IMG/VR virus record: IMGVR_UViG_3300020471_000004 | Location: 1 to 64,000 of that record | Direction: 5' to 3' (one strand) | DNA length: 64,000 bases | Shown: positions 1 through 64,000 of the stretch, one piece after another | Position numbering within the stretch: the stretch's first letter is position 1 | Layout: every line of letters starts with the position of its first letter | Position numbers and translations under genes: made by a program | The notes under the pieces: generated by a model | Seen by the model: only the letters and a program-made list of their open reading frames with translations | What the model was told of the DNA's origin: nothing | The model's database searches: none

Positions 1-209
1 AAAAAATCAATAAATCCTAATGGCTTAGAATCTATGCTACCGTATAGATTATAGTAAACGGAATTTTCTATAAGAGACATGTAACTTAATTCAAAGGGAA
101 GGTTCTCTAGACTTTGAGGTACACTACCTTGAAAGAAGAAAGCATCGAACCAATCGTAGTCAATAGACAATTCAAATGCCGCTACTTTGTTTAAGTTAAT
201 TCCTTGCAT
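1..209 (-). CDS. hypothetical protein, truncated by the window edge (MQGINLNKVAAFELSIDYDWFDAFFFQG...)
   Basis: Manual translation: ATG at 209, open frame to position 1, directly after the terminator at 221-250. Absent from the ORF track because there is no stop in the window. Confidence 0.6.
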   Translation of the reverse strand, partial: MQGINLNKVAAFELSIDYDWFDAFFFQGSVPQSLENLPFELSYMSLIENSVYYNLYGSIDSKPLGFIDF

Positions 210-220
210 AAGTAAAACCT

Positions 221-250
221 AAAAAAGGGAGGGGCGTGAGCCCTACTCCC
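221..250 (-). terminator. intrinsic terminator
   Basis: Minus strand reads gggagtagggc-tcac-gcccctccc-tttttt, overlapping the stop of 243..659. Confidence 0.75.
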
Positions 251-659
251 GAATTACCGCTAAACAAGCTTTACCTAGTATAGGCAGGCTCGTAAAGCTA
301 ACTTCAATAGTGTTTTCATCTATCTGAGTAATTTCATCAGGCGATACTACTTTGCCTGTTTCATCGAAACACTGAAGGATAAATGTAGTACTATTCATGT
401 TATGCGCAATAGTCCAAGTGCTTGAAGCACTTTCTTGAACATGTACATAGCTGTCGGTATTACCGGTAACATCGTCCAGAACCACTGCTTGAAGGCTACC
501 GCCGACATTCATCAAGATTTCGCCTTCGCCTAGTGTTATACCTGTAAGCTGACGAGGACCTGAACCTTGCCTAACGATAACACTGTTAGCAGGAACATCA
601 CTAGGTAAATACGGACGAAGAGGAAGTTCCGTCTGAATAAAATCAGTAAACGCACTCAT
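243..659 (-). CDS. putative virion/tail-fibre-associated protein
   Basis: 138 aa, coupled to the upstream gene. C-terminal YVHVQESASSTWTIAHNMN resembles the Q..AS..W.I.HN motif of phage fibre-associated beta domains. Confidence 0.5.
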   Translation of the reverse strand: MSAFTDFIQTELPLRPYLPSDVPANSVIVRQGSGPRQLTGITLGEGEILMNVGGSLQAVVLDDVTGNTDSYVHVQESASSTWTIAHNMNSTTFILQCFDETGKVVSPDEITQIDENTIEVSFTSLPILGKACLAVIRE

Positions 660-2314
660 TATTCAGTCTCCTCAAATTCAAGAACCAGTGTGCCTGATGT
701 GTTAGAACCAGCAAAGGCACTATCAGAAATCCAAACATGAGTACCATTTGGATCTAAGTTGCCTTCAGAATCTACAATAGTAAATCCTTTCTGCACATCC
801 CGCTTATCTGGGTAATAGGTAAGAACGTCCGCGCCTTTGTACGAAACAATAACGTTTGACACATCGTATACGCTAGTACCGATAGCAACGAACTGTTCTA
901 GAGCAGGAACAGTAATATCACGCTTAACAATACCTGCAACCAGATACTGGTCACCGCTTGTGATAGTAGAGCCGTCTACGTCTGCCAAGTTAGTAATAAC
1001 CAAATCAGCAAAAGTATAGGTACCACGAGGAACAGAATCGTCTACAGTAAGAGTAGTTCGCCAAACTGTATCTGATATGCGATTCCAGTTACCGCTTAGT
1101 GTACCACCTGTTGCTGTCAAGCTTGTAGGGGCACCAAGAAGTTTCTGGTCAGCACGTACTTCTACGTTGTATACCTCACCTGCTGCACTTGAACGAAGGC
1201 TATCAGGATTACCAGGTATAACAATTTGCGCATCAGGTACATCGTCTGCAACGCTAACACGCCAGCGAGCTGTAGATACCGCACCGTTAGAAGAACGAGT
1301 AGCAGTAATCGTTACGTTGTTGGTATCAACTTGGTAACCGATAGTTTCATCTACGCGACTAACTGTTTTGGTAGCTGCATAGTTGTTAGGATCTGTAACA
1401 CCTAAACCAGCCGCAGCAGAGTAATCAACAACGTCAGCATTGGTAACAGTCATAGAGACATTAACGCTTTCGTTGTCTTTGATTGCTTGTTGACCTGCAG
1501 GGTAGCTATAACCAATTGCACCAAAAGTAGGCTTAACTTGCGATACGTCCATAGTATCTATAGATGTGAACGGGTCACCGTCTGTACCAAGTAAGTTAGT
1601 AGCAATTGCACGGATAGGTAAGTCACCAGTACGATTAGATACAACAAACGAGCCTGTGAACGCTTTGAAGCCTGCACCTGCGGAGTCATCAGCACCTAGT
1701 GTAAGCTGTTTTTGTTGACCGCTAACACCGTAGTCAAGAAGTCTGACTTCTTCGGCATCGTTGCCTACTACACCGCTTACGGTAACAGTATCGCCCTGTT
1801 TAACCTGTGTCTGTGAACCAGGGTAATCACCAAGCGAAAGTTGAGAAATCTCAGGGCCGCCTATCAAAACGTCAAGGCTAAACGAGTACTCGTAACCTGT
1901 AGAACTTACTACAAGAATAGTCTGTTCTGTGACTTCTGGGTCCAAAGTTAAATCAACGTAACCTGTGTAAAGACGCGGGTTAGCAGGGTCTGCGGTAATG
2001 TTTTCAATTTGAGCAGCAACACCGTTAGCGGTAACTTCAACACTTGAAGCGCCCATGTTAGGCTCTGCAAGAAATTGAACACGCACATTCTCGGTATTAG
2101 TAACTGCATGTGACAAGTAGAACTGAGAAGGGATAGTATTAGGCATGTATTCTTTAAGACCTACAATACCTTCTGATACAGGAACTAGATCGGTAACAAA
2201 TATACCACCAGCAGTTCTCAAGTCCACATATTGCTTAGGTACGGCATGCAATGCATCTACTGGATCACCAGATAGCAAAGCATGACCGACAACCTTGGGA
2301 GAGTGGAGTTTCAT
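659..2314 (-). CDS. putative tail fibre / Ig-like virion protein
   Basis: 551 aa, acidic and T/V/S/G-rich beta composition. N-terminal DPVDALHAVPKQYVD fibre-type motif. GAGG SD; preceded by the candidate late promoter. Confidence 0.55.
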   Translation of the reverse strand: MKLHSPKVVGHALLSGDPVDALHAVPKQYVDLRTAGGIFVTDLVPVSEGIVGLKEYMPNTIPSQFYLSHAVTNTENVRVQFLAEPNMGASSVEVTANGVAAQIENITADPANPRLYTGYVDLTLDPEVTEQTILVVSSTGYEYSFSLDVLIGGPEISQLSLGDYPGSQTQVKQGDTVTVSGVVGNDAEEVRLLDYGVSGQQKQLTLGADDSAGAGFKAFTGSFVVSNRTGDLPIRAIATNLLGTDGDPFTSIDTMDVSQVKPTFGAIGYSYPAGQQAIKDNESVNVSMTVTNADVVDYSAAAGLGVTDPNNYAATKTVSRVDETIGYQVDTNNVTITATRSSNGAVSTARWRVSVADDVPDAQIVIPGNPDSLRSSAAGEVYNVEVRADQKLLGAPTSLTATGGTLSGNWNRISDTVWRTTLTVDDSVPRGTYTFADLVITNLADVDGSTITSGDQYLVAGIVKRDITVPALEQFVAIGTSVYDVSNVIVSYKGADVLTYYPDKRDVQKGFTIVDSEGNLDPNGTHVWISDSAFAGSNTSGTLVLEFEETE

Positions 2315-2366
2315 TTGACTTCCTCAATAAGGATTTATTTAACCAGTTAAATAGGTTTATTGCAAC

Positions 2367-2380
2367 CTAGTATTAAATTA
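2367..2380 (-). promoter_or_regulatory. candidate late promoter (TAATTTAATA)
   Basis: 13/14 identical to 17164..17177. Lies between a terminator and a virion gene, followed by hairpin taggtt-gcaata-aaccta. Confidence 0.6.
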
Positions 2381-2390
2381 GTATCAAATA

Positions 2391-2419
2391 GAAACAAGAA
2401 AGGGAGCATTATGCTCCCT
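2391..2419 (-). terminator. intrinsic terminator
   Basis: agggagca-taa-tgctccct followed by ttcttgtttc on the minus strand, at the stop of 2418..2735. Confidence 0.7.
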
Positions 2420-2735
2420 ATATACGGCAAGATAAGATTTTTAAACGACGGGCGCGAGATCTGTCATGCGCGCTGGATACAATAACAGCGGGATAGTTTG
2501 AAAGGATAACTTCATCTACACATGACCAATTAAAGCCATGTAGATTGGAAAAGGTCTTGAAGCACTTGAATAAAGGACAGCCTTTTTCAAATTCAAATAC
2601 AACACCTGCATGTTTTATATGAGGAAAGTGCCGCAAAGCAGCACTACGCAAGTTATTAAAGGCATCTTCAAAATAAGTTTCATTAGAAGACCTTACTCTG
2701 TAGTCGCCTGATACTACACCTATTTTTATATACAT
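2418..2735 (-). CDS. hypothetical protein
   Basis: 105 aa, TAATG-coupled to the upstream ORF. Confidence 0.6.
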   Translation of the reverse strand: MYIKIGVVSGDYRVRSSNETYFEDAFNNLRSAALRHFPHIKHAGVVFEFEKGCPLFKCFKTFSNLHGFNWSCVDEVILSNYPAVIVSSAHDRSRARRLKILSCRI

Positions 2736-3040
2736 TAGTCTGCCTTGGTTTTAGGCTTATCGGGTAATTTTATTTTATAGTAACCTAGTTTACGCTCTAA
2801 TGCTTGGATGTAAAGTTTTAAGTCTACATCGTTGTTTTCGGACAAGGACTTTATGTCGTTCTCTTTTCCATCAAGTAGGTGAAGCACTTCAACCAACCTA
2901 CGATTTGTAGATAGTGCAATAGTGCGCAAGTCACTAGGAGTTTTTGATACAATAGTGTCTTCTTGGTCTTCTAAAGATTTTACCTCAGACCAGTACTGAC
3001 TATTTTCTGTTAAAGGAACTTCAAACCTACGTCGAGACAT
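2735..3040 (-). CDS. hypothetical coiled-coil protein
   Basis: 101 aa, abuts the QueD-like stop. Confidence 0.65.
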   Translation of the reverse strand: MSRRRFEVPLTENSQYWSEVKSLEDQEDTIVSKTPSDLRTIALSTNRRLVEVLHLLDGKENDIKSLSENNDVDLKLYIQALERKLGYYKIKLPDKPKTKAD

Positions 3041-4000
3041 TTAACGGGTACCTACGTCTGCAATACCGCCTTTTTCAAGGCCTTCACTAACATACACTTT
3101 AGCAATACCTAGGCTTTCTAGAATATCTCGGTAACGGTCTGCTACAAATTCAGCTAGGTGCTCTACTGTAGTTTCGCAATCCAGTATGATGCAGTCTTGC
3201 TCTTTTACTTTTTGGAGCATTGCACCACGAGAGCTGGTGTACTTGATAGTAACCCAACCGTCTGCAACTTCGGTAACGTTTTCTGACCAAGCAAACACAA
3301 CACCGTCTAGCTCATTCACTATCTTTCTGACTTCATCTGAATAAAGTTCTCTAGAGCCGGGCCAGAAGCTAGTAGTTTCCCAAATAGAAGGCGATTCTTC
3401 AAAAGCGATATAGCTTATGTGACCGTGTGCTATGTTCTGGCAACCGAATGACGTTGAGTTTTTAAGACCATGTGTGTATCGGAAAACAAAACCGTTAAGT
3501 TCAGGCACACAGAACGCAGGATAACTCATGTTGTTGGTAAGCTTGACTTCTATTTCGATAGCTTGACCGTCTTGTGCAAACTTTTCTACCAAGTAATCAC
3601 CAATAGCATTTTCCCAGGCATCAATTAGATTACACATGTTTAGAGTCTGCTGTTCTTCAACTTCGAGAATTCTAAAACAGTTCGAAGGTGCAATTACAGT
3701 AGTGTGAGGAGTAGTTACTTCAACAACATCATTATGGAAGCGGTTAACTTCAATACCCATTTCAGGATGAACTGTAACCCAGCATTTGTGGTCAAAGCCC
3801 TGACCTTCGTGATCGTCAATCCAGCTTTTGATTCTTTTCTTGGCAGTACTGAAATCAATTAGTACCGCTTCTTCTGGATCTTCGGTACCTGACATTTTAA
3901 CATGTAGGTTAAAGCTGTCACCTCTTAATTTTCCCCCAGGTACGAACATTGCCAGATCGATGTTCGTAAGATTTGCGTAATACATTTGTACTTCTTTCAT
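3041..4000 (-). CDS. QueD/6-pyruvoyl-tetrahydropterin synthase-like protein, tandem T-fold type
   Basis: 319 aa with IDFSTAKKRIK..FDHK and YTHGLK..GCQNIAHGH and TTVEHLA motifs of long gammaproteobacterial QueD-like proteins. Confidence 0.75.
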   Translation of the reverse strand: MKEVQMYYANLTNIDLAMFVPGGKLRGDSFNLHVKMSGTEDPEEAVLIDFSTAKKRIKSWIDDHEGQGFDHKCWVTVHPEMGIEVNRFHNDVVEVTTPHTTVIAPSNCFRILEVEEQQTLNMCNLIDAWENAIGDYLVEKFAQDGQAIEIEVKLTNNMSYPAFCVPELNGFVFRYTHGLKNSTSFGCQNIAHGHISYIAFEESPSIWETTSFWPGSRELYSDEVRKIVNELDGVVFAWSENVTEVADGWVTIKYTSSRGAMLQKVKEQDCIILDCETTVEHLAEFVADRYRDILESLGIAKVYVSEGLEKGGIADVGTR

Positions 4001-4034
4001 GCTAGGTCTCTTGTACTGTGGATTTAGTTATTGT

Positions 4035-4367
4035 TTACAGTTTTTGTAACTGGTCGCGTATACTTATTAAGGTATTGAACGAGTCTTTTGCACCTAAAGG
4101 CAAGAACTTAGGGGAGTACTCGCTATGCAACAAAAGAATAGAATCAAAGGTTTCTTTGTCTTGGTACCAGTTCAAACAGAGCATATCCCATTCCTCTTCA
4201 AGTTTTACGTCTTCTAAGGGAATAAGAATAAAATGTTGATTATTGCTTGTGGTAACACGATCTGAACCAGATGCTAGCTTTCTAAACCTTTTGGGGGCTA
4301 GACCTGTATGGTGCGAGATTATTTCCCAACCAATTTTGCATACACGTTTTGTTTTTTCGTCAGTCAT
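4035..4367 (-). CDS. hypothetical protein
   Basis: 110 aa, starts 3 nt after the spike stop. Confidence 0.6.
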   Translation of the reverse strand: MTDEKTKRVCKIGWEIISHHTGLAPKRFRKLASGSDRVTTSNNQHFILIPLEDVKLEEEWDMLCLNWYQDKETFDSILLLHSEYSPKFLPLGAKDSFNTLISIRDQLQKL

Positions 4368-4370
4368 ATA

Positions 4371-5198
4371 TCAATTCAGGTTAATTGTTCCTGCCTTAGC
4401 GTTTATAGTAGAGCCTGCTTTTAGGTCCATGCTTGAACCTGACTTATCTTCAATCTTACCACCTACAGTACGTTTGAATTTGCCTGCAATCTTTTCTTCA
4501 ACGTTACCGTCTACCTGTACTGTCATGTGACCTTTTACATAAGTGTGGTAGTTACCGGCATCGCCACCCAACAGACCTTCAAAAGGTATCTTCTTTTGCG
4601 GATGTGCTGCTAGGCTTCCTAGTACACTGTCAGGAGCGTTAGCAAGATAACCAGGTATACCACCTGTACTGTTTGTTATTTTTTGTTGTAAGTTACCTAC
4701 AACCGTTTGATTAACGTCCCCTAGAACTGTAAGGTTAACATCACCAGGGTTGTGTACGAATATCTCGTTTGTCTTGGTGTCTATTACTACAGCATAGCCG
4801 TTGTGCAAAACAACGCCTTTTCTATGAGGATAATTAGTTTCGAATTCAGGTAAAATATTTTCTACATCGATAGGGACAGAAGTATAACTAGGGTTGTTAG
4901 CATCACCTCCGTGCCTAAAGTACACTGCAACCTTGTTACCTCTGCGTGGAACACCTGCAAAACTACCAGTGCGTTGCTCTACATCACCGCCAAGTAATCC
5001 GAACGGATGGAAGTTTTCTTCTGGTATGCACCACGGTAAATCTTCATCAGGTATACTGTCTTGAAATATGTCTAGTCGAACTCTAATCCGACCTAGGTAC
5101 TCAGGATCATTATCATCGACTACTACACCTACGTAAGGAGTATTAGGGTCTAGACCTTTGCGGTGCAGTATCTTGTTTAGGTCGATAGTGCTGTGCAT
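4371..5198 (-). CDS. baseplate central spike (gp5/VgrG OB-fold plus short beta-helix), no lysozyme domain
   Basis: GVVVDDNDPEYLGRIRVRL..LPW..VPRRGNKVAVYF OB-fold signature, V.G repeats, C-terminal INLN. Confidence 0.85.
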   Translation of the reverse strand: MHSTIDLNKILHRKGLDPNTPYVGVVVDDNDPEYLGRIRVRLDIFQDSIPDEDLPWCIPEENFHPFGLLGGDVEQRTGSFAGVPRRGNKVAVYFRHGGDANNPSYTSVPIDVENILPEFETNYPHRKGVVLHNGYAVVIDTKTNEIFVHNPGDVNLTVLGDVNQTVVGNLQQKITNSTGGIPGYLANAPDSVLGSLAAHPQKKIPFEGLLGGDAGNYHTYVKGHMTVQVDGNVEEKIAGKFKRTVGGKIEDKSGSSMDLKAGSTINAKAGTINLN

Positions 5199-5200
5199 AA

Positions 5201-5500
5201 TTAAATCCTAACCTCTGTTATAAGAAATAAAACCATAGTACCTACCCAAGCCAGTGCGCAAAGTAAAGTAAACATGGTATCTTGAAAAAAGGATATTTGA
5301 ATATCCCAATGCGCAAGTATTCGCCTGTTTTTAAAATCACTTAAAGGGAAAAGAGCGAAACTTGCCCCTACCAAAACAGCACTGGTCAAAAGTGCTTCTG
5401 TACAAGAGTCTAGTACCCAAACAAAAATAGATACCAATACTGCAAATACTATCTTAGCGCTAATACTAAGATAAATACTCAGATACTTAGGATTAAACAC
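5201..5500 (-). CDS. small membrane protein (about 3 TM)
   Basis: 99 aa, GTG start with GGAG SD, three hydrophobic segments. Confidence 0.6.
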   Translation of the reverse strand: MFNPKYLSIYLSISAKIVFAVLVSIFVWVLDSCTEALLTSAVLVGASFALFPLSDFKNRRILAHWDIQISFFQDTMFTLLCALAWVGTMVLFLITEVRI

Positions 5501-5526
5501 TTGTCTCTCCGAACTACTTGGAATAC

Positions 5527-5563
5527 AAAAAAGGCTATACGCGTGTTTACGTATAGCCTTTTT
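5527..5563. terminator. bidirectional intrinsic terminator
   Basis: aaaaaa-ggctatacg-cgtgttta-cgtatagcc-ttttt. Confidence 0.8.
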
Positions 5564-5569
5564 ACAGTT

Positions 5570-5854
5570 TTACGCCATGCTACTTATGAACCAAACTACT
5601 AGAGTTACCAGCAACATTATTGCCATCAACAACCACCTAGACACAAAGGGCCTGTGATACCCTGCAACAGGTGTATTATGAGGCAAACTTTCATAAGGTA
5701 TAGCAGCAACAATACCTAAGCATACTGCAAAGCCTAATGCGCCTACAAAAGAAGATACACTAAGGCTCAGGGGTATGAATGAGTTTATTACCCAAACAAG
5801 TAAACCTCTAATAAGTATATCTGCAATAACAAGTAGAAAGTAAAGTCCGTACAT
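5570..5854 (-). CDS. small membrane protein (about 3 TM)
   Basis: 94 aa, AAGGAG SD, three hydrophobic segments. Confidence 0.65.
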   Translation of the reverse strand: MYGLYFLLVIADILIRGLLVWVINSFIPLSLSVSSFVGALGFAVCLGIVAAIPYESLPHNTPVAGYHRPFVSRWLLMAIMLLVTLVVWFISSMA

Positions 5855-5863
5855 AGTTTCTCC

Positions 5864-7870
5864 TTACACGTTGGTTGTTGCTGTCGTTCCGTTAGGTCCG
5901 TTCAGCGTTGCACCTGCTGATGCGCCTTCTCCGTTAGCACACAGCATGTCATTGATCATAGACTCAAGCCTTCTTAATCTTCGAGCCAGATCGTTTTGGG
6001 GTAAAAACAATTTTGCAAGAGCTAGTCTGTCCATACAGTTAGTAGGTATATCGAGACCTTGACGTTTTTCATTAATGCGCTCTTGTATTTGTTGACACGT
6101 AGAGTTTACTTTGGCGTTGTTCAAATAGCTTTGAGGTATGTCTCCGTTGGCAACCAAAGCGTTTAGATCGTCTTCGAACTCTCCTGAAAGTTTGTCTATC
6201 TGGCTAACTCTTCCTGCTAGCATTCCTAGTACAGCACCTATGTTAGGACCGACTAGGCTTAATGCTGCAAGTTCGCTAGGGATTAGTTCACCACACAGTT
6301 CATCTAGTTTTTGTATAGCAGATTGAAATTCCCTACCTACTGCCTCTAAGTAGTCTTTGCCTTCGCCATACTTTTTGACTATAGCACTATCTGCAAATTG
6401 TTTGCCTTCTGCTTCAAAATCATCTAAAAGTTTCTGAACCTTGGCTTGTTGAGCTTCCACAAACTTATTAAAAGTATCAAGCTTACTGGTTTCTTCTGCG
6501 TCTGCATCATGCTCACCTAGCTCTCGTGCAAGCTGCTCTTGCTCTGTCTGCTCTGTAGTCTGTGTCTTGACCTTAGGATTTGTGGCACGTTCAATTTCTT
6601 TGGTGTTTCTAGGGTCACCAGGGTCTACTGCTGTAGGCGCCTTGTTAGTCTTTTTGGGAGTAACAGAGCTGGTGTTTTCAGAACCTACAAGAGGCGTAGA
6701 ACCTGCTTCGTTTACATAACTACGGTATAAGGTATACACTTCGGTAAAGTGGCTTTCTCTGAATACAGTAGTACGGTTACCGATGATATACTTACCGCTA
6801 AATGCCTCGTTCTTGGTAGCTTGCCTGCTGTCTGTGTTAACATGCTCGTACTCTACACACGCAAGAAGGGGAAAGTGGTTGAACGAATCGCATAGACCCC
6901 TAACAGTCTCGGTAAATAAACCTAGGTGACGCATGTTCAAATACTGAGCTTTGTAGTAATTCTCATGCATGTTAGAGGCACCTAGAGGAGCAGTACCGCT
7001 ATCAAAGAATTTACCGCCTGTAAGGCTTGTGAGGTCTATAGAGTTTTTAACGTCCTCGTTTATTGGTATACCTTTTCCGAATACAACAGGTTTAGCTTCT
7101 TCGTACTTGAACAATGACCCGTCTATAGAGTGCTGAACATGAGTATGACCGTAGTTGGTAAGCTTGTTAAAGAAACCGCTACTGGTATCTATACTAGACT
7201 CTCTTAAAGACACGGCACCTTCTTTGTTACTTACGTTTGCAACATTAAACATTCCGATTTCAGGTTCTTGTTTTAGTTCCTGAAACAAATCGTTTATATA
7301 AAAAGTATCCCAGTCTAAAGCTGCTTTGACGCAAGTTTGAGGCCCTGAATATGCCTTAGATACAATATCTTTTACAAACTGTATCTGTGAACGTCCTATA
7401 TTTCGCCAAGTCATAGAGTCTTGGCAAGTCAAAGCTTGACCTTTAGAGACTTCTATACTGTACTTGCCAAATATTTCAGATAAAACAGAATCGGAAGTAC
7501 CTGTGTATGCCTCCCTCTGAACCTCTAGGATATATTCAGGTAAATCAGGAATAAGAGTAGCTGTTCTTTTGTAACCTTGAGATTGTGCTTCTGTTTTTAC
7601 TTTACCTAGTATTCGGGTTTTTATTGTACGAGGTTCTGCTTCATCATTGCCTTTACCGAATGTTATTTCAATCTTAGACCCGTCTACAAGAGCAAGGTCA
7701 CCAGTATTGAACATATCGTGCATATCGTTGACTTCAAGAATCGCTACAGGAATCTCGAAACCTATGCCGCTATGCATAGTAAGGCTTCTGAACACGTTGT
7801 TGGCAGGCGGTAGCTCTATATCATTAATTTTTATTTCAAGATACACACCACCGCTTAGACTTATAGCCAT
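5864..7870 (-). CDS. baseplate hub (gp27/VgrG-N-like) with C-terminal helical extension
   Basis: Positioned between a gp53-like gene and the spike. A.LEVND..D, KIEITFG and FSGKYIIG..T..F motifs typical of hub proteins. Confidence 0.6.
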   Translation of the reverse strand: MAISLSGGVYLEIKINDIELPPANNVFRSLTMHSGIGFEIPVAILEVNDMHDMFNTGDLALVDGSKIEITFGKGNDEAEPRTIKTRILGKVKTEAQSQGYKRTATLIPDLPEYILEVQREAYTGTSDSVLSEIFGKYSIEVSKGQALTCQDSMTWRNIGRSQIQFVKDIVSKAYSGPQTCVKAALDWDTFYINDLFQELKQEPEIGMFNVANVSNKEGAVSLRESSIDTSSGFFNKLTNYGHTHVQHSIDGSLFKYEEAKPVVFGKGIPINEDVKNSIDLTSLTGGKFFDSGTAPLGASNMHENYYKAQYLNMRHLGLFTETVRGLCDSFNHFPLLACVEYEHVNTDSRQATKNEAFSGKYIIGNRTTVFRESHFTEVYTLYRSYVNEAGSTPLVGSENTSSVTPKKTNKAPTAVDPGDPRNTKEIERATNPKVKTQTTEQTEQEQLARELGEHDADAEETSKLDTFNKFVEAQQAKVQKLLDDFEAEGKQFADSAIVKKYGEGKDYLEAVGREFQSAIQKLDELCGELIPSELAALSLVGPNIGAVLGMLAGRVSQIDKLSGEFEDDLNALVANGDIPQSYLNNAKVNSTCQQIQERINEKRQGLDIPTNCMDRLALAKLFLPQNDLARRLRRLESMINDMLCANGEGASAGATLNGPNGTTATTNV

Positions 7871-8181
7871 TAGATAGTTACCTCTACACTAGAGTTCTTT
7901 TTAAGCTGTGCAAGAACTTGGCTACTGTCAGGAATCTCAATAACTTGCCCTGAATAAAGGCTTTGTGCATCTACAATCCCGTTATACGCAAGAATAAGAG
8001 GGTAAAGCTCTACTGTACCGTAGTAATCATAGGCAATAAGTTGAGGGTTTCCCTCTTCACCTGGTTTAACTGTGTGCTCTACTGTACGTGTAACCGAGTC
8101 CAACTGTTGGTACATTAAATTTTTAAAAGGGTCAAGTCCTAAACTATCTCCTTTGGTGAAACGCATAGGATCTATTTTCAT
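7870..8181 (-). CDS. baseplate wedge protein (gp53/LysM-like)
   Basis: HTVKPGEEGNPQLIAYDYYGTVELYPLILAYNGI..GQVIEIP. Confidence 0.8.
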   Translation of the reverse strand: MKIDPMRFTKGDSLGLDPFKNLMYQQLDSVTRTVEHTVKPGEEGNPQLIAYDYYGTVELYPLILAYNGIVDAQSLYSGQVIEIPDSSQVLAQLKKNSSVEVTI

Positions 8182-8183
8182 AA

Positions 8184-8912
8184 CTATATCCCGAATGTTT
8201 CAGTTTTAAACCAAGTATCAATGTCGTCCCTACTTACGGGCCAATACGATTGGACGTCTACATTCATTGTGCTGCTGATAGGTAATCCGCTGTCATGCTC
8301 GAACTGTCCGTCTACAGCTACCTGCACATCGGTAATAATGCAAGGGCTCATAGAAAAGAAATTACCTATAGTACATTTGAATATTCGGTTTTCGATCAAA
8401 CTTGATACGTCTTGGTTCTGTCCCTTAGAATACGCGTCAATTGCCGTAAGTATAGGACTAGGCCCAGGTACCCTTGTTCTGCCGAAATCATCTAACTCTG
8501 GCGTTATGAGCCTAAGCATGTTAACCATAGGCTTGTGTACGTCCTGCGCACCTGACTTCCACGCACTTAGTTCAAAAGGCAAGGAAATAGAAAGATAGCT
8601 AGGGCCAGACCATGTTTGCGGGCTAGCGTACTTGACTTTCTGGCTTCCACCTAAAGACCTTTTGGATATTGAGTCAACAAGCTGCGCAACATTCGCTACA
8701 CCAGGTACTGCTTCTGCAAGACCTCCCATAGGGTCCCAATTGTTTGCAAGACTAAAACTAAAGTCTTCTGGTATATAACCCTCAAAAACATCGACACCAT
8801 CAAGCGACTCTATTCGGGTTTTGTACATACCGTCTACATGAATAAGACCGTCTTGACTTTGACCTACATCAGAGCCGTCTGGTCTACCAAAGGCAGTAGT
8901 TAGATAGTTCAT
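8184..8912 (-). CDS. baseplate/tube-fold protein (gp48-like)
   Basis: Position; TWSGPS..ISLPFEL and CIITDVQV..G.P.S motifs of tube-initiator proteins. Confidence 0.55.
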   Translation of the reverse strand: MNYLTTAFGRPDGSDVGQSQDGLIHVDGMYKTRIESLDGVDVFEGYIPEDFSFSLANNWDPMGGLAEAVPGVANVAQLVDSISKRSLGGSQKVKYASPQTWSGPSYLSISLPFELSAWKSGAQDVHKPMVNMLRLITPELDDFGRTRVPGPSPILTAIDAYSKGQNQDVSSLIENRIFKCTIGNFFSMSPCIITDVQVAVDGQFEHDSGLPISSTMNVDVQSYWPVSRDDIDTWFKTETFGI

Positions 8913-11650
8913 TAGATATATCCCAAATTAATCAAAGTAAAGGTAGGGTCATCTACAATCACAGGAACGTTATTTAAAGAAGGTCTATTGTTGAACACAG
9001 AGGCTTGCTTAGGCATATCTTTAGGTTTAGCAGCTTTTTGTGATACAACAGAGTTCTTTTTCTCAGGTTTAGGCTCAGGTATATTAACAATGACCTCAGG
9101 CGGGTCTTGCTTTTCAAAAGGGCTAAACCTCTCAGGAACATTAGACGGCATAGTGCTGTCTATCATTGGGCTTATGTTTTGCTCTATAGGAGAGTTGATA
9201 AAACTTGAATAACTTTGTGATACTGCATCGACAATCTCTGCCTGACTATCTAGATTACGGTAGTCAAACACAGGTTGGTTAGTAGACAAGTTATACTCTC
9301 GAGAGCTAGGCTCAGGACTTAGACCGTGTTTGGTTCTGACAATCTCCTGTGCCCTAGCATAGCTTAAACCAGGGCTAGTACTTTTAATGCTTTCTATCTC
9401 TGCCTCTATCAAAGCATAGTTTGCTACATAAGTACGCTCTTTAGCTTCTTCGCGCTCTTTTTCCAGAAGCGCTCGTTCTTTTTTGTTTTGCCTAGATCTG
9501 TTTGCAAGATGCGATTCAACGTAGTTACTAGACCTTCTTAACTCGTTTGCGCTCTCTCTTGCGCTTTCTACTATAGGATTACTGTCAAAAGTTTGAGAAA
9601 TTATTTCACCGTTTCTTAGTCGGGCACTACCATCAATAATATTGCCTGAGGCATCCATCAAACCTGCCTGTCTTGCAGAGTTGTTTATAGACTCTTCTAA
9701 TTCGGCAAATTCTCTATCTTGAAAAGTCATATCTGATTCGGTATATGCTTTAGATTCAGGCTCATCTTCTCCCATTATACTAGAGACAATTCCCTCTACA
9801 GCCTCTTCACCTAACCAGCCTCCTGCCATTGCGCCTAAGAAACCTCCTACAGCAGTACCTGCAAAAGGTAGTATCATTGTTCCTAAAGCTGCACCAGCAG
9901 AACCGCCTGCTAAAGCACCTCCTAGTCTACCACCTGCGCCTGCATACTCTACTGTCTTTTCATCGTCAGAAAGAGTAGCATCGTTGTAGGTGCTGTACAC
10001 ATCAGCACCTGCAAACAAAGGTTCAAGAATAGGCACACGACCTAAGGTACGAAGCAAACCTGCTTTAGGAACACGAACTGCGCGTTCAGGAACATCAGGT
10101 GCAGAAACAGGAGGCATAGGGTTTGCTCTTGCTTCTCTTACACTGCGTAGTTTATTTACGCCCATGTAACCTAGACCACCAGCACCTGCAAGAGCGAGAG
10201 CTGAACCCATAGAAGAATCAGGTTGCTCGTAACTTGCGTTCAGTTGTTCTAGTTGCGGTTCAGGTATAGATACTTCTGAGGCATCAATTTCGTCATCATC
10301 ACTACGAAACATATCTAAAGCAAGAAGTCCGCCAGTAGCAAGTAACGCATATTTACCTTTACCTTTAGCACCCTCAGTTATTAAATTCTTGGCACTGTTT
10401 CGGAGATTGCTAAATAAACCCCCTCTTGCACCTTGGTTAGGCTGTGCGTTAACAGGACGCTGCGTAGTCGATTCTTCGACAAAAGTAGGAGTAGACTGTC
10501 TGCCTTGTATAAACTTTTTAGTAGCGTAACCTGCACCGGCTACACCTAAGGCAGTAGCTACTGTGCCTGAACCTGTGTCATATACAGCACTTGCGGCATC
10601 AATGCTATCTTGACCTACAGCATCACCTACGGTTTCCCGTAATGTCCGAAAGCCAGGTATCATATCAAGAATGTTAGTGAAAGCTTCACGAATGGCAGTA
10701 CCTACACTGCGTACCACATCACCTAGCATACCAGGTAAGTCATTAAAGGCAGCGTTTAGCTTTTCAAAGGCTTTGTCTGCAAGGTTGTTCCAGTTATCTT
10801 TAAGATAAGTAAAACCGTCTTTGACCATCTTTATAAGGTCTACACCAAAGAAAGCCTGTAGAACATCATATGCAAGGATAAGTCCTGTTACTACTGCGCT
10901 GATTATTTGCATACCTTTACCAAGTACACCCATAATTCGCCCTAGCTTACCTCCACCAGACGTGCCTCCGAATCCACCGAAGCCGCCTAGCCCACCTAGA
11001 CCAAACATTCCACCCAGACCTCCCATCATGCCTCCGAACGGCATAGTAGGTGCTTTAATATCCTCAGACTGTTCACCTAATTCAGGTTCTTTATCTTTAG
11101 AAAGCTCTTTCTGGTCTTGATCAAAGTCTCTGTCTTTTTGATAACTAAACTGGTCTGCGTATATGTCACGAAGATTACCGATAAGGTTATTGCCTTTATC
11201 GATAGTGTCTATTTGCCTGCGCGATTGCATATCAACCGTATCAGTCAGTGCATCTAGTTTTGTTTCGGTAATAGAAGCAAGAGCATTCACAGACTCTTTT
11301 ACTTTACTATCGCCTTCTACGTAAGGAACTAAGGCAGCAGTTTCAGGTGGTTCATTATACTCAATGTTTACGTTACGCTCTGTGCCTGCGAATTCAGTAA
11401 GCACACGTTGTAACCTATCAGGAAAGCTTGACAGGTCTAGTGAAGCATTAGAATCTCCAATAGCTACAGCATCAGGTCCCATTACATACACATTATCAGG
11501 ATAAAAGCTTGCACCTGTACTGGGGTCTTTGGGAGGATTTGGAGGAATTACAGGTCCTCTGGGTCTGCGTTTAGGTCGATCGGCATTGTCAGCTCTTTTG
11601 GCAGCTAACCTATCTGCGGTATCACCTAAAAGTTCTTCAACGTTTACCAT
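8912..11650 (-). CDS. putative tape-measure / gp29-like hub protein
   Basis: 912 aa, helical, Gly-zipper and hydrophobic segments (GGALAGGSAGAALGTMILPFAGTAVGGFLGAMAGG), follows two gp26-like genes. Confidence 0.55.
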   Translation of the reverse strand: MVNVEELLGDTADRLAAKRADNADRPKRRPRGPVIPPNPPKDPSTGASFYPDNVYVMGPDAVAIGDSNASLDLSSFPDRLQRVLTEFAGTERNVNIEYNEPPETAALVPYVEGDSKVKESVNALASITETKLDALTDTVDMQSRRQIDTIDKGNNLIGNLRDIYADQFSYQKDRDFDQDQKELSKDKEPELGEQSEDIKAPTMPFGGMMGGLGGMFGLGGLGGFGGFGGTSGGGKLGRIMGVLGKGMQIISAVVTGLILAYDVLQAFFGVDLIKMVKDGFTYLKDNWNNLADKAFEKLNAAFNDLPGMLGDVVRSVGTAIREAFTNILDMIPGFRTLRETVGDAVGQDSIDAASAVYDTGSGTVATALGVAGAGYATKKFIQGRQSTPTFVEESTTQRPVNAQPNQGARGGLFSNLRNSAKNLITEGAKGKGKYALLATGGLLALDMFRSDDDEIDASEVSIPEPQLEQLNASYEQPDSSMGSALALAGAGGLGYMGVNKLRSVREARANPMPPVSAPDVPERAVRVPKAGLLRTLGRVPILEPLFAGADVYSTYNDATLSDDEKTVEYAGAGGRLGGALAGGSAGAALGTMILPFAGTAVGGFLGAMAGGWLGEEAVEGIVSSIMGEDEPESKAYTESDMTFQDREFAELEESINNSARQAGLMDASGNIIDGSARLRNGEIISQTFDSNPIVESARESANELRRSSNYVESHLANRSRQNKKERALLEKEREEAKERTYVANYALIEAEIESIKSTSPGLSYARAQEIVRTKHGLSPEPSSREYNLSTNQPVFDYRNLDSQAEIVDAVSQSYSSFINSPIEQNISPMIDSTMPSNVPERFSPFEKQDPPEVIVNIPEPKPEKKNSVVSQKAAKPKDMPKQASVFNNRPSLNNVPVIVDDPTFTLINLGYI

Positions 11651-12599
11651 AGTGTTTAGCCAAAGTTGGAGACATAGAAGAGCTTTTCGATGCAGCCTGT
11701 TTACGTCTTTCTTCTTCTTGCTTCTGTTTGTCTTTTACTAGACAAGAATGCCAATAAAGAAGTTTCATAACAGGAGTATCTTCGGAAATAACAGCACCTT
11801 GGAATTGACCAAATATGTTGTACTGCAAATCCATTATCTTCTGCTGGTCTATAGCTGGTAGTATTTCAAATATGTCTAGGTCTTTATCAACGGTGTACGG
11901 CTTGTCGCACCTGTTGCATTTTAGATCATACATGATTCGAGTGCCGTAAGGCAATGCCTGAAAACGTTCTATATCACCTGCGGTCTTTTCGTAATCATCA
12001 TACCAATCAAATAACTCTAAAGCTTCTTTTAAGGTATCACAATCTAACCACATAAGATAGGGAACAATGTGTTCGTACTCAGGTTCTTCTAGCAGGTCTT
12101 CTGCTTCAAGCAAGTCACGCACAAGAGGAAATTTATAACCTTTAGGTAACTTAAACCCTACTGGAATCTGAGTAGTTCGGGTACGTATATTGTACACCAA
12201 GGTAGTGTTTTTACGTTTACATGCAGCGCGTTCATACCCAAGTTGTTCTAAACTGGTACTGTTTAGTTTCTCTAGATAAGGAACATCCTTTATCACACGT
12301 TCTATACCTATTGACTGAATAGGCCAGTTAGTGCAGGTCCATGTTACAGTCATAACGTTTTCAGGATAACTTTTTTGTTTTAACCAATGTAGGATATATT
12401 TAAAATCAAGTACTCTAAGTTGGGTAACGTCTATGTCAACATGAGACTGAATCAAGTTAACTAGTGTACCTACGCTTCGGTGCTGCGTGGCATTAAATAG
12501 AGTAAGCATATCCCCTACTTCAAGAGGTTTAAGGCGAATACGGTCGAAGGGATAATCGGAATAATCACTAATTATCCCTCCTATTTCAAGCATACTCAC
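11637..12599 (-). CDS. baseplate hub assembly protein (T4 gp26-like), paralogue 2
   Basis: IRLKPLEVGD..LRVLDFKYILHWLKQKSY..C and C-terminal CNRC. Confidence 0.6.
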   Translation of the reverse strand: MSMLEIGGIISDYSDYPFDRIRLKPLEVGDMLTLFNATQHRSVGTLVNLIQSHVDIDVTQLRVLDFKYILHWLKQKSYPENVMTVTWTCTNWPIQSIGIERVIKDVPYLEKLNSTSLEQLGYERAACKRKNTTLVYNIRTRTTQIPVGFKLPKGYKFPLVRDLLEAEDLLEEPEYEHIVPYLMWLDCDTLKEALELFDWYDDYEKTAGDIERFQALPYGTRIMYDLKCNRCDKPYTVDKDLDIFEILPAIDQQKIMDLQYNIFGQFQGAVISEDTPVMKLLYWHSCLVKDKQKQEEERRKQAASKSSSMSPTLAKHYGKR

Positions 12600-13363
12600 G
12601 TTTGTCTAAAGAAAGACTCTGCACCTAGAGAAATTCTTTGTCTTACTGCGGTTTTGCAGCAACGGCATTCAGCAATAAGCATATTACTAGGGCCGTGTGC
12701 GTAGTCGTGGTTATACTGGTCACCTTCGTCCAGTATATCTACATCACGTTCGCCTTGTGCCGCAACCCACTCTAGTTTTTCTTTAAGCGTTCTGCCGTGT
12801 TTAACCCATTGAAGACCTGGCAGCAATTGTGCCATGTTATGGTCTTTAACCAGTCGCATGTACTCAGGCAGCAAAGTAGCGTTAGGAATCTCGAAGTCTT
12901 CACCTAAAACAATTTCTTGTTCAGGCAAATATACAACAGGAATATCATCAAGCTTATACACTTGCGTATTGTCTGTTCCGCAACTTACAGGCACAAGGGT
13001 CTGGTCTTTGAATTCAGGATCCATCATAAGACGTTTGGCATCAGGGGCACTAATGCGCTCTTGATTGTCTTTTGTGTGATACCAGAACCCATCACAGGTC
13101 CAGCTTAGAGAAAGAGGAGTACGTAGACTGCATCTAAGGTAAGTTACAACATAATAGAAATCACCTACAGTTAAGTAGTTAAGCGGTACGTTAACTGAGG
13201 TACGAATTGCTTCTACAAATGCCTCTGGGCTACTTTTAGATACTGCGGTACTGAATAGCTGCATCTGTTTTAAGCTCAAGCGTTGTATATTTAATTGAGG
13301 ATACTTATCCTTAGGAATTAATTTACCACGAGAAGGTAAATCGTCTAGTGCTACTGTTTTCAT
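12596..13363 (-). CDS. baseplate hub assembly protein (T4 gp26-like), paralogue 1
   Basis: LPSRGK..LTVGDFYYVVTYLR..WTC and C-terminal CRCC..FF. Confidence 0.65.
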   Translation of the reverse strand: MKTVALDDLPSRGKLIPKDKYPQLNIQRLSLKQMQLFSTAVSKSSPEAFVEAIRTSVNVPLNYLTVGDFYYVVTYLRCSLRTPLSLSWTCDGFWYHTKDNQERISAPDAKRLMMDPEFKDQTLVPVSCGTDNTQVYKLDDIPVVYLPEQEIVLGEDFEIPNATLLPEYMRLVKDHNMAQLLPGLQWVKHGRTLKEKLEWVAAQGERDVDILDEGDQYNHDYAHGPSNMLIAECRCCKTAVRQRISLGAESFFRQT

Positions 13364-13369
13364 ATTTTC

Positions 13370-13894
13370 CTATACTGGTAAAGGCACGAATGCGTCACAT
13401 GCCACGTTAAGGCTTAGTTTATGCCTGTCATTTGATGCGTAAGTTAATTGCAGAGGTTGGATTCCTAGGGGCCATGCATTACGAGCTATTCCTTCCAAGA
13501 TAACTTCATTCTGGTCATTAAGAAGAAGAAACTTTAGGTCACGCTTGTAGAAAGATGCAGGGTAGTAACCGCCTGTTGAAGGGTTCTGTATTTTGGACTG
13601 CCAGTTCAGTATGTATCTCATAGAACGGGCTTTTTGATCCTCGTAGAGAACCATATCAAAAGGCTGGACTTGACTTCCGCCTGGAAAGAAAATGTTGGTT
13701 GCTGCAATAGTTTTTGATTTTTCAGCTATCTGAGGAAAAGGTAACGAGGCTTCTTCACAATAATGAGGCTGTATAGTTTCAGCACCGTTAAATGTAGGGA
13801 ATGCATCTACAATCCACTTCATTTGCATTAGAGGAGCGCCAGTATCTTTGGTAGCCTCGTATAACTCCTGAATTGTTATTTCTCTTTTTGCCAT
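13370..13894 (-). CDS. tail tube-like protein (gp19/gp54 family)
   Basis: CEEASLP..YED..W..I..G.Y..YKRD..NAWPLGI tube-fold pattern. Confidence 0.7.
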   Translation of the reverse strand: MAKREITIQELYEATKDTGAPLMQMKWIVDAFPTFNGAETIQPHYCEEASLPFPQIAEKSKTIAATNIFFPGGSQVQPFDMVLYEDQKARSMRYILNWQSKIQNPSTGGYYPASFYKRDLKFLLLNDQNEVILEGIARNAWPLGIQPLQLTYASNDRHKLSLNVACDAFVPLPV

Positions 13895-13916
13895 ATAGAC
13901 CTCGACACAGTGGACT

Positions 13917-14603
13917 CTATTCCAAGTCCACTACCATCAACAAATGTTTAACTTCGCCTTGAAGCCGTGTCGTGCCTACTTCTACGTCAATACCGCGAAT
14001 GGAACTTTCAACCGTTTCTTCTAACTCTTCTGCCCAGTCACCGAACTCACCTACGCGCAAATGGTTACGCCTACGGTAAGAGCGCAATGTACTAGATACA
14101 TCATAGAAGTGATAGAATTCCCCAGGTAACATTTCTTGTGTCTTGATGAACTTGATACGGTTCATTCCTGGGTATTTAACTTTTGAAAGACGGGAAGTTA
14201 ATCCAGTATTTTCTTTAGGTGCTTTTAAATCTTTAACACGAACCTCTACAGTCTTGGTCCCTTTGCTAGGGTCAAGCTTGTTTTGTTTATCGTGTCCTGC
14301 AGGTGCACCTCTTAAACTATCTTTAACAGACTTACCATCTACCTTACCAGTAAATGTGCGTGAGCGTTTAAGTAAAGCACTCAGTTCTCGTTGAGATATT
14401 TTGAACTTTAGGTCCAGTGCTTCTGCATCGATTAAATAGAAGTTACCGCCACGAATAGGCTTAACTCCAAAAACATGACCTGCTTCTAGAATTAGATCGT
14501 AACTACGGTGGTGTTGTAGAAACTTTGCAGGTCTTTTGCCTAAGAACTTATACCAAGCGCAGCTTTTAACGTCTACAGGTTTTGCCGATAGACTTATAAG
14601 CAT
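13917..14603 (-). CDS. basic hypothetical protein, tagged putative head cargo
   Basis: Starts MLISLSA; N-terminal domain similar to 40585..42285 and 27881..28819. Confidence 0.7.
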   Translation of the reverse strand: MLISLSAKPVDVKSCAWYKFLGKRPAKFLQHHRSYDLILEAGHVFGVKPIRGGNFYLIDAEALDLKFKISQRELSALLKRSRTFTGKVDGKSVKDSLRGAPAGHDKQNKLDPSKGTKTVEVRVKDLKAPKENTGLTSRLSKVKYPGMNRIKFIKTQEMLPGEFYHFYDVSSTLRSYRRRNHLRVGEFGDWAEELEETVESSIRGIDVEVGTTRLQGEVKHLLMVVDLE

Positions 14604-14606
14604 AAC

Positions 14607-14936
14607 TTATCTTCTTTTAGGTTTAGGTAAACGTTGAAGCATCTGTATTTTGCGCTTGTACTCCATATAGAAAGAACGCGCTTCTTTACGTGCTTCTTGA
14701 ATCTCCTGAGGAGAGCCTTCACGATACTTAACTTTATCCAGGCGCGAAAGAATTTTAGAGCGCAAGTTACGAGCTTCACGCTGCATAACTGAATAACGAT
14801 CTTTTTTCTGGATACGCTTACGGTAAGGCCCCCGGCGACGGCGAGGTCGAAAGCGGCGCATACGTCTTTGTGCAGGGTCTACACCTAAATCTTTGTAGTC
14901 AACAGATTCAGATGAAAGGTCAAGATTGATTTTCAT
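14607..14936 (-). CDS. Arg-rich putative DNA-binding internal head protein
   Basis: MKINLDLSSES followed by RRMRRFRPRRRRGPYRKR; AAGGA SD. Confidence 0.65.
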   Translation of the reverse strand: MKINLDLSSESVDYKDLGVDPAQRRMRRFRPRRRRGPYRKRIQKKDRYSVMQREARNLRSKILSRLDKVKYREGSPQEIQEARKEARSFYMEYKRKIQMLQRLPKPKRR

Positions 14937-14986
14937 AAGTAAGAATCCTTTAAATCGGCCTTCCTTGGCCCTACTTCACGGCTAAA

Positions 14987-15499
14987 TTAGGCAACTTCTT
15001 TGTAGTAGTCGAAGCTGAATTCAACAGCAACAGGAAGAGCTTGCGAACTAGAACCGTCAAAAGAAAGATCAGGTACAGTCTTGGGCCAGACACCGAAGAT
15101 TTCATAAACAGCGGCTTCACTACCGTCCTGTTTAAAGATTCGGAAAGTGCCTGTGACTGCGTAGTCTGCTTTAAAGTTACCAAGCTGAGATTCATGGTCA
15201 CGGCAATAATTAACCCACTGTTCGAGAGGTTTATAAATTGCCATTTCAGAGTTTTCAGCAAACTCTGCACTCATGCTTCCTGTAACGGTATTCTTACCTG
15301 CGTGCCGCACAGTATGACCAAATACTTCTATCAATACTTCTTCGATAGTCATACCAGGCTTAGTAGCAGTACGGCACTGAATACGCAAAGCTTCTCCAGC
15401 ATTTATACCATCAGGTAACTGCGGAAAAGAAAGCTCGTAGTTGTCTGACAATAAAGGATCGCCGATACTTATAGCATCGTCAAGTGTTGGTTTAGTCAT
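14987..15499 (-). CDS. tail tube protein (T4 gp19-like)
   Basis: Immediately after the sheath; CRTATKPG..HAG..GVWPKTV..VEFSFDY. Confidence 0.85.
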   Translation of the reverse strand: MTKPTLDDAISIGDPLLSDNYELSFPQLPDGINAGEALRIQCRTATKPGMTIEEVLIEVFGHTVRHAGKNTVTGSMSAEFAENSEMAIYKPLEQWVNYCRDHESQLGNFKADYAVTGTFRIFKQDGSEAAVYEIFGVWPKTVPDLSFDGSSSQALPVAVEFSFDYYKEVA

Positions 15500-15510
15500 A
15501 TTAAATTACC

Positions 15511-17130
15511 TTATGTCCGGTCGAGATATTCGATAGCTGATTGAATCTGACCCGTTTTCGGAACTACTGCGGTCAAGTGAATTCGTTTGGTATAACGAGT
15601 AGGGTCAAGATAAACATCAACGATTAGATCGCCATTAGCAATAGTGTCATTGGTGTTATTACGACGGTCACAAATAACTTCAAACCAGTACAGGCCACGA
15701 CCGCGGCGCACAGGTTCAAGTAAGTTTGTTAATGTAGTTTTTTGTTGGTCCATCAGCAATTGCGTGATAGGTTTGAACACAGCATATTGGTTATTAAGCT
15801 GTACCGCGGCATGAAGCATAGCAAGCATACGGCGAACACCAACATCCTGTACAGCACTTTTCACAGTGTATAGCGTATCAGCACCCCAAACAACTACACC
15901 GTAGCCTGTCATGTTACGCACGATATTGATTTGGTTTTCAACTAATGCGTTACGGTGACCTTGCTTGTAATTCTGATTAAGATTCAGAATACCATTAAGC
16001 GTACCGTTTTGGATACCTGCAGGTGCAAACCAAGGCGCTTCGTTTTCATCAGTACGAGCATATACCGCAGCTACGTGACCGCTAGGTGGTACCCAAACGT
16101 CAACACCGTTACCTGTATCTCTAACCAATAAGTCAGGGCCGTAGATTGCACTGTGGCTAGAATTCAGGTTCAAGATATTGCGTCTGTAGTCAATAGCTGC
16201 CTGTGTTTCTTGCATATCGCTAGGTAAGTCTAGAACTGCAATACAGTCTTGGCGTACAGTGCAGATGGTATCCATCTTTAATTGAATTGCAGGGTCAGAG
16301 TAGCCTGCATTAATCAAGATGTTTACATCAATTTCTTCTGGGTCCATATAACGATCCCAGGCATTGATAATGTCACCTGTAGTTATTGGGTTACCGTCAC
16401 TACCTTGAGTAAGCTGACCGTTAAGCTCGTTGTTAACGTCATCGCGCATACCTCCACCGATAGCATTAATTAACTGAGGCTTATTGGTATTTGCAAACTC
16501 GTAATGCTGAGTATTGAAACGAATACTCACAAGATTACTACGTTTGTTTACCTGGTCTTCGATATACATTTGACGACCAGACTCGTCTACTTTACGGAAA
16601 CAAGTACCTACGTATTCTTCAAGAGGTATTGTATTTGAACCTTCGTAAACTCGGAAATAGAAGCTATCGCCAGAGTCATCTGCGGTGTTAGGGAAGAACT
16701 CTATCCAGAGATTATTGTTCCATTCACCTTCGTCACGACCGTACACGAGCATAATATCATCTTGTGTTAGTGTGACAGCGTTAGGGTTAGCAAAGCCTGC
16801 ACCTAAGCTTCGAGTATCGCTGTAGTTATTGTCTGTGAATACGATTACGCCGCCGTAAAGGGCATCACGCGCAACACGAGTAAAATATAGGCGATTAGCT
16901 TCTGCTAGAAACGCCTCGGCGCAGTAGTGCGCTTTGTTTTTAACAGGATCTTTCGTGCCGAAAATTCGGCGAAAGTCTTCGTTGTCAGTTGCTAGTGTAG
17001 GTACGCCGATAGGTCCGCGTGTTGAGTACCCTACCATGCCACCAATAGAGGTAGCAGCGGCAGTAATACGCTGGTCACGCAAATTCTCGGCAGTATATAC
17101 ACCCGCTGACGAATTACTGGTAGCAAGCAT
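15511..17130 (-). CDS. tail sheath protein 1
   Basis: AGVY, GPIG.P, LYFTRV, DCIAVLD, VPPSGHVAA, PWFAPAG, VWG, VRR motifs. Confidence 0.92.
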   Translation of the reverse strand: MLATSNSSAGVYTAENLRDQRITAAATSIGGMVGYSTRGPIGVPTLATDNEDFRRIFGTKDPVKNKAHYCAEAFLAEANRLYFTRVARDALYGGVIVFTDNNYSDTRSLGAGFANPNAVTLTQDDIMLVYGRDEGEWNNNLWIEFFPNTADDSGDSFYFRVYEGSNTIPLEEYVGTCFRKVDESGRQMYIEDQVNKRSNLVSIRFNTQHYEFANTNKPQLINAIGGGMRDDVNNELNGQLTQGSDGNPITTGDIINAWDRYMDPEEIDVNILINAGYSDPAIQLKMDTICTVRQDCIAVLDLPSDMQETQAAIDYRRNILNLNSSHSAIYGPDLLVRDTGNGVDVWVPPSGHVAAVYARTDENEAPWFAPAGIQNGTLNGILNLNQNYKQGHRNALVENQINIVRNMTGYGVVVWGADTLYTVKSAVQDVGVRRMLAMLHAAVQLNNQYAVFKPITQLLMDQQKTTLTNLLEPVRRGRGLYWFEVICDRRNNTNDTIANGDLIVDVYLDPTRYTKRIHLTAVVPKTGQIQSAIEYLDRT

Positions 17131-17163
17131 GTATGTTACTCCTATGGATTTAACTCTACTTAA

Positions 17164-17177
17164 CTAGAATTAAATTA
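17164..17177 (-). promoter_or_regulatory. candidate late promoter (TAATTTAATT)
   Basis: Intergenic, upstream of sheath 1; 13/14 identical to 2367..2380. Confidence 0.6.
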
Positions 17178-17181
17178 TTGT

Positions 17182-17577
17182 TCAAGCATAAGAAATTTTG
17201 ATGCTTTGTTCGATTTCAGACCGTATTGTCAGACGTCCGCTAAACTGTCCTGCAAAACAAAACACACGTTTAATATCCAACGCAACGGTGTTGTACAAAC
17301 TAGAGTCACCTAACTCTAATATAAAGTTATAAGGTGCTTCTAACAACAGAAAATGTTTTTGATTATATTCAGGTAGTAACCAAAAGTCTGTAGGTGAAAC
17401 CATACGAGACTGACGAGTTAAAGTATCTGAATGAGGAACAAGGGCACTAGTAGACTGCCGAGAAACTACACTGGTAGTCCATACAGTAGCACTTGAGATA
17501 GCTACATCGAAAGTATAGGTAACACCTACGTCTTTGGGCCGATGTATTGTGCTGTTTACTTTAATTGGAGTTCTCAT
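17182..17577 (-). CDS. hypothetical (probably virion) protein
   Basis: 131 aa, TAATG-coupled, upstream of the sheath. Confidence 0.6.
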   Translation of the reverse strand: MRTPIKVNSTIHRPKDVGVTYTFDVAISSATVWTTSVVSRQSTSALVPHSDTLTRQSRMVSPTDFWLLPEYNQKHFLLLEAPYNFILELGDSSLYNTVALDIKRVFCFAGQFSGRLTIRSEIEQSIKISYA

Positions 17578-18230
17578 TAAGAATCCACCGCTTTGTTAGG
17601 TACTAGGTTATAAGTAATTTCACCTTCGTTATTAAACTTAGGTACGTCTTTACTTGTTCCTATATATCCATCAATACGAAAAGACATTTCTAGACCAAAG
17701 TTACCAGGACTAGATTCATCTTCTAGGGATGCCTCAGGAAAAGGTACGCTATTATCTTCGGTATAAATACGGTTAACAAAGTCCACACCTTGATTTCCTA
17801 TTGGTATATGAACTTTTACGTTCAGCGCCTCAGTCTGCATAAGAATAAGCCAGCGCTCTATCATAGCAAGCGTATCTTGAATATTGTTGGAAGTATAGTG
17901 AAAGGTACAGTCAACAGTACAAGGGAAGTAGTAACCCATTGAGTATGCTGTGTTGTCTGTGGCCCCTGCAAGCGCAGTACCGTGCCTACGATGCGTCTTA
18001 ACATTACCCATATCTCTACGTATCTGAACAGTGGTTATTTTCCAGTACTGATATGGATAAGCAGAAGACGTTATGTTACGATCTTTTTTAACAGCCCCCT
18101 TGTGGTCATCGTTTGTGACTAAAGGAAAACTATCAAAATTAAACCGTTTGATGAATGCTGTCTTGGTTGCATGTAAAGAAGCATACAACGGAGCATTGGT
18201 TTGTTTAGTCCCGCCTAGTAAATCTTTCAT
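17577..18230 (-). CDS. putative tail terminator / neck protein
   Basis: Position before the sheath; P..VD..F.Y and F.IDGYI pattern. Start moved to MKDLL (18230) because the ATG at 18257 is inside the terminator stem. Confidence 0.5.
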   Translation of the reverse strand: MKDLLGGTKQTNAPLYASLHATKTAFIKRFNFDSFPLVTNDDHKGAVKKDRNITSSAYPYQYWKITTVQIRRDMGNVKTHRRHGTALAGATDNTAYSMGYYFPCTVDCTFHYTSNNIQDTLAMIERWLILMQTEALNVKVHIPIGNQGVDFVNRIYTEDNSVPFPEASLEDESSPGNFGLEMSFRIDGYIGTSKDVPKFNNEGEITYNLVPNKAVDS

Positions 18231-18244
18231 TGTTTTCTCGAAAC

Positions 18245-18292
18245 AAAAAAGCCCCATGTAATGCTAGAAATTCCAACATTATCACAGGGCTC
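18245..18292 (-). terminator. long G-U-rich intrinsic terminator ending the head operon
   Basis: Minus strand gagccc-tgtg-a-taatgttgg-aattt-ctagcatta-catg-gggc-tttttt. Confidence 0.7.
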
Positions 18293-18298
18293 GGTGAT

Positions 18299-18694
18299 TT
18301 ATTTAAGCTTTAAGCTTAAAGGGGATTTGATTGCCTTAGGCGCACTGTTTGATACAGTCTCAATATCGCCATCATCAAACAACTGTGAGCTAAAGTCAAT
18401 AGCATCTTCGTCATCGCTACGTAAGTCACCTCGGCGTAGAACCCTATGGTTTTCTTCCATTATCTCAGCCATTGCGCTGCTAATAGAATTAAGGTCACCT
18501 TCAGGTGCAGAGTAGGCAAGACTCTGTGCAAGCACTTTACCAGTGTAGTTGTCCTCAAGCAAAGAATCAATAAAGTCTTCGCTATCGGCATTGCTCATAG
18601 CAAGAGCAAACAAATAACTGGCATTTTTAAAGTCTTGTTGTTGATAGGCTATACATGATAAAGCAATCAAGTCTTTTGCATTGTTTTCTTTCAT
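18299..18694 (-). CDS. small acidic head-associated protein
   Basis: 131 aa directly after the MCP; GGAG SD; contains S-x-S sites (LNSISSA, TVSNSA). Confidence 0.7.
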   Translation of the reverse strand: MKENNAKDLIALSCIAYQQQDFKNASYLFALAMSNADSEDFIDSLLEDNYTGKVLAQSLAYSAPEGDLNSISSAMAEIMEENHRVLRRGDLRSDDEDAIDFSSQLFDDGDIETVSNSAPKAIKSPLSLKLK

Positions 18695-18710
18695 GCCCTA
18701 TCTCCGTGCT

Positions 18711-18733
18711 GAGGGAAGACCTAGTCTTCCCTC
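18711..18733. promoter_or_regulatory. perfect 10-bp hairpin after the MCP stop, no U-tract
   Basis: gagggaagac-cta-gtcttccctc. Confidence 0.65.
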
Positions 18734-18746
18734 GGTTAAACGAATC

Positions 18747-19826
18747 TTAGATACGCTTACCTTTAGCAACAGAGCGAACGTTACCTACCAAGAAGCTAAT
18801 GCTTTGGCTAATTAACCAACCTTTGTTAGTTTCGCCTTGGTTAGCACCGTCAGTAGGAGTAGAACGGATACCGCGAGTCGAGAACGCTGCGTGGTGTTCA
18901 GGATCAGATACAACGTAGATTTCACCTTTATCAAGAACGCGTTGGTTCTCAGGACGGAAACCGTCGGTCATAAGTTCCATACCGATTAGTGTACCGATTT
19001 TACCGTTCATTACTAGGTCGTACTTAGATACTGGATCTAAGAAAGCGCTGAACTCGCTGTTACCGATAATGTCTTTCCAGAAGTCATTAGAGATAATCGC
19101 TTTAGTAGCTGGTAAGTTCCAACCAGATACTTGTTCAGAAAGTGACGCAAGCATTTTAGGCGTAAGTTCACCAGAAATGTATGAAATGTCGTTAACGCGA
19201 CCAACAGTTGCATCAACAGCACGTTTCCAAATGCGGTCTTCTGCAACCATTACTGCTTCCATTGCCTGGTCGCGAATGTCACGTAGAAGGTCGCCAGATG
19301 ATTGGTCAAGCTCAAGTTGCGATACGCGTACCGCAGACTTAACTTCGTATTCAGCAGGTGTGAACTGACGGTCACGAATTAGCTGGTAACCCATCTGAGT
19401 TGGTGATGTTGATACAACAGCTTGAACTTCGTGGCGGAACATAGGGATACGCGGGTATTCACCTTGTTTAAGGTTGTTACCTACTGCTAGGTTACGCATG
19501 AAGCCTGCACGGTCTGCTTGCTCAACGATACGATCAGAAATCGCAGCACCAAGAGCAGCCCAGTCATCTAGGTTAGAGTTAGCTTGAGCGATCAAATCAC
19601 GGAATTCCTCAGAAGTCATTGCGTCTTCTTGAGGTGCTTCAACGATTTGTCCAGCAGAAGCCATTGACATTAACTTACCAATGTTTTGCATTAGTTCGTT
19701 ACGGTCGTGTGCGTTGATTTCACCGTTTGATGAAAGCGCCTTCATGCCGGAACCAGGTAAAATTAGGTTGTCTAGCGATTCGCCGTTTGCCATTACGTGG
19801 CGGAAGTTACGAGCAGAATGTTTCAT
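18747..19826 (-). CDS. major capsid protein (HK97-fold)
   Basis: 359 aa in scaffold-decoration-MCP order, GGAG SD. R.GFMR.L..L.QG, A.EA.MV.EDR and G.IGTL.G..L pattern typical of jumbo myovirus capsids. Confidence 0.75.
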   Translation of the reverse strand: MKHSARNFRHVMANGESLDNLILPGSGMKALSSNGEINAHDRNELMQNIGKLMSMASAGQIVEAPQEDAMTSEEFRDLIAQANSNLDDWAALGAAISDRIVEQADRAGFMRNLAVGNNLKQGEYPRIPMFRHEVQAVVSTSPTQMGYQLIRDRQFTPAEYEVKSAVRVSQLELDQSSGDLLRDIRDQAMEAVMVAEDRIWKRAVDATVGRVNDISYISGELTPKMLASLSEQVSGWNLPATKAIISNDFWKDIIGNSEFSAFLDPVSKYDLVMNGKIGTLIGMELMTDGFRPENQRVLDKGEIYVVSDPEHHAAFSTRGIRSTPTDGANQGETNKGWLISQSISFLVGNVRSVAKGKRI

Positions 19827-19876
19827 ATGAGAATTACTCCAAAATTGGGTTCAATAATGTTTCTTGAAGACCGGTA

Positions 19877-20587
19877 TTACTGAACCGATTCAAGAGTAAG
19901 GAAGGCATTGCCTGCAACAGGAGCAGAAACAACAACCCAGTTAGTTAGTTTTGTACCAGTGCCGCCAACAGTTACAGTACCGTTAGCGCCTAGGCTTGGG
20001 TGCATTGCGCCTGACCAGTCAACAGATGCATCGAAGTTTGAAATCGATAGACGAGTACAAGAAATCAAACGACCTGTACGACCTAGCGCAGCGCCTGGTG
20101 AACCACCGATAGGGCCGTCACCGTGGTAAAGTGAAGCTTCCGATGCAGAAGGCTCGTAAGTGTACTGGATGTAAACTGATTGACCTTCAACGTCTGTGTG
20201 GAACAATAGACGGTCACGATCAATGACAACTTTACCTTCGTTACCAGAGCCAGTAGGTGCAGTGCTACCAGTTGAAATATCGCCAGAAGCAACAACAGAA
20301 CCGTCTAGCTTGATAAGGAAGTTAGAAGGATCTGGAGTGTGACCCATTGCGAAAGCGCCGTTAGTAACAGTACCTTTGTCAATTGCAGGTAGCTGACCAA
20401 CAGGCATTGCTGTGTTGATAGAGAAGCCTGCAAATACTTCGTCGGCTGCGCCAGTTGAAAGACCTAAAAGGTTCTTGCCGTCAACGTTTTTGAAAACAAG
20501 AGCCATACCTTCATCGTTAATTTGTTCGCCAGGTACGTGATCACCTTCAGCAGTTTTAACGATCATAGTGTTTGAATATTGAATCAT
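19877..20587 (-). CDS. putative head decoration/cement protein
   Basis: 236 aa Gly/Ser/Thr-rich beta protein between scaffold and MCP; FAGFS and C-terminal V.SAP....FL motifs. Confidence 0.55.
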   Translation of the reverse strand: MIQYSNTMIVKTAEGDHVPGEQINDEGMALVFKNVDGKNLLGLSTGAADEVFAGFSINTAMPVGQLPAIDKGTVTNGAFAMGHTPDPSNFLIKLDGSVVASGDISTGSTAPTGSGNEGKVVIDRDRLLFHTDVEGQSVYIQYTYEPSASEASLYHGDGPIGGSPGAALGRTGRLISCTRLSISNFDASVDWSGAMHPSLGANGTVTVGGTGTKLTNWVVVSAPVAGNAFLTLESVQ

Positions 20588-20619
20588 TTTTAATTCTCCG
20601 ATATATCCCGAGCGTTACC

Positions 20620-22599
20620 TTAGAAGGATTTCATTGCTCTAGAAAGTTTTGATTGGAAGTCAGAAGTTGAAACCGCAGTTGATTGCGACTCCAAAGTTTT
20701 TTCTTTTGGTACAACACGAGGTTGTAAACGTTGCTCTACAGAACTAACAGATTCCTGTCCGTCTTTACGAGCAAAAGAACTAGCAGCAACCATTTCGGCA
20801 ACTTCGTTTTGGAAGTCAGCGGACTTGCTGATAAGTTCCATCGTCTGGTCAACCAACAGCTTGTTGAATGCACCTGCGTTAGCTTCAAACACGTTATCAA
20901 TAAGCTCACGAGCATTATCAATACCTGCAGCCTTCAAGGTACTGGCCAAGCTTGAAATGATTGGGTTAGACTTTCCACGGAACACACCGTTATTCAGTCC
21001 CATGATAGAAGTAGCAAGGGCAGCACCCAGGCGTTCCATCAGTTTAGCATCGCGGTCTTTCTGGGCTTGTTCGTAGCCTGCAATTTTTGCATCCGCTTGT
21101 GCAACGATTTCTTTAGAGATAACCGTTTGCATTGTTTGTTCGTCAAAAGCAATTGACTCGAAACCGAACTGTTTAAGACCTGACTCTACGCCATCGTTAG
21201 CGATTGCTTTTAAGCAAGCTTGGCGGTAAGTAGGTTGATTAAAGATGCCACGTAGATTACCTTCGACATTTGACTCTGATGCAACTGCAACAGGAGTAGC
21301 GCCATGGAAAGCAACCCAACGGTTTTCACCAGCAACAACAGATACATTAGCTAGGCTAACTTGGTCTGCTTGTAAACCGCCTTCGGTAGAAGATGCAACC
21401 GCAGTCATAACGTCAAGAGAAGCAGAAACAGATACAGAGTCAGATTCAAGCTCTTCATCGTCATCGTCATCTTCTTCATCTTCTTCGTCATCTAGACCAT
21501 CAACGTCTTCGTCTTCGTCAGAGTCATCTTCGTCAGAGTCATCTTCGTCTTCGTCAGAGTCATCTTCGTCTTCGTCTTCGTCTTCGTCTTCGTCTTCGTC
21601 AGAAGAAGAGATAACTTCGAAATCATCGTCCAGGTCATCGAACTCGTCATCGTCCAGGTCCGAATCAATGTCGTCAAGGTCGTCAAGGTCGTCATCGTCA
21701 TCTAGATCCATATCCATGTCGTCATCCAACATAATATCATCTAGGTCATCGTCTTCATCCATAAGAAGATCATCGTCCATGTCCATAGAGGCATGTTCAA
21801 GTTCATCTAAAACTTCTGGATCGACAACGGCGGTAGAACAGCTAGGGCACACTGTAATGTCTTCGCTAGAAGAAAGAACGTGCATACCGCATTCTTCTGA
21901 ATCAGCACAAACAAAGTAATGCGCATCAGTTCCGAAACGGTCAGCAGCATCTTGCACTGCACTAGAGTTAGACTCTAATTCCTGCGCTGCAACTTCTTCA
22001 CCGTAGAAAGGACTGTAGTGAACAGAACCGCTAGAGTTAGAAATAAAGCTAACTTGGTTTTCGGTGTCTTCGTAAGCAGAAACAGGAGAATCGCCTGCTA
22101 GAATAGCCAGGTAGTCTTCTTTGGCTTCTTCAAAAGAAGAGGCAACGACAACGATACCTTGCTCGCCTTCAAGCTCTTGAACAAGAGCGCTTTCAGACTC
22201 TAGCTCGTCTTCTAAATCGCGGTCGAAATCTACATCGGTACTGCACGAAGGACAGTTAGATACAGACTCGCAAGCATCTGCGATAATGTGCGTGTTACAT
22301 TCAGAACACATGGTGTAATGAACTGACACTTGGTCTTCTTGGTCGGCACTGCTGGTAACTTCGAGATCAGTATCTAAAACCTTCATTGAGTCTCTGTTAC
22401 CAGACAGAGGATTCAAAAAAGATTTATGCGCACCAGCAACAGTAGCGATAGCAAAAGAACCGTCGGCAGAAGAAAGAACTTCTAGGGACTCTTGTTTAGC
22501 AACCATTGCGTAGTTACGGATAGCTTGTTCTCGGGTACCTGCAGTAACAACAATACCGCCAAAGCTAGGCTGAGTCGGTGATTTTTGTTTTACTGTCAT
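20620..22599 (-). CDS. putative prohead scaffold/core protein
   Basis: 659 aa, very acidic with a D/E tract of about 110 aa, two repeated Cys-containing modules, many S-x-S sites; first gene of the head operon with GAGGAG SD. Confidence 0.65.
   Translation of the reverse strand: MTVKQKSPTQPSFGGIVVTAGTREQAIRNYAMVAKQESLEVLSSADGSFAIATVAGAHKSFLNPLSGNRDSMKVLDTDLEVTSSADQEDQVSVHYTMCSECNTHIIADACESVSNCPSCSTDVDFDRDLEDELESESALVQELEGEQGIVVVASSFEEAKEDYLAILAGDSPVSAYEDTENQVSFISNSSGSVHYSPFYGEEVAAQELESNSSAVQDAADRFGTDAHYFVCADSEECGMHVLSSSEDITVCPSCSTAVVDPEVLDELEHASMDMDDDLLMDEDDDLDDIMLDDDMDMDLDDDDDLDDLDDIDSDLDDDEFDDLDDDFEVISSSDEDEDEDEDEDEDDSDEDEDDSDEDDSDEDEDVDGLDDEEDEEDDDDDEELESDSVSVSASLDVMTAVASSTEGGLQADQVSLANVSVVAGENRWVAFHGATPVAVASESNVEGNLRGIFNQPTYRQACLKAIANDGVESGLKQFGFESIAFDEQTMQTVISKEIVAQADAKIAGYEQAQKDRDAKLMERLGAALATSIMGLNNGVFRGKSNPIISSLASTLKAAGIDNARELIDNVFEANAGAFNKLLVDQTMELISKSADFQNEVAEMVAASSFARKDGQESVSSVEQRLQPRVVPKEKTLESQSTAVSTSDFQSKLSRAMKSF
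21563..21600. repeat. (tcttcg)x6 in-frame microsatellite encoding (ED)n
   Basis: Read directly; part of the larger D/E low-complexity tract at about 21450-21790. Confidence 0.85.
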
Positions 22600-22675
22600 T
22601 CTGAATCTCCTCAGGAGGTACGTTTTAACGATACAAAGATACTATTTGCATAGAAAAACACTGTAGTTCTTTGCA

Positions 22676-22688
22676 TACTATAAAATTA
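22676..22688 (-). promoter_or_regulatory. candidate late promoter (TAATTTTATA)
   Basis: 13-nt tactataaaatta identical to 59020..59032; lies between a terminator and the head operon. Confidence 0.65.
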
Positions 22689-22805
22689 ATGAAAACAAGA
22701 AAAATCGTGTAGAAATAGCAAGATTTTTCAAAATATTTTTTATACGCAAAAATCAGCTATTTTTCGCTATTTTCAGCGAATCTTAGGTATGTGAAAAGGA
22801 GCCAT

Positions 22806-22834
22806 AAAAAAGCCCCGAATTAACGAGGCTTTTT
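22806..22834 (-). terminator. intrinsic terminator (possibly bidirectional)
   Basis: Minus strand aaaaa-gcctcg-ttaatt-cggggc-tttttt. Confidence 0.8.
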
Positions 22835-22907
22835 GTATTACTGGAAACTAACCGAAATACCTACCAATAAGCACAGCTTTCTGCATAGCAGTATTATTAC
22901 CTGCAGA

Positions 22908-24278
22908 TTACTTTGCATCTAAGTCAAGCGAGTAGTAGTCTACTAGTTTGCCTTTAAGTTCTGCGGATACTCCTGATGAAGGCACATCATAGGAAACAAA
23001 CTTAACGCCTCTACCGTAAGCTTTGGTCACAGAAGCTTTCCACTCATTGTAGCTTTGACCTTTATTCTGGCTAGGGTTATCTAGGCGCGAGCTTTTGCCT
23101 GTATTCTTTGTGTCTGGACTACTGCTTTTTGTGCCTGAACGTTTTTTAGCCTGTTCGACTTTTATTTGGCGACTAGTAGGTGTTTTTTCTATAAGCTTTT
23201 CTGCTTTTCTAAGATCCCTTTGCAAAGGACGTATCTCGGCATTTAAGTCTCTAGCCTGTTGGGCTAATTCTTTTTTCTTTTCCTTGTTATCTGTGTTGTC
23301 CATGCGCTGCTTTATGCGCTCTACTTTTTGCTGCAACTTAACTATGTTCTTATACATTTTATAAGTATCAGGCGCTTTTACTGGAGCCTTAGGCTCCCTA
23401 GTTACTCGTGCTTTGCGTGTCTTAGAAGCAGTTTCATTAGGAGATTTCTTGCGTCCCTCAGGCACTTCTTCACCGTTCATAATACCTGCAATACGGCGTG
23501 CAGCTATACGAGGTCCTGCATAGTACTTGCGCATAGGTCCACCGCTAGCAGGCTGGTGGAATACATGCCAGCCAGGTGCAAGCATACCAGGTGAGCGTTT
23601 CTTGCGTCCCATTTTAGAACCTACGTTGCCTTTACCTCTAGCAGGAGCCGCCGATTCAGATTCAATACTTGATACTGAAATAAACGCTTCGTTGCCTCTA
23701 GAACCGTCACCGCGTGAGCTTCTACCGCGAGAATAGTCTACAAGGTCTTGAACAGCTAAAGGTATAGCACGTACATCTGAACATTCGCGGAAAGCAACGT
23801 GAACATTAGATTTAGTTAGTTCAAAAGAGTAGACACCGTCTTCAAAACCGTCATAGTTTATAGAGTAACCGCTAGGTAGCCGCGCTTGTTTAATAGCTTT
23901 ATAGGCGGCTTGGTTGCCAACGTTTGAATTTGAAGTGCTTTCTCTCTCAAAGTCTTCCTCAAAGCTTAGTGCCTCTGCTTCAAGGTCTGTAATAGACTCT
24001 GAGTAAGGACCGTCAGGGTCAATATCCCATAAACCGTCACTTGCTAGTGCCTCCATTTCCCGTTGTGCGAACAGGCGATTCTTCATGCTAGGGGTATACT
24101 TGGCTTCTTTAGATATGCGGAAAATACTAAATAGACCTGTACGGCTTTTTAATACGTAACGTCCTGGTTGAGCAAAAACTACTCGTGCTTTAGGCTTTAC
24201 TGTAGCAAGAGCCTTTTCAATAGTAGCAGGAATAGGGTGCTTAGAACGTGCGCTTTCTGAAAGTATTTGAATATACAT
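22908..24278 (-). CDS. basic multi-segment protein, tagged putative head cargo
   Basis: MYIQILSESA; internal ERESTS and IESESA sites; Lys/Arg-rich coiled coil. Confidence 0.7.
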   Translation of the reverse strand: MYIQILSESARSKHPIPATIEKALATVKPKARVVFAQPGRYVLKSRTGLFSIFRISKEAKYTPSMKNRLFAQREMEALASDGLWDIDPDGPYSESITDLEAEALSFEEDFERESTSNSNVGNQAAYKAIKQARLPSGYSINYDGFEDGVYSFELTKSNVHVAFRECSDVRAIPLAVQDLVDYSRGRSSRGDGSRGNEAFISVSSIESESAAPARGKGNVGSKMGRKKRSPGMLAPGWHVFHQPASGGPMRKYYAGPRIAARRIAGIMNGEEVPEGRKKSPNETASKTRKARVTREPKAPVKAPDTYKMYKNIVKLQQKVERIKQRMDNTDNKEKKKELAQQARDLNAEIRPLQRDLRKAEKLIEKTPTSRQIKVEQAKKRSGTKSSSPDTKNTGKSSRLDNPSQNKGQSYNEWKASVTKAYGRGVKFVSYDVPSSGVSAELKGKLVDYYSLDLDAK

Positions 24279-24293
24279 AGTTAATCCTTTGGT

Positions 24294-25271
24294 CTATTTA
24301 CTACGCTTAGTGCTTTTAGTGCTTTTAGTGCTTTTAGTACTACGGGTGCTTTTAGTACTACGCTCTTTGCGGGTTTTAGACTTAGGGCTTAAAGCATCAA
24401 TCTGTTTTTGGACTTTTTCTTGTAAAGCTTCCCACGCATCAACTGCCTTATCCATTTCTGCTTCAACCTTGTCATACTCTTTATTGAGTTTGTCCAGCTT
24501 TTGTTGAATTTCTTTTTTCTTAGAGCCTTCAGCGTCTCTGAGTTCGTACTCAAGATCATCAATATCATCGGCTAGGTCAATGCTTTTGTCTTCAAGCTCG
24601 GCGACCTTTTCAAACTCCTTGCTTGACTCAACACTTTGGCGCAATTCGTCTATTTGTTTTCTAGCTTTTTCTTTTTCTTCTTTTTCTTTGTACTTTTGAG
24701 GATTGTTGGCTTTATCGGCTTTCTCAAGTTCCTTGTGTTCAGCTTCAAGCTTCTTATATTTCTTTTCGAGCTTCTTCTTGGTCTTTTTAGCAGCAACTCT
24801 TTCTTCGTCTACTTCTTTTTTGTAATACTCGATTTCTTTTTTAGCGTCAGCCACTTCTCCCTTGGCGTATTCTATTTCACTTTCGTCTCCGTCCTCTTCG
24901 GCCTCTTCAAGCTCTTCTTGGGCATCTTCAAGACGTTCTTGGGCATCTTCTAACCTACGTTGGTTTTTAGTATCACCTTCTAGGGCATCTTCGGCTTCAT
25001 CTAACTCGAAACCAAGGTTTTCCATTTTAAGAGCCACAGAATCCAAGCGCTTTTCAATTGATTTAGCAGACTTATCTTTTGTAGTAGAAGCATTGTCCTT
25101 TTGAGCTTGCTTCTTGGTAGTGTTGTCACGTTCTGCCTTTGGTTTAGCTAAACGTTTGGCATGGCTGCTGTTCGGGTACTTTTTTAGGTATTTCTTTTTC
25201 TCAGAAGAACCTAATTTTGCAAACTGCTCAGCAGACAAGCCTGCACTTTCTGAATTAAGAGTAATAATCAT
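24294..25271 (-). CDS. K/E-rich coiled-coil protein, tagged putative head cargo
   Basis: MIITLNSESA; KKYLKKYPNSSHAK motif; (STK)n tail. Confidence 0.7.
   Translation of the reverse strand: MIITLNSESAGLSAEQFAKLGSSEKKKYLKKYPNSSHAKRLAKPKAERDNTTKKQAQKDNASTTKDKSAKSIEKRLDSVALKMENLGFELDEAEDALEGDTKNQRRLEDAQERLEDAQEELEEAEEDGDESEIEYAKGEVADAKKEIEYYKKEVDEERVAAKKTKKKLEKKYKKLEAEHKELEKADKANNPQKYKEKEEKEKARKQIDELRQSVESSKEFEKVAELEDKSIDLADDIDDLEYELRDAEGSKKKEIQQKLDKLNKEYDKVEAEMDKAVDAWEALQEKVQKQIDALSPKSKTRKERSTKSTRSTKSTKSTKSTKRSK
24307..24360. repeat. 9-nt tandem repeat (ttagtgctt-like, about 6 units) encoding an (ST[K/R])n tail
   Basis: Read directly. Confidence 0.8.
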
Positions 25272-25279
25272 GTTTTTTC

Positions 25280-25753
25280 CTAGATTGTTTCATACAAGCG
25301 TTTAAGACCAGCCATCTTTCCTGGGTAACCTTTACGCTGTAACAAATTAAAAAAGTCTACAGGCTTCATGTTGTGCAAGGGATTACTATCTCTAGCAGTA
25401 CCGCGCGGGTGAATATAGTCTTTGACAAATTCATCAAACTCTATTTCGTACTCTACCATACTGTCAACAAACTCCAAGAACTGTTCCCAAAGTTTATCTT
25501 CGTCAGGAGTATTCAGATCCACAAGTTCAAAGGATTTGACCTCGGCAATAGGTAACGCTCGGGGGTATGCCAGTATACCGTGCCTATAGTTTCGAGAGTC
25601 ACGAATACCTGCAAAGCGTTTATCTTTTGCAGCTTTTTCTGCATCGATAAACTCTACAGGCTGGGGGTTTGTAGGCTGTGCCCCTATAGAATAAGGTCTG
25701 AATTTCAGTCCGTAATAGAACTTTTGGTTACTTAATGAAATTAGAAGTTTCAT
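25280..25753 (-). CDS. DarA C-terminal-like domain protein, tagged putative head cargo
   Basis: YYGLKFRPYSIGAQP...RHGILAYPRALPIAEVKSFELV matches my recollection of the DarA_C (defence against restriction A) consensus; starts MKLLISLSN. Confidence 0.65.
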   Translation of the reverse strand: MKLLISLSNQKFYYGLKFRPYSIGAQPTNPQPVEFIDAEKAAKDKRFAGIRDSRNYRHGILAYPRALPIAEVKSFELVDLNTPDEDKLWEQFLEFVDSMVEYEIEFDEFVKDYIHPRGTARDSNPLHNMKPVDFFNLLQRKGYPGKMAGLKRLYETI

Positions 25754-25760
25754 AGATACC

Positions 25761-27434
25761 TCAAATAAGCTTTTCTATGTTAGCTGGCATTCTTAAACCT
25801 AGGCGTTCATAGAAGTCTGCCAAAATAGCAGGGTCAATATAGTTAGCAATAGCAGTAGATATAGTAAGCTTACCGTTATTAAAATGGCCAAGCTCTTTGG
25901 CTACTTTTTGTAAAGCACCTTTTAACCAAGTCTCTGCGTCTTTGTTAGTTACCTGGCGTTTACGAGTAAATAAAGGACACTTTTCAATAATATCTCTTGC
26001 TAGACGTGTACCTTTAAGAGTACGGAATTTGTGAGCAGTAACCCCTTCAGGTAACATAGACTTCAAATATTTGTTTACAGCATTGGCTGTTATACGTCTG
26101 TTACCGAAAGTAAATAGAGGGTCTTTGCGCTTCTTGCCTTCGCTAAGTTGGTCAAGCAGTTCTATAATCAATTTGTTTGTGACAGAATTAGGTTTAAGCA
26201 CATGCTTTTGGACCTGTGCTTTCTTGGCTTCGTACTTTATTTCTCGGTTCTGACCTTTCTTGTAATAGTGACCTGATTGCAGTACAGTCAAACCGTATGT
26301 GGTCTTATCACCTGTCTTGCCTTCACGGGTACCTATACGCGCACTGGTTTGGTACATAACTTCTATAACAAGACACAGCAAGCCTTCTTTGGTTGATATG
26401 CCTTCTGATTTTAGTTTCTGCAACCAACGTCTTCTTACACCAGGCGCTACTTTTTCAAATTCTTCTACAATCTTAAACTTTTTGCTACGTTGCTTAGAGT
26501 TCCACCTTTCGGTGTATACCTTTAGATAGTTTTCAGCAGCAGGGGCCTTATATTCTAAAACATAGGCGTTATCTTTTTTAGGATCGTAGTTAGGATTCAT
26601 GCGAACATCGCCTGCTATACCTTTATTGCTTAACAACAAACCTTTTGAGGTATAGTAAGAAAGAGTATCGTCAATGTAACCAACAAACTGTTCAGGTAGA
26701 TTGTGATGGCGTATGCCTGCATCTTTGATAGCATCAATTACTTCACGGATGTCCAGATACGGCTTACCTGATTGGCGTACATAGTTTACAACAAAGTTTT
26801 TCCATGCTTTATTTACTTCTAGGCTAGCTTTTCGGAATTCAACATAGACAGGATTGTCTTTGTGTTTCTTGCGGAGTTCTTGACTTAGGTGGATAGTGCC
26901 GTCACCACCTAACTTGGTGCTAAGTTTAGAAACCTTTTTAAGTAAACTATCTTGGTCACTTACTTCTAGTTCAAACAGACTTGAAAGAGCTACATCGTTT
27001 AAGTCACTTACTTTGGTCTTTAGAACGTTAATCGCATTCTGCCTAGAAGTTTCTTTAGGAGACGTAGCAATTGTGTAGAACTTTTTGATTATGTCTAGTC
27101 CTGACCTAGATATAAGAGTTTCGTTCTCTATTTTAGCACGTACCTTTTTGTCTCTTACCTGCTTGGCTACTTCATACGCAGAACCTAGAAAGTCTTCGTC
27201 CTCTTCGTGTAAGGTATACCCTTTTAAGAAAAGGCTTGTCATTTCATCGTAAGCTTTTAGGTTAAACTTGTAGTGGGCCATAAACTCACGCCCTTGCTTA
27301 ACCCACTCACGGATGTCGCCAGCTAGGTTATGAGGGAATTTGTATTCAGGACTATCTGAATATGCGACAAGCAGCACCACTTTTGTAAATGCCGTTGCTA
27401 TGTCAGAATTAATTTTTGATAAAGATACTAACAT
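25761..27434 (-). CDS. type IB DNA topoisomerase with long N-terminal extension
   Basis: Catalytic pentad R (SARIG), K (YEAKK), R (AHKFRT), H (ELGH), Y (ANYIDP). Start MLVSLSK at 27434 inferred from the TAATG overlap with the upstream stop. Confidence 0.88.
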   Translation of the reverse strand: MLVSLSKINSDIATAFTKVVLLVAYSDSPEYKFPHNLAGDIREWVKQGREFMAHYKFNLKAYDEMTSLFLKGYTLHEEDEDFLGSAYEVAKQVRDKKVRAKIENETLISRSGLDIIKKFYTIATSPKETSRQNAINVLKTKVSDLNDVALSSLFELEVSDQDSLLKKVSKLSTKLGGDGTIHLSQELRKKHKDNPVYVEFRKASLEVNKAWKNFVVNYVRQSGKPYLDIREVIDAIKDAGIRHHNLPEQFVGYIDDTLSYYTSKGLLLSNKGIAGDVRMNPNYDPKKDNAYVLEYKAPAAENYLKVYTERWNSKQRSKKFKIVEEFEKVAPGVRRRWLQKLKSEGISTKEGLLCLVIEVMYQTSARIGTREGKTGDKTTYGLTVLQSGHYYKKGQNREIKYEAKKAQVQKHVLKPNSVTNKLIIELLDQLSEGKKRKDPLFTFGNRRITANAVNKYLKSMLPEGVTAHKFRTLKGTRLARDIIEKCPLFTRKRQVTNKDAETWLKGALQKVAKELGHFNNGKLTISTAIANYIDPAILADFYERLGLRMPANIEKLI

Positions 27435-27874
27435 TATTCTACCATATGGGCCGGAGCTTGCTTTAACCAAGCTATTGCTTCGTCTTGGCTATCAAAAGAT
27501 TTAAAATTGATACCTGACTCGTTAAATACACGCTCTATTTGGATTCTTGAATTCTTAGACATTTGAGGATCGAAAATAACAGCAACAAAACAAGGATAAT
27601 CACGAGTGCTATTTAACCATTTACGAAAGCGAACGAATTCTTTAAATTTTGTTTCGGCATCTGTACTGGACACAGTGCCTTTATCCGCGTATATGCAGTA
27701 CTTCCAATTTGTATCTCTGCTTTGCGATATAACCTTATTTATTCCATCGATTATACCACAAGCATTATCTATTCCAATAGTTCTTAGAAGTACAAGGGTA
27801 ACTATGCTAGATAGTTCCCTGTAACACACAGCGTAAGTCCCTTTAGGGCAGCTTATTGCTGCATCGTCTTGCAT
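27434..27874 (-). CDS. STAS/SpoIIAA-like protein
   Basis: Alpha/beta pattern with VAVIF and C-terminal FDSQDEAIAWL. Confidence 0.55.
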   Translation of the reverse strand: MQDDAAISCPKGTYAVCYRELSSIVTLVLLRTIGIDNACGIIDGINKVISQSRDTNWKYCIYADKGTVSSTDAETKFKEFVRFRKWLNSTRDYPCFVAVIFDPQMSKNSRIQIERVFNESGINFKSFDSQDEAIAWLKQAPAHMVE

Positions 27875-27880
27875 AGTGCC

Positions 27881-28819
27881 TCACATTGATTTGTAGCTAC
27901 CTGAATACTGACCGTCAACTAGGTATTGGTTAACAAAATATTTTTCAGCTATTTCCCAACCTACAGGGGTAGTAAATCCTCTAACAGATTGACCGTGAAC
28001 CATAGCTTCTACCAGTATAGCAAAAGCTTCATCCCACCAAGGGTTAGCATACCCAGGGTGGTTGAATTGGTCTTTGTGTAGGCGCTTGGCAGCTACTTGC
28101 TTCTTGAACTTTATTACATCGCTATTCTTCAACACATTCTTTATAGCATAGTGCGCAAGTTCGTGAGTTAGAACCTGTGCAATACCGTCTACAGAAAGGC
28201 TTCCGAATATACGAGTTAACTGACCTGGGTTCAGTATAATATAAATATCATACGTACCTCGAGTACGGTTCATGCTGTGAGCAATACAGCTACCTATCTC
28301 GTTAGAAATGCCTAAGCTGATTGGGTACTTGAACTTTATTTTAGTACCTAATCGACCTAGAGCAATTTCTATGTTTCGTCTAATGCTACCGCTTGCAGGC
28401 AATACAGTACCTACGAATATAGAAGTAGGTTTCTGTATAAACTGAAAGTTAACTTTAGCTGAGCCTGCAATAGTAGGTGCTACCTTTTTAGGTGACGGAG
28501 CAGTCACCTTAGGTTTAGGTTTTATATCAGATGCAGATTTAAAAGTTTCATCAAAAGATGAACTCCCTGCCAGCACGTCTTTACCTTGTATTTTGCCTAA
28601 ATAAGGCTTAGACGTGGTTACCAGCTCTCTTGCTTTCTGCTCACTAATAGGAACTAAAGCAGCTACTTGGTTATCAACCAAAATAAACTGGTCTTTGTTC
28701 TTGACCAGACCGTATACGGCCCTGCCTTCTAAATTAATTCGAGTAGTAGCACCGTCAACACTGATAGGGTTGCCTAAATACCTATACCAACGCCCAGCAT
28801 GAAGTACATCAATTTTCAT
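27881..28819 (-). CDS. zincin-like metallopeptidase with N-terminal shared beta domain
   Basis: VLTHELAHY (HExxH) plus downstream DEAFA third-ligand motif. Confidence 0.7.
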   Translation of the reverse strand: MKIDVLHAGRWYRYLGNPISVDGATTRINLEGRAVYGLVKNKDQFILVDNQVAALVPISEQKARELVTTSKPYLGKIQGKDVLAGSSSFDETFKSASDIKPKPKVTAPSPKKVAPTIAGSAKVNFQFIQKPTSIFVGTVLPASGSIRRNIEIALGRLGTKIKFKYPISLGISNEIGSCIAHSMNRTRGTYDIYIILNPGQLTRIFGSLSVDGIAQVLTHELAHYAIKNVLKNSDVIKFKKQVAAKRLHKDQFNHPGYANPWWDEAFAILVEAMVHGQSVRGFTTPVGWEIAEKYFVNQYLVDGQYSGSYKSM

Positions 28820-28834
28820 GGCTTTTCCTTAATC

Positions 28835-30763
28835 TTACGACCAGATACTTACGATACCTGACTGTCTAAAACCTTCTTTGTCAACAACTACTCGGAACTC
28901 TGCTGAACGAGAGATAGGCGAGTAGTAACCAAGTATTTCGCCACTTCCGCCTAAGCCAGTTACAGTTACAGACCCTTCTTCCTCAGCATCGATCCAGTCA
29001 GGCAGATTGTCTTCTTCTTTCAAGGTAGAAGGTAACGAATCAATAAGTTTTTTGATCTTGGCGTAACCTAGACCTTTAACACTGGAGCCTGCACCTTCTT
29101 CTGCTTCATTCATTATCTTTCTACCTAAGGTAGGAGTAATTACAGAGTCCAGCAGTTTAAAAGTATTTTTCGGCAATACATTAGTATAACCTCTTGCTAG
29201 AGAGACCCCTGACTTTAAGCTTATTGAATCAACCTTTAAGCTCTCTACAAAAGCAGTTGCTTTTTTGATTCCAGCAGGAGTAAAGTTAAACTTGTTACCA
29301 GCAACGTAAATGCCTTTTAACCCTTTAGCAGCACCTGGTTTAGGCAAAATTACGTAAGGGCTATCTCCGTCGATATTTACTTTCCAAGTATAGCGCTCTA
29401 CCTCTCTGCTATTGTAATAAGATACATTACCTGTGCCGAAAACAGTAGAAAGAAGTTTTATGGTATCTTCCTCAGAAGTGCTACCTCTTTGCTTAGAGGT
29501 AGCCAGAGGCTTTTTTGGAGAGTTTATTATTCCCTCTTCTCTTAAAGTAACTAGTAGTTTTTTAACAGAGTTTACTAGGCCTTTATCAAACACTCTTATT
29601 AAAGAAGGGCTAGAGTCATTTAATAAAAGAGCCGCTACTACCTGAGCGTACGGGTCATAGTTTTCTAGATCGAACAGTATGCTCTTGGCCCGTTTTTGAG
29701 TAAGGCCGGTGTCAGTCATTAGTTTTGTAAGACCTTTTTCTACAGAAGTACGACTACCGTTAGTAAGCATAGCTCTTAAGGGCTTAACGTCAGCAGGGCT
29801 TGCATCGTTGCCTCGAGAATCAGTAAGACTAACAGTATCATCACCATCCAGGTATTCGTAAACGTCACTTATTTTAGAATTTGTTTTGTCTGCTATAACA
29901 ATAGCTCTTAAGGTTTCTTTGACTGACTCTTGGTTAAAAGTAAGTCCCTTACCGATAGAAGCCTCTAATACCTTCTGGTACTTGGGACTTAGTTTCTTTG
30001 CTACTAGACCCGCGACAGCCCCTACCTTTACAGGCGCAGAACCAGGCTTTTGTGTTCGCATATTAGGAGTAATAGTAGCACCAGAAAGCTTTTGTAAAGC
30101 AGCGTTAGGCTTGATACTTTTGATGTTTGACATGATTGCAGAGAAGGTTTTGGCACTAGCCAGCTTTTTGACATTGGCAACCATCTTCTTACCGGCAGCA
30201 GAAGCAGCGTACTTTTCTAACGCTGCGGTATCTTTGGTTTTTAGAGCACCGATTAGGTAATCGATACCCTTGGTGTTTAATTGTTTTTCTTTAGAGTAGT
30301 CTTCTAGCTTAGACAAGATAGAAACACCTTTTGATCCGAAAAGGATCTTGGCATTTTCTTGTTGCTTTTTAGAAGCCGATTCAGACTCTAGTCCGTCTTC
30401 AAGGCTTGCAGAAGCAGAAGCTTTTACTTCCATCATAAACTTAGAACCTGGCCCTCCGACCGGTTTAACTCCACCTACTTTTAAACCTGCATCTTTCAAA
30501 GCTGCCTTAAAAGAACGTGAATAGTTTTTCTCGTTCTGGAAGTCGGCACTCATAGTTTTAGGATGGAAAGCAGATCGAACAACTGCGCCTTTTTCACCAG
30601 GCGATACACTAAACATAGCAGTAGGTATGCCTGCATCTTTCAAAGCAGCACGTACTTGTTTACCAATACGGCCTGCTTCGGCTTTTGTGATAGTATTGGA
30701 AGCTTTTTTAACCGAGCCGGAAAGAGCCGGCATGTCTTGGGTGTTAGAAACATCAATCTTCAT
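28835..30763 (-). CDS. large Lys/Ala/Ser-rich protein, putative head cargo
   Basis: MKIDVS..ALSGS; internal KASASASLEDGLESESAS. Confidence 0.7.
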   Translation of the reverse strand: MKIDVSNTQDMPALSGSVKKASNTITKAEAGRIGKQVRAALKDAGIPTAMFSVSPGEKGAVVRSAFHPKTMSADFQNEKNYSRSFKAALKDAGLKVGGVKPVGGPGSKFMMEVKASASASLEDGLESESASKKQQENAKILFGSKGVSILSKLEDYSKEKQLNTKGIDYLIGALKTKDTAALEKYAASAAGKKMVANVKKLASAKTFSAIMSNIKSIKPNAALQKLSGATITPNMRTQKPGSAPVKVGAVAGLVAKKLSPKYQKVLEASIGKGLTFNQESVKETLRAIVIADKTNSKISDVYEYLDGDDTVSLTDSRGNDASPADVKPLRAMLTNGSRTSVEKGLTKLMTDTGLTQKRAKSILFDLENYDPYAQVVAALLLNDSSPSLIRVFDKGLVNSVKKLLVTLREEGIINSPKKPLATSKQRGSTSEEDTIKLLSTVFGTGNVSYYNSREVERYTWKVNIDGDSPYVILPKPGAAKGLKGIYVAGNKFNFTPAGIKKATAFVESLKVDSISLKSGVSLARGYTNVLPKNTFKLLDSVITPTLGRKIMNEAEEGAGSSVKGLGYAKIKKLIDSLPSTLKEEDNLPDWIDAEEEGSVTVTGLGGSGEILGYYSPISRSAEFRVVVDKEGFRQSGIVSIWS

Positions 30764-30800
30764 AGTTTTATTTCCGTTGTTTATCTAGTTACTTTGTATA

Positions 30801-30829
30801 AGTATAGCAGAATTTTGCTATTATTTATA
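30801..30829 (-). promoter_or_regulatory. candidate promoter region (TATAAATA; palindrome; extended -10 TGcTATACT)
   Basis: Only sizeable gap in the cargo block; minus strand TATAAATA-atagcaaaattcTGcTATACT. Confidence 0.4.
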
Positions 30830-30862
30830 GACCGACTTTTGTACCTTAATGTTAAAGATAGG

Positions 30863-31411
30863 TTAACTCTTGTTTCGCGCTACCTTTAGTAAGGCTTTGG
30901 CAGATTGCTCCAACATTTTCAGTCGGTCAGCCTGTGTCAAGCCTAGGTGTTTGTTTTTAGAAAAACTAGCCTGCCAAGAAGCTAGAAAACTATTTGTAAG
31001 GTCTTCTTGGGCTTCTGATAGACGAAGTTTTTTATCTTGCTCAGCTTTGGCAGATTCTATGCCTGCTTTAAAGAAAGCAAGTATTGAATTCTTTCCTCTG
31101 GAAGATAGATAAGTATCTATGATTTCAAATAAATACTCGAAATCTTCACCCATCTCAAAGTAACGGTCTAATACAGTTTCGTTACGGTCAAGGTATTCTG
31201 AAATTTTAGGTACAGCAGTACGTAACTGGCGCATATTTGTAATGCGTAGCGTAGAGATAATTTCCTGTAGTCCTAATAAGAAGTTGCTTTCGTAAGCAGG
31301 AGTAAACCGTTTACCGCTATACATCATCAAGCTCATTATATTACACAGCTTGGCAACTTTAGGCTTTTCGAACAAGGAACTTATTGAACGCTTAGTTAAA
31401 TCAATTTTCAT
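30863..31411 (-). CDS. hypothetical helical protein, putative head cargo
   Basis: MKIDLTKRSISS; GAGG SD. Confidence 0.65.
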   Translation of the reverse strand: MKIDLTKRSISSLFEKPKVAKLCNIMSLMMYSGKRFTPAYESNFLLGLQEIISTLRITNMRQLRTAVPKISEYLDRNETVLDRYFEMGEDFEYLFEIIDTYLSSRGKNSILAFFKAGIESAKAEQDKKLRLSEAQEDLTNSFLASWQASFSKNKHLGLTQADRLKMLEQSAKALLKVARNKS

Positions 31412-31413
31412 AG

Positions 31414-32217
31414 TTACCTCATTACTGCCATGACTTGGTTATGGTTACTATGGTTTGAAACATAGGCAGGATCTTCTACAGCGCTGTTTTCAAAACCAGT
31501 TATTTGGTGCACATACCTGAAAGCGATCTGGTTTGCATCGTTTACATAAGTAGGCTTTTGTAGAACAGTATGACTACATACATTACGTAAATTATCTTTA
31601 TATACCGTATGTCCACAAATGCTACAGGTGTAAGCTTGATACCACATACCAATACTGAATGTATTTAGGTCCTCTGTTAGAATGCGGTTAGCAAGAACAG
31701 GGTCTTTGGTTCGGTCAAAAGCAAGTAACTGAATAATACGAGCATGGTTGCCACGGAACTGAGGTAACGACTTCATGTATACGTCAAGAATAACACCTTT
31801 AGCTTTGGTAATATCCTTGTTGTCATGCTCTTGGTGAGTAGGTTTTCCTTTCCACGTTTTGTATGCCAGCATACCTAAATCAGGACGAAAGCGTAGTGCC
31901 TCTTGAGTAGACAAACAATCACCGTTGGTGTTAGGTACGTCAGTTATAACACTAGGCACAGGCACCATCACGTAGTCACGAAGATTAGGGCTTATCTGAT
32001 AATGTTCAGATGCCATTGGTAACCAAGTGTTTGCATCTATTACCATGCTTTCTGAGGCGCCTGTTGCACTAGGCTTAAAAGTGATTTCGTTTGATTTACC
32101 AATGTCTTTTAACTCGATAGCTTTGTGGCGTACGTCACGTTTGGTAACATCGAAACTAGAGCTTTCAAAGCTGTTCTGTTCATTGGGAATAATAATGTCT
32201 TTTAAATCAAGTTTCAT
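31414..32217 (-). CDS. prohead maturation protease (HK97/assemblin superfamily) with Zn-ribbon insert
   Basis: NTNGD, GKPTHQEH (His), KGVILD, FSIGM (Ser), CSICG..CSH, FENSAVEDPA. Confidence 0.75.
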   Translation of the reverse strand: MKLDLKDIIIPNEQNSFESSSFDVTKRDVRHKAIELKDIGKSNEITFKPSATGASESMVIDANTWLPMASEHYQISPNLRDYVMVPVPSVITDVPNTNGDCLSTQEALRFRPDLGMLAYKTWKGKPTHQEHDNKDITKAKGVILDVYMKSLPQFRGNHARIIQLLAFDRTKDPVLANRILTEDLNTFSIGMWYQAYTCSICGHTVYKDNLRNVCSHTVLQKPTYVNDANQIAFRYVHQITGFENSAVEDPAYVSNHSNHNQVMAVMR

Positions 32218-32219
32218 AA

Positions 32220-33461
32220 TTAACCTACTCGGGTTACTTCTATAACTAACTGGTTATTAGCGTTACGACCTGCGTTAACGTTAATATCTTGAGTAGAAAC
32301 TCTGCCACCGCGCGAAGCACCTTTGTTTACGAAAGTGAAAGAACCTACTTCACCTTTCTCGAAATCAGGAGTTGGTTTTGACGTAAGAGAAGACAGACTG
32401 TTTGTACTAATAGCTTTGGCTACTTTCTTAGCTATAGCTGCACTAGTATTGTATTCAACAGAGAATGAAGTATTGCCTATACTATAAGAAGAAGGCAATC
32501 TTTTTGAATTGGTTATCTTTAGGTATAGCTGACCTTTGCCTTTTGAAAATCTGCCTGCACTTTGGCCTTTTCTGCTAGGTCTAGGCTTACGAGTAGTAGG
32601 ATCTCTGGTAATAGTTTCTTTACGAGCAGGCACATCGTAATCACCTAGTTCTACGTCACCGCTAGTTTGGGCATTACGTATAAGGTCTAGTGAGAAACGA
32701 GTAGGTTGCTTAGGTTCAAAAATTGAAGTGATAGCAAGAGGAGTCTGTTTGCCTGACTTGAGCATACTAGCAGCCTGTTTAGGTGTAACTCGGATCATGC
32801 GACCATCACCAAACGTGCCACCACGGCTCTTGAATGCAGTACCTTGCTTCCAGCCGTCTGTAGAAAAGGCAGGAGATGCAAAATCAATACCGTATTTAGA
32901 TTTGATAGAACTAACAAAGCCAAGTTTTTTGCTTTCAAGCAACGACACTAGGTCTTTTATCAAATCATTCAGGTTGAAAGGATAGCGCTGACCAGGTTTA
33001 AGCGTCTTCAAGAATTCTTCGGTTGCTGCCAAGTTAGAAAGAATTTGGACATTCTTTTTGGTCATGCTGGTACGAGTGTTTGCACCGAACAAGGCAATAG
33101 CCGCCAACTTAGCCAGATCCGCAGAGTTGTCTTGGGCAACCTTCTTGGGGCTAGGTTTGCGTGTAGGCTTTTTAGTACCAGTAGCTGCATCTTCCGATAA
33201 GATTTTATGGTCACGTTTAAGTTGGTTAAACTTGTTTCGCGTTATCTTGAACTTCCAGTACTTGTTTAGCTCCTCGTCAAAGTCAAACAGGAATATACCT
33301 TTAGGTGAATTAGAAAGGTAGAAAATATCGCCACGTCTTAGAGCCAGTTCGTGAGTAGCATCTTCTATTTCAATTTTCTTTTTAGCTTTCATCTGAATAG
33401 ACCCTTTAATAGGCGCTTTAACTTTAGTTGCAGATGAACTTTCTAGTAGATTTATTTTCAT
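32220..33461 (-). CDS. basic protein, tagged putative head cargo
   Basis: MKINLLESSSA; Lys-rich. Confidence 0.7.
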   Translation of the reverse strand: MKINLLESSSATKVKAPIKGSIQMKAKKKIEIEDATHELALRRGDIFYLSNSPKGIFLFDFDEELNKYWKFKITRNKFNQLKRDHKILSEDAATGTKKPTRKPSPKKVAQDNSADLAKLAAIALFGANTRTSMTKKNVQILSNLAATEEFLKTLKPGQRYPFNLNDLIKDLVSLLESKKLGFVSSIKSKYGIDFASPAFSTDGWKQGTAFKSRGGTFGDGRMIRVTPKQAASMLKSGKQTPLAITSIFEPKQPTRFSLDLIRNAQTSGDVELGDYDVPARKETITRDPTTRKPRPSRKGQSAGRFSKGKGQLYLKITNSKRLPSSYSIGNTSFSVEYNTSAAIAKKVAKAISTNSLSSLTSKPTPDFEKGEVGSFTFVNKGASRGGRVSTQDINVNAGRNANNQLVIEVTRVG

Positions 33462-34828
33462 AACATGTTCCTGTTAATCGTATGCTTTACCCAAGTGCAA
33501 CATTCTGAATAAGTTTGCCTAATAGGGTTAATTAAAGTAAGTTGGTTAGAGTTTACTACAGTATACGGTTCTTTTTCGCTGCGACCTGTCCGGAAAGCAC
33601 TCTCAGTAAAACCGTCATAAAGTTTCGCTACCCAGCTACGTGTGTTTGCTCCTGTACCCTTGATTTTAGGGTCAGATTCAATACGACCAATATGGTCACC
33701 GCCATACATTATATCGTACTTGGTTCTTTCGGCATCAGTCAGCTTACGTTGAGAAGGACATACTCTAAAACTAATACGGGGCCTAGTGGCCGATTCAGAA
33801 TCGAGGCTATCTAGTTCACTAGGTATATCTATGTATTCTTCTTTGTCATCCTCAAGAAACTTATCAATATCTTCTTTACTAGGAACAAACTTCTCCTGTT
33901 CCATATCGTGACGTATCTCCAGTAGACCTATCTTTTTGGACAAAGTATCAAAGTCTATGCCTGTTAACCAATCCATGTAGTGTTTGACAAAACGTTCCAT
34001 GGTAGGGTTTGTTTCAGGGTCAGACAAGTCTTCTTCGTATTCTTCATCCTCTTCTTCAGGTTCTTCTGCACTAAGGCTTGACCATCTAGAAAGAGATACA
34101 CGATCTAACCAAGCATCAAATTCCTGCTTGTACTCGTCTTGGGGAGTAAGTAGGCGTGATACACTGTTAGACTCTAGTTTTTGCTTGGAATACTCTTGAA
34201 GGTCTTTGTAGTTAGAAGGGCCTAAGAAAGCACTTAGCAATACTTTGCTTACGCTTTTGCCAATCTTTTTCCAGCGACCTTGTCCTAAAGTATTCTCATT
34301 GACAGCATCTAACAGCTTTAACGCAGAGCGACCGCCTCTGCGGTCACTGTCTTGTGCATCTTTGGCACTATATTTACCTTTAAGAATCTTACCGGCAAAG
34401 CCGTTGAACTCTCTACGACCTTGTGGTGAAAACTTGCTGTCCATAACCTGGACAACTTTCGTAAAGCTATCTTTTATTTTCTTAAAGTTTTCTTTCATGT
34501 CCATGCGTACAGCAGGAGCGTTTACTTCAAGACGGTCAGTTTCTTCCTGTACAAGAGCTGCTTCTTGGGCTCTAATCTCACGAGACTTAGGTAACTGCTC
34601 TTTCTTAACAGGTTTCGCAGGTTTCGCTTTAGGTCGAGCAGCTTTACGAGTGGTCTTGTTAGAAGGTTTAGCTTTAGGCTTTTTAGGCTCATTGATTCTA
34701 AGCTTACCTGATTTAACACCTTTAGCGTATTTGCTATTAGGGTGCTTTTCTATGTAAGCTTTTCTTCTAGCTGGACCTGCCTTTTTCCACCAGTTAGATT
34801 CTTGTGCAGATAAGGATATAAGTGTCAT
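33458..34828 (-). CDS. multi-segment protein, tagged putative head cargo
   Basis: Start MTLISLSA at 34828 from the ATGA overlap with the upstream stop; WWKK..YIEKHPNSKYAK; internal LESNS, SSLSA, LDSESA. Confidence 0.7.
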   Translation of the reverse strand: MTLISLSAQESNWWKKAGPARRKAYIEKHPNSKYAKGVKSGKLRINEPKKPKAKPSNKTTRKAARPKAKPAKPVKKEQLPKSREIRAQEAALVQEETDRLEVNAPAVRMDMKENFKKIKDSFTKVVQVMDSKFSPQGRREFNGFAGKILKGKYSAKDAQDSDRRGGRSALKLLDAVNENTLGQGRWKKIGKSVSKVLLSAFLGPSNYKDLQEYSKQKLESNSVSRLLTPQDEYKQEFDAWLDRVSLSRWSSLSAEEPEEEDEEYEEDLSDPETNPTMERFVKHYMDWLTGIDFDTLSKKIGLLEIRHDMEQEKFVPSKEDIDKFLEDDKEEYIDIPSELDSLDSESATRPRISFRVCPSQRKLTDAERTKYDIMYGGDHIGRIESDPKIKGTGANTRSWVAKLYDGFTESAFRTGRSEKEPYTVVNSNQLTLINPIRQTYSECCTWVKHTINRNML

Positions 34829-35967
34829 ACTTTTTCCAATTTCGTTTGCAGCCACATCAAGTTATTACCTATACGAAGTTTGTCTTTCTCAGGAATATAA
34901 GCTTCTTTCTCACTAAGCAACTGTCCGTATATAGTAAATGCCTGTCGGTAATCACCGAAGATATTCAAAGAATACGCGGCTAAATCATAGAGTTTCCACT
35001 CTAAGTACCCTTGTTTATTATAAATTACATTTTGTTGGGTATTTTCAATATCAGAAAGCAATTCTATACCGTGAGTTGCCCAGTAGAAACAAGACTGAGC
35101 ATCTTGTTTTTCGTAGTAGTGTTGAGCAAAAGTATACGCGGCCTCTACAGAAGTAGGCTCGATAGAAAGCGCACGGTACAAACTCGCTCTAGGATCTATT
35201 TCTAGTTTAGAGCAGGCGTCTGCTTGCAATAAATATGCATCTACTCTTTGCGCCTCGGTTCCTTCACATTTCTCTATGTCTTGCAAGATATTATAAGTTA
35301 TTTGCCAGTTCCCTTCATAGCTGTGCTCTCTTGCTAGGTAATACAGGGTTCTTAAATCAGTAGGGTTCTCTACATGCTGCTTAGCCAAAAGAGGCATGTA
35401 ATCACGAGGCTTACTATTATCTTTAAGGTGTCGTACACCTATGCCTGAATATATGTAGTCAGGCTCACCTTCTAAACTTACCAGAATTTCATGGCAAGAA
35501 TACTTCCATCTAAAACCTCTAGCGGTATGTATTTTATTCTGGCTATAGGTCATGAGTTCTACACCGTTATTTTCGGCAAAAATCATTTTTGTTTGTAAAA
35601 CCAGATAGCGTTTTAAATCGATGCCGTTATCAACAACAAGTTTAGCTAGCTTTTGGTACCAGTCAGGATCAATACGCTCGTCTAGGTCTAACCACATAAG
35701 CAAATCGTAAAAGTCACAATGCTTTTGGGCTTGTTCCATTGCCATGTTACGTGCAATAGAGAAATCAAAGGGATCTATTAATGCCTGGTGCAACTCTATC
35801 TTACCAGGGTATTTGTTTTGCATTTCTTTTATTAAGCTTACAGAGCTGTCTTCACTGCCTGTATCAAGTAGAACTATTTGGTTAACACTTTTGACCAAGC
35901 TTTCTATCCAAGGCACTACGTTGTTTTGCTCATTTTTTAGAATAGAGTATGCTACGATTTTAAACAT
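34825..35967 (-). CDS. GT2 (GT-A) glycosyltransferase with C-terminal TPR repeats
   Basis: ILKNEQ, LDTGSEDSS, FDFSIARN, WLDLDE, CHE, YYLARE motifs. Start MFKIVAY at 35967 is more likely than the track start. Confidence 0.85.
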   Translation of the reverse strand: MFKIVAYSILKNEQNNVVPWIESLVKSVNQIVLLDTGSEDSSVSLIKEMQNKYPGKIELHQALIDPFDFSIARNMAMEQAQKHCDFYDLLMWLDLDERIDPDWYQKLAKLVVDNGIDLKRYLVLQTKMIFAENNGVELMTYSQNKIHTARGFRWKYSCHEILVSLEGEPDYIYSGIGVRHLKDNSKPRDYMPLLAKQHVENPTDLRTLYYLAREHSYEGNWQITYNILQDIEKCEGTEAQRVDAYLLQADACSKLEIDPRASLYRALSIEPTSVEAAYTFAQHYYEKQDAQSCFYWATHGIELLSDIENTQQNVIYNKQGYLEWKLYDLAAYSLNIFGDYRQAFTIYGQLLSEKEAYIPEKDKLRIGNNLMWLQTKLEKV

Positions 35968-36892
35968 AGAGAATATTTCCGCTTTCCCACCATTTAGTTC
36001 CATAGTCTTGTGTTATACGGAAGGTGTAATCAGTATAACGGTTATAATCAAGACCATTGTTGATGTATCTGTAATAAGGTACGCCGTTTCTATAGCCACC
36101 GTGTACTCTTCTTACACGATGATGGAAATATAGACGTTGTACCAATTTAAGAGTATAATTCTTACCTGTAGGTCTATAAGGTACAAGGGACTCTCCTTCA
36201 TAGCCTTGCATATCTGAATCATTTTCTGCAACGAAGCCGCTAAAGCTGTTTGCAGGATCTCTCACACGGGGATAATAGCCTGTGGCGTATCCAGAGACAT
36301 ACTGGGTTTGATGCAAAAGCTTATCCTGCGAAAATATTTTAGTGCGACCATCTTCTTTTTTGGCGTATTTGTAATCTTCCCAATACCAGAAGTAACGAGT
36401 GAATAAAGGAACAGGCTCACCTACAGGAGTGTATTCGAGAAGATCTACAGAGTAAGTTTCAGATTGTTGGTCAAAGGTAAGGTTAGTAAACTCTGCTCCG
36501 TACCATCTGATAACATCAATAAGAACCTGAGCCATAAGACTGCGTTGAGTACCGTTGGATAGAATATAAGTCAGGCAGTCTTGTCCTAAGTACCCAGGGA
36601 TAGACCGATATATGATAGAAGGTTTTATTTGGTCGGTAGTTGCTGTACCGTGAGCAGGAGGCTCTGTGAGGATAGGACGCATACGCCATCCCCTCTGTAC
36701 TGCCATTCGGGACATTACTTCTGGGTCAGGCGATGTGAAGTCTTCAGGGTCACGGGCGCCTTGAAGACGCCACTCTGATAAATCAATAGTAAACGGCTGC
36801 CCTGTACGAGCAGTTACCGTTAAGTCAGGAGCAAATGGTACGTAGTTTCTCCACGTATCAAGAGATATTAAGTTTCCGTATAACATCGTCAA
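35960..36892 (-). CDS. virion protein with Ig/cadherin-like (Big_9-type) domain
   Basis: PPAHGTAT..IIYRSIPGYLGQDCLTYILSNG. Confidence 0.6.
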   Translation of the reverse strand: MTMLYGNLISLDTWRNYVPFAPDLTVTARTGQPFTIDLSEWRLQGARDPEDFTSPDPEVMSRMAVQRGWRMRPILTEPPAHGTATTDQIKPSIIYRSIPGYLGQDCLTYILSNGTQRSLMAQVLIDVIRWYGAEFTNLTFDQQSETYSVDLLEYTPVGEPVPLFTRYFWYWEDYKYAKKEDGRTKIFSQDKLLHQTQYVSGYATGYYPRVRDPANSFSGFVAENDSDMQGYEGESLVPYRPTGKNYTLKLVQRLYFHHRVRRVHGGYRNGVPYYRYINNGLDYNRYTDYTFRITQDYGTKWWESGNILYV

Positions 36893-37124
36893 ACCCTTGT
36901 TGGTCTAACACGCTAGGACATGCACTGAGTACAACTGGTGCAGTATCGTTACGAGCTAGAGATAACATTCGTTTGAAGATACCTGTAGTATAAGCATAGT
37001 ACTGGTCATCGTCAGGACTAAAGCGCTTTGTTGCCAGAGTCTTGGCTCGTTCCCATACCTTTTCTACGGCGGCGATCTTCATGTTTCTTTGGTCAGATAC
37101 TTTTTTTAAGTAATCATTCGGCAT
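36858..37124 (-). CDS. small helical phage protein (possibly ChaB-like)
   Basis: MP..EKVWERAK..A..YAYTTGIFKRM pattern; starts 2 nt after the ligase stop. Confidence 0.5.
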   Translation of the reverse strand: MPNDYLKKVSDQRNMKIAAVEKVWERAKTLATKRFSPDDDQYYAYTTGIFKRMLSLARNDTAPVVLSACPSVLDQQGFDDVIRKLNIS

Positions 37125-37126
37125 AA

Positions 37127-39142
37127 CTAGATTCCATACTCTGATTTGAACTCGTCTAAGGTCATTACGGGAATACCTGCGTTTTCTGCTTTATCTACTT
37201 TACTTGATGTGTAAGCTTCATCTTTGATGACAAGAATAGTAGTATCAGATTTCATAGACTGAACTTTACCGCCTTGCTGTTCTATATAACGAGCAAGGTC
37301 TTTGTCTCTTACGCCAGTAAACGTTATTCGCTGTCCTTCAAACTCGTTCCCTTGTGCCTGTTCAGGTTCAGGTATAACTAGTTCTACGTTTAAATTACTA
37401 GCAAGTTTGAAAACACGCGGAAGACTTTTGGCAAATTCTCCAGCTAGCTTTTTGAAGCCTTTAATTTGCTCTATATCTTCTTGAACGTCCTCCACTTCGG
37501 CATCTTCCCAATAAAGTACATCGTCACCGTATTCGTCTACAATCTTTTGAACACGTTCTTTACCGAAACTAGGCATATAACCAGAAGCCACACAAAAATC
37601 AACAAAGGTTGGATCAGTCGTGACTTCACGTATGCGAGAAATAAAATCTCTAATAGACTTGTCTGCCCATCCGTCTACTCCTTTTAGGTCACGCGGTTTT
37701 ATTCGCATTACTTTTCGGGGAGTATTATAACCTAGTGCAATAAGCTTTTCGAAAGTGCTTTGTTTGAATCCTTCAAGACCTAGCGTTACAAAAAAGTGTG
37801 TAAGTTTCTTGGCGCGAGACTCTCCGCCTTTACTTGTAGATACTGCGTGTACTCCTTTTACCTTGTAGGGAAACGGAGGTTCAGCAGCTTTACGTGCAGG
37901 TTTAACAACTTCTACAATATAAGGTATAACACCGCCTGAACGAACAACTTTTATTTGAGCACCTACGTTAATGGGTTTCTGGTCTAGATTCTTTTTAGCA
38001 TCTGCTTTCTTGAAACCGTTCTGTATATAAAATAAAGAGTGTGCCAAGAAGTTTGATACCGTAACACCACCTAACCTAATAGGGTCAATGCTGATAGTAG
38101 GTACTATAATATTGTTCCGAGATATTTCCCAATCAACAGATTTGACTGGAACTACTTTCATTGCAGCCTCAGAGTTTTCTTTAAAGGCAGCAGCATGTTT
38201 AGCATAAGACTTTTGAGGAGTATAAGCCACGTCTTTGGCAACTATAATACCATCTATCTCATAAGAAGAATTTTCAATGCGGTTGTTGTATATCTGACTT
38301 AAAGAGTTGCTAGGGTCATCTGCAATAAAGTTATCAGTGGTAATATGCCATACCGTAGTAAACTTTAGCTTTTTAAGAAGTTGCAGTTGCTTAGAGATAG
38401 GTCCACCTGCTGTTCTACCTTGTTGAACTTCATAGAAAACAACGTCAATATCTCGCATGTGTCGTTGGTACTGCTTGAAGTCTTTAGAGCCTGCCAACTT
38501 GTTAAGTACTCCACCTGCCATGTTACGCGCAGCCTTGAAAGTACCTTCGGTGTTCTTAGTCTTGTCGTGCTTTGTGTCAAAAGTAGATGTTTTAACGATA
38601 GCCTCAGCCCGGGCTATGAACCGAGTTTTAATTGGTATCCTTTTAGGTATGCGAAGATAAGGGATCCAATGTGATACGTCTTGACCTACAGTACCGTCAC
38701 CTCTGGTTGCTGCTTGAACACATACGCCCTTTTCATATACAACTTGCAAGCTAATACCGTCTAGCTTATCCATTATAGTGTAAGCAGACTCGGGGTCTAA
38801 GAATTTAGCAAGTGCCTTGGTATTAGGCTTTATCTTGGTCATGCTAGGCATATAGACAGGAAGTTTAACTTCGATTCTGCCTTTAGAAACAGCCGCACCT
38901 ACTTGTTTCCATATCTTGTTTCTAGGCTGCATATCTTTGACAATATCTTCGATAACATCATAATGGCTATCAGGTAGCAGCTCTTTAGAGTTAGTGTAGT
39001 ACTCTCTTAGTACTTGGATCACTTCTATTTGCTTTCTTTTAGGCAAGTCTTCTACTGATTCTGGCTCTGCCAAGAGTTGGCTAATGGTTCGTTTTAGGTC
39101 AGCGTTCAACTTACTTCGAGCAATTCGGGATCTATAGTTCAT
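37127..39142 (-). CDS. ligA: NAD+-dependent DNA ligase
   Basis: YY..D..YD (domain Ia), KLDG, TRGDG, RNMAGG, IDGII, OB-fold VRSG.VIP, HhH, C-terminal BRCT (ITFTG); no Cys4 zinc finger. Confidence 0.93.
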   Translation of the reverse strand: MNYRSRIARSKLNADLKRTISQLLAEPESVEDLPKRKQIEVIQVLREYYTNSKELLPDSHYDVIEDIVKDMQPRNKIWKQVGAAVSKGRIEVKLPVYMPSMTKIKPNTKALAKFLDPESAYTIMDKLDGISLQVVYEKGVCVQAATRGDGTVGQDVSHWIPYLRIPKRIPIKTRFIARAEAIVKTSTFDTKHDKTKNTEGTFKAARNMAGGVLNKLAGSKDFKQYQRHMRDIDVVFYEVQQGRTAGGPISKQLQLLKKLKFTTVWHITTDNFIADDPSNSLSQIYNNRIENSSYEIDGIIVAKDVAYTPQKSYAKHAAAFKENSEAAMKVVPVKSVDWEISRNNIIVPTISIDPIRLGGVTVSNFLAHSLFYIQNGFKKADAKKNLDQKPINVGAQIKVVRSGGVIPYIVEVVKPARKAAEPPFPYKVKGVHAVSTSKGGESRAKKLTHFFVTLGLEGFKQSTFEKLIALGYNTPRKVMRIKPRDLKGVDGWADKSIRDFISRIREVTTDPTFVDFCVASGYMPSFGKERVQKIVDEYGDDVLYWEDAEVEDVQEDIEQIKGFKKLAGEFAKSLPRVFKLASNLNVELVIPEPEQAQGNEFEGQRITFTGVRDKDLARYIEQQGGKVQSMKSDTTILVIKDEAYTSSKVDKAENAGIPVMTLDEFKSEYGI

Positions 39143-39582
39143 TTTATTATTAAACCTATTGAAATCTTTTCAGGAGCATACGCAAATAAAACATCGAACA
39201 TCCCTGATACAGAGTTATAAAGAACCTCTACATAAGATACTTCTCGGTCGTCACCTGAGTATTCCTCTATCTGAAAAACAGGCAAAAGGTCAGAGACAGT
39301 AACAGGTTGTCCAGTCAGGCAGAAGCGTACTCTGCCGTTAACGTCTTTTTTGGTTACTTCTACATCAGGCTTTCTTTTTAGCAAAGCGCTCCAATCTAAA
39401 ACTTGTGTAAGAACAGGTACAGGTTCACTAGTAGACAAGGTAGGCTCCTTAACAGCTATAAGATCATCTTTGTCGTAAAATCCTACAATGTATTGAGTTT
39501 CCTCAGGCTTCTGAGCTTTGCATAACACACCATTTTTATAGACCAGCGCGTCTCCAGGTCTTATATCTAAATCAACCATCAT
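39139..39582 (-). CDS. hypothetical protein
   Basis: 147 aa, packed between neighbours. Confidence 0.65.
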   Translation of the reverse strand: MMVDLDIRPGDALVYKNGVLCKAQKPEETQYIVGFYDKDDLIAVKEPTLSTSEPVPVLTQVLDWSALLKRKPDVEVTKKDVNGRVRFCLTGQPVTVSDLLPVFQIEEYSGDDREVSYVEVLYNSVSGMFDVLFAYAPEKISIGLIIK

Positions 39583-39583
39583 T

Positions 39584-39913
39584 CTACGCTAGTTGGATTA
39601 TTACGTAAGACTCTGCCTTTGCTTGGTCATACACGACATTGAGTACAGGTCGTGTCAAGGCAGTTTGGGAATAGCCTACAAGGTCTTTACCTATTGCTTC
39701 AAGCACTTGCTTATAAATAGGCTTTTGCTCTACATTAGAAAAATCCCAAGTAGTCTTTGAATTCTCTGTAGTTACCTTCGGATAAAGTTTTTCATCTACT
39801 GCACCTTCATCCAAAGCTGCCTGTACTTGGTCTAAGCAGGATGCAACATCAGTACCTGTAGTAATATCGGCATCACAAGAGCCTGATATAATACTGTTTA
39901 AGTCTAAATTCAT
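39584..39913 (-). CDS. hypothetical protein, possibly tagged
   Basis: Start MNLDLNSIISGS at 39913 has a GAGGA SD. Confidence 0.6.
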   Translation of the reverse strand: MNLDLNSIISGSCDADITTGTDVASCLDQVQAALDEGAVDEKLYPKVTTENSKTTWDFSNVEQKPIYKQVLEAIGKDLVGYSQTALTRPVLNVVYDQAKAESYVIIQLA

Positions 39914-39946
39914 AGAATATCCTCTTTGTTGCATCCTATTTACAGT

Positions 39947-40582
39947 TTAGTAAGGCAAACCTGCTAAACTTCTACCAGTAATGAACTTGTAGAATTCTTT
40001 AGATGGAGGTACGCCTGCACGTAGGTAAGTTCTAACGCCTTGCGGCCAGCGCCATTTATCTAAAGAGTATTCTCCTGAACCTGCATTGCCTCCTGTCCAG
40101 CGATTGTGGGCATCACCTTTATTACGGGTTAAGCGAGCTTCTTTTTGCTTTAAAGTAAGCTGACGTAAGAAATCTGCTTTGTCGTAGCCTCTAACATCCA
40201 TTGCAACAGGGAAAGGCAGTTTACCTCTTGCAGAAATCGAAGGTCTCCAGTACCCGAAGACTTTTCTAGGGAACGCTTTGCCTGCATTAAGCTCTTTAAA
40301 CAGTGCTTTACTGTGCGTACCAGGCTTACGTGCAAGTTTTATTGAAGCAGAATCATCTTTTAGCTTCTGGGCTTTGGCTTTACCTACAGCCTTCTTCGGT
40401 TTAAACTTGACTGTTATCTGCACTTCACCACCAAGGTTGTAACCTACCTTAAAGTTCTTGGCAGTTAAGGAACGTGGAAGCTCTGTTTTGTCACCTAATG
40501 CCTCAAGCAACGTAGTTTGAAACTGTTCTGTGCTTTTGGCTATTTTGTCTACAGCACTATTGGATTGTAATTGTACCTTCAT
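39947..40582 (-). CDS. basic protein, tagged putative head cargo
   Basis: MKVQLQSNSA; C-terminal GSGEY..WRWPQG..Y..VPPSKEFYKFI domain. Confidence 0.7.
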   Translation of the reverse strand: MKVQLQSNSAVDKIAKSTEQFQTTLLEALGDKTELPRSLTAKNFKVGYNLGGEVQITVKFKPKKAVGKAKAQKLKDDSASIKLARKPGTHSKALFKELNAGKAFPRKVFGYWRPSISARGKLPFPVAMDVRGYDKADFLRQLTLKQKEARLTRNKGDAHNRWTGGNAGSGEYSLDKWRWPQGVRTYLRAGVPPSKEFYKFITGRSLAGLPY

Positions 40583-40584
40583 AC

Positions 40585-42285
40585 CTAACTCGCAATTGGT
40601 TCATTTGACTTATCGTACATATCACGTTTGTTGTAATACTCGGTAAATTCTTTAGGGTTAAGTTTACGCAAACGTTTAGCTTGCTGCTCTATTGTTGCTT
40701 TTTTCCGAGTATCGAATCGGATAGTCTGGTAGTTACCATCATCGGCGCCTATGTCATAGACTTTGTATACTGTGATATTCTCGTTCTTTTTAAGAGGATA
40801 AATATCTAAGATAACAAACTCTCTTTTTTCAGTTTCGTCTTTATCAAACTGAATAACATCGCCTTCTTCAAACGGTTCCTCTTTTTCAGGTTCTTGTTCA
40901 TCCGAATCTTCCTCTGATTCCTCTTGGTCGTCTTCATCTTCGGATTCCTCCTCAGTTTCTTCCTCAAGGTCGTCTTCGTAATCTTCGTCATCCTCGTCAT
41001 AGTCAGCAGAGTCTAAAGCTTCTTCTTGTTCAGCTTCTTCGTTTGCTTCTTCATAGGTAAGGTCTTCTTCGTCCTCATCCTCTTCATCAATGTCGAGTTC
41101 ATCTTCTTCATCGAGGTCATCTAGATCTAGGTCATCGTCTTCGTCATCGTCTTTTGCGATTTGGACAGAACGACCTTTCCTCCGAGCTTCTTCCAGTTCT
41201 TCATCAAATATCTCTTCTACTGCTTTGGTATCAGCCTCAGGATCTACAATCTCATCTTCTTCTACCTCAGCATCCTGGTCCTCGTCATCTAAGTCAACGT
41301 CATCGATAGTATCAACGTCAATATCAAAATCGTCATCTTCCTCTAGATCAATGTTATTGAACTTACGAGCAGCAGGAGTTTTTTGTTCCATTTGATCACG
41401 TAAATACTCTTCAGGATTCTTCAAGTCTACAGGAGCATAGTCTTTAGGAACAGTAGGTTCTTGTTCAAGAACTTCACGTATTCTGCGTTTTTCTTCTTCA
41501 CGTTCTTTGCGTAGGCGTTCCTTTTCTTTCTCGATTGCCTGACGTTTTTCTTCGCGTTGCTTTTCTCTAAGAGCTTTAGCTTGTTCACGTTGCTTGGCTT
41601 TAGCACTTGATACTTTGCGTTGTTGCTCTTGTGCAATTTCTTCAAGGGTTACTTTACCTCTTAACCAATTTGCACGAGGCAAAATAGCACTTGCTTCTAC
41701 CATAGCATCGTAGGTATCTGAAGGTATATTCCAAAAAGAACCGTCATCGAATACAACTACACCACCTCGGGCTTGTTTCATAAAGCGAAGACCGAACTTT
41801 GTACCTTTAGGAATTTCAAAGCCTTTCTTGCTGGTCTTGTTGTACTTGAACCTAGTATCTTTGAGTTTACGCCATTGGTAATTACTGAAATCAACTCCGT
41901 TCTTAGACTCTTGTTTGACTTTGTTTTGAGGCTTAAACCTCTGAGCCATATAGTCCACAGATTTAGGAACGTTAATTCGTATAGCGCGTTGTCTGCCTCC
42001 GCCTCTCTTGTCTTGAATAGGAGGCATACGGCGTTTTTTCTTAGAGCGTTCTTCTAAGTAATTCAAGTCGCGCTCGTCAATAGTATGCGCGTAATTGTAA
42101 GTATCAGGAAAAATAAGATAGAACTTATTACCTCTAATAGGTTTAATTCCGAATACAGCACCCCGTTCTACACGAGGCGCCTTTTTGTTGCTTACTAGAG
42201 TTCTAGCTCTAGGGCCGTTGTATTCGTACCACTTGTAATTAGGTAAATCACTAAAAACAACAGTAGCACTTTCTGATATTAGCAT
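40585..42285 (-). CDS. bipolar basic/acidic protein, tagged putative head/core protein
   Basis: MLISESA; two copies of the shared beta domain, coiled coil, long D/E tract. Confidence 0.7.
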   Translation of the reverse strand: MLISESATVVFSDLPNYKWYEYNGPRARTLVSNKKAPRVERGAVFGIKPIRGNKFYLIFPDTYNYAHTIDERDLNYLEERSKKKRRMPPIQDKRGGGRQRAIRINVPKSVDYMAQRFKPQNKVKQESKNGVDFSNYQWRKLKDTRFKYNKTSKKGFEIPKGTKFGLRFMKQARGGVVVFDDGSFWNIPSDTYDAMVEASAILPRANWLRGKVTLEEIAQEQQRKVSSAKAKQREQAKALREKQREEKRQAIEKEKERLRKEREEEKRRIREVLEQEPTVPKDYAPVDLKNPEEYLRDQMEQKTPAARKFNNIDLEEDDDFDIDVDTIDDVDLDDEDQDAEVEEDEIVDPEADTKAVEEIFDEELEEARRKGRSVQIAKDDDEDDDLDLDDLDEEDELDIDEEDEDEEDLTYEEANEEAEQEEALDSADYDEDDEDYEDDLEEETEEESEDEDDQEESEEDSDEQEPEKEEPFEEGDVIQFDKDETEKREFVILDIYPLKKNENITVYKVYDIGADDGNYQTIRFDTRKKATIEQQAKRLRKLNPKEFTEYYNKRDMYDKSNEPIAS

Positions 42286-42294
42286 AAGTGATCC

Positions 42295-45200
42295 TTAACC
42301 ACCTTGGATATAACCTGTACTTGGACAACCGTAACATGCATTAACACACGGTAATTTTTGTGACCAAATCCAACACCCAGGAGAAATTTCAGCAGGCTTA
42401 ACTACAACCAAATGTAATCCCCATACCTGTGTAGCGTTTTCAATAGCAGCTTGTTCGGATTCAAAGTAACCGTTATCTAAGCAAGCCTCGTTTCCTAGCT
42501 CAACACAATCCGATTCGTTAATAACAACTGTTTTAGATCCTAAGCTAGAGAAACTAAAGGTATCTAACGAAACAAAATTAGGTGCGTAAGTAGAGACTTC
42601 TTGGTGTACCAGTCTGTCTGATATTAAATTACTTGTTTCTGTTCTATATTCATTAGGGCTTGTTACCTTAACAGTATACGACAGGGTATAGTCAATATCA
42701 AAGTAAAGGTCTTTCACCAATCGCATTGGCTCTATTTGTTCGTAGTGAGAATACTTAGAAGTGTTTACCTTTAACCAAAAGTCAGTAGCGTTGACACTTC
42801 TGTGGTGCTTAACCCATTCACGGTCTATATTAGTGACTAGGTTAGAGTATTCTTTTTCAAACTCTCGGTCAATAGTAACAGAGTTGATTTCTTTTTTCTT
42901 GATAAACCCACTATATAAAACTTCATTATAGGTTGCCTGGGACTTTTCAAAGTCTTGAATGAACCACTTACCTATATCATAGTAGCTTCGGTCGTATTCA
43001 TATTTAACAAAGCCGTTGTCAGGATAAACATAGTAACCGAAAGCTCCTTCAGTCTCGTAGAAAGAGTAACCATAACGGTCTGCTTCTGTACCGAAAGTAG
43101 GTTGTTCAAACTCGTTACGTGTATATTCCCATTCAGGCTCAACTACGTGTGAAGGGTTGGCAGACTTGGCATACTCAAACTCTTGTGAGGCTACGTTCAA
43201 CGTTCCTGACTTTTGCGCCTTTGGTTCTTGATGTATTTGACGAATACCGCTATTAGACTTACCATATCCAAAAACACTATTACTAACAATAGAGGAAATA
43301 GGATTATAGATATGACCAGGACTTTGAACACCAGTACCATCAGAAAAATAATATTTAATATAATCCCGCTCTGTCTCGGATACTCTTGGGCTGTTAGCTT
43401 TCGAGTAGGCTTGATCAAACATTTGCGCAACATAACAGTTCGCCTGTTCAGGTATTGGTGAACCTGTAGTAAACAAGTTAACTACGTTTCCTAAAGTTTC
43501 AGATTCTCGGTCTAGGGAAATGTCTACAGCATTGTTTTTGGCTATATCAGTTCCTTGACGCAACACATAAACTTGCGCAGCCTCTACAAGTTCTACAGGG
43601 CCTCTTGCAACTACAGGCACTAAGTCTCTTGCTTTTATAGCCTGGTCTACAGAAATAGATTGTATAGTCCACGCACCTTTAGATATGCCGGAGGTGACCA
43701 AGTGGCCAGTTGTCGAACCGTAAGGACCTAGTGCGTACCCTTCTAGGAAGATCTGCGACTGACCTTTTACCTTTATAGGAGTTCGTGAACGTAATACCCC
43801 TCTGTAATTCAAGTTGCCTAAAAGTTCAGGAGCCATAACTCCGTCAACATAAGCTACTGTGTTTCTAGGTATACTAATCTCTATTGTATAAGTAGAGCCT
43901 ACAGTATCGAGGTCAACTACGTCTGACCTAACACGATCACCTAAAGTGAGACCAGACATAACACCGAAGTTTAAAGGTACTTGGTTTATACCAGGTAATG
44001 TAGTAACTATCCAAGTAACCGAAATACCGCACATTGCTAAAACTATTTGATGCTCAGTAGCAAATACAGGTTGAGTAGTTAATGCAAGGCTAACCGAGTC
44101 ACCGTCATTAATAGTGGCGTTTAGACCTGCGTCTTGACCGTTGATTATCAATCTAGCTGAGTAATCGTTGTTGATTTGTGCATAAACTGGATCGGCAGTA
44201 CTTACCACAATAGGTTCAGATATAAATTCTTTGCCTAGCTCGGCATAGTTAAGATCTACAAAATCAGCACTGTAGGAAGGAGCTTCAAAGTCAGGTTCAC
44301 TACTTTTAGTAGCAATAGACCATGTGCTATCAAACAAGTTACCCCAAGTGACAGTAGCAAAAGAGGTAGCACAGTACTCAGCCTCGCTTACTGATGCAAG
44401 ATAAACTTGATCGCCGTTAGACACGCTGGTAGATGTGCCTACGTCTTCACCGTTTTTATAAATAATTGCCCCTTCGGTTACTTCCATTGTACAAGAGTCT
44501 ATCTCAAGACCTTGAATGTCGATAACGTTTGAAACGTAACCAGTGTCAGGTTCAGCATCGTAGATAGGAATCCACGTAGTTTCAAAAGGAATAAGTCTTT
44601 TGAGTTCAGGAGTGGCAGCAAAAGAGTAAACGCTTTGTCCTAAAACAAAGTTTACGTTTCGAGCTTTACCTCCTTGCAAAGATACCTCAAAGCTGAACTC
44701 TTGATCAGGGTAGATTGTTTTTCCTACTGACCAGCCTTCATCGTTGACCCAGACACTTACACTAACATCATCATCGTCAGGATACAAGTACAATACAACA
44801 GGCTCTCTTACGCCAGTCAGAGTATAAGAAGGGCTTTGCTTAGATCCGCTTACAGGTATATCTGTTACCGAATGGTACTCTTGGGCATCAGGGTCATTAT
44901 CTGATAAAATAAGACGTTCATCAATATCTGGATATAAAGAACTTGCTATTATCTTAGTACCAGCAGGGTTCACATGCATTTCATAAACGTGAGAGTCTAG
45001 AGCTATCTTACCTTCATACCTAAGATCTGTATTGTAGAAAACTATCTCTTTATTTACTATGTCACTTGCATATAAAAGATTTTCTGCACGATTAAAGCTT
45101 AGTGCATCTAAGTACCCTGTACTAAAGTAGAACTTGTTTGCAACTACAGAGTGTCCGTTTTCGAAATCAACTTTTACTTTAGATAATCTACGTTCGTGCC

Positions 45201-46173
45201 TGTGCGAGATAAAAATGTTAGCACCTACCGAGTCGTAGTAAAGGCTTGAAGCAAAAGCTGGAACACTTAGCGTTTGGGTTATGGTTGCGTCTGCAACAAA
45301 AACCAAAGACGTTTCTGTAAGAACCACACATTCGGTACCTACAGTGTACAACCTGTGAGGCTTTGTAGCAGTGGAAAATGTTTCAGTGCTTGAAACAGAA
45401 CCATCATCGTTTATAGTAGCAACTGTGATAGTGTTTGAGTTTTTATGTGCAATATAAAGTTTGTTTAGCACTGAGGTTAAAGCAATAGGTTCAGGTATAT
45501 CAATACTTCCAATTTCGGTATACGCATTGGTATAAAAAACAACTTTATTGCTATCTAGGAAGGCGAAAGCAGAAAAGATACGTCTTGAACTTAAGGCTGA
45601 GAAAACAGTTACGGAATCTACAGGCCCTTGATAGTCAGGTAAAAACCTACCTATAAAGTCACCTTCGAAATTAAAAACACTTATGTAGTGCAGGTATCTG
45701 TCTAATACATGAATTCGGTTTCTTAATATAGATTCATCATTTGTATCTATATTTTTGTCCACTAAAGGGACTTGAGTAACTACATCAGAATCTATTACAG
45801 TAACAGAGCCGTTGTCACTTGCTGTCCATGTAGATTCAGGGAGAACTTCCCAGGCGTATTTACCGTTTAGAGCATCGTTGTACTCAAAGGTTTCGGTGGG
45901 TTTATTGATAAGGACAAATGTGCCTTCTAACACGTTGTCTTGAAAAAGCTGAATAAATCTAGGTACACCTGCTTGGCTAGAAGAAGTGGCCTTTATTTGT
46001 AAAGTATCTCCTAAAAGAGCATTTGTCGAAGAGCCTCGGTCAACTCCGTTTATTAATATTGAGCCGTTAGCTACGCTTAAAGACACAAGGCTTTCAGCTA
46101 TAATTGAAATAGGTTGACTTATTTCCTGTGTGTTTGGGTCTAGACCTGACTTGTAACCAAGATCGTATAACAT
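42295..46173 (-). CDS. large virion protein (beta-propeller plus Ig-like repeats), putative tail fibre/baseplate
   Basis: 1292 aa; propeller-like N-terminal half, repeated ING..G..GD.V.L units, Cys-rich C-terminus. Confidence 0.6.
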   Translation of the reverse strand: MLYDLGYKSGLDPNTQEISQPISIIAESLVSLSVANGSILINGVDRGSSTNALLGDTLQIKATSSSQAGVPRFIQLFQDNVLEGTFVLINKPTETFEYNDALNGKYAWEVLPESTWTASDNGSVTVIDSDVVTQVPLVDKNIDTNDESILRNRIHVLDRYLHYISVFNFEGDFIGRFLPDYQGPVDSVTVFSALSSRRIFSAFAFLDSNKVVFYTNAYTEIGSIDIPEPIALTSVLNKLYIAHKNSNTITVATINDDGSVSSTETFSTATKPHRLYTVGTECVVLTETSLVFVADATITQTLSVPAFASSLYYDSVGANIFISHRHERRLSKVKVDFENGHSVVANKFYFSTGYLDALSFNRAENLLYASDIVNKEIVFYNTDLRYEGKIALDSHVYEMHVNPAGTKIIASSLYPDIDERLILSDNDPDAQEYHSVTDIPVSGSKQSPSYTLTGVREPVVLYLYPDDDDVSVSVWVNDEGWSVGKTIYPDQEFSFEVSLQGGKARNVNFVLGQSVYSFAATPELKRLIPFETTWIPIYDAEPDTGYVSNVIDIQGLEIDSCTMEVTEGAIIYKNGEDVGTSTSVSNGDQVYLASVSEAEYCATSFATVTWGNLFDSTWSIATKSSEPDFEAPSYSADFVDLNYAELGKEFISEPIVVSTADPVYAQINNDYSARLIINGQDAGLNATINDGDSVSLALTTQPVFATEHQIVLAMCGISVTWIVTTLPGINQVPLNFGVMSGLTLGDRVRSDVVDLDTVGSTYTIEISIPRNTVAYVDGVMAPELLGNLNYRGVLRSRTPIKVKGQSQIFLEGYALGPYGSTTGHLVTSGISKGAWTIQSISVDQAIKARDLVPVVARGPVELVEAAQVYVLRQGTDIAKNNAVDISLDRESETLGNVVNLFTTGSPIPEQANCYVAQMFDQAYSKANSPRVSETERDYIKYYFSDGTGVQSPGHIYNPISSIVSNSVFGYGKSNSGIRQIHQEPKAQKSGTLNVASQEFEYAKSANPSHVVEPEWEYTRNEFEQPTFGTEADRYGYSFYETEGAFGYYVYPDNGFVKYEYDRSYYDIGKWFIQDFEKSQATYNEVLYSGFIKKKEINSVTIDREFEKEYSNLVTNIDREWVKHHRSVNATDFWLKVNTSKYSHYEQIEPMRLVKDLYFDIDYTLSYTVKVTSPNEYRTETSNLISDRLVHQEVSTYAPNFVSLDTFSFSSLGSKTVVINESDCVELGNEACLDNGYFESEQAAIENATQVWGLHLVVVKPAEISPGCWIWSQKLPCVNACYGCPSTGYIQGG

Positions 46174-46508
46174 TATTCACCTACAATGCTAACTCTGCCG
46201 CATCGGATAACTTCTTTGATTGCATTACTTACAGCTATCGCTTTGTGTCTAGGCCCTAATATTTGGAAATCTCTATTATCGAATTTAGCTAAGTTTTCAG
46301 AGACAAACCTATACACTGCATTTCTTTTGGCAGCAGCAAAAGAATCAGAAGAAGTACTAACGTGCATTGAAAAATTTCGGTACTGTACTTTAATCCTAAA
46401 TATTTTAAATGTTTTTCTATCCCTAGGTATTTGTTGAGCCGTAAGCTTATACGACTTAGGTTTACAAAGAGGGCTCAGAGAACCCTCTTTATAGATAGAA
46501 GAAAACAT
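46173..46508 (-). CDS. small basic hypothetical protein
   Basis: 111 aa, TAATG-coupled to the next gene. Confidence 0.55.
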   Translation of the reverse strand: MFSSIYKEGSLSPLCKPKSYKLTAQQIPRDRKTFKIFRIKVQYRNFSMHVSTSSDSFAAAKRNAVYRFVSENLAKFDNRDFQILGPRHKAIAVSNAIKEVIRCGRVSIVGE

Positions 46509-46516
46509 AAAGACAC

Positions 46517-47557
46517 TTATCGCGCCACTGTTACGCCTACACCTTCTACCTGAAAGTAAATACGCATCCCTTTGTTATCAGGGTGGTTAGCATTTAGCGC
46601 ACGGTACTTTCTAGGCTGGGCTTCACCGTATACGTCAACTTCATGTGTTGCATATTGCGAAGTAACGTCTGCCGAAGCAAAAGCAATAATATCAATCTCT
46701 TGTGAGTAGCTGTACCGTTGAGTATTTAAGCCACGCAGGAAGTTGATAATGTATTTACCGTTCTCGTATATACTTGTCTGTTGAACAGAGTTCATAATAC
46801 GCGTAGAGTCGGGAGTATCTGTAGATGCCGATACAGGGAAAGTAGGCGCGTTAACATCTTTTTCTCGCACAACAAACTTCTGGATACCTAAAGGCTCAGG
46901 AGAGTTCAGGTCACTGCCGCCTCCGCCATTTTGAGAGAAGATACAAAATAAAGGTTCTTTTAAAGTAGTGTCTAAAGCACCTGTACTGTCAACCATACGC
47001 GAAATAGCAAACCATGCAAACTTATCACCCTCACCATCAAAAGACTCTGCCCACATGCAGAAAGCAATGCCGTGGTCGGTTACTGTAAGGAAATAACTAA
47101 GAGGTACAGACTCTTCATCGTTACCTGAGAAACCCCAGTTTTCATAAGAGAAAAAGTGATTTCTGTTTCCGCCTGTTAGAACTTGGCTGTCTTTAAACAT
47201 AAAGCCTGACTTAGAGACATTTGTGTTGTCACCGCTAGTTCTTGAAGTAGCCACAGTAACTGAACCCGAGTTACCCAGAATTAACTGAGTAGGAGTAAAC
47301 GCATAAAAGTCTAAACTATCGTCATCGTCATCAGCCTCTATATAAAGTAACCAAGGCTGATTACCTTCACCGCACAAAGGGTCTACATCAACTGTAGGTT
47401 GAAGCAAAATATTCTTGTGAGTAGAGGCTAAAGTTAAATCTGAATTTTGTTGGTCTACTGACAAAACAGTAAAGCCGTTTGCAGTTAGGTTTATAGCTAA
47501 GTCTGCTGCAAGTGCCTCGACACTTATAAAGTTATTCTTTTCTATTGTAAAACCCAT
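46517..47557 (-). CDS. virion structural protein, paralogue 5 of 5
   Basis: Shared DHG..WAESFD, PLFC.F, FVVRE.DV.APT, TQRY, SADV.SQ, N.GMR motifs. Confidence 0.75.
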   Translation of the reverse strand: MGFTIEKNNFISVEALAADLAINLTANGFTVLSVDQQNSDLTLASTHKNILLQPTVDVDPLCGEGNQPWLLYIEADDDDDSLDFYAFTPTQLILGNSGSVTVATSRTSGDNTNVSKSGFMFKDSQVLTGGNRNHFFSYENWGFSGNDEESVPLSYFLTVTDHGIAFCMWAESFDGEGDKFAWFAISRMVDSTGALDTTLKEPLFCIFSQNGGGGSDLNSPEPLGIQKFVVREKDVNAPTFPVSASTDTPDSTRIMNSVQQTSIYENGKYIINFLRGLNTQRYSYSQEIDIIAFASADVTSQYATHEVDVYGEAQPRKYRALNANHPDNKGMRIYFQVEGVGVTVAR

Positions 47558-48753
47558 TAGATAATTCCTTCAGCTTCGGTGATCATAAGCATACGCATTC
47601 CTCTATTAAAAGAAGCGTTTGCGCCTAGACCGACATATTTTCGAGGAGTACTTTCGCCGTAGAAAGTAAGTTCAATTTCATTATTTTGAGATACTGCATC
47701 AGCACTAGTATATGCAATCATATCCAATTCATGAGGGTACCCATAACGCTGAGTACTTAGACCGTTAGGGAAGTGTATAATGAATTTTTCGTCTTCACCT
47801 ACAGCTACCTGTTCTTTGTTATTGATAATACGAGTAGAGTCCGCGGTATCAATAACAGCGCTACGTGGTAGAGTAGGCGCTGTTACATCGCTTTCGCGTA
47901 CTACCAAATACATGATCTGGTCATGCTCGTCCTTAGGATCTAGGTCTCCGTTACCTGCAAGAGAGAATACGCAAAATAGAGGACTAAGACCGTCAACTAT
48001 TACAGCACCTGTATCTTTATCTACCATACGCTGAACACAGAACCAAGCTTGGTCTTGTCCGTCGCTGTCATAAGCTTCTGCCCACATAGCAAAAGAAATA
48101 CCGTGGTCTGATAAGGTAATTCTATAGCTAAGAGGGTGTGCAGAGAAGTCGCCTACTTTGCCCCAGTTTGGCTGATTCTTCTGAGTGAAATCTTTTTCTT
48201 GGTTTTGTGCATCGTCATTGAAACAATAGAAGAAACCGTTAGTATAAGTCTTAGCAGTACCAGAACCGCCCTTAACGTCTATGTACTTACGAATCAAACT
48301 ATCGTAGCTTAAAAAGCCTGCACCTTTTTCAATTCTTTCGCGAGTACCGTTGCCTGACGAACTGTAAGGCATAAAGTCTTTAAAATATTTGTAAGCAATT
48401 CTCCAGGTACCATCTTGATTCTTTATAATTTGGGTAGGTGTACATACCCAAATACGTAACCAGTTTTGATGACCTTCATTGAATCGGTAAGACAGCTTAC
48501 CAGAACCATCGTCACCTTCAGTAGATTGTGCTGTAATAAACACAACCCAAGGTTGATCTTCATCACCTGCTAGCGGGTCTACAGATGTAGTTGCTTTTAA
48601 ACAAACAGCAGTCGTCTCTCCATCCGGTATAGAGTTACTTGCTGCCCCGTTGTGGTATATGGCTTCAAAACCATTAGCGACCATGTCTTTGCTAAGAGCA
48701 TTAAGAAGCTCTGTAGCTTTGGCAAAGCCTTCGCGTTTTGTAGTAAAACCCAT
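47557..48753 (-). CDS. virion structural protein, paralogue 4 of 5
   Basis: Same motifs; start MGFTTK at 48753 with GGAG SD. Confidence 0.75.
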   Translation of the reverse strand: MGFTTKREGFAKATELLNALSKDMVANGFEAIYHNGAASNSIPDGETTAVCLKATTSVDPLAGDEDQPWVVFITAQSTEGDDGSGKLSYRFNEGHQNWLRIWVCTPTQIIKNQDGTWRIAYKYFKDFMPYSSSGNGTRERIEKGAGFLSYDSLIRKYIDVKGGSGTAKTYTNGFFYCFNDDAQNQEKDFTQKNQPNWGKVGDFSAHPLSYRITLSDHGISFAMWAEAYDSDGQDQAWFCVQRMVDKDTGAVIVDGLSPLFCVFSLAGNGDLDPKDEHDQIMYLVVRESDVTAPTLPRSAVIDTADSTRIINNKEQVAVGEDEKFIIHFPNGLSTQRYGYPHELDMIAYTSADAVSQNNEIELTFYGESTPRKYVGLGANASFNRGMRMLMITEAEGII

Positions 48754-48773
48754 TGTTATCTCCAAAAATTAAA

Positions 48774-49781
48774 TTAATCGCCGCCTGCTGTCCAGAACAT
48801 AACACGCATACCTGCGTTATATTGTTTATCAGCCGTCATGCCTTGATAAGTACGCTCATTACTTTCACTGTAAGGATTAGTCGTTAACGTAGAGCTTTGG
48901 CTCAGTACGTCACTTGATATAATCCCTACTAGGTCAAGCTCTGTGTCGTAACCATACCGCTGAGTGCAAAGGCCGTTAGGAAAAGTCAGTACAATCTCAT
49001 TGCCTTCTCTTATAGACACCTGCTGCTTGTTGTTTATGATCCTGTTTGAATCTGCTGTATCTTCTACTGCGGTTACAGGAATAGTAGGTGCATTAACATC
49101 ACTTTCTCTAACAACAAACTTTTGAATAGCATCACCATCCGAAGAACTTGGATTGTAGGAAAATACGCAGAACAGAGGACTTTTGCCTGTTGTAACAGGA
49201 ACACCTGCAGGTGTAACCATTCGCTGACACACAAACCATAAAAACTTATCGCCATCGCTGTCTGCACTTTCAGACCAGATACCTACAGAAATACCGTGAT
49301 TGGTTTGGTTAAAACACAAACTAAAAGGATATGCCTGGGTATCTGAACCTGCAAGTCCCCAAACTTCATAGTCTAAAGTTCTTCGGTATTCACTTTCTCG
49401 GGAACTGTCGAAGTGAACACTGCCGGGAGTAAGTTTACCAGATGCAATACTTTTAGAGTCCTCTTGTTTTTTAAGAGCTATACGCCAGTTGTTATTTGAC
49501 GGATCTACGATGATTTGTTCAGGAGTGACTATATAGATATCCATCCACTGTTCAGATTCGTTGAACTCAAGAACTATACCCCAAGGTTGACTACTAACTA
49601 TAGAATCTATAGTAGAAGTCGCCTTAAGGTAAATCTTTTCTTGAATATTGTCGATATTTCCTGGTTCAGTGTCATCAACTCGAACTACTTCAAAAGAACC
49701 GGAGTCTTTAAAAGTAGAAGCAATCTGGATAACTAGGTCCCGAAACGTCACAATGCCGTTATATAGGAAACTAGAAGACAT
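48774..49781 (-). CDS. virion structural protein, paralogue 3 of 5
   Basis: Same motifs. Confidence 0.75.
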   Translation of the reverse strand: MSSSFLYNGIVTFRDLVIQIASTFKDSGSFEVVRVDDTEPGNIDNIQEKIYLKATSTIDSIVSSQPWGIVLEFNESEQWMDIYIVTPEQIIVDPSNNNWRIALKKQEDSKSIASGKLTPGSVHFDSSRESEYRRTLDYEVWGLAGSDTQAYPFSLCFNQTNHGISVGIWSESADSDGDKFLWFVCQRMVTPAGVPVTTGKSPLFCVFSYNPSSSDGDAIQKFVVRESDVNAPTIPVTAVEDTADSNRIINNKQQVSIREGNEIVLTFPNGLCTQRYGYDTELDLVGIISSDVLSQSSTLTTNPYSESNERTYQGMTADKQYNAGMRVMFWTAGGD

Positions 49782-49783
49782 AA

Positions 49784-50797
49784 TTAAATACCTGCGCCTT
49801 TAATAAGACAAAACATACGCATGCCTGTATTCCTAGGGAAGTTCGCCTGCATACCAATATATTGTCTTGGTTCGTCTTCACCATATAAAGGTACATCAAT
49901 GGCTTGGTTCTGCGATATAACATCAGCGCTGGTGTAAGCAATCATGTCCAATTCATAGCTATAATCATACCGCTGAGTATTAATACCTTGAGGAAAGCGT
50001 ATAGTGTAGTTATTGTCTTCTGACAAAGAAACTTGTTGCAGAGGATTAATAATAGCACGGCTATCAGGTCCGACTTTAACAGCACTTTCAGGACGAGTAG
50101 GTGCATTAACATCCGTTTCGTAGACTACGAATTTAAGAATAGCTGATTCTACTGCATTAATATCCTCAGAGTCGGCAATATTTGTACTACCTCCACCTGC
50201 TGTGGCAAATACGCAGAACAGAGGACTTTTGCCTGTTGTGACTACAGTACCATCTTTTTGTACAGGTCTTTGAATAGTAAACCAGCTAAAACAGTCACCT
50301 GCCTTATCAAAAGACTCTGCCCACAAAAAGAAACTAATTCCGTGGTCACTGATAGACAGGCGATAGCTAATTGGTATAGCGCGAGGGTCTACACCGCCTA
50401 TATTAAAACACGACCAGTTAGAGTCTGTTCTACTCATGAACTTAGAGTTAGGTTCACCTACTTCATTGTCTAAAAATAAATGACCTGATTGAGAGCTAGT
50501 GCCATTAGCGGCTACCGTATATGTATCACTAAGCTGAGTAACATGGCAAGCCCAGAAGCGTATAAAGCCTCCGTCTGCATCAGTCGCTTCTAATACAAGT
50601 CGCCAATCTTGACCTACAGGATCTACATCAGTAGTAGGGGCAAAAACATAGTGCGTTGTGCCGTCACTAGGAACAGGACTTGAATCACTACCGTTAGCTG
50701 CAATTAAGGTATAACCGTTCGCAACAAGGTCTTGAGCTAGTTCTTTTCCAAGCTTCTGCACAGATACGTAACTATTACGTTCTACAGAAAAGCCCAT
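49784..50797 (-). CDS. virion structural protein, paralogue 2 of 5
   Basis: Same motifs; AGGAG SD. Confidence 0.75.
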   Translation of the reverse strand: MGFSVERNSYVSVQKLGKELAQDLVANGYTLIAANGSDSSPVPSDGTTHYVFAPTTDVDPVGQDWRLVLEATDADGGFIRFWACHVTQLSDTYTVAANGTSSQSGHLFLDNEVGEPNSKFMSRTDSNWSCFNIGGVDPRAIPISYRLSISDHGISFFLWAESFDKAGDCFSWFTIQRPVQKDGTVVTTGKSPLFCVFATAGGGSTNIADSEDINAVESAILKFVVYETDVNAPTRPESAVKVGPDSRAIINPLQQVSLSEDNNYTIRFPQGINTQRYDYSYELDMIAYTSADVISQNQAIDVPLYGEDEPRQYIGMQANFPRNTGMRMFCLIKGAGI

Positions 50798-50806
50798 TTC
50801 GTTCTC

Positions 50807-51241
50807 CTATCTATTTCGAAACTTATGGAGGTTTCTTTCACTTTTAAAATGGTTCAGAAGCACATGATGTTCAGGAGTACCTGGTATCATCCAAGAGCTA
50901 GGAGGCTCTACGTGGTTCTGGAATTCTTTGTTAAACAGTTTGTAACCTTCGCCCAACTCTTTATCAGAGTTTAAGGCTCTTTGCATTATCTCTCCGTCAA
51001 TTGCATTCTGCCTAGTAAAAGCCTTTACCATCCTTTCTTTGACTTTCGAACCATATACAAACGTATACAATTCAGGAGTAGGCATCTTTAAGTATAAACG
51101 AAATGCCTTAAAGAACCCTCTTGCTACTTCCAGTATATGGTCTTTTTCAATATCAAGATAGTAGATCAAGTTCATCACATCATGCAGTTCCCTAGCTAAA
51201 CCTATCTTGGGAATATTGTTTAGAGAGATAAGCATTCTCAT
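50807..51241 (-). CDS. hypothetical protein with tag-like N-terminus
   Basis: MRMLISLN; TAATG-coupled; unrelated to the flanking paralogues. Confidence 0.65.
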   Translation of the reverse strand: MRMLISLNNIPKIGLARELHDVMNLIYYLDIEKDHILEVARGFFKAFRLYLKMPTPELYTFVYGSKVKERMVKAFTRQNAIDGEIMQRALNSDKELGEGYKLFNKEFQNHVEPPSSWMIPGTPEHHVLLNHFKSERNLHKFRNR

Positions 51242-52269
51242 TAAAAACCTTTACCTTGAGTCTGGCATAAAAGACGCATACCTGTATTATTAGGAAAGTT
51301 CGCATTGAGAGCTTTATACGTTCTCATAGAAGACTCACCAAATACAGTGAAGCTAGGTTTAGACCACTGGCTCAATACGTCAGCACTGGTATACGCGATC
51401 ATATCCAATTTGTAGTCGTACATGTAACGGTCAGTAGTGAAGCCTTGCGGCATTCTGATAACATAGTTGCTATCTTCCATAAGAGCAATTTGCTGGATAG
51501 GATTAATAACAGGATAGTTATCAGCCGTAGGTACTATTGCAGTTACAGGGATTGTCGGTTTATTAATGTCTTCTTCTCGTACCACAAACATTTGAATAGT
51601 ATTTGTGACTTTAGGAGACACTGCATTGTTAAGTAAACCTATATCGTCTATACCGTTTTGAGAAAACAGGCACATCAGCATAGCCTTTCCGTCGGTTACA
51701 ACTAGACCTGTATTGCAATCTACAGGTCGTTGAATCAGAAACCAACAAAAGCAGTCACCTGCCCCGTCAAAAGACTCTGCCCACATGTGAAAGAAGACAC
51801 CGTGGTCAGTAACCGATAAGTGGTAACTAAGCGGAATATTCTTTTCATCTACACCGTCTGGTTTGTAACAAGACCAGCGTGTATTGTCTTGAACCCTGCT
51901 CCAAAAGAAACTGCCATCGGCATCAGCCTCAGCAACATTCCCTAAGCTAAGCCGTCCGCTGTCGTAGTCTTCCTTGTATTGAGTAGGACTGTTAGTGTCG
52001 TCAATCTGTGTAGGCGTAAGGGCCCATACATTTATATAGCCTGAACTTTGGTTAAACTCTAGCATAAGACGCCAAGGCTGATCTTCTATCAAAGGGTCAA
52101 CACTGTCGTCAGGTTCTAGAATATAGTGGTTTGTAGAAGCTTGATAAGAACTGGTATCAAGCTTATCGGCAGCAATAACTTTAAAGCCTGTAGTCTCTAG
52201 ATCTTTTACAATCTGGAAACCCATAGCAGTAATGTCAGTAAAGCCGTTACGTTCTATACTTAGACTCAT
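51241..52269 (-). CDS. virion structural protein, paralogue 1 of 5
   Basis: Same motifs. Confidence 0.75.
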   Translation of the reverse strand: MSLSIERNGFTDITAMGFQIVKDLETTGFKVIAADKLDTSSYQASTNHYILEPDDSVDPLIEDQPWRLMLEFNQSSGYINVWALTPTQIDDTNSPTQYKEDYDSGRLSLGNVAEADADGSFFWSRVQDNTRWSCYKPDGVDEKNIPLSYHLSVTDHGVFFHMWAESFDGAGDCFCWFLIQRPVDCNTGLVVTDGKAMLMCLFSQNGIDDIGLLNNAVSPKVTNTIQMFVVREEDINKPTIPVTAIVPTADNYPVINPIQQIALMEDSNYVIRMPQGFTTDRYMYDYKLDMIAYTSADVLSQWSKPSFTVFGESSMRTYKALNANFPNNTGMRLLCQTQGKGF

Positions 52270-53072
52270 TATTCTTGCACCAAATATGTTAACGTCATTT
52301 TGGGACGTATAGGAGCATCACCAACATTAGTGAACCTGAAATGCAAAGTACGCTCTACAGGATCATCTAAGTTGGCAAGAAAACTGTAACGACGGAATCT
52401 TTTATAAGAACCGTCGTCTTGTACTTGTATACCTTCATCAACCAAAAGGTTAACATCGGAGATATAAGTATAAGGATTTTTATCATCCCTAGCAGCCGTA
52501 GTGAATCCCTCTACTTTTAAGTCTAAAGCATTTACCTCTAGCTTTAGTAGCATAACCACTTTACCTACATCAGGTAAATCAAAGTCATGCAGATCGCCAG
52601 ACTCAAGAGATTCTTCCATTTCATATTCAACAATACCGCGTGTACCTGAGTTAGATACGTAGTCGATCCAAACAGGCTTTTTGTTTGCATCAAGACCAAG
52701 TATCTGCCCAGGAGTCCCAGGCACAGGTACAACTCTATCAGGGTCAATACTTATAGTAGATTCACCTATTACTTGAATAGGAGCCTCGACTTGGTAGTCT
52801 GTACCAAATTTAAGCTCCTCCCAAGTTTCTTTATCTGCGGTAAGTTTATAGATTACTGCATCTTCAACCACATAGGCAAGTTGCCCTTCTTTACGTGCAT
52901 CGAATTGCTCAATCAAGCCATTAAACGATTTGCCAATGGCATCCTGAACCCACTGATCACGGTCAGAAATAGTTTTGAAAACACGATACCCGCCTTTTAA
53001 GTAGGTATCTTCTATAATGAAAGGTACGTTAGAGCTTGCTGGGAGAAAATAACTGGTTGCGCTTAATGGCAT
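52269..53072 (-). CDS. putative tail-fibre-associated protein
   Basis: GGYRVF.T..DRD..RKEGQLAYV and GTPGQILG...PVW fibre-type motifs; AGGAG SD. Confidence 0.55.
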   Translation of the reverse strand: MPLSATSYFLPASSNVPFIIEDTYLKGGYRVFKTISDRDQWVQDAIGKSFNGLIEQFDARKEGQLAYVVEDAVIYKLTADKETWEELKFGTDYQVEAPIQVIGESTISIDPDRVVPVPGTPGQILGLDANKKPVWIDYVSNSGTRGIVEYEMEESLESGDLHDFDLPDVGKVVMLLKLEVNALDLKVEGFTTAARDDKNPYTYISDVNLLVDEGIQVQDDGSYKRFRRYSFLANLDDPVERTLHFRFTNVGDAPIRPKMTLTYLVQE

Positions 53073-53084
53073 GTTATACTCCTA

Positions 53085-55577
53085 TTACGGGTTACCTGAC
53101 CCTTCGTTACTTGAACCATATGTGATAGCAAAGGTCTGTGTAGGACCATACGCAACGTCAGTACGGTAAATATAATATTCAGTGCCGCCAACTGTAACTT
53201 CTGCAGGAGATCCAAATGAACCATCTTGCCAAGTATGGCGACCCATGTCCCAACTACCTGCGGTATTATTAGCAGTATTAACAATGTACAAGTAGCCCCA
53301 TTCTTTCGGATACATAATAAAACCTTGTTCGGTATTATTATCATTCAGAGGTCCTACTGTAATTTCTTCACCGTTAGTTCCTTCTAGGCTACCTGTAAGT
53401 AAATCGTAGAACGCTGGGCTTGCGTAGTCTGCAATGTAGTCTTGAATAGGTGCAATACCCCATCTAGGTGATACATCGCTATCTGCAACATTGAGCGTAA
53501 GGTTACCTGTAACAGTGGTTCCGTTCTCAACATAAGTACCACGTACTGTAACAACTTTATTGCCTGTAACGTTACCGAGCAATACATCATTAGAGTTAGA
53601 ACCTGCGAACGTGCTGCCGTATGCATTGTTAACAAATGACGGAGTAAGGTCAGGACTTGCTTTAACGTCTGCGGTACTACCATCATTATAAGTAACAGTG
53701 TAGGCAATAATTGCAGTCTCACCTTCAGTGTAGTCGTTGTCAGGGCTTGTGGTTAATGCAAGCGATACAGGAACTAGTGCAGCCGCGATAATATCAACGT
53801 TTTTAGTCGCACTCATTTCAACACCGTTAATGGTATGAGTAGCACTGATAGTAACCTGTTGATCGTTTTCAATATCACCTGCTGTTAGTCTACCGCTACC
53901 ATTTATAGAACCGTAGGTGTCACCTGCGGTTAGTGACCAATCAGCATCTGCTGTGTAGGTCTGAGTAGTAGAATTATCAAACGTTACACGTAAGCTATAA
54001 TTGCTGCTGGTTTGCTCGTTGACAGAGTTAGCACCGATAATAGTTGCAGACACAGGAACAGGCGGATTATTAGTAAGAGTAACATCTAGTGTACCTGTAA
54101 TAGTCTTGCCGTATTCGGTAAACTCTGCTTGTAGCCTAACAGTACGGTCTTGATTGATTGAGTTAGCAGTAAGCTCGTAGCCATTAAGAGTACTATAAGC
54201 GTTAGACAGTTGCGTAAAGGTATCTGGGGTAAACGGATGTTCTTCACTGCCGTCATCGCGCACAAGCCTTACAGTATACGTAGCGCTTTCACCTTCTGCG
54301 ACTGACGTTGGTCCAACTATTTCAAGAGACTGAATAAGAGGATCTGTATCTACTACTGTAACGGTTTTGGTTGCTGAAACCTCAGTACCATCGTAAGTAT
54401 AGGTAGCAGAAATAACAACAGGCTTATCGCCGCCGTTAACCTCTTTGGCACTTAGCAATGCTGCACCGGTGATAGTTGCGTGAGCAGTAGAATCTAGGCT
54501 AATCGCGTCTGCTACAACATCTTGAGTAGAGTTATCACTAAAGGTAGCTCTAATGATATACTGAGAGTCAGTGTTTTCATCTACCAAGTTGTCACCGACT
54601 ATTTCAAGTCTAGTTATCTCCAGACCTGCCTGGATTTCAATACTGTGGTTATCTGTTGCAGTAACACCATCTTCGGTATAGCTTGCATTAAGAACAACCT
54701 GAGTATTAGAAGTAACGTTGTTGGTAACAAAGTTGCCTGCAGTATTGATACTTGAAACAGTATTGTTAGAAGTGGTAAATGTATTAGGTGTAACAATACT
54801 TGTTCTGCCGTCTGCGTAGAAAGCAGTAACGGTCATTTGTACAGATGATTGTTCAGGTATAGACGTAGGTCCGTTGATCTGAATAGCAATAAGAGAAGTA
54901 TCTACTTCCACCAAATCGTCCTGTGTAGGGAAACGCCAAATAGCAATCCATTCATTAGAATTGTCTTCGCTTTGTCCTATAAGAAACAGCATCATTCCTT
55001 GTTGAGGAGGCGCACTATTAGAAACCAATGCGTATTCATTGGCATTAATTTTTATTTTGGTACGCGGCTTATCTGGGTGCGTATGGAATACAGGATAACG
55101 TGGATTAGAGTTTCTAGGGTCTTCAATAGAAACAACACGTGCCTCAGGTTCAGGACCACTAAGCAATCCGAGTCCGTGTTCAGATACAGTGGCAGGTCCA
55201 GTAGGTTCTGAGTTAGTAGATATACCATAAAGTCTAGGGTCTTCAACAACTGGAGTATAATACTGCGCTTCTACCCATAAGTCTGCGTAAGCGGTCAACT
55301 CTTCCCAAGAATTATCATAAAAGCCGCTGTCGCTGTGGCTAATACGTTTTAAAACTTTCTTGTAAGCAGGATGATCACTATCAGCAGGGATCCAAAGAAC
55401 GTTATAAGGCAACTGACTAAAAGTAGGCTCTAGATAAGATACTACAACAATAAATGTTTTGTTAGGGTTGCTTCGTTCAGGTTGTACCGTAAACTGGATA
55501 GGATTTGTAGGCTCAATGTTACGATACCCTGCAAGTGCAAGGTAATTTTCAATAAAGTCTATTAACTGTTGGTCCAT
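53085..55577 (-). CDS. tail fibre-like protein with tandem Ig-like repeats
   Basis: About five repeats of I.G...V.E...Y.V...(Y/F).DG....A.YT..G; N-terminus paralogous to 55924 and 56661. Confidence 0.7.
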   Translation of the reverse strand: MDQQLIDFIENYLALAGYRNIEPTNPIQFTVQPERSNPNKTFIVVVSYLEPTFSQLPYNVLWIPADSDHPAYKKVLKRISHSDSGFYDNSWEELTAYADLWVEAQYYTPVVEDPRLYGISTNSEPTGPATVSEHGLGLLSGPEPEARVVSIEDPRNSNPRYPVFHTHPDKPRTKIKINANEYALVSNSAPPQQGMMLFLIGQSEDNSNEWIAIWRFPTQDDLVEVDTSLIAIQINGPTSIPEQSSVQMTVTAFYADGRTSIVTPNTFTTSNNTVSSINTAGNFVTNNVTSNTQVVLNASYTEDGVTATDNHSIEIQAGLEITRLEIVGDNLVDENTDSQYIIRATFSDNSTQDVVADAISLDSTAHATITGAALLSAKEVNGGDKPVVISATYTYDGTEVSATKTVTVVDTDPLIQSLEIVGPTSVAEGESATYTVRLVRDDGSEEHPFTPDTFTQLSNAYSTLNGYELTANSINQDRTVRLQAEFTEYGKTITGTLDVTLTNNPPVPVSATIIGANSVNEQTSSNYSLRVTFDNSTTQTYTADADWSLTAGDTYGSINGSGRLTAGDIENDQQVTISATHTINGVEMSATKNVDIIAAALVPVSLALTTSPDNDYTEGETAIIAYTVTYNDGSTADVKASPDLTPSFVNNAYGSTFAGSNSNDVLLGNVTGNKVVTVRGTYVENGTTVTGNLTLNVADSDVSPRWGIAPIQDYIADYASPAFYDLLTGSLEGTNGEEITVGPLNDNNTEQGFIMYPKEWGYLYIVNTANNTAGSWDMGRHTWQDGSFGSPAEVTVGGTEYYIYRTDVAYGPTQTFAITYGSSNEGSGNP

Positions 55578-55915
55578 TATTCTTCCCCTACTTGAAAAGA
55601 TTGGACAACGTCTGCGGTAACCACATCGTCTGTAAATATACAGCGTAGCTCTACAAGTCCGGGAGTGTCAAAAACTACATCAAAGTATTCAGATGCAGTA
55701 TGCGAAGGCAAAGTCGGCAAAGGATAGTTCTTGATAGGCCCTGGTTCAAGAGTTGCATTAGCAGTAACTACCATCACCTCTTTAGGTACAAACCAGCCTG
55801 CAAAGACTATCTCGTTGTTATTATTTTCTGCCCAAATCGGCATAAGAATTCGTTTTCGGGTATTCAGAGGAATAATATCCTCATGAGGTACACCGTATCG
55901 TGTAACTGTAGACAT
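55577..55915 (-). CDS. hypothetical protein in the fibre cluster
   Basis: 112 aa, coupled. Confidence 0.6.
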   Translation of the reverse strand: MSTVTRYGVPHEDIIPLNTRKRILMPIWAENNNNEIVFAGWFVPKEVMVVTANATLEPGPIKNYPLPTLPSHTASEYFDVVFDTPGLVELRCIFTDDVVTADVVQSFQVGEE

Positions 55916-55923
55916 ATTAGCTC

Positions 55924-56649
55924 CTATACCAAAACAATATCAGCAGAGACCAAAGTCAGGCTGTTCATTGCATCTTGGTGAAGTCCGTTATCTCGGTCAG
56001 GTTCAGTAACAGAAGGATAAACGTGATTAGAAGTCAAGTCTCCCCAACTGGCATCCCCTAGGTGGTCAGTGAGCAAGGTATTACCTTCATCAGAAGTACC
56101 GTACTCGATAACTACTGCTCTACCTGTAGTCGCTAAACGTGTAGCAGGAACTTCATCATGCATTTCATCATGCGGAAGAGGATCACGCGCATCTGATAAA
56201 GTAGGGTCACCTTCACCGATAGCTACAGGGTCACCTGGATTTGTAGGAGTAACAGTAAGCGTAACCATACCGAGTGCGTCCGTAGAAGAATCAGGAGTGC
56301 TAGGAAGAATATCGTCACCAGAATCCCAAAATTGGTCTTCCCAAAGGTCAACGTACTGAGTAATTTCAACCCACGTATGTACAGTATTGCCACTTTGAGG
56401 AGTAGCTTTTGACTCTCTTCGGTATACTGTCAGGTAATCTGACTTAGACGAATCAAATTGGACCCAAAGAACGTTAAGAGGTAACGTTAAATCGTGCGGC
56501 TCTGTTTTTGCAGCAACTACAGTAGTGGTTTTAGCAATAACAGGATTTGTTCGGCGTACAATAACAGGTTGAGTGTGGCTCTCAATATCTGCGTAATCTC
56601 TAATATCGTGAACAAAGTCACGAAGTTTTTGTGCTTGCTCAGTAGCCAT
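55924..56649 (-). CDS. putative fibre/attachment protein (paralogue)
   Basis: EP..L.LPLNVLW, Y..V.RR.SK, D..LSDAR.P..H motifs. Confidence 0.65.
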   Translation of the reverse strand: MATEQAQKLRDFVHDIRDYADIESHTQPVIVRRTNPVIAKTTTVVAAKTEPHDLTLPLNVLWVQFDSSKSDYLTVYRRESKATPQSGNTVHTWVEITQYVDLWEDQFWDSGDDILPSTPDSSTDALGMVTLTVTPTNPGDPVAIGEGDPTLSDARDPLPHDEMHDEVPATRLATTGRAVVIEYGTSDEGNTLLTDHLGDASWGDLTSNHVYPSVTEPDRDNGLHQDAMNSLTLVSADIVLV

Positions 56650-56660
56650 AGGATGCTCCT

Positions 56661-57305
56661 TTATGCAATATCATCTGGTGTAATTTTACGCCATTCAAGG
56701 TCACCTGAAGGAGTAAACATCAAAGCAGCGCTAACCTGTGCAATACTATTTAGAATATTACCGTGACCTGCCGAGTGTGCTAACATAGTAGCAGGTTTCT
56801 CTACGTGCGTGTGTGACTTAGGTACTCGGTTATCGCTCATTCGGGGGTCATCAGACACAATGAACACAGGCTGGTTAGGGTCTGTAGGGTCAACACTGAT
56901 TCGTGCTTTACCTGGGCCTTCTACACTAGCGTAAGGTACTGGTGTAACACCTACCAGTGCCAGATCAGAAGGGTCATAAGTTTGGTCTTCAAGAATATCC
57001 TCATAGAAGTAAAGAACTTCCCAATCTTGAGTAATACCTTCCGAACCGAAAGAACCTGGTGATTTAGATACTCGACGTAATGCTTGTTTGTACAAAGGGC
57101 TATCTGCTCGATAACATATCCATACAACGTTTAAAGGGAGAACCATATTAATAGGTTCTCCCTGGCTGCAAACAATCGCAATAGTACGATTGGTGTGTAC
57201 GTCAGTATGCCTCATAACTATCGGTGTATCTTCGGAAACGTTTTTAACATCTGATAGTTTTTCAAGAGTGTTAATTAGTTTCTCTAGTTTTGATTCCATA
57301 CCCAT
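56661..57305 (-). CDS. putative fibre/attachment protein (paralogue)
   Basis: EP..MVLPLNVVW, YK.ALRRVSK, DPRMSDNR.P..H.H motifs. Confidence 0.65.
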   Translation of the reverse strand: MGMESKLEKLINTLEKLSDVKNVSEDTPIVMRHTDVHTNRTIAIVCSQGEPINMVLPLNVVWICYRADSPLYKQALRRVSKSPGSFGSEGITQDWEVLYFYEDILEDQTYDPSDLALVGVTPVPYASVEGPGKARISVDPTDPNQPVFIVSDDPRMSDNRVPKSHTHVEKPATMLAHSAGHGNILNSIAQVSAALMFTPSGDLEWRKITPDDIA

Positions 57306-57316
57306 AATATTTTACC

Positions 57317-58963
57317 TTACGCGTCTGTGGCTGTAGAGCCAGTAGGGTTTACATTAAAGACAACGTGAATACGCTTGGCTGCAATAACAGGATCCATATA
57401 CATGTCCAGAATCACATCACCGTTAGCAATAGTGTCGTTGGTGTTGTTACGCGAATCACAGATATTTGTAAACTCGTAAACACCTTGACCTCTACGGATA
57501 GGCTCTAGAGTGCTATCAGCAATAGCTTTCATTCTGTCACGCAATAACTGGTCATTCGGACGGAATACTCCAATCTTACTACTGCGTACCATTGTTTTAA
57601 GTACGTGCTTGACTAGTCTAACAACGTTAACGTATTGGAAAGACGTAGCCTGTGTTTGAGTAGTAGACTGACCCCAGATAACGTTACCTTGACCTCGAGG
57701 CATTTTGCGAATCGGATTGATTTGCGCCTGGTCTAGTGCGTTACGTGCGCCTTGGTCATAGTGGACTCGCATACCTAAAACACTTAAAGAGCCTAGTTCG
57801 ATACCTGCAGGAGCAAACCATAAAGCACGGTCATTATCTGCTTTTGCAAATGCGGCAGCTACGTAACCTGAAGGCGGCACATAGATTTCTAAGTCATTAG
57901 CAGAGTCATATACCAACACATCACTTGAATAGATAGCACACGCATGGCTAGACATATTAAGGATGTTTTTCTTGTAGTTGATTGCATCGGCAACTTCTTG
58001 CATGTCGCTAGGCATATCAAGAATTGCTATACAGTCATTACGGGCTAGCGCAATTTCGTTCATTGCATGTTGCACAGTATGGTGAGTGTAACCACCGTTA
58101 ACCATAATATCAATATCGATTTCTTCCGGGTCGCTGTAATTTTCTTGCCACGCTTCAATGATTTGGTCATTGGTAACAGGTAGTCCGTCAGTACCTCCAT
58201 CGAGCTGTACACTAGCGGTATTGACAATATCAAACTCAGGACAAAGAGTATTGTTTCGACAACGAACGAGATTAGATTTCTTGTTGATTACTTCTTCAAT
58301 ATGCAACTGGTTACCAGCTTCATCTGATTCGTAATGGCGAGTAACAAGGAAACTTTCATCAGGCGCAACGTTACCTGTAGGTTTAGTACGGTAAACATCG
58401 ACATAGAAGTATAAGGGGTTATGACCGTTACCGCGTAAAGCAACACCGATAGGGTTAGATGGGCGTACAACGATAGTAATACCGTTGTTCCATTGACCGG
58501 GGTCTATTGCGCAGAAGTAGCAAGGTAAGCTCGTAACACCAGGCGTAGTAGGAGTAAATCCGTAAGTATTAAGCGGATCATCTTTACCTTGAGCATTGCC
58601 TGTGGCAGAGTCTTTGAATACAGTAAGGGCAAGTTGAGGATTTTGTGCGTTAACGTCATCCACACTTAACATTGCGCCTGCTGTGAGAGCGCCGTTAACT
58701 ACGCGAGTAACGTAACACATGCTTGATTGGTTTAAGAAAGGTTCAACAGAGTATGCCATGTAACCGTAGCTAGGGTCACCAAAGCCGAATTTAGCTTTGT
58801 ATTTTGCAAAATCTGTTACCAGGGTACGTTGACCAACAGGGCCACTAGGAGCAGCACCTACAAATGCAGCAATAGAGCTTGGCGCATTATCAGGTCTTTC
58901 GCTGAGGTCTTTGATATAACTGTAGACCCCGTAAGCTGGATTTGATGGGTTTATTGTAGACAT
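57317..58963 (-). CDS. tail sheath protein 2
   Basis: GVY, GPVG, YVTRV, DCIAILDMPSD, VPPSG, WFAPAG, IWG, NNTNDTIANGD motifs shared with sheath 1. Confidence 0.92.
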   Translation of the reverse strand: MSTINPSNPAYGVYSYIKDLSERPDNAPSSIAAFVGAAPSGPVGQRTLVTDFAKYKAKFGFGDPSYGYMAYSVEPFLNQSSMCYVTRVVNGALTAGAMLSVDDVNAQNPQLALTVFKDSATGNAQGKDDPLNTYGFTPTTPGVTSLPCYFCAIDPGQWNNGITIVVRPSNPIGVALRGNGHNPLYFYVDVYRTKPTGNVAPDESFLVTRHYESDEAGNQLHIEEVINKKSNLVRCRNNTLCPEFDIVNTASVQLDGGTDGLPVTNDQIIEAWQENYSDPEEIDIDIMVNGGYTHHTVQHAMNEIALARNDCIAILDMPSDMQEVADAINYKKNILNMSSHACAIYSSDVLVYDSANDLEIYVPPSGYVAAAFAKADNDRALWFAPAGIELGSLSVLGMRVHYDQGARNALDQAQINPIRKMPRGQGNVIWGQSTTQTQATSFQYVNVVRLVKHVLKTMVRSSKIGVFRPNDQLLRDRMKAIADSTLEPIRRGQGVYEFTNICDSRNNTNDTIANGDVILDMYMDPVIAAKRIHVVFNVNPTGSTATDA

Positions 58964-58967
58964 TAAG

Positions 58968-59049
58968 TAACTCCCTAAAGGAATAAGGCTTTTTATATAA
59001 AAGACCGTGTAAACAGCTTTACTATAAAATTATTAAACTTAGGGAGTTA
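58968..59049 (-). promoter_or_regulatory. candidate late promoter (59020..59032) nested inside an 11-bp anti-SD/SD inverted repeat
   Basis: taactccctaa (58968..58978) and ttagggagtta (59039..59049) are perfect complements; the first is the sheath-2 SD. Confidence 0.7.
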
Positions 59050-59067
59050 TTAAAGAGCGGAATATAA

Positions 59068-60165
59068 CTATCGAGCGCCAACAGCTCTACGAGCCATCAA
59101 CATCATTGTGCTGAATCGGTGGTGCAGTAAAGTTTTTACAGTAAGATTAGACTCCATCAAATGTTTCAACTTTTCTAAGTCAGTAACAGAGCCGTCCATT
59201 AAGAAAATGTCGTGTCCCATTACTAACTCAGGATGGCTGCAACGGTTTGCTAGTAAAGGTAAACAATCGTAATACATAGACTCTGCAATACAGTATCCGA
59301 AGTTTTCTTCTATTGAATGAGAAATCATTACCTTAGATTCAGCAAGAACTTTGTAGTACTCTTTCTTAGAAAGTCCTGCCTTTATTGTTACTAAACCTTT
59401 GGCGGCTAAAGCTTCTGCTTGACTTATCAAAGAGGGGTTGTTGCCTCTAAACGAAGACCTGCTGGTACAGATTACAATTTCACAACTGGGGTCTATATTG
59501 TTTTTGTAGTCTAGTGCTAGGTAAACACTTTGCATTGGACGTTTTTCAGTATCAAATCGATTAGGTAAAACAATTTGATTCTTTTTGGCTTTAACTTCTA
59601 CGCCCACATCAAACTGATCTTTAAACAGCGGGTTACCTGACACATAGATAATCTCAGAGATTGTTTGTTCAAGTGCCTGATCACCTATTGGTTTTACCCG
59701 TCTCTCAATAAAGGCGTTTTTATGGTACATACTACCAACAAATACCTGGTCACAAGCAAGAACCCAGCCTAGCTCAGTATAACGCTGATAAGACTCTGCG
59801 ATACTAAACGCATCTTCTACGGTGTAAGATGCTGCGTGAAGAAAGCCTGTGATTCTAACATTAATGCCGTTCATCTGGGACATTAATCGTACAGACTCTA
59901 GACCCCAGAACTCTATATCCCCGAAGAAAAAAGAATCTCCTTCGCTTACTTGACCTGAATTAAATAAAGCGCTTATCTTTTGCAACTGCACCATCTTATA
60001 GTGAATGGTACTGTTAATATCAAGGAAAGTACCTACAACAACTTCATCTTGCAAGGGAGTGCCGTCAATAATAACACAGTCATCAAAATACCCAGGTATT
60101 AAGTCATACCATTGTTGGGTGTACCGCTCTTCGAGAGGCTCTATAGGCACATAAAATACTGTCAT
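59068..60165 (-). CDS. GT-B (GT4-like) glycosyltransferase
   Basis: NRFDTEK and EENFGYCIAE (E-x7-E) motifs. Confidence 0.82.
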   Translation of the reverse strand: MTVFYVPIEPLEERYTQQWYDLIPGYFDDCVIIDGTPLQDEVVVGTFLDINSTIHYKMVQLQKISALFNSGQVSEGDSFFFGDIEFWGLESVRLMSQMNGINVRITGFLHAASYTVEDAFSIAESYQRYTELGWVLACDQVFVGSMYHKNAFIERRVKPIGDQALEQTISEIIYVSGNPLFKDQFDVGVEVKAKKNQIVLPNRFDTEKRPMQSVYLALDYKNNIDPSCEIVICTSRSSFRGNNPSLISQAEALAAKGLVTIKAGLSKKEYYKVLAESKVMISHSIEENFGYCIAESMYYDCLPLLANRCSHPELVMGHDIFLMDGSVTDLEKLKHLMESNLTVKTLLHHRFSTMMLMARRAVGAR

Positions 60166-60566
60166 AGCTCTTGGTCTCCTTCAAAATCCTCAGGAACTGT
60201 TTTGTATGCGCTTTCTACAGCAAAAGCATTTACATGTAAATCGCGATGAAATTTAATCTGGTCTGTAGGTTTAAGAAACCAGTAAGAGTCAGATTCAACG
60301 TGAAGCATTATAGATACCTCGTCAGGCCATTTCTCTGTAACCTGAGTAACTTCAAGAGTTATAAACATGCCTTGGTCTATTAGCCAAGCTAAATCTGAAG
60401 AAGAAGGATCAAGAGTGTTATCGTGGTCGCTTACGTAAATTGCTTTTACGCTAGATAATGTTTTATCATCTGCAAAAAGTGCTCTAGCACCAACTAGCTC
60501 TTGTGCATCACAAAAAAGAGTCTTAATACCTTTTAAGCGCCCTTCTACTTCTATTCCGATTTTCAT
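60162..60566 (-). CDS. hypothetical protein of the glycosyltransferase cluster
   Basis: GIEVEGRLKGIKTLF N-terminus; ATGA-coupled to the GT-B gene. Confidence 0.7.
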   Translation of the reverse strand: MKIGIEVEGRLKGIKTLFCDAQELVGARALFADDKTLSSVKAIYVSDHDNTLDPSSSDLAWLIDQGMFITLEVTQVTEKWPDEVSIMLHVESDSYWFLKPTDQIKFHRDLHVNAFAVESAYKTVPEDFEGDQEL

Positions 60567-60574
60567 AATGTACC

Positions 60575-61237
60575 TTAGTAATTGTATGTTAGTTGTTCTT
60601 TGTTGTAAGTAACGCTAAACCCTGAGAAAGGGTAGCTATTCAAAAAGAATGCCGCTGCCTGGTCAAGATTGGTTACTTGTTGTAGACCTGTGAAGTCATG
60701 TTTAGTTCCTACCGGACACTTTACAGAAAACGTAACCATATCTCCTGAGTGTGTCATTATGCGGCTTGAATACGCATAGATCATATCACTGGGTACGCAA
60801 GACTCGAACAACCAATACTTTTCGTCTTCAAACAGAGAAGCCTGACTAGGATATAACTCTAGCAAAGCTTCTCTCTTTTGTTTTTGTTGATCAGGTTCTA
60901 GCACATCAAACTCTACATTCATATCGATAGAGTAATACTGAATGTTAGAGAAATAACGCTTGGCAATATTGTTTACCATCTTGTGGTGAACGTGATTATC
61001 GCCGATGTTAGGGGCAAGAACAGGAGTTTCTGAATCAAAACGACTTCTTATAAACTTCTCAGGATCGCCGTCTGAAAAGTAAATAGGTATGCTGTACTTG
61101 TCCGAGAAAGTTTGTGCTTCGGCTATTCTGTCTTCAAACAAATCAAAGAAGTAAACTACGGCAGTTACTTCTTGATTAACTATTTGTCTCCAACAGCCGA
61201 TAAGCTCGTCATCAACATGAGGTGCTAGAACTATCAT
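60575..61237 (-). CDS. PIG-L/LmbE family N-deacetylase
   Basis: LAPHVDDELIGC, DNHVHH, YPSQ motifs. Confidence 0.85.
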   Translation of the reverse strand: MIVLAPHVDDELIGCWRQIVNQEVTAVVYFFDLFEDRIAEAQTFSDKYSIPIYFSDGDPEKFIRSRFDSETPVLAPNIGDNHVHHKMVNNIAKRYFSNIQYYSIDMNVEFDVLEPDQQKQKREALLELYPSQASLFEDEKYWLFESCVPSDMIYAYSSRIMTHSGDMVTFSVKCPVGTKHDFTGLQQVTNLDQAAAFFLNSYPFSGFSVTYNKEQLTYNY

Positions 61238-61791
61238 TAAAATACCTTAATAAGGTTATGCTCACCTGTATATTCAGGAGTAAGATAAATGCCTTGTGAC
61301 TCTAGGTAATCAAATACGTCTTGGTCAGTCCAGTCGTAAATAGGATAGACAAACGTAAGACCAAACATAGAATTCTCTAAAACAGGAGGCATATCTTTTC
61401 TGTTAATGTCTTGTCCATCTACCATCACAGTAGTGCATTTAACAGTACGGTCGTACTCTGCTCTGCGTGAACCGTCAATCTGCGCTTTGTAACCACAACG
61501 GTCAACATGGTCTTCCATGTGACTGCGGTGTACAAAGTTTACGTCCTGACCTTGAACTGCCATAGCATAAAGCAAGTTAACAGTATAGGGGTGTGTGTCA
61601 GGATAACCTTTAGCGTTGTGTACCCATTCAATTGAATTAGGGCCATTTTCTTGTTCAAACAAGTGTCGGACACATACGCTATCTTTTCCGCCTGATGTGC
61701 CGCCGTATATAGCAGATAATCCGAATCTGCCTACCGCTTCTGCAATAATAGCTTTTGCATTCTCTACCTTAGCTGCAAGTTCTTTATTCAT
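61237..61791 (-). CDS. PAPS reductase family (PP-loop) protein
   Basis: SGGKDS, GSRRAE, PIYDWTDQDV..Y. Start MNKEL at 61791 inferred from overlap. No C-terminal ECG motif. Confidence 0.8.
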   Translation of the reverse strand: MNKELAAKVENAKAIIAEAVGRFGLSAIYGGTSGGKDSVCVRHLFEQENGPNSIEWVHNAKGYPDTHPYTVNLLYAMAVQGQDVNFVHRSHMEDHVDRCGYKAQIDGSRRAEYDRTVKCTTVMVDGQDINRKDMPPVLENSMFGLTFVYPIYDWTDQDVFDYLESQGIYLTPEYTGEHNLIKVF

Positions 61792-62575
61792 CAGAATTTC
61801 CCCAAGTTTTTCCCGGAACGTCTTTTGTCCACAGGTCATTGTTTAAGTGAGAACCGGTACGGTCAGTGTGATAAGCATTTGCTACCAAGAACTCTAGGTC
61901 GGAGTCAAACAGCGAGCATATAAATACATCTACTCCTCTTTGACCTTTAGGCCAGCTTTTTAGTTTAGCCATTGCTTCTGCATTATTCTTTACAGATTTA
62001 GCAGACACCATAAAAGAGCCGCTGCTTAGACCTCGATTAGAAATATCGATAGCTACGTTGTGCTCTGTCTCTACATAATGCTTGTGTAGATAAGGCTTTG
62101 CTTGAGACAAACTGGTTGCCTTTTTTATCGCGTGTCCTATATCGAAGGGTTCATGTAAATAAGGATCCCAATCTGAATATTTTCTACGGTTAATCACTTC
62201 GTAAAATCCGTATAGGCATGCGCTACGTCCGTACTCTGCATGTTTAATCAAAGCATTACTTGTGATAGCAGGGACCAAAGAATCGTCATCTACACTTATC
62301 CAGTAATCTGCATCTGTACATTCCAGCATGTGGTGGTACATGTAAGCAAGAGACTTATCAGAAGAGTGTTTATGTACCACAAAGTCACTATCTCTACAAT
62401 GTGCTAGTGCACCTAGAGTATTCAAATAGTGGTCTATCGTTTCTGTTTCAAGAAAGTTAAGATTCATAACAAACTCGATACCGCCTTGATTGGTAAGTAT
62501 GTTGGTTGCAGCAGCATACACATCAATAAAACGGTCTACACTTGCACAAGAGGTGCTAAACATTATTCTGTTCAT
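61784..62575 (-). CDS. putative GT-A glycosyltransferase
   Basis: ADYWISVDDDS (DxD), GSFMV, GVD, late His; cluster context. Confidence 0.6.
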   Translation of the reverse strand: MNRIMFSTSCASVDRFIDVYAAATNILTNQGGIEFVMNLNFLETETIDHYLNTLGALAHCRDSDFVVHKHSSDKSLAYMYHHMLECTDADYWISVDDDSLVPAITSNALIKHAEYGRSACLYGFYEVINRRKYSDWDPYLHEPFDIGHAIKKATSLSQAKPYLHKHYVETEHNVAIDISNRGLSSGSFMVSAKSVKNNAEAMAKLKSWPKGQRGVDVFICSLFDSDLEFLVANAYHTDRTGSHLNNDLWTKDVPGKTWGNSDE

Positions 62576-62579
62576 ATGG

Positions 62580-62939
62580 TTATTCCCAAGTAAAGTCTAC
62601 ACGCGAACCGCATTCGCCGTCTTCTGAAACATCAACATAGAAGTTTCTTCTAGGATACTTTTCAGAGATATAAAGACCTAGGTCTTTGCACAACATTTCA
62701 CAGCTTTTGTGGTTTATGTCAATAGCGCCTGAGTCTAGTTGAGATTCTAGTTCTTCTTGGAACATGTGAAACTCTATCTCACGGTCATCGTGAAATACTT
62801 CGATACCGATTTCAAACTTAAACAAGTGTCGGTGTCGGGACTTCAAATACTCTACTTGATCAGGAGCATCAGGGTAGAAGTGAAAACCTTTACGTTGAAA
62901 GCGAACATAAATGGAAGTCTTTTGTTTTAAAATAGGCAT
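62580..62939 (-). CDS. QueD-like single T-fold protein
   Basis: GFH.YP.AP, HRHLF, HDDREIEF, SCEM, VSEDGE.G motifs. Start MPILK at 62939, 1 nt after the upstream stop. Confidence 0.7.
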   Translation of the reverse strand: MPILKQKTSIYVRFQRKGFHFYPDAPDQVEYLKSRHRHLFKFEIGIEVFHDDREIEFHMFQEELESQLDSGAIDINHKSCEMLCKDLGLYISEKYPRRNFYVDVSEDGECGSRVDFTWE

Positions 62940-62940
62940 A

Positions 62941-63747
62941 CTATTCCTCGAATGTGAATTCATCACTGTCTGTAGGCGAAACAAAAACACCAGAACGGTG
63001 CATTTCTATTTTGCGTTTATATATTGCTATCTTTTCTTTACAGAATTCGATAGTGGCGTTGAGCATGTTAAGATAAAACACGCTAGCTACTCTAGACCCA
63101 TGCAAAGTATACATGGTCATAACAGGATAGAATTCATCCTTCTTTATGTCTTCTATCTGATATTCAATTTCTGAGATTTTTATTTCTAGTTGTTCTTTCT
63201 CTACTGCTCTTTGCTCAAAGTCAGGACGGTTCTTTAAGTCTTTAAGGTAATCGGCTCGTGCTTTCTTATCAAAGACCAGTTTATAGATAGCTTTTAATTC
63301 ATCTAGGTCAAGCAGTTCGTATGCTTCAACAGCACGATGGTAAAAGTCTACCTTGCCTGAATCCCCTACTTTATCTGGATGTGTTTCGTTAACTATCTTT
63401 CGGTAGATCTCTCTGCAAATAGACTGGTGTGCTTTTGATATATCCCTTTCGTCTGCTTTGAAATCGTTTCCTTCCTCGTTAAGGTAATCGTCTTCATCTT
63501 GGTCTAGATCAGAACGCATCTGGGCACTGGTAAGTCTATCGAACTCTTCGGATATATCACTAAGCTCTGCCATCAAGCGCTCTTTTTCGGCAGCTTCCTC
63601 AATATTAGCACTGTCTACAATATCTAAAACTTCTTCATGGAGAACATTTAAAGCTTTAAGCTCTTTTTGTGAAGAAGCCAATAACTTTTTAAGTTTCGAA
63701 ATTTCTGAAACACTGACTTTGTAGGGATCGTACAGTACAGGTAACAT
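62941..63747 (-). CDS. J-domain (DnaJ-like) protein with flanking coiled coils
   Basis: YRKIVNETHPDKVG..F..A.EAYELL. Confidence 0.78.
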   Translation of the reverse strand: MLPVLYDPYKVSVSEISKLKKLLASSQKELKALNVLHEEVLDIVDSANIEEAAEKERLMAELSDISEEFDRLTSAQMRSDLDQDEDDYLNEEGNDFKADERDISKAHQSICREIYRKIVNETHPDKVGDSGKVDFYHRAVEAYELLDLDELKAIYKLVFDKKARADYLKDLKNRPDFEQRAVEKEQLEIKISEIEYQIEDIKKDEFYPVMTMYTLHGSRVASVFYLNMLNATIEFCKEKIAIYKRKIEMHRSGVFVSPTDSDEFTFEE

Positions 63748-63766
63748 GTTTAACGCCTTTTAGTAG

Positions 63767-63788
63767 AATAGGGGCATTTGCCCCTATT
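63767..63788. terminator. intergenic hairpin, possible terminator
   Basis: aataggggc-attt-gcccctatt; U-tract weak on the minus strand. Confidence 0.45.
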
Positions 63789-63794
63789 TATTAT

Positions 63795-63992
63795 TTAACA
63801 AGTTTCTTTAACTAAAGAACTAATGTCTTTTTGAATCAAATCTTTTATGTGGTCAGGCACAACATTGCGTGTACACAGATGCTTTCGCAACCAAAGTAGG
63901 TTACATCCATGTTTATCAACAACCCGTCTATTTTTAGGAAGGTCTAAAGATTTAGATTCTAAAAACTCATTTAGTTGGTCAAGCTTAGTCAC
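63795..63992 (-). CDS. hypothetical protein
   Basis: 65 aa, same strand as its neighbours, GTG start. Confidence 0.55.
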   Translation of the reverse strand: MTKLDQLNEFLESKSLDLPKNRRVVDKHGCNLLWLRKHLCTRNVVPDHIKDLIQKDISSLVKETC

Positions 63993-64000
63993 AATTTTTC

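What the first reader, a model, noticed from the sequence alone, without database searches (positions are those of the whole stretch)
13917..51241. Shared N-terminal tag on about 15 unrelated proteins: candidate capsid-addressing system for an enzyme cargo
Seen, N-termini: MLISLSA (13917), MKINLDLSSES (14607), MYIQILSESA (22908), MIITLNSESA (24294), MKLLISLSN (25280), MLVSLSK (topoisomerase, start 27434), MKINLLESSSA (32220), MTLISLSA (start 34828), MKVQLQSNSA (39947), MLISESA (40585), MRMLISLN (50807). Looser matches: MKIDVS..ALSGS (28835), MKIDLTKRSISS (30863), MKLDL..FESSS (protease), MNLDLNSIISGS (39913), MKIDVLHA (27881). Two tags only appear after the start is corrected by TAATG/ATGA coupling, which is independent support. 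Most carriers are Lys/Arg-rich. Established: T4 internal proteins use a ~10-aa N-terminal capsid-targeting sequence removed by the prohead protease, and phiKZ head proteins carry cleavable propeptides. Inference: this is an analogous Ser-terminated tag that loads a topoisomerase, peptidase, DarA-like protein and DNA-binding proteins for co-ejection. Caveat: the hub (MAISLSG), sheath 1 (MLATSNSS) and 51241 (MSLSI) also match loosely.
Basis: partly seen in the sequence, partly recalled or inferred. Interest (0 to 1): 0.9.

Follow-up and report, generated by a model that had tools for sequence, protein, structure and literature searches.

The report
Shared head-cargo tag in jumbo phage
About a dozen unrelated proteins encoded beside the capsid genes of this uncultivated jumbo phage start with the same 7-17-residue peptide, which matches a motif repeated inside the scaffold-like protein and is most likely a cleavable "load me into the head" tag like phage T4's, but with a different predicted cleavage rule.

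Summary
An unbiased pattern scan finds L.S.S in 9 and S.SA in 8 of 65 N-termini, against about 0.6-0.8 expected (family-wise p<0.001). A PSSM trained only on distant relatives recovers 10 window N-termini against 0.8 expected, 9 of them in the head module. In the closest complete genome (NCTB), hits sit in the head module and not in replication or early genes (Fisher 4e-5). The consensus is h(-7)-x-h(-5)-x-S(-3)-x-S(-1)-A/S(0). It lies on at least 11 unrelated families, including a type IB topoisomerase, a DarA_C protein, KMPT-N proteins and an Arg-rich protein. The same motif is enriched 4-fold inside the acidic scaffold-like protein and occurs at the protease's own N-terminus. It changes from Ser to Ala in all three contexts in the Lu11-like clade. 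That points to the head maturation protease as the reader of the motif. In PaBG, two tag-bearing proteins were found experimentally in virions. Cleavage, addressing and ejection remain inferred. The hub, sheath, 51241 and 50807 matches are look-alikes. Verdict: a new variant of the T4-type capsid-targeting/propeptide system, with predicted small-residue P1/P3 specificity instead of Glu.

The parts
13917..14603 (-). KMPT-N domain protein, 228 aa; tag MLISLS|A (codons 14583-14603)
   Evidence: PSSM 15.8. Pfam KMPT-N begins at residue 15. Orthologs keep the tag: MLISLSA, MLFFVSVSA, MLPFFISVSA.
14607..14936 (-). Arg/Lys-rich 109-aa protein (35% K+R, pI 11.5); tag MKINLDLSSES
   Evidence: NCTB ortholog begins MKIFIDIPSES.
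18747..19826 (-). Major capsid protein; conserved ALS at residues 30-32. It is uncertain whether this is a protease site.
   Evidence: PHROG major head protein, 1.8e-93. ALS is invariant in five phages, including the Ala-type Lu11.
20620..22599 (-). Acidic (25% D+E) scaffold-like protein with 9 internal h-x-[SA]-x-[SA]-[ASN] sites, e.g. LESESA, LESNSS, VASESN, LISKSA
   Evidence: 9 sites observed against 1.98 expected from shuffles, p<0.0005. Over 17 loci, 155 observed against 37.5 expected. No Pfam domain. The PHROG name 'ATPase' is unsupported.
22908..24278 (-). 456-aa basic protein; tag MYIQILSES|A, plus internal sites near residues 203 and 209
   Evidence: NCTB paralogs begin MKIVSISA and MKIISISA.
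24294..25271 (-). 325-aa protein; tag MIITLNSES|A; shares a KxYxxKxPNS segment with 33458
25280..25753 (-). DarA_C-domain protein, 157 aa; tag MKLLISLS|N
   Evidence: Pfam DarA_C, 1.7e-7. Orthologs begin MEIFISLSA, MLISISL, MRVLVSIAKA.
25761..27434 (-). Type IB topoisomerase, 557 aa; tag MLVSLS|K; start coupled to the upstream stop (TAATG)
   Evidence: Pfam Topoisom_I, 1e-19. All 7 database homologs are tagged. An Ala-type ortholog begins MKLNIALAAA.
27881..28819 (-). 312-aa protein with a KMPT-N-like WYRYLG segment; variant leader MKIDVLHA without Ser
   Evidence: Orthologs begin MKVNVLA and MKIDVLSV. PHROG 36535 is shared with 13917.
28835..30763 (-). 642-aa basic protein; longer leader ending ALSGS|V (residue 17), plus internal ASASAS and LESESA sites
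   Evidence: No orthologs with a comparable N-terminus were found.
30863..31411 (-). 182-aa protein; possible leader MKIDLTKRSISS (weak)
   Evidence: No hydrophobic residue at -5 and no orthologs.
31414..32217 (-). Head maturation protease; own N-terminal site FESSS|F at residues 17-22, inside a disordered 30-residue N-terminus
   Evidence: PHROG 18299, 1.5e-92. AF2 model pLDDT 78.5. BFVD fold matches to prohead serine proteases and COG3740, 1e-7 to 5e-4. The site co-varies: QSISF and SMSF in Ser-type phages, FEAMAF and FMATAF in Ala-type phages.
32220..33461 (-). 413-aa basic protein; tag MKINLLESSS|A
33458..34828 (-). 456-aa protein; tag MTLISLS|A (ATGA-coupled start), plus internal SSLSA and DSESA sites
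   Evidence: PSSM 15.9. Orthologs.
39584..39913 (-). 109-aa protein; possible leader MNLDLNSIISGS (weak)
   Evidence: The L006 ortholog has no tag.
39947..40582 (-). 211-aa basic protein; tag MKVQLQSNS|A
40585..42285 (-). KMPT-N domain protein, 566 aa, acidic; tag MLISES|A
   Evidence: PSSM 14.5. Pfam KMPT-N begins at residue 17. Orthologs begin MLKLNLLSISA, MLSQSA, MLRFVALSA, MFFVSLAA, MNLALAAAPA.

Best explanation
The peptide is a clade-specific, cleavable capsid-targeting leader, and its C-terminal half is the recognition site of the phage's head maturation protease.

Proposed steps:
1. Late in infection, about 10-14 cargo proteins are made from the gene cluster around the protease gene. 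They include the topoisomerase IB, the DarA_C and KMPT-N proteins and basic DNA-binding proteins.
2. Each begins with a short strand with alternating hydrophobic residues, followed by small-x-small (h-x-h-x-S-x-S).
3. The leader docks the protein to the assembling prohead core. The likeliest partners are the protease's own substrate groove or the scaffold-like protein, by strand pairing.
4. After shell assembly the protease cuts after S(-1). The predicted specificity is P5 hydrophobic, P3 and P1 Ser or Ala. This frees the mature cargo inside the head.
5. The protease also cuts the acidic scaffold-like protein at its 5-18 copies of the same site so that the fragments can leave, and it trims its own N-terminus.
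6. The cargo then stays with the DNA and is probably delivered to the next host.

Shown here: the motif, its exclusive N-terminal position, its confinement to the head module, its reuse in the scaffold-like protein and the protease, its Ser/Ala change across the clade, and the presence of tagged proteins in PaBG virions (from the literature). Inferred: docking, the scissile bond, removal of the leader, and ejection.
For: - Enrichment at N-termini. Absence from about 288 non-head NCTB genes.
- Tag present on unrelated families and under protein-level constraint.
- Tag kept in orthologs with variable length and sequence over 42 related loci and in all 7 topoisomerase homologs.
- Internal sites: scaffold-like protein 155 observed against 37.5 expected; all other window proteins 22 against 18.4.
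- Site present at the protease N-terminus, with a variable residue after S(-1).
- Ser to Ala shift in tags, scaffold sites and protease site in the monophyletic Lu11-like clade.
- Protease fold matches predicted prohead serine proteases.
- Cargo is basic and carries domains of packaged effectors (PMC5512222).
- PaBG virion bands include gp83 (MLIKINLLEAVAA...) and the 221-kDa gp202 (MGSLFTLNSLSA...), and PaBG virion proteins are proteolytically processed (PMC7412058).
- Precedent: the T4 CTS has targeting determinants in its N-terminal part and processing determinants at its end, and gp21 has its own N-terminal site (PMC9026906).
Against: - No cleavage site has been determined for any member of this clade.
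- The protease has no Pfam hit and no significant match to a solved structure.
- The Ser to Ala co-variation is essentially one clean evolutionary switch plus several mixed clades. It coincides with higher GC (48-52% against 39-45%), so composition may contribute.
- The MCP's conserved ALS does not follow the Ser/Ala switch, so the MCP cleavage site is unknown.
- Several leaders lack the S-x-S core (27881, 30863).
- Internal sites in the cargo proteins are only weakly enriched, 8 against 4.5.
Confidence: 0.6

Rival explanations
1. The motif is only a protease cleavage site, for maturation or activation, and has no addressing role. Cargo enters the head through other determinants, and the N-terminal position merely gives the protease access.
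For: The S-x-S core is shared with internal scaffold sites that cannot be addressing signals. SPN3US shows that many head proteins are packaged without any propeptide (PMC10052503).
Against: Removing 6-10 residues from a dozen or more unrelated proteins has no obvious purpose unless the peptide acts before it is cut. N-terminal tags carry extra conserved hydrophobic positions (-7 and -5, often -4 and -2), whereas internal sites are typically h-E-S-x-S. The exclusive N-terminal position across the clade mirrors the T4 CTS.
Confidence: 0.22
2. The leader is an uncleaved assembly strand that pairs with a head-core component. The resemblance to the scaffold sites reflects a shared binding partner rather than proteolysis.
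For: Alternating hydrophobic and small residues suit strand pairing. No cleavage data exist for this clade.
Against: PaBG virion proteins are proteolytically processed. The motif occurs many times in an acidic scaffold-like protein, a pattern known from cores that are degraded (T4 gp22, phiKZ). The site also sits at the protease's own disordered N-terminus.
Confidence: 0.1
3. It is a Sec-type signal peptide cleaved by host signal peptidase I, whose rule is also small residues at -3 and -1.
For: The small-x-small pattern preceded by hydrophobic residues formally resembles the A-x-A rule (general knowledge).
Against: Leaders are 7-11 residues with no 8-15-residue hydrophobic core. Carriers are basic DNA enzymes and DNA-binding proteins. 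The same motif is repeated inside a highly acidic cytoplasmic scaffold-like protein. Tagged PaBG proteins are in virions.
Confidence: 0.02
4. It is chance, composition, or a translation-initiation or DNA-level signal at gene starts.
For: MK- starts are generally favoured in bacteria and phages (general knowledge).
Against: Family-wise p<0.001 against internal segments. The motif is absent from about 288 other NCTB gene starts. Synonymous codons are diverse. The tag is conserved in orthologs despite sequence drift.
Confidence: 0.01

Closest known systems
Phage T4 capsid targeting sequence (CTS) of internal proteins IPI-III and Alt, removed by the gp21 prohead protease
   Same: A short (7-19 residue) N-terminal leader on otherwise unrelated, often basic, head-internal proteins. 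It ends in the protease's site. The same site occurs repeatedly in core and scaffold proteins and near the protease's own N-terminus. Carriers diversify rapidly (PMC9026906; PMC3012670).
   Different: T4 cuts after Glu (L/I-x-E). Here no Glu is conserved, and the conserved positions are small residues (Ser or Ala) at -1 and -3 with a hydrophobic residue at -5. T4's IP leaders are near-identical through common descent, whereas here the leader is degenerate and spread over at least 11 unrelated families. The cargo set here is larger and includes a type IB topoisomerase and, in relatives, a 220-kDa helicase-like protein.
phiKZ / 201phi2-1 / SPN3US head-protein propeptides cut by the gp175/gp245 protease
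   Same: Jumbo myoviruses that load many ejection proteins and use one protease motif for the scaffold, cargo, MCP and the protease itself (PMC10052503).
   Different: The motif there is S/A/G-x-E with Glu at P1. Most propeptides are long (111-254 residues) and about 80% of head proteins are uncleaved. Here the leaders are 7-17 residues and contain no Glu. The phage is a different lineage (PaBG/Lu11/Y3/NCTB group).
[quoted passage not shown]
   Same: An N-terminal signal of fewer than 30 residues directs a large anti-restriction enzyme into the head. A DarA-family domain is also present in one carrier here (PMC9024508; Pfam DarA_C).
   Different: The P1 signal is needed in more than 9 residues, is not known to be shared as a sequence motif among many proteins, and is not known to be the protease site. 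The P1 MCP is cut after Glu120.
Herpesvirus assemblin (Ala|Ser cleavage) and the HK97 gp4 / COG3740 prohead serine proteases
   Same: A capsid maturation serine protease. The predicted preference for a small P1 residue resembles assemblin's Ala at P1 (general knowledge). The fold matches predicted prohead serine proteases.
   Different: There is no sequence-level or solved-structure match. This family has an invariant Cys/His cluster (C198, C201, C214, H216) not described for those proteases. Its specificity has not been measured.

Membership tests
T4-type capsid targeting sequence / cleavable internal-protein leader (functional class) | Short N-terminal peptide shared by otherwise unrelated head-module proteins | tested here: met
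   10 strong and 3-5 probable carriers. Only 2 carrier pairs are homologous beyond the tag.
T4-type capsid targeting sequence / cleavable internal-protein leader (functional class) | The leader ends in the same motif that is repeated in the scaffold/core protein and occurs in the protease itself | tested here: met
   Scaffold-like protein: 155 sites against 37.5 expected over 17 loci. A co-varying site is present at the protease N-terminus.
T4-type capsid targeting sequence / cleavable internal-protein leader (functional class) | The leader is removed by the prohead protease in mature virions | not testable with these tools
   No N-terminal or semi-tryptic data exist for this clade. PaBG is only reported as 'processed'.
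T4-type capsid targeting sequence / cleavable internal-protein leader (functional class) | The leader is sufficient to package a heterologous protein | not testable with these tools
   This needs a fusion experiment in a culturable relative.
T4-type capsid targeting sequence / cleavable internal-protein leader (functional class) | Carriers are physically present in virions | tested here: inconclusive
   Literature only, and in a relative: PaBG gp83 and gp202 are virion bands and both carry the tag. There are no data for this phage.
T4 gp21 / phiKZ gp175 substrate motif (sequence family) | Glu at P1 (L/I-x-E or S/A/G-x-E) | tested here: not met
   No conserved Glu at the end of the leaders. The conserved residues are Ser or Ala at -1 and -3.
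Prohead serine protease (HK97 gp4 / COG3740 / assemblin-like fold) | Fold similarity to known prohead proteases | tested here: inconclusive
   BFVD: many matches to predicted structures named prohead proteases, E 1e-7 to 5e-4, TM 0.3-0.5. PDB: no match with E<=0.001. No Pfam or PDB sequence hit.
Prohead serine protease (HK97 gp4 / COG3740 / assemblin-like fold) | Invariant His and Ser catalytic residues | tested here: inconclusive
   H131, S188, H216, E243 and S245 are invariant in 23-26 sequences. Their spatial arrangement was not examined.
Sec signal peptide | Positively charged n-region, a hydrophobic core of at least about 8 residues, then A-x-A | tested here: not met
   Leaders total 7-11 residues and have no hydrophobic core.

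The most novel reading that the evidence does not exclude
A 7-residue leader (M-L-I-S-L-S-A) is a complete, minimal capsid-loading signal whose receptor is the maturation protease itself. The protease would act first as a cargo adaptor, holding substrates by strand pairing in its groove, and then as the releasing enzyme. Its specificity would be small residues at P1 and P3 with a hydrophobic P5. That is closer to herpesvirus assemblin than to the Glu-specific T4 and phiKZ enzymes. Such a signal would let the whole ejected proteome of uncultivated PaBG/Lu11-like jumbo phages be read from sequence alone, including a type IB topoisomerase and a 220-kDa helicase-like protein.
Probability: 0.25. 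Interest if true: 0.8.

Novelty: new variant of a known kind. Interest (0 to 1): 0.62.

Why it matters
If correct, it has three consequences.

1. It gives a sequence rule that lists the packaged, probably ejected, proteins of a whole lineage of jumbo phages, most known only from metagenomes. These include enzymes not usually thought of as virion cargo: a type IB topoisomerase, a giant helicase-like protein, and KMPT-N and DarA_C proteins.

2. It predicts a head-protease specificity (Ser or Ala at P1 and P3) that differs from the Glu rule of T4 and phiKZ. That bears on how capsid proteases diversified.

3. It offers a very short candidate tag for loading foreign proteins into phages that infect Pseudomonas, Erwinia or Dickeya, testable in culturable relatives.

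Tried and rejected
- **DNA similarity to known phages:** megablast found no match. Relatives were found only at protein level.
- **Literature:** searches for cleavage sites or N-terminal data in this clade found nothing.
- **Protease identity by sequence:** no Pfam hit, even at E<=1 over 23 family members; only weak zinc-finger-like hits to the Cys cluster. No PDB sequence hit and no PDB fold hit. Only the viral predicted-structure library gave protease matches.
- **MCP 'ALS' as the capsid cleavage site:** left open. It is invariant even in Ala-type phages and does not fit the h-x-S-x-S register.
- **Untagged topoisomerase homologs for contrast:** the word-based search returned only 7 close, tagged relatives, so no untagged outgroup was obtained.
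- **Rejected as tags**: hub MAISLSG, sheath MLATSNSS, 51241 MSLSI, 50807 MRMLISLN, 18299 DLIALSC.
- **DNA-level signal:** rejected.
- **Signal peptide:** rejected on leader length.
- It was left out and sent to no other tool.
- **Co-variation measure:** the looser Ser/Ala statistic is noisy (rho 0.58, not corrected for phylogeny). I do not treat it as several independent events.

Full report
**What the window is.** All long ORFs lie on the minus strand. The region encodes the structural module of a jumbo myovirus:
- tail sheath, 15511-17130
- major capsid protein (MCP), 18747-19826
- an acidic 659-aa protein, 20620-22599
- a head maturation protease, 31414-32217
- baseplate and tail genes further along

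There is no nucleotide-level relative among 50,697 phage records. At protein level the closest relative is Phage NCTB (MCP 72%, protease 76%). Next come Pseudomonas phages Lu11 and PaBG, then Erwinia phage Y3 and the Dickeya AD1/JA phages. The window is part of IMG/VR contig IMGVR_UViG_3300020471_000004, 232,692 bp.

**Checking the observation.** Both corrected starts are sound.
- The topoisomerase ATG at 27434 overlaps the upstream stop. Seven independently called database homologs (33-97% identity) begin MLVSLSK, MLITLSR, MLVSLSLK, MLVEFERYMALSA or MLTGFKSLSA.
- The 34828 start is an ATGA overlap, and its orthologs carry the motif.

Four tests show the motif is not chance.
1. The strict core occurs 7 times in 20,639 residues, always at the extreme N-terminus.
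2. I enumerated all gapped three-residue patterns in residues 2-17 and compared them with random internal 16-mers of the same proteins. The top patterns are L.S.S (9 proteins, 0.56 expected) and S.SA (8 proteins, 0.78 expected). No pattern reached more than 6 in any of 1000 null draws.
3. I trained a PSSM only on distant loci, excluding the window, NCTB and the 78%-identical contigs. It finds 10 N-terminal hits in the window against about 0.8 expected, 9 of them between 13917 and 42285.
4. In the complete NCTB genome (318 genes called with a start rule that ignores the motif), 7 of 30 head-module genes score against 6 of 288 elsewhere (Fisher 3.8e-5). Five of the six outside hits are near threshold (5.6-6.9); the sixth, at 11.5, is a 1,942-aa giant protein.

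The serines use six different codons from both codon boxes, so the constraint is on the peptide and not on a promoter or mRNA element. With the first 14-22 residues removed, only 13917/40585 and 24294/33458 are detectably homologous. The tag therefore sits on at least 11 unrelated families.

**Anatomy of the signal.** Anchored on the last conserved residue, the consensus is h(-7)-x-h(-5)-x-S(-3)-x-S(-1)-[A>S,N,K,V,F](0). Examples: MLISLS|A, MTLISLS|A, MYIQILSES|A, MIITLNSES|A, MKVQLQSNS|A, MKINLLESSS|A.

The 42 related loci fetched around the protease gene show the same architecture with free variation in length and sequence. Examples are MKIKVFVSESA (four paralogs in L009), MNITINLSSISA, MSINITFESLSA and MIQIQISLSA.

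In the Lu11-like clade, Ser is replaced by Ala: MIIALAAVQA, MIISLAAVAA, MDVQIALAAS.

Within single orthologous families the leader drifts but keeps the pattern.
- The 40585 family: MLISESA, MLKLNLLSISA, MLSQSA, MLRFVALSA, MFFVSLAA, MNLALAAAPA.
- The topoisomerase family: MLVSLSK, MLITLSR, MKLNIALAAA.

The same comparison removes the look-alikes.
- The sheath's NSSAGVY is kept even in Ala-type phages, so it is part of the sheath fold.
- The hub is MALEVGKG in NCTB.
- 51241 shares its start with its own paralog family.
- 50807 is MRVVVTGG in NCTB.

**What reads the signal.** The motif is not only N-terminal. The 25% acidic protein beside the MCP (20620-22599; PHROG name 'ATPase', no Pfam domain) contains LESESA, LESNSS, FISNSS, VASESN and LISKSA. 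Its orthologs contain 5-18 such sites each. Against composition-preserving shuffles:

| Protein class | Sites observed | Sites expected |
|---|---|---|
| Scaffold-like protein, 17 loci | 155 | 37.5 |
| Tagged cargo proteins, internal (window) | 8 | 4.5 |
| All other window proteins | 22 | 18.4 |

. A many-times-cut acidic protein next to the capsid gene is the classical picture of a scaffold or core protein degraded by the maturation protease, as in T4 gp22 and the phiKZ inner-body proteins (PMC9026906).

The protease itself carries the site in its N-terminal 30 residues, which are disordered in the AF2 model: window FESSS|F, relatives QSISF and SMSF, Lu11-like FEAMAF and FMATAF. In all three contexts, positions -5, -3 and -1 are conserved and position 0 is not. 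I therefore place the predicted scissile bond after S(-1), giving P5 hydrophobic and P3 and P1 small.

Ser-type and Ala-type usage change together in the leaders, the scaffold sites and the protease site. This needs caution. On the protease tree the clean all-Ala state is one monophyletic clade and other clades are mixed (rho 0.58, p 0.002, uncorrected). The Ala clade also has higher GC. I count it as one concerted switch, partly compositional, that shows both contexts tolerate the same small-residue substitutions.

**Is it a protease?** Sequence methods give only the PHROG family (1.5e-92). There is no Pfam hit and no PDB sequence hit. The AF2 model (pLDDT 78.5, core above 80) has no significant match among solved structures. 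In the viral predicted-structure library, beyond close relatives (PaBG, phiRSL1, Bacillus phage G gp19), it matches dozens of entries named prohead serine protease, COG3740 head maturation protease or XkdF, with E between 1e-7 and 5e-4. H131, S188, H216, E243 and S245 are invariant, as is a C198/C201/C214/H216 cluster. I regard the protease assignment as likely but not proven.

**Who carries the tag.**
- 25761-27434 is a type IB topoisomerase (Pfam 1e-19).
- 25280-25753 has a DarA_C domain.
- 13917 and 40585 have KMPT-N domains that begin right after the leader.
- 14607 is 35% Lys+Arg.
- Ten of 13 candidates have pI above 9.

DarA and related domains were described in proteins that phages package and inject (PMC5512222).

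The PaBG virion proteome gives independent empirical support. It lists gp83 (35.1 kDa, unknown function) and gp202 (221 kDa, helicase-like), and states that virion proteins are proteolytically processed (PMC7412058).
- PaBG gp83 begins MLIKINLLEAVAA.
- The 1,969-aa helicase-like protein begins MGSLFTLNSLSA. It is the ortholog (31% identity over its full length) of the NCTB giant protein that was my only strong PSSM hit outside the head module.

So two tagged proteins are physically in virions of a relative. Whether their leaders are removed was not reported.

**Mechanism and comparison.** The closest known system is the T4 capsid targeting sequence. T4's leaders are 7-19 residues on diverse internal proteins. 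Targeting determinants lie in the first part and processing determinants at the end. The same protease motif recurs in core proteins and near gp21's own N-terminus. The present system matches each of those architectural points.

It fails the sequence definition of both T4 (L/I-x-E) and phiKZ/SPN3US (S/A/G-x-E), because no Glu is conserved. It is therefore an analogue with a different predicted specificity, not a member of those motif families.

It also differs in scale (at least 11 unrelated carriers), in degeneracy, and in cargo.

Rivals:
- Cleavage site only, with no addressing. This is the main alternative and cannot be excluded computationally.
- An uncleaved assembly strand.
- A Sec signal peptide. 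This is rejected because the leaders are 7-11 residues with no hydrophobic core.
- Chance or a DNA-level signal. This is rejected.

**Verdict.** The novelty is a new variant of a known kind. Cleavage, sufficiency for packaging and ejection need the experiments listed under next steps.

Noticed in passing
window 20620-22599 (-): The PHROG/RefSeq name 'ATPase' for this family looks wrong. The protein is 25% Asp+Glu, has no Pfam domain and carries 9 protease-type sites, which fits a scaffold or core protein.
   Followed up: partly
L051:18076-23904 (NCTB) and L052:8542-14451 (PaBG): A giant helicase-like protein (1,942 and 1,969 aa) encoded far from the head module carries the tag (GLESLSA; MGSLFTLNSLSA). 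It is band 1 of the PaBG virion proteome, so a roughly 220-kDa enzyme appears to be packaged. The window phage's ortholog lies outside the window.
   Followed up: partly
window 31414-32217 (-): The protease family has an invariant Cys/His cluster (C198, C201, C214, H216; weak zinc-ribbon or rubredoxin-like hits). This has not been described for prohead proteases, and the model matches no solved structure.
   Followed up: partly
window 3041-4000 (-): A 6-pyruvoyl-tetrahydropterin synthase (QueD-like) domain. NCTB also annotates QueE and GTP cyclohydrolase I, which suggests 7-deazaguanine modification of the DNA.
   Followed up: no
window 15511-17130 and 57317-58963 (-): Two tail-sheath paralogs in one structural module. 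PaBG and Lu11 are annotated the same way.
   Followed up: no
window 46517-52269 (-): An array of five paralogous proteins of about 340 aa (starts MGFTIEKN, MGFTTKRE, MGFSVERN, MSLSIERN and similar), interrupted by the small gene 50807-51241. Y3 annotates its homologs as 'tail sheath'.
   Followed up: no
window 34825-36003, 37127-39142, 59068-60165 (-): Two glycosyltransferases and an NAD-dependent DNA ligase are embedded among head and tail genes, and this arrangement is conserved across the clade.
   Followed up: no
window 42295-46173 (-): This 1,292-aa protein has candidate sites at residues 28-33 (IIAES|L, LVSLS|V), and NCTB has IISES|G at a similar position. It may have a longer propeptide of about 30 residues.
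   Followed up: no
window 27434-27874 (-): An untagged 146-aa gene (conserved ISCPKGTYAV; weak SpoIIAA-like hit) sits inside the cargo cluster and is translationally coupled to the topoisomerase. The same arrangement occurs in NCTB and L006.
   Followed up: no
window 24294-25271 and 33458-34828 (-): These two tagged proteins share a short basic segment just after the leader (KKYLKKYPNSSHAKR and RKAYIEKHPNSKYAKG). It also appears in Lu11-like orthologs as RERYIKLYPHSSHRF.
   Followed up: no

What the first reader, a model, noticed from the sequence alone, without database searches (positions are those of the whole stretch)
20620..22599. Scaffold carries many copies of the same S-x-S motif, suggesting a Ser/Ala-directed maturation protease
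Seen: LEVLSSA, LEVTSSA, LESESA, VVASS, FISNSS, LESNSSA, VLSSS, LEHAS, VISSS, LESDSVSVSAS, AVASS, VAVASES, VAASS, QESVSS, LESQS in one 659-aa acidic protein. The MCP has MKALSS near residue 30, and 18299 has NSISSA and VSNSA. Established: scaffolds are shredded at repeated protease sites; T4 gp21 and phiKZ gp175 cut after Glu, herpes assemblin cuts Ala-Ser. Inference: the protease at 31414..32217 cuts after small residues ([E/hydrophobic]-[S/A]-x-[S/A]), closer to assemblin than to T4.
Basis: partly seen in the sequence, partly recalled or inferred. Interest (0 to 1): 0.72.

Follow-up and report, generated by a model that had tools for sequence, protein, structure and literature searches.

The report
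Small-residue protease motif in jumbo-phage scaffold
A jumbo phage's acidic head-core protein, its capsid protein, its head protease and about twenty other proteins carry the same short Ser/Ala signal, which suggests that this T4-type head protease cuts next to small residues rather than after glutamate as its studied relatives do.

Summary
All 15 quoted strings are in the 659-aa acidic protein (20620-22599, minus strand). The refined motif is hydrophobic-x-[S/A/V]-x-S-[S/A/T/V/N]. It occurs 12 times outside the D/E tract against 2.7 expected, the highest density in the 232.7-kb genome.

It is a family trait. In 79 homologues the motif averages 13.2 copies against 4.1 expected. T4-type [LI]xE and phiKZ-type [SAG]xE are not enriched. 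Glu is not conserved at orthologous sites, while the two small positions are.

The same signal forms very short N-terminal leaders on at least 14 other ORFs, many without any Glu. It also sits at three conserved places in the capsid protein's N-terminal 94 residues and at the protease's own N-terminus.

The protease is structurally a T4 gp21 relative (Z 10.1; herpes assemblin 6.3). It resembles assemblin only in its likely specificity.

The one experimental anchor is phage G. Its homologous capsid protein is cut after Ala27, within a small-x-small context.

The exact scissile bond is not shown. I favour the bond after the second small residue. The scaffold role is likely, not proven. I rate it a new variant of a known kind.

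The parts
20620..22599 (-). 659-aa acidic protein (pI 4.05), the putative prohead core or scaffold protein. Its family, phrog_20988, is labelled 'ATPase', but the protein has no Walker A motif.
21445..21804 (-). Asp/Glu tract, residues 266-385, 70% D+E
22468..22485 (-). motif copy LEVLSS (residues 39-44)
22348..22365 (-). motif copy LEVTSS (residues 79-84); the position is conserved in homologues (Ser 53 of 64 at the anchor)
22186..22203 (-). motif copy LESESA (residues 133-138)
21961..21978 (-). motif copy LESNSS (residues 208-213); relatives have [LVI]-[EQ]-[AS]-L-S-S nearby
21604..21621 (-). motif copy FEVISS (residues 327-332), inside the acidic tract
21433..21450 (-). motif copy LESDSV (residues 384-389), at the end of the acidic tract
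20677..20694 (-). motif copy LESQST (residues 636-641), the best conserved site. In 64 homologues position 3 is S43/A20/T1, position 5 is S42/A22, and Glu at position 2 occurs in only 28.
18747..19826 (-). major capsid protein (phrog_2522; remote homologue of phage G gp27, PDB 6wkk)
19728..19745 (-). capsid protein site 1, MKALSS (residues 28-33), within the conserved A-L-S-x-S-T-G-E-F-N-A block
19653..19673 (-). capsid protein site 2, residues 52-58; consensus M-x-[AS]-x-[AS]-S-G
19545..19562 (-). capsid protein site 3, W89-A-A-L-G93|A94 (W, L and G invariant in 50 sequences). It aligns with the mapped phage G cut A27|Q28.
18476..18493 (-). LNSISS in the 131-aa acidic protein downstream of the capsid gene; conserved as F-V-S-L-S, V-T-A-L-S-S and V-Q-A-L-S-A in relatives
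31414..32217 (-). head maturation protease (phrog_18299) with a T4 gp21-like fold. H131, S188 and E243 are invariant.
32152..32169 (-). the protease's own N-terminal motif FESSSF (residues 17-22). S19 and S21 are at least 90% conserved. Probable self-processing site.
31570..31626 (-). Cys198, Cys201, Cys214, His216: an invariant zinc-ribbon-like insert in the protease
14583..14603 (-). leader MLISLSA of a KMPT-N domain protein (13917-14603)
14901..14936 (-). leader MKINLDLSSESV of a 109-aa very basic protein
24249..24278 (-). leader MYIQILSESA of a 456-aa basic protein
25242..25271 (-). leader MIITLNSESA of a 325-aa Lys/Glu-rich protein
25727..25753 (-). leader MKLLISLSN of a 157-aa protein; weak match to phrog_1926, 'released from the phage upon host infection'
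27414..27434 (-). leader MLVSLSK at the internal ATG (residue 13 of the listed ORF) of a eukaryotic-type topoisomerase IB
33429..33461 (-). leader MKINLLESSSA of a 413-aa protein
34805..34828 (-). leader MTLISLSA at the internal ATG (residue 10) of the 465-aa ORF
40553..40582 (-). leader MKVQLQSNSA of a 211-aa protein
42265..42285 (-). leader MLISESA of a 566-aa KMPT-N domain protein

Best explanation
The window belongs to a 232.7-kb jumbo myovirus of the PaBG / NCTB / Lu11 / Erwinia-Dickeya group.

Its head maturation protease (31414-32217) has the T4 gp21 fold. The probable catalytic residues are His131, Ser188 and Glu243. The protease recognises a short signal: a hydrophobic residue at position 1 or 2, a small residue (Ser, sometimes Ala or Val) at position 3, any residue at position 4, a small residue (Ser, Ala or Gly) at position 5, and usually another small residue at position 6.

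I infer that it cuts next to a small residue, most likely after position 5. That gives [S/A](P3)-x(P2)-[S/A/G](P1)|small(P1'). It does not cut after Glu, as T4 gp21, phiKZ gp175 and SPN3US gp245 do.

The 659-aa acidic protein just upstream of the capsid gene carries 13 copies of the signal. It is most likely the prohead core or scaffold protein, cut into pieces of roughly 14-150 residues so that it can leave the head.

The same signal is also used to:
- remove 5-12-residue leaders from at least 14 other proteins, which play a part analogous to T4 capsid-targeting leaders; these include a topoisomerase IB and two KMPT-N proteins;
- trim the capsid protein's N-terminal region at up to three sites, the last after Gly93;
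- process the protease's own N-terminus.

Shown: the motif, its enrichment, its conservation, its positions and the protease fold. Inferred: that it is cleaved, by this enzyme, at that bond, and that the protein acts as a scaffold.
For: 1. Enrichment in the protein: 12 copies against 2.66 expected outside the D/E tract, the top density in the genome.
2. Enrichment in the family: in 79 homologues the motif averages 13.2 copies against 4.1 expected, with 71 of 79 at z>2. [LI]xE is 7.8 against 7.7 and [SAG]xE is 14.7 against 20.9.
3. Positive control: the same test on T4 gp22 recovers [LI]xE (16 against 5.7, z 5.0) and finds none of the small-residue motif.
4. Orthologous sites keep the small residues, not Glu. 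At site 636, position 3 is S43/A20/T1, position 5 is S42/A22, and Glu at position 2 occurs in 28 of 64.
5. Leaders: the strict motif lies within the first 12 residues of 11 ORFs against 1.8+-1.3 expected, and within the first 20 residues of 17 ORFs against 3.2. Many leaders have no Glu at all (MLISLSA, MKLLISLSN, MKVQLQSNSA). Shine-Dalgarno-like sequences precede these starts. Relatives have the same leaders, and Lu11 uses Ala in place of Ser.
6. The protease N-terminus carries hydrophobic-x-S-x-S-F in most of the 36 N-termini listed from the 42 homologues. S19 and S21 are at least 90% conserved.
7. The capsid protein has three conserved motif-like sites.
8. Experimental anchor: the phage G capsid protein goes from 282 to 255 residues by N-terminal sequencing (PMC5646251). 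That places the cut at RVALA|QAMA, and the masses match. Phage G has homologues of both the capsid protein and the protease.
9. PaBG's capsid protein loses about 20% of its mass, and gp80 and gp81 run in several bands. The orthologue of this protein, gp82, is not among the 14 abundant virion proteins, while its neighbours gp80, gp81 and gp83 are.
10. Protease fold: T4 gp21 at Z 10.1.
11. Gene order protease ... acidic protein - virion protein - capsid protein is conserved.
Against: - No cleavage has been mapped in this phage or in any close relative I could find.
- The phage G anchor is one site in a 24%-identical protein, and A25-L26-A27-Q28-A29 fits both registers.
- Seven of the scaffold copies are preceded by Leu-Glu, so a cut after Glu is not excluded for those copies.
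- The protein has two conserved zinc-ribbon-like modules, unusual for a scaffold, and some motif copies (for example H-V-L-S-S at residues 240-244) sit inside them and may be structural.
- Several leader-bearing ORFs are paralogues, so the counts are not fully independent.
- Shuffling ignores local composition.
- The protease has no Pfam match and no significant profile match to T4 gp21.
Confidence: 0.6

Rival explanations
1. The protease keeps the T4/phiKZ habit of cutting after Glu (L-E|S or S-E|S-A), and the Ser/Ala residues are only a preference on the primed side.
For: Seven copies in the protein are L-E-[S/V/H], against 1.0 expected. Several leaders contain S-E-S-A. The enzyme has the gp21 fold, and every studied gp21-type enzyme cuts after Glu (PMC5694885).
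Against: Many leaders have no Glu. Glu at position 2 is present in only 28 of 64 homologues at the best conserved site, while both small positions are fully conserved. [LI]xE and [SAG]xE are not enriched in 79 homologues. The capsid motif in this phage (MKALSS) has no Glu. The phage G capsid protein is cut after Ala.
Confidence: 0.1
2. The motif is real and is cleaved, but the 659-aa protein is not a scaffold. It would be an internal head or ejection protein (as in the phiKZ inner body), or a zinc-ribbon nucleic-acid-binding protein whose fragments stay in the virion.
For: There are two conserved C-x2-C...C-P-x-C modules and a conserved C-terminal domain. Jumbo phages package many processed internal proteins (PMC5694885).
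Against: The gene sits directly before the capsid gene in every relative. The protein is extremely acidic, has the top motif density, and is absent from the PaBG list of abundant virion proteins.
Confidence: 0.22
3. The Ser-rich strings are not protease sites. They would be flexible linkers, or O-glycosylation sites for the family-2 glycosyltransferase encoded in the head module.
For: The GT2 gene 34825-36003 is conserved in the head module of the relatives. The protein is 12% Ser.
Against: Ala and Gly freely replace Ser at the conserved positions, and they cannot be O-glycosylated. The motif sits at the extreme N-terminus of many ORFs and of the protease itself. The reversed motif is not enriched at N-termini (6 against 16).
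Confidence: 0.05
4. The signal is cut by another enzyme of the module, for example the SprT-like zinc metallopeptidase (27881-28819, HELAH), not by the gp21-like serine protease.
For: A HExxH protein and two KMPT-N ('metallopeptidase N-terminal fusion') proteins lie in the same module. Iyer et al. note SprT-like peptidases in this phage subgroup.
Against: The motif is conserved at the N-terminus of the serine protease across most of its homologues, as expected for self-processing. Phage G shows a cut after Ala.
Confidence: 0.07

Closest known systems
T4 gp21 prohead protease with the gp22 scaffold and the capsid-targeting leaders of internal proteins
   Same: The protease fold matches (Z 10.1, 147 of 165 residues aligned). 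There is an acidic core protein encoded before the capsid gene that is dense in the enzyme's motif. Short N-terminal leaders sit on packaged proteins, and the capsid protein has an N-terminal propeptide (PMC5694885).
   Different: T4 cuts after Glu in [L/I]-x-E. Here Glu is dispensable and two small residues are conserved. The leaders are shorter (5-12 residues). The protease carries a zinc-ribbon-like insert and gives no Pfam or profile match to gp21. The core protein is 659 aa with zinc-ribbon-like modules, whereas gp22 is 269 aa.
phiKZ gp175 / SPN3US gp245 prohead proteases (motif S/A/G-x-E or A-x-E)
   Same: These are also jumbo-phage, gp21-type enzymes that process many head proteins. They take a small residue at P3 and any residue at P2. 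Under my preferred register, this phage keeps the same small P3.
   Different: Their P1 is Glu; here it is inferred to be Ser, Ala or Gly. [SAG]xE is depleted, not enriched, in the scaffold family.
Herpesvirus assemblin (cut at V/L/I-x-Ala|Ser)
   Same: It belongs to the same broad fold superfamily and cuts after a small residue with a small P1'.
   Different: The structural match is weaker (Z 6.3, 4.9 and 3.2). Its Ser-His-His triad is not evident here. This is not a close relative.
Phage G gp19 protease and gp27 capsid protein
   Same: Both the capsid protein (E 2.7e-10) and the protease (same Ser motif and Cys/His insert) are homologous. Its capsid protein is cut after Ala27 in a small-x-small context.
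   Different: It is a very distant phage of Gram-positive hosts, only one site is known, and its N-terminal propeptide is 27 residues rather than about 93.

Membership tests
T4 gp21-type prohead serine protease (MEROPS/Pfam S77) | gp21 / assemblin-like fold | tested here: met
   The AF2 model has pLDDT 84.9. The best PDB match is 5jbl at Z 10.1, rmsd 3.0, 147 residues aligned. The best Foldseek hit is also 5jbl, but weak (E 0.045).
T4 gp21-type prohead serine protease (MEROPS/Pfam S77) | sequence match to the family model | tested here: not met
   No Pfam family at E up to 10 except a chance hit. hhalign of the 42-sequence profile against T4 gp21 gave probability 0.5%.
T4 gp21-type prohead serine protease (MEROPS/Pfam S77) | His, Ser and an acidic residue conserved in that order | tested here: inconclusive
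   H131, S188, E243 and D168 are invariant in 42 homologues. The local motifs resemble T4's ELNH, VSSRG and GVD, but no residue-level structural mapping was available.
T4 gp21-type prohead serine protease (MEROPS/Pfam S77) | cleavage C-terminal to Glu | tested here: not met
   This is indirect. Glu-type motifs are not enriched, many leaders lack Glu, Glu is not conserved at orthologous sites, and phage G is cut after Ala. No direct cleavage data exist.
Herpesvirus assemblin (S21) | close structural similarity and a Ser-His-His triad | tested here: inconclusive
   Z is 6.3 (VZV), 4.9 (HCMV) and 3.2 (KSHV), all below the gp21 match. The second His was not identified.
Prohead scaffold or core protein (T4 gp22-like role) | encoded next to the capsid gene, downstream of the protease | tested here: met
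   The same order is found in NCTB, PaBG, Y3, JA29 and Lu11.
Prohead scaffold or core protein (T4 gp22-like role) | many copies of the protease's own motif | tested here: met
   13 copies, the top density in the genome. The T4 gp22 control behaves the same way with its own motif.
Prohead scaffold or core protein (T4 gp22-like role) | present in proheads, absent from mature virions | not testable with these tools
   The only hint is that PaBG gp82 is not among the 14 abundant virion bands.
ATPase (label of phrog_20988) | Walker A / P-loop | tested here: not met
   No [AG]xxxxGK[ST] motif and no Pfam domain.
T4-type capsid-targeting leader | short N-terminal peptide ending in the protease motif, shared by several packaged proteins | tested here: met
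   11 ORFs have the motif within their first 12 residues, against 1.8 expected. The same leaders occur in relatives.
T4-type capsid-targeting leader | the leader is needed for packaging and is removed in the head | not testable with these tools
   Needs proteomics and fusion experiments.

The most novel reading that the evidence does not exclude
A large clade of gp21-type head proteases (over 200 metagenomic homologues, covering the PaBG/NCTB/Lu11/Erwinia-Dickeya phages and reaching phage G) has switched its P1 preference from Glu to Ser/Ala/Gly. The resulting 5-12-residue hydrophobic-x-S-x-S leader would then be a portable tag. From sequence alone it would list the whole set of proteins packaged into these heads, including a eukaryotic-type topoisomerase IB and metallopeptidase-associated (KMPT-N) proteins.
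Probability: 0.4. Interest if true: 0.62.

Novelty: new variant of a known kind. Interest (0 to 1): 0.5.

Why it matters
Every gp21-type head protease studied so far (T4, phiKZ, 201phi2-1, SPN3US) cuts after Glu. A widespread sister clade that cuts next to Ser, Ala or Gly would show how specificity shifts within one fold, towards what herpesvirus assemblin does.

In practice the motif gives testable predictions:
- the mature N-termini of the capsid protein and about 20 other proteins;
- which proteins are packaged, for example a topoisomerase IB;
- a correction to a family currently labelled 'ATPase' in phage annotation.

One virion mass-spectrometry run with a semi-specific search would settle these predictions.

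Tried and rejected
- Complex prediction of the protease (residues 25-255) with scaffold residues 120-160 gave no answer (score 0.02). It is evidence neither for nor against binding.
- Sequence search of the protease against solved structures found nothing relevant.
- Pfam found nothing for the protease or the acidic protein.
- hhalign of the protease profile against T4 gp21 was not significant and aligned an irrelevant stretch.
- Unbiased k-mer enrichment over the whole proteome was swamped by the Asp/Glu, Gly-Pro and Lys-Ala repeats and did not help.
- Literature: the PaBG paper reports processing but maps no site. The Dickeya jumbo-phage paper has no proteomics. The Aeromonas and phage G genome papers give no cleavage sites. 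The phiRSL1 structure paper and the phage G 6.1 A paper are not held in the library. The Erwinia Y3 paper did not turn up in a search.
- I considered reading the motif as L-E|S (cut after Glu) because of the seven Leu-Glu copies. I rejected it as the general rule for the reasons given under the first rival.
- I considered MKALSS as the mature capsid N-terminus. I consider it less likely than a later site.
Full report
**Observation.** The interval 20620-22599 is one ORF on the minus strand, as is every gene in this part of the window.
- It encodes 659 residues with pI 4.05. A 120-residue tract is 70% Asp+Glu.
So are MKALSS in the capsid protein, NSISSA and VSNSA in the 131-aa neighbour, and FSIGM in the protease.
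- S-x-S occurs 18 times against 9.4+-2.7 in shuffles.

**Context.** The genome held for this window is a single 232,692-bp contig.
- The nearest phage record is Phage NCTB (58-76% protein identity). Next come PaBG, Lu11, HRDY3 and the Erwinia/Dickeya jumbo phages.
- The PaBG authors treat these as one clade (PMC7412058). Iyer et al. place them in jumbo-phage subgroup 2.2, which uses a gp21-type prohead peptidase (PMC7824862).
- In transcription order, the acidic protein is followed by a virion structural protein (phrog_16710), the major capsid protein (phrog_2522) and a 131-aa acidic protein. The head maturation protease (phrog_18299) lies upstream.
- In Y3 and JA29 only one gene separates the protease from the acidic protein. 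In this phage about 9 kb of extra genes are inserted there.
- The 'ATPase' label of phrog_20988 has no support: there is no Walker A motif and no Pfam domain.

**The motif, refined.** Listing every E-S-x-S and S-E-S in the genome showed two things. The copies cluster in head-module ORFs, and the shared frame is hydrophobic-x-[S/A/V]-x-S-[S/A/T/V/N].
- Outside the acidic tract the protein has 12 copies against 2.66+-1.59 expected. None of 5000 shuffles reached that number. The strict form has 7 copies against 1.0.
- At 1.97 copies per 100 residues it has the highest density of all ORFs of 100 aa or more among the 261 called.
- As a positive control I ran the same test on T4's scaffold gp22. It recovers the known T4 motif [L/I]-x-E (16 against 5.7, z 5.0) and finds none of the small-residue motif.
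- In the present protein [L/I]-x-E is depleted (2 against 7.3).

**Conservation.**
- In a six-phage alignment the copies fall at matching places. Ser and Ala interchange, while Glu is often replaced by Gln or lost.
- In 79 homologues from phages and metagenomes, the motif with Ser or Ala at position 5 averages 13.2 copies against 4.1 expected, and 71 of 79 have z>2. [L/I]-x-E sits at expectation (7.8 against 7.7). [S/A/G]-x-E is depleted (14.7 against 20.9).
- At the best conserved site (residue 636), 64 aligned homologues show V/L/M at position 1 in 48 of 64; E28/Q15/T12 at position 2; S43/A20/T1 at position 3; a variable position 4; S42/A22 at position 5; and S49 at position 6.

**The same signal elsewhere.**
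- *Short leaders.* The strict motif lies within the first 12 residues of 11 ORFs (1.8+-1.3 expected) and within the first 20 residues of 17 ORFs (3.2 expected). The reversed motif shows no such excess.
  - Typical leaders are MLISLSA, MLISESA, MYIQILSESA, MIITLNSESA, MKLLISLSN, MKINLLESSSA and MKVQLQSNSA. Several contain no Glu.
  - Purine-rich Shine-Dalgarno-like stretches precede these starts. Two long ORFs have an internal ATG that creates the same leader. One of these is supported by where the PHROG alignment begins.
  - NCTB, Y3 and JA29 have the same leaders. Lu11 writes them with Ala (MIISLAAAAA). PaBG gp83, which carries such a leader, is a virion protein.
  - Leader-bearing proteins include a eukaryotic-type topoisomerase IB and two KMPT-N domain proteins.
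  - Some leader-bearing ORFs are paralogues, so the count overstates independence. At least ten unrelated families are still involved.
- *The protease itself.* In most of the 36 N-termini listed from the 42 aligned homologues, the N-terminus reads hydrophobic-x-S-x-S-F-[D/S]-[I/L/V]-G, after a variable stretch of 0-20 residues. S19 and S21 are at least 90% conserved. This looks like a self-processing site.
- *The capsid protein.* In 50 aligned sequences it has three conserved motif-like sites:
  - A30-L31-S-x-S-T-G-E-F-N-A;
  - M53-x-[A/S]-x-[A/S]57-S-G;
  - W89-A-[A/S]-L92-G93-[A/S], with W, L and G invariant.
- *The 131-aa neighbour.* Its LNSISS is conserved as a small-x-small site in relatives.

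**The protease.**
- The AlphaFold model is confident (pLDDT 84.9).
- An exhaustive structural comparison puts T4 gp21 first (Z 10.1, rmsd 3.0, 147 residues). VZV, HCMV and KSHV assemblins follow at Z 6.3, 4.9 and 3.2. Foldseek also ranks gp21 first, but weakly.
- Invariant residues are H131, S188 (in FSIGM), D168, E243 and a Cys198/Cys201/Cys214/His216 cluster.
- By local similarity to T4's ELNH, VSSRG and GVD motifs, I infer a triad of H131, S188 and E243.
- There is no Pfam match and no significant profile match to gp21. So this is a gp21-like enzyme by fold and genomic role, not by sequence model.

**Where is the cut?** This is inference. Three arguments speak against a cut after Glu: the Glu-free leaders, the non-conservation of Glu, and the lack of enrichment of Glu-type motifs.
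- The one experimental anchor is phage G. Its capsid protein is a detectable homologue (E 2.7e-10), and its gp19 protease shares the Ser motif and the Cys/His insert.
- Hua et al. report by N-terminal sequencing that the phage G capsid protein goes from 282 to 255 residues and from 31.2 to 28.2 kDa (PMC5646251). On the sequence this is RVALA|QAMA, and the masses match. The cut therefore follows Ala in a small-x-small context.
- That site aligns with W89-A-A-L-G93|A94 here. This fits hydrophobic-x-small-x-small|small.
- Cutting there removes 25% of the mass. Site 2 would remove 16% and site 1 would remove 9%.
- PaBG's capsid protein loses 'about 20%' and runs below a 34.8-kDa band. So MKALSS is probably an intermediate site, not the final one.
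- I prefer the register [S/A](P3)-x(P2)-[S/A/G](P1)|small(P1'). It keeps a variable P2 and a small P1', as in T4 and assemblin, and a small P3, as in phiKZ and SPN3US.
- A cut after the first small residue, with the hydrophobic residue at P3, is not excluded. The phage G sequence A-L-A-Q-A fits both registers.

**Is the protein a scaffold?**
- For: its position before the capsid gene in every relative, its extreme acidity, the highest motif density, predicted fragments of 14-150 residues, and its absence from PaBG's abundant virion bands while its neighbours are present.
- Against: two conserved zinc-ribbon-like modules and a conserved C-terminal domain. These would also suit a processed internal protein.
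- I put the scaffold or core role at about 0.6-0.65.

**Comparison and novelty.**
- The system works like T4's gp21/gp22/leader system and like phiKZ-type processing. The inferred specificity differs: it resembles assemblin's Ala|Ser rule.
- The papers I could read state that T4, phiKZ, 201phi2-1 and SPN3US all cut after Glu. I found no description of a cleavage motif for the PaBG group.
- I therefore rate it a new variant of a known kind, of moderate interest.

**Limits.**
- ORFs were called by a simple longest-ORF rule.
- Shuffles ignore local composition.
- There are no proteomic data for this phage.
- The phage G anchor is a single site in a distant homologue.
- The complex prediction gave no answer.

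Noticed in passing
window 25761-27470 (-): A eukaryotic-type DNA topoisomerase IB (PF01028, E 1e-19). An internal ATG at residue 13 gives it the leader MLVSLSK, and PaBG's orthologue starts MHTSLSA. It may be packaged in the head, as poxvirus topoisomerase IB is packaged in cores.
   Followed up: partly
window 34825-36003 (-): A family-2 glycosyltransferase gene lies inside the head module and is conserved there in NCTB, Y3, JA29 and Lu11. Virion glycosylation is possible.
   Followed up: partly
window 13917-14603, 40585-42285, 27881-28819 (-): A paralogue family with a KMPT-N domain (PF20294) directly after the leader. The third member lacks the Ser leader but has a HELAH zinc-peptidase motif (SprT-like).
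   Followed up: partly
window 14607-14936 (-): A 109-aa protein that is extremely Arg-rich after its leader (RRMRRFRPRRRRG). It is a candidate DNA-condensing internal head protein. NCTB has the same gene.
   Followed up: no
window 24294-25271, 33458-34855; genome 125559-126314: Three leader-bearing proteins share a K-K-Y-L-x-x-x-P-N-S-like motif about 25-35 residues from the start. They appear to be another paralogue family of unknown function.
   Followed up: no
window 14607, 27881, 28835, 30863, 31414, 32220 (ORF lower coordinates; all on the minus strand): Six head-module ORFs begin with MK[I/L][D/N][L/V]. This shared N-terminal pentapeptide is unexplained.
   Followed up: no
window 31570-31626 (-): The protease has an invariant Cys-x2-Cys ... 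Cys-x-His insert after the catalytic Ser. It is shared with phage G gp19. T4 gp21, at 212 aa, is shorter than this 267-aa protease, and I saw no such Cys cluster in it.
   Followed up: partly
window 19877-20587 (-): A virion structural protein (phrog_16710; orthologue of PaBG gp81, seen in several gel bands). It sits between the acidic protein and the capsid gene, where phage G has its decoration protein gp26.
   Followed up: no
window 21245-21919 (+): A 224-aa Ser-rich antisense ORF. It is the mirror image of the Asp/Glu tract and is almost certainly not a gene.
   Followed up: yes
window 20620-22599 (-), residues 95-122 and 228-257: Two repeated modules with C-x2-C ... C-P-x-C-S, conserved in all six aligned phages. 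They look like zinc ribbons inside a putative scaffold.
   Followed up: partly

What the first reader, a model, noticed from the sequence alone, without database searches (positions are those of the whole stretch)
22908..34828. Several tagged proteins look like polyproteins with internal copies of the site between segments
Seen: 22908 has ILSESA, then FERESTS, then ISVSSIESESA, each preceded by acidic residues and followed by a compositionally new segment. 28835 has ALSGS and LEDGLESESAS. 33458 has ISLSA, LESNS, WSSLSA, and SLDSESA before a distinct C-terminal beta domain. Inference: one gene yields several small basic products inside the head, with acidic spacers discarded.
Basis: partly seen in the sequence, partly recalled or inferred. 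Interest (0 to 1): 0.65.

Follow-up and report, generated by a model that had tools for sequence, protein, structure and literature searches.

The report
Cleavable multi-module head proteins, jumbo phage
Three head-module genes of an uncultured 233-kb jumbo phage each encode several protein modules joined by short Ser-x-Ser linkers that look like cutting sites of the phage's own head protease, a known kind of virion maturation with a recognition motif not reported before for this phage group.

Summary
The window is the first 64 kb of a 232,692-bp jumbo myophage of the Lu11/PaBG/NCTB/Y3 group. About 20 ORFs start with a short leader, M-x(0-4)-[LI]-[IV]-S-x-S, followed by A, K, N, S or G.

A matrix trained only on these leaders finds internal copies 7-fold enriched in the head module (p 2e-5). 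They occur in A (22908-24278), G (28835-30763), K (33458-34828) and four to six times in an acidic scaffold-like protein (20620-22599).

- The internal sites are conserved while their flanks drift.
- AlphaFold puts the G and K sites in low-confidence coils between folded parts.
- The sites lie at module borders. G's part after LESES|A is a stand-alone tagged gene in Y3, Yoloswag, Alexandra and IMG/VR relatives. A 90%-identical relative lacks G's first module. K's C-terminal domain is a separate gene in PaBG-like phages.

FERESTS is not supported. No cleavage has been shown. "Small basic products, acidic spacers discarded" is only partly right: predicted products are 3.7-55 kDa, and K's acidic piece is a conserved, helical segment.

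Best reading: prohead-protease processing of T4/phiKZ/SPN3US type, but with a small-x-small (S/A-x-S/A) motif instead of x-x-Glu. I file it as a new variant of a known kind.

The parts
31414..32217 (-). Head maturation (prohead) protease, 267 aa. Its own N-terminus carries a conserved S-x-S|F site (NSFESSS|FDV). Invariant H131 and S188 are candidate catalytic residues, and there is a conserved CxxC...CxH insertion.
   Evidence: phrog_18299 'head maturation protease', E 1.5e-92. Relatives are annotated as prohead protease. Family alignment and invariant columns. No Pfam or PDB sequence hit. Language-model neighbours include S78/S77/S80 clusters.
22908..24278 (-). Protein A, 456 aa. Layout: leader 1-9 (ILSES|A), conserved N-domain 10-~105, lineage-specific insert ~111-203, double site ISVS|S + IESES|A (200-210), then a basic C-terminal part 210-456 (27.6 kDa, pI 10.3, net +32).
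23649..23681 (-). A residues 200-210: internal double site ISVS|S and IESES|A.
   Evidence: IESES|AAP is kept in all 6 relatives that cover the region, while the flanks have indels. F[IL]S[VT]SS is kept in the NCTB-type relatives that carry an insert. PWM 8.6 and 10.3 bits.
23931..23942 (-). A residues 113-116 (ESTS, inside 'FERESTS'): a doubtful site. It coincides with the start of the 93-aa insert that close relatives lack.
   Evidence: PWM 2.2 bits. Absent from all relatives.
28835..30763 (-). Protein G, 642 aa. Layout: leader 1-17 (MKIDV...ALSGS|V), module 1 residues 18-117 (basic, alpha-beta-beta x2), linker ASASASLEDGLESES|A (118-130), module 2 residues 130-642 (55 kDa, pI 9.6).
30374..30412 (-). 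G residues 118-130: linker with internal site LESES|A.
   Evidence: PWM 13.7 bits. pLDDT <50 for residues 116-128, between module 1 and helix 132-158. Aligns with the N-terminal leader site of stand-alone genes in Yoloswag gp169, Y3 gp174, Alexandra gp252, L007 11423-11968, P0006 and P0011.
33458..34828 (-). Protein K, 456 aa counted from ATG 34828 (the longest ORF starts at GTG 34855). In ORF numbering: leader MTLISLS|A (10-16), basic + helical part 17-231 (24 kDa, pI 10.3), 232-262, acidic helical part 263-355 (net -25), C-terminal domain 356-465 (12.6 kDa, pI 9.6).
34163..34177 (-). K residues 227-231: site LESNS|V.
   Evidence: P3 and P1 Ser invariant in 6 homologues (39-94% id), with flanks at 44% identity and adjacent indels. 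Lies in a pLDDT<50 coil.
34067..34084 (-). K residues 258-263: site SSLS|A, opening the acidic segment.
   Evidence: S-x-S in 5 of 6 homologues; the sixth has A-L-A. Lies in a pLDDT<50 coil.
33788..33808 (-). K residues 350-356: site LDSES|A, directly before the C-terminal domain.
   Evidence: Both Ser invariant in 6 homologues. Y3 gp145 has SES|A and JA29 gp136 has SES|S at the same place. In PaBG, L009, L011 and L012-18 the domain is a separate 113-119-aa gene starting 2-4 residues after this point.
20620..22599 (-). Scaffold-like acidic protein, 659 aa, with a poly-D/E core and two CxxC...CxxC motifs. It has repeated sites ELESES|A (137), ELESNS|S (212), ELESDS|V (388), TLESQS|T (640), plus LISKS|A (593) and FISNS|S (189).
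   Evidence: The PHROG label 'ATPase' has no Pfam or NCBIfam support. The scaffold role is inferred from position, composition and repeated sites.
18747..19826 (-). Major capsid protein. The probable maturation site is ...MKALSS|NGEINAH (about residue 33), before the conserved body.
   Evidence: phrog_2522 alignment starts at residue 30. Y3 has ELALSES|TGELNAY and JA29 has ERILSES|TGEVNAI at the same place. The window's own site lacks Ser at P3 and scores negative with the PWM.
24294..25271 (-). Protein B, 325 aa. Leader MIITLNSES|A, then a KKYLKKYPNSSHAKR motif and a charged coiled-coil-like body. No internal site found.
32220..33461 (-). Protein J, 413 aa. Leader MKINLLESSS|A, then a basic body (pI 10.2). 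No internal site found.
25280..25753 (-). Tagged DarA_C-domain protein, 157 aa (MKLLISLS|N).
   Evidence: Pfam PF18789, E 1.7e-7. Leader conserved in NCTB and L007.
25761..27434 (-). Tagged type IB topoisomerase-like protein. The probable start is ATG 27434, giving MLVSLS|K.
   Evidence: Pfam Topoisom_I, E 1.1e-19. Leaders MLITLS|R (NCTB) and MLISLS|R (L007).

Best explanation
Proteins A, G and K are most likely cargo or core proteins of the prohead, each made as one chain of two to four modules.

Proposed mechanism:
1. A 6-17-residue N-terminal leader (M-x-[LI]-[IV]-S-x-S) directs the chain into the assembling prohead. This role is inferred by analogy with the T4 capsid-targeting sequence.
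2. After assembly, the phage's head maturation protease (31414-32217) cuts after the second small residue of S/A-x-S/A.
3. These cuts remove the leaders, trim the major capsid protein, break up the acidic scaffold-like protein (4-6 sites) and separate the modules of A, G and K at the internal copies of the same site.

Predicted pieces:
- A: about 12 kDa, possibly a further 9.5 kDa, and 27.6 kDa (basic).
- G: 11.6 + 55 kDa (both basic).
- K: 24 (basic) + 3.7 + 11 (very acidic) + 12.6 kDa (basic).

Shown here: the motif, its enrichment, its conservation, its position in predicted linkers (G and K only), and its coincidence with borders of modules that are separate genes, or absent, in relatives.

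Inferred: that the sites are cut, that the prohead protease does it, where exactly the bond is broken, and which pieces remain with the DNA.
For: 1. A protease gene lies in the module.
2. About 20 ORFs carry the leader. The loose pattern occurs 36 times at N-termini against 12.4 expected. With the matrix (>=9 bits) 21 ORFs score at the N-terminus, 16 of them the training leaders themselves and 5 further ORFs, against 2.0 expected at the internal rate.
3. Selection acts on the protein, not the DNA: Ser codons at both positions use both the AGY and TCN families.
4. A matrix trained on leaders only finds internal sites enriched 7.3-fold in the head module (p 2e-5). A, G and K hold 5 against 0.51 in shuffles. 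LES.S occurs 11 times against 2.45 expected, 7 of them in the head module against 0.15 expected.
5. The same motif repeats in the acidic scaffold-like protein, sits before the conserved body of the capsid protein in Y3 and JA29, and sits at the protease's own N-terminus in all 9 family members.
6. Conservation: P3 and P1 are invariant or nearly so, while P2 and the flanks vary. One homologue changes both Ser to Ala together.
7. Module borders:
- G 120-241 aligns to the very N-terminus, leader included, of stand-alone genes in five relatives.
- P0006 (88-90% id) lacks G residues 1-113 and has a leader joined directly to the site.
- K 356-465 is a separate gene in PaBG-type phages.
- A's insert is bounded by the double site.
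8. AlphaFold places K's three internal sites and G's internal site in pLDDT<50 coils between confident elements.
9. In the relative PaBG, several virion proteins were found in multiple gel bands, which the authors read as multiple proteolysis (PMC7412058).
10. Multi-site cutting of head proteins by a prohead protease is established in SPN3US (PMC10052503).
Against: - There is no direct evidence of cleavage for this phage or any close relative, and no virion proteome for it.
- The scissile bond is guessed.
- The protease has no Pfam, NCBIfam or PDB sequence match, and hhalign against T4 gp21 is not significant.
- The window's own capsid protein has ALSS, which does not fit the matrix.
- The motif is short. 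16 matrix hits lie in proteins outside the head module, some surely by chance.
- Both structure models rest on 5-6 sequences (mean pLDDT 58 and 67), and low pLDDT may partly reflect that. Protein A was not modelled.
- An internal site created by fusing a tagged gene behind another module (as in G) could be a relic that is no longer cut.
Confidence: 0.6

Rival explanations
1. Propeptide model, as in SPN3US and phiKZ. Everything N-terminal of the last site is a disposable assembly or targeting propeptide that is chopped up and expelled. Only the C-terminal piece of each protein (A 210-456, G 130-642, K 356-465) is a mature head component. One gene then gives one product, not several.
For: - In SPN3US, 13 of 14 mapped cuts remove N-terminal propeptides of 20-254 residues, and these are themselves cut several times (PMC10052503).
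- A's N-domain (10-~105) is the part shared by paralogues and relatives, while the rest is mosaic, as expected of an assembly domain.
- K sits just upstream of the protease and has helical and very acidic parts like a core or scaffold protein.
Against: - G's module 1 is missing from a 90%-identical relative whose module 2 carries its own leader, so module 1 is not needed to deliver module 2.
- G module 1 and K 17-231 are strongly basic (pI 9.8 and 10.3), unlike typical expelled scaffold pieces.
- K 17-231 and the acidic part are as well conserved as the C-terminal domain.
Confidence: 0.22
2. The internal S-x-S stretches are not cut. They are flexible Ser-rich linkers, relics of former N-terminal leaders kept after gene fusion, or sites of another modification. 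A, G and K act as full-length multi-domain proteins.
For: - G's internal site is exactly where a leader stood in the unfused relatives, so it could be a fossil.
- The motif is short, and 16 hits occur outside the head module.
- No cleavage data exist.
Against: - Both Ser are invariant across 39-94% identity in the K family at three sites, while neighbouring residues and lengths change. One homologue has a paired S-to-A change.
- The same motif recurs 4-6 times in the scaffold-like protein and at the protease's own N-terminus.
- PaBG virion proteins show multiple bands.
Confidence: 0.12
3. The sites are cut by another enzyme or at another time. A candidate is the tagged zincin-like protein F (27881-28819, HELAH motif), acting inside the head or after ejection into the host, as proposed for metallopeptidase domains of polyvalent proteins.
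For: - F carries an HExxH motif, and its homologue is the one gene kept between protease and scaffold in Y3 and JA29.
- KMPT-N domains, which are metallopeptidase-associated, follow the leader in 13917-14603 and 40585-42285.
- Iyer et al. propose that such peptidases release domains of packaged multi-domain proteins (PMC5512222).
Against: - The motif is shared with the capsid protein of relatives, the scaffold-like protein and the prohead protease's own leader. This is the usual substrate set of a prohead protease.
- F has no Pfam peptidase hit.
Confidence: 0.06

Closest known systems
T4 prohead core processing by gp21 (internal proteins IPI-III and Alt with a short capsid-targeting leader; gp22, gp67, gp68 and gp23 cut at L/I-x-E). 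Cited from established knowledge and the review listed (PMC9026906).
   Same: - A short N-terminal leader ends in the protease motif.
- The same motif occurs in scaffold, capsid protein and internal proteins.
- The protease gene sits among core and scaffold genes next to the capsid gene.
- The scaffold carries several sites.
   Different: - The motif here has small residues (Ser/Ala) at P3 and P1 instead of Glu at P1.
- The protease shows no detectable sequence relation to gp21.
- Several substrates here are multi-module chains with sites between modules, whereas T4 internal proteins lose only the leader.
phiKZ / 201phi2-1 / SPN3US head maturation (gp175 / gp245 proteases; S/A/G-x-E or A-x-E motif; PMC10052503, PMC5694885)
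   Same: - A jumbo myophage with many head-internal or ejection proteins.
- Several proteins are cut at more than one site.
- Paralogous families share N-terminal regions.
   Different: - P1 is Glu there and Ser/Ala here.
- The phage lineage is different (Lu11/PaBG/NCTB/Y3 group, PMC7412058).
- Leaders here can be as short as 6 residues.
- Here the pieces on both sides of a site exist as separate genes in relatives, which argues for several products rather than one product plus a propeptide.
Polyvalent proteins of phages and conjugative elements (Iyer et al. 2017, PMC5512222)
   Same: - Several functional units in one chain that is packaged and delivered with the DNA.
- Proposed proteolytic release of the units.
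- Neighbouring genes carry domains from that repertoire (DarA_C, KMPT-N).
   Different: - A, G and K contain no domain of that catalogue (Pfam scans).
- Release here would use short linear sites read by the capsid protease, not an in-chain metallopeptidase domain.
Herpesvirus assemblin (cuts V/L-x-A|S) and bacterial signal peptidase I (A-x-A rule). Cited from established knowledge.
   Same: A preference for small residues at P3 and/or P1. Assemblin shares its fold with phage prohead proteases.
   Different: This is only a resemblance in specificity. No sequence or fold relation was tested successfully here.

Membership tests
Prohead-protease substrates with N-terminal targeting leader (T4 / phiKZ / SPN3US type) | A head maturation protease is encoded in the head gene module. 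| tested here: met
   31414-32217 matches phrog_18299, E 1.5e-92. Relatives are annotated as prohead protease. It lies between K/J and the scaffold-like and capsid genes.
Prohead-protease substrates with N-terminal targeting leader (T4 / phiKZ / SPN3US type) | One short motif is shared by the leaders of internal proteins, the scaffold and the capsid protein. | tested here: met
   Leaders; scaffold-like protein; capsid protein in Y3 and JA29. The window's own capsid protein fits only loosely.
Prohead-protease substrates with N-terminal targeting leader (T4 / phiKZ / SPN3US type) | Cleavage C-terminal to Glu (L/I-x-E, S/A/G-x-E, A-x-E). | tested here: not met
   The conserved positions are Ser (or Ala) at P3 and P1. 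Glu appears only at variable P2/P4.
Prohead-protease substrates with N-terminal targeting leader (T4 / phiKZ / SPN3US type) | Cleavage demonstrated in virions or in vitro. | not testable with these tools
   The only indirect data are multiple gel bands for PaBG virion proteins (PMC7412058).
Phage prohead serine proteases (MEROPS S77 / S78 / S80) | Sequence match to the family models. | tested here: not met
   No Pfam hit at E<=5 for 9 family members. No NCBIfam hit. No PDB sequence hit. hhalign against T4 gp21 gives probability 0.6%.
Phage prohead serine proteases (MEROPS S77 / S78 / S80) | Assemblin-like fold with a His/Ser catalytic pair. | not tested
Invariant H131 and S188 are candidates. 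Language-model neighbours include S78, S77 and S80 clusters at 0.89-0.92, which is a lead only.
Polyvalent proteins (Iyer et al. 2017) | Two to fifteen catalogued effector domains in one polypeptide, usually with an MPTase or similar domain. | tested here: not met
   A, G and K have no Pfam domain. DarA_C, KMPT-N and a topoisomerase IB-like domain are in separate neighbouring genes.
Viral polyprotein in the broad sense | Units on both sides of a protease site are independent, meaning they occur as separate genes or are dispensable. | tested here: met
   G module 2 is a stand-alone tagged gene in 5 or more relatives, and module 1 is absent in P0006. The K C-terminal domain is a stand-alone gene in PaBG-type phages. 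A's insert is absent in P0013-15.

The most novel reading that the evidence does not exclude
The leader plus S-x-S site works as a general, portable packaging-and-release cassette. One leader carries a train of unrelated cargo modules into the capsid, and the capsid protease uncouples them. Because the junctions are short linear sites, modules can be added, lost, fused or split between strains without loss of delivery. Three such changes are seen here: G with or without module 1 at 90% identity, K fused or split, and A with or without its insert. This would make the site a junction for rapid modular evolution of the set of proteins ejected into the host, which here includes a tagged type IB topoisomerase-like enzyme and a DarA_C protein. 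It would also define a prohead protease specificity class (small-x-small) distinct from the Glu-specific T4/phiKZ enzymes.
Probability: 0.35. Interest if true: 0.65.

Novelty: new variant of a known kind. Interest (0 to 1): 0.55.

Why it matters
- It would give the first cleavage rule for the head protease of the Lu11/PaBG/NCTB/Y3 group of jumbo phages. For this group only "multiple bands" have been reported.
- With that rule, the mature virion proteome of these phages, including about 20 leader-bearing proteins here, can be predicted from sequence and tested by mass spectrometry.
- It points to a short leader that could be used to load foreign proteins into these capsids, as was done with the T4 leader.
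- It shows gene fusion and fission happening exactly at protease sites. That is direct comparative evidence that one gene can stand for several virion components, which matters for annotation and for counting head proteins.

Tried and rejected
- Megablast of the region against isolate phages: no match. Only protein-level relatives exist.
- Pfam, PHROGs and NCBIfam on A, G, J, H and B: nothing informative.
- PDB sequence search with the protease: only chance hits to zinc-ribbon regions.
- hhalign of the protease family against T4 gp21: not significant. Pfam at E<=5 on 9 proteases: only zinc-finger noise.
- Foldseek of the G(1-260) model against PDB: best E 0.03 to designed or S6-like alpha/beta proteins, no functional lead.
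- Foldseek of the K model against BFVD: only the NCTB orthologue.
- tblastn of G module 1 and of A's insert against isolate phages, the own genome and all fetched loci: no stand-alone copies found.
- The extra 107-aa tagged gene in the 250-kb relative is not G module 1.
- hhalign of the K family against the genes upstream of the stand-alone domain gene in L009 and PaBG: weak, collinear, not significant. The shared layout was seen by eye only.
- A DNA-level explanation of the leader (a conserved initiation-region element): rejected because codons vary synonymously.
- A signal-peptide reading of the leader: rejected as too short and lacking a hydrophobic core of the needed length (inference).
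- The Dickeya jumbo-phage paper holds no virion proteomics.
- Not used: the large profile search, the read tools and the complex prediction. The claim does not rest on them.

Full report
**What the window is.** The window is the first 64 kb of a single 232,692-bp contig, an IMG/VR virus record judged 93% complete. Nucleotide search against isolate phages finds nothing. At protein level the nearest isolate is Phage NCTB (head protease 76% identical). Next come the Erwinia jumbo phages Y3, Yoloswag and Alexandra and Dickeya JA29 at 45-48%. These phages, with Pseudomonas phages PaBG and Lu11, were grouped as the "Lupandier group" (PMC7412058).

All genes from 18.7 to 36 kb lie on the minus strand. 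In the order they are read, which runs from high to low coordinates, they are:
- glycosyltransferase
- K (33458-34855)
- J (32220-33461)
- head maturation protease (31414-32217, phrog_18299, E 1.5e-92)
- H, G (28835-30763) and F (27881-28819)
- a small gene
- a type IB topoisomerase-like gene
- a DarA_C gene
- B and A (22908-24278)
- an acidic 659-aa protein (20620-22599)
- a virion protein
- the major capsid protein (18747-19826)

**The observation.** The "tag" is real. Listing all 268 ORFs shows about 20 that begin with M-x(0-4)-[LI]-[IV]-S-x-S followed by A, K, N, S or G. Examples are MLISLSA, MLISLSK, MLISESA, MKLLISLSN and MYIQILSESA. A looser pattern occurs 36 times at N-termini against 12.4 expected. 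The Ser codons at both positions come from both codon families and the Leu codons vary, so selection acts on the peptide, not on the DNA. The same leaders stand on the orthologues in NCTB, Y3, JA29, PaBG and IMG/VR relatives.

**Are the internal copies more than chance?** I built a position matrix (P5 to P2') from 16 N-terminal leaders only and scanned the whole proteome.
- Internal hits of 9 bits or more: 8 in the 4293 residues of the head-module ORFs (20620-34855), against 16 in 62,508 residues elsewhere. That is a 7.3-fold higher density (Poisson p 2e-5).
- A, G and K together hold 5, against 0.51 in composition-preserving shuffles (0 of 1000 reach 5).
- Site scores: A IESES|A 10.3, A ISVS|S 8.6, G LESES|A 13.7, K LESNS|V 10.3, K SSLS|A 9.0, K LDSES|A 12.6.
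- Two quoted sites are weak. FERESTS scores 2.2 bits and ALSGS 5.5 bits.
- The exact word LES.S occurs 11 times in the proteome against 2.45 expected. Seven of these are in the head module against 0.15 expected.

**An internal control.** The 659-aa protein next to the capsid genes has a poly-D/E core. It carries ELESES|A, ELESNS|S, ELESDS|V and TLESQS|T plus two further matrix hits. By position, composition and repeated sites it looks like the scaffold or core protein, the classical multi-site substrate of a prohead protease. This is an inference. Its PHROG label "ATPase" has no other support.

The protease's own N-terminus ends in an S-x-S-type site before a conserved F/G in all nine family members aligned. 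In Y3 and JA29 the capsid protein has LSES|TGE(L/V)NA just before the conserved body. The window's capsid protein has ALSS|NGEINA at that place, which fits only loosely.

**Conservation.**
- K has five full-length homologues at 39-94% identity. At K231 and K355 both Ser are invariant, while P2, P1' and the flanks vary and indels abut the sites. At K262 five of six keep S-x-S and the sixth has A-L-A, a paired change to the other small residue.
- In the A family, IESES|AAP is kept in all six relatives that cover the region. F[IL]S[VT]SS is kept in those that carry an insert. FERESTS has no counterpart anywhere.
- In the G family, LESES|A is invariant apart from one Ala at P3.

**The sites sit at module borders.**
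- **G.** Residues 120-241 align with the very N-terminus of stand-alone genes in Yoloswag (gp169), Y3 (gp174), Alexandra (gp252) and an IMG/VR relative (L007 11423-11968). G's internal S-x-S|A falls on the leader site of those genes. A relative 88-90% identical (P0006, from a 250-kb contig) lacks G residues 1-113 altogether. It starts with its own MKIDI... leader joined to the same site. G is therefore leader + module 1 + site + a protein that is independent and tagged elsewhere.
- **K.** The C-terminal domain (356-465) is a separate 113-119-aa gene directly upstream of the protease in PaBG, L009, L011 and L012-18. That gene starts two to four residues after K's LDSES|A. In Y3 and JA29 the domain is fused as in K, with SES|A or SES|S kept at the junction. 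The gene upstream of the separate domain gene in PaBG has the same leader, the same KxYLxxYPxSxH motif, an acidic run and an SLS|S site. It looks like K's first 355 residues, but profile comparison is not significant.
- **A.** Close relatives (92-98% identical in the shared parts) lack residues ~111-203, and NCTB and L007 paralogues lack or replace them. The insert ends at the double site.

**Structure.**
- AlphaFold on the six-sequence K alignment gives mean pLDDT 57.7. It models confident helices at 83-214 and 277-329 (numbering from the ATG) and pLDDT<50 coils at 216-273 and 329-369. All three internal sites fall in those coils.
- The model of G 1-260 (pLDDT 66.6) shows a disordered leader (1-22), a compact alpha-beta-beta x2 module (27-114), a pLDDT<50 linker (116-128) holding the site, and helices from 132.
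- The alignments are shallow, so the low confidence is only partly informative. Fold searches gave no functional lead. Protein A was not modelled.

**What the products would be**.
- A: 12.0 kDa (pI 5.9), possibly 9.5 kDa (pI 6.8), and 27.6 kDa (pI 10.3, net +32).
- G: 11.6 kDa (pI 9.8) and 55.1 kDa (pI 9.6).
- K: 24.2 kDa (pI 10.3), 3.7 kDa, 11.1 kDa (pI 4.05, net -25) and 12.6 kDa (pI 9.6).

"Several small basic products with acidic spacers discarded" is therefore only roughly right. One product is 55 kDa and A's first pieces are not basic. The only long acidic stretch, in K, is conserved and predicted helical. It may neutralise the basic parts before DNA enters, or act as a core element. Its fate is unknown.

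**Mechanism proposed.** The leader targets the chain to the prohead core, by analogy with the T4 capsid-targeting sequence. The protease then cuts after the second small residue of S/A-x-S/A. These cuts remove leaders, mature the capsid protein, fragment the scaffold-like protein and separate the modules of A, G and K. The basic pieces would stay with the DNA and probably enter the host.

Shown here: the motif, its enrichment and conservation, its linker position in G and K, and the independence of the modules. Inferred: cleavage itself, the enzyme, the exact bond, and retention or loss of the pieces.

Rivals are listed separately in the report: a propeptide model in which only the last piece survives; uncut relic linkers; and cutting by the tagged HExxH protein F, as proposed for polyvalent proteins (PMC5512222).

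**Comparison with what is known.** Prohead-protease processing of internal and scaffold proteins, short targeting leaders and multi-site cutting are established for T4 and for phiKZ, 201phi2-1 and SPN3US. In SPN3US the motif is A-x-E and N-terminal propeptides of 20-254 residues are cut several times (PMC10052503). The present case works like these but fails one defining feature, Glu at P1. Its protease also has no detectable sequence tie to gp21 or to Pfam S77/S78/S80; language-model neighbours point that way only as a lead.

For this phage group, the papers the library searches returned report only that PaBG virion proteins appear in multiple bands, with no motif. I therefore rate the finding as a new variant of a known kind.

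**Limits.** There is no proteomic or biochemical evidence. The motif is short and the homologue sets are small (5-7 sequences). The ORF set was called by a simple greedy rule. The protease fold was not predicted. 

Noticed in passing
window 25761-27434 (-): A type IB topoisomerase-like protein (Pfam Topoisom_I, E 1e-19; C-terminal ...ANYIDP motif) carries the head leader MLVSLS|K when read from ATG 27434, which overlaps the upstream stop by one base. The leader is kept in NCTB (MLITLS|R) and L007 (MLISLS|R). This suggests a virion-packaged topoisomerase.
   Followed up: partly
window 25280-25753 (-): A small protein with a DarA_C domain (PF18789, E 1.7e-7) and the leader MKLLISLS|N. In phage P1, DarA is a processed head protein that protects against restriction.
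   Followed up: no
window 27881-28819 (-): Protein F has a WYRYLG-type N-terminus resembling the KMPT-N domain and a C-terminal HELAH (HExxH) motif. Its homologue is the only gene between protease and scaffold-like gene in Y3 and JA29, whereas this phage has 8 genes there and NCTB 7.
   Followed up: partly
window 13917-14603 (-) and 40585-42285 (-): Both proteins have the leader (MLISLS|A, MLISES|A) followed at once by a Pfam KMPT-N domain (E 5e-9 and 9e-12). Homologues in Y3 and JA29 have the same layout.
   Followed up: no
window 20620-22599 (-): An acidic 659-aa protein with a run of more than 100 mostly Asp/Glu residues and two CxxC...CxxC motifs. PHROGs calls it 'ATPase' but nothing supports that. 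It looks like a scaffold.
   Followed up: partly
window 34700-34790 (K), 25150-25200 (B); G000:C1 125559-126314 (+); L010 8184-9575; L009 7123-8607: A shared motif, [KR]-x-Y-[LI]-x-x-[HYF]-P-x-S-[KS]-[HY], follows the leader by 10-50 residues in K, B, a third tagged ORF outside the window, and the PaBG and L009 proteins upstream of the protease. It may be the real core-binding element.
   Followed up: no
G000:C1 110694-111239, 113060-113509, 125559-126314, 126292-126759 (+), outside the window: Four ORFs on the other strand, far from the structural genes, carry strong leaders (MQLIISVS|S, MQMIISLS|S, MLISLS|K, MKAQISLS|S). They are candidate packaged proteins encoded among early or middle genes.
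   Followed up: no
window 31414-32217 (-), residues 196-216: The protease family has an invariant C198-x2-C201 ... C214-x-H216 cluster, a zinc-ribbon-like insertion that I do not know from T4 or HK97 prohead proteases (from memory, not checked).
   Followed up: no
L023 2215-2538; L001 11011-11334: A 107-aa tagged gene (MKIQLLSVS|N...) lies between J and the protease in the 250-kb close relative and in NCTB, but is absent from this genome. Small tagged cargo genes are gained and lost.
   Followed up: partly
window 34828-34855 (-): The longest ORF of K starts at GTG 34855 and overlaps the glycosyltransferase gene. ATG 34828 gives the leader MTLISLS|A and is the likely start, although the 94%-identical database homologue P0001 was called with the long form.
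   Followed up: partly
window 46517-52269 (-): Four neighbouring paralogous genes of 335-402 aa with similar N-termini (MGFTIEKN, MGFTTKRE, MGFSVERN, MSLSIERN). Y3 annotates genes at the matching place as tail sheath.
   Followed up: no
window 42295-46173 (-) and G000:C1 75997-81801 (-): Two very large proteins (1292 and 1934 aa) have matrix hits at residues 33 (LVSLS|V) and 18 (LESSS|A). They may have longer N-terminal propeptides.
   Followed up: no
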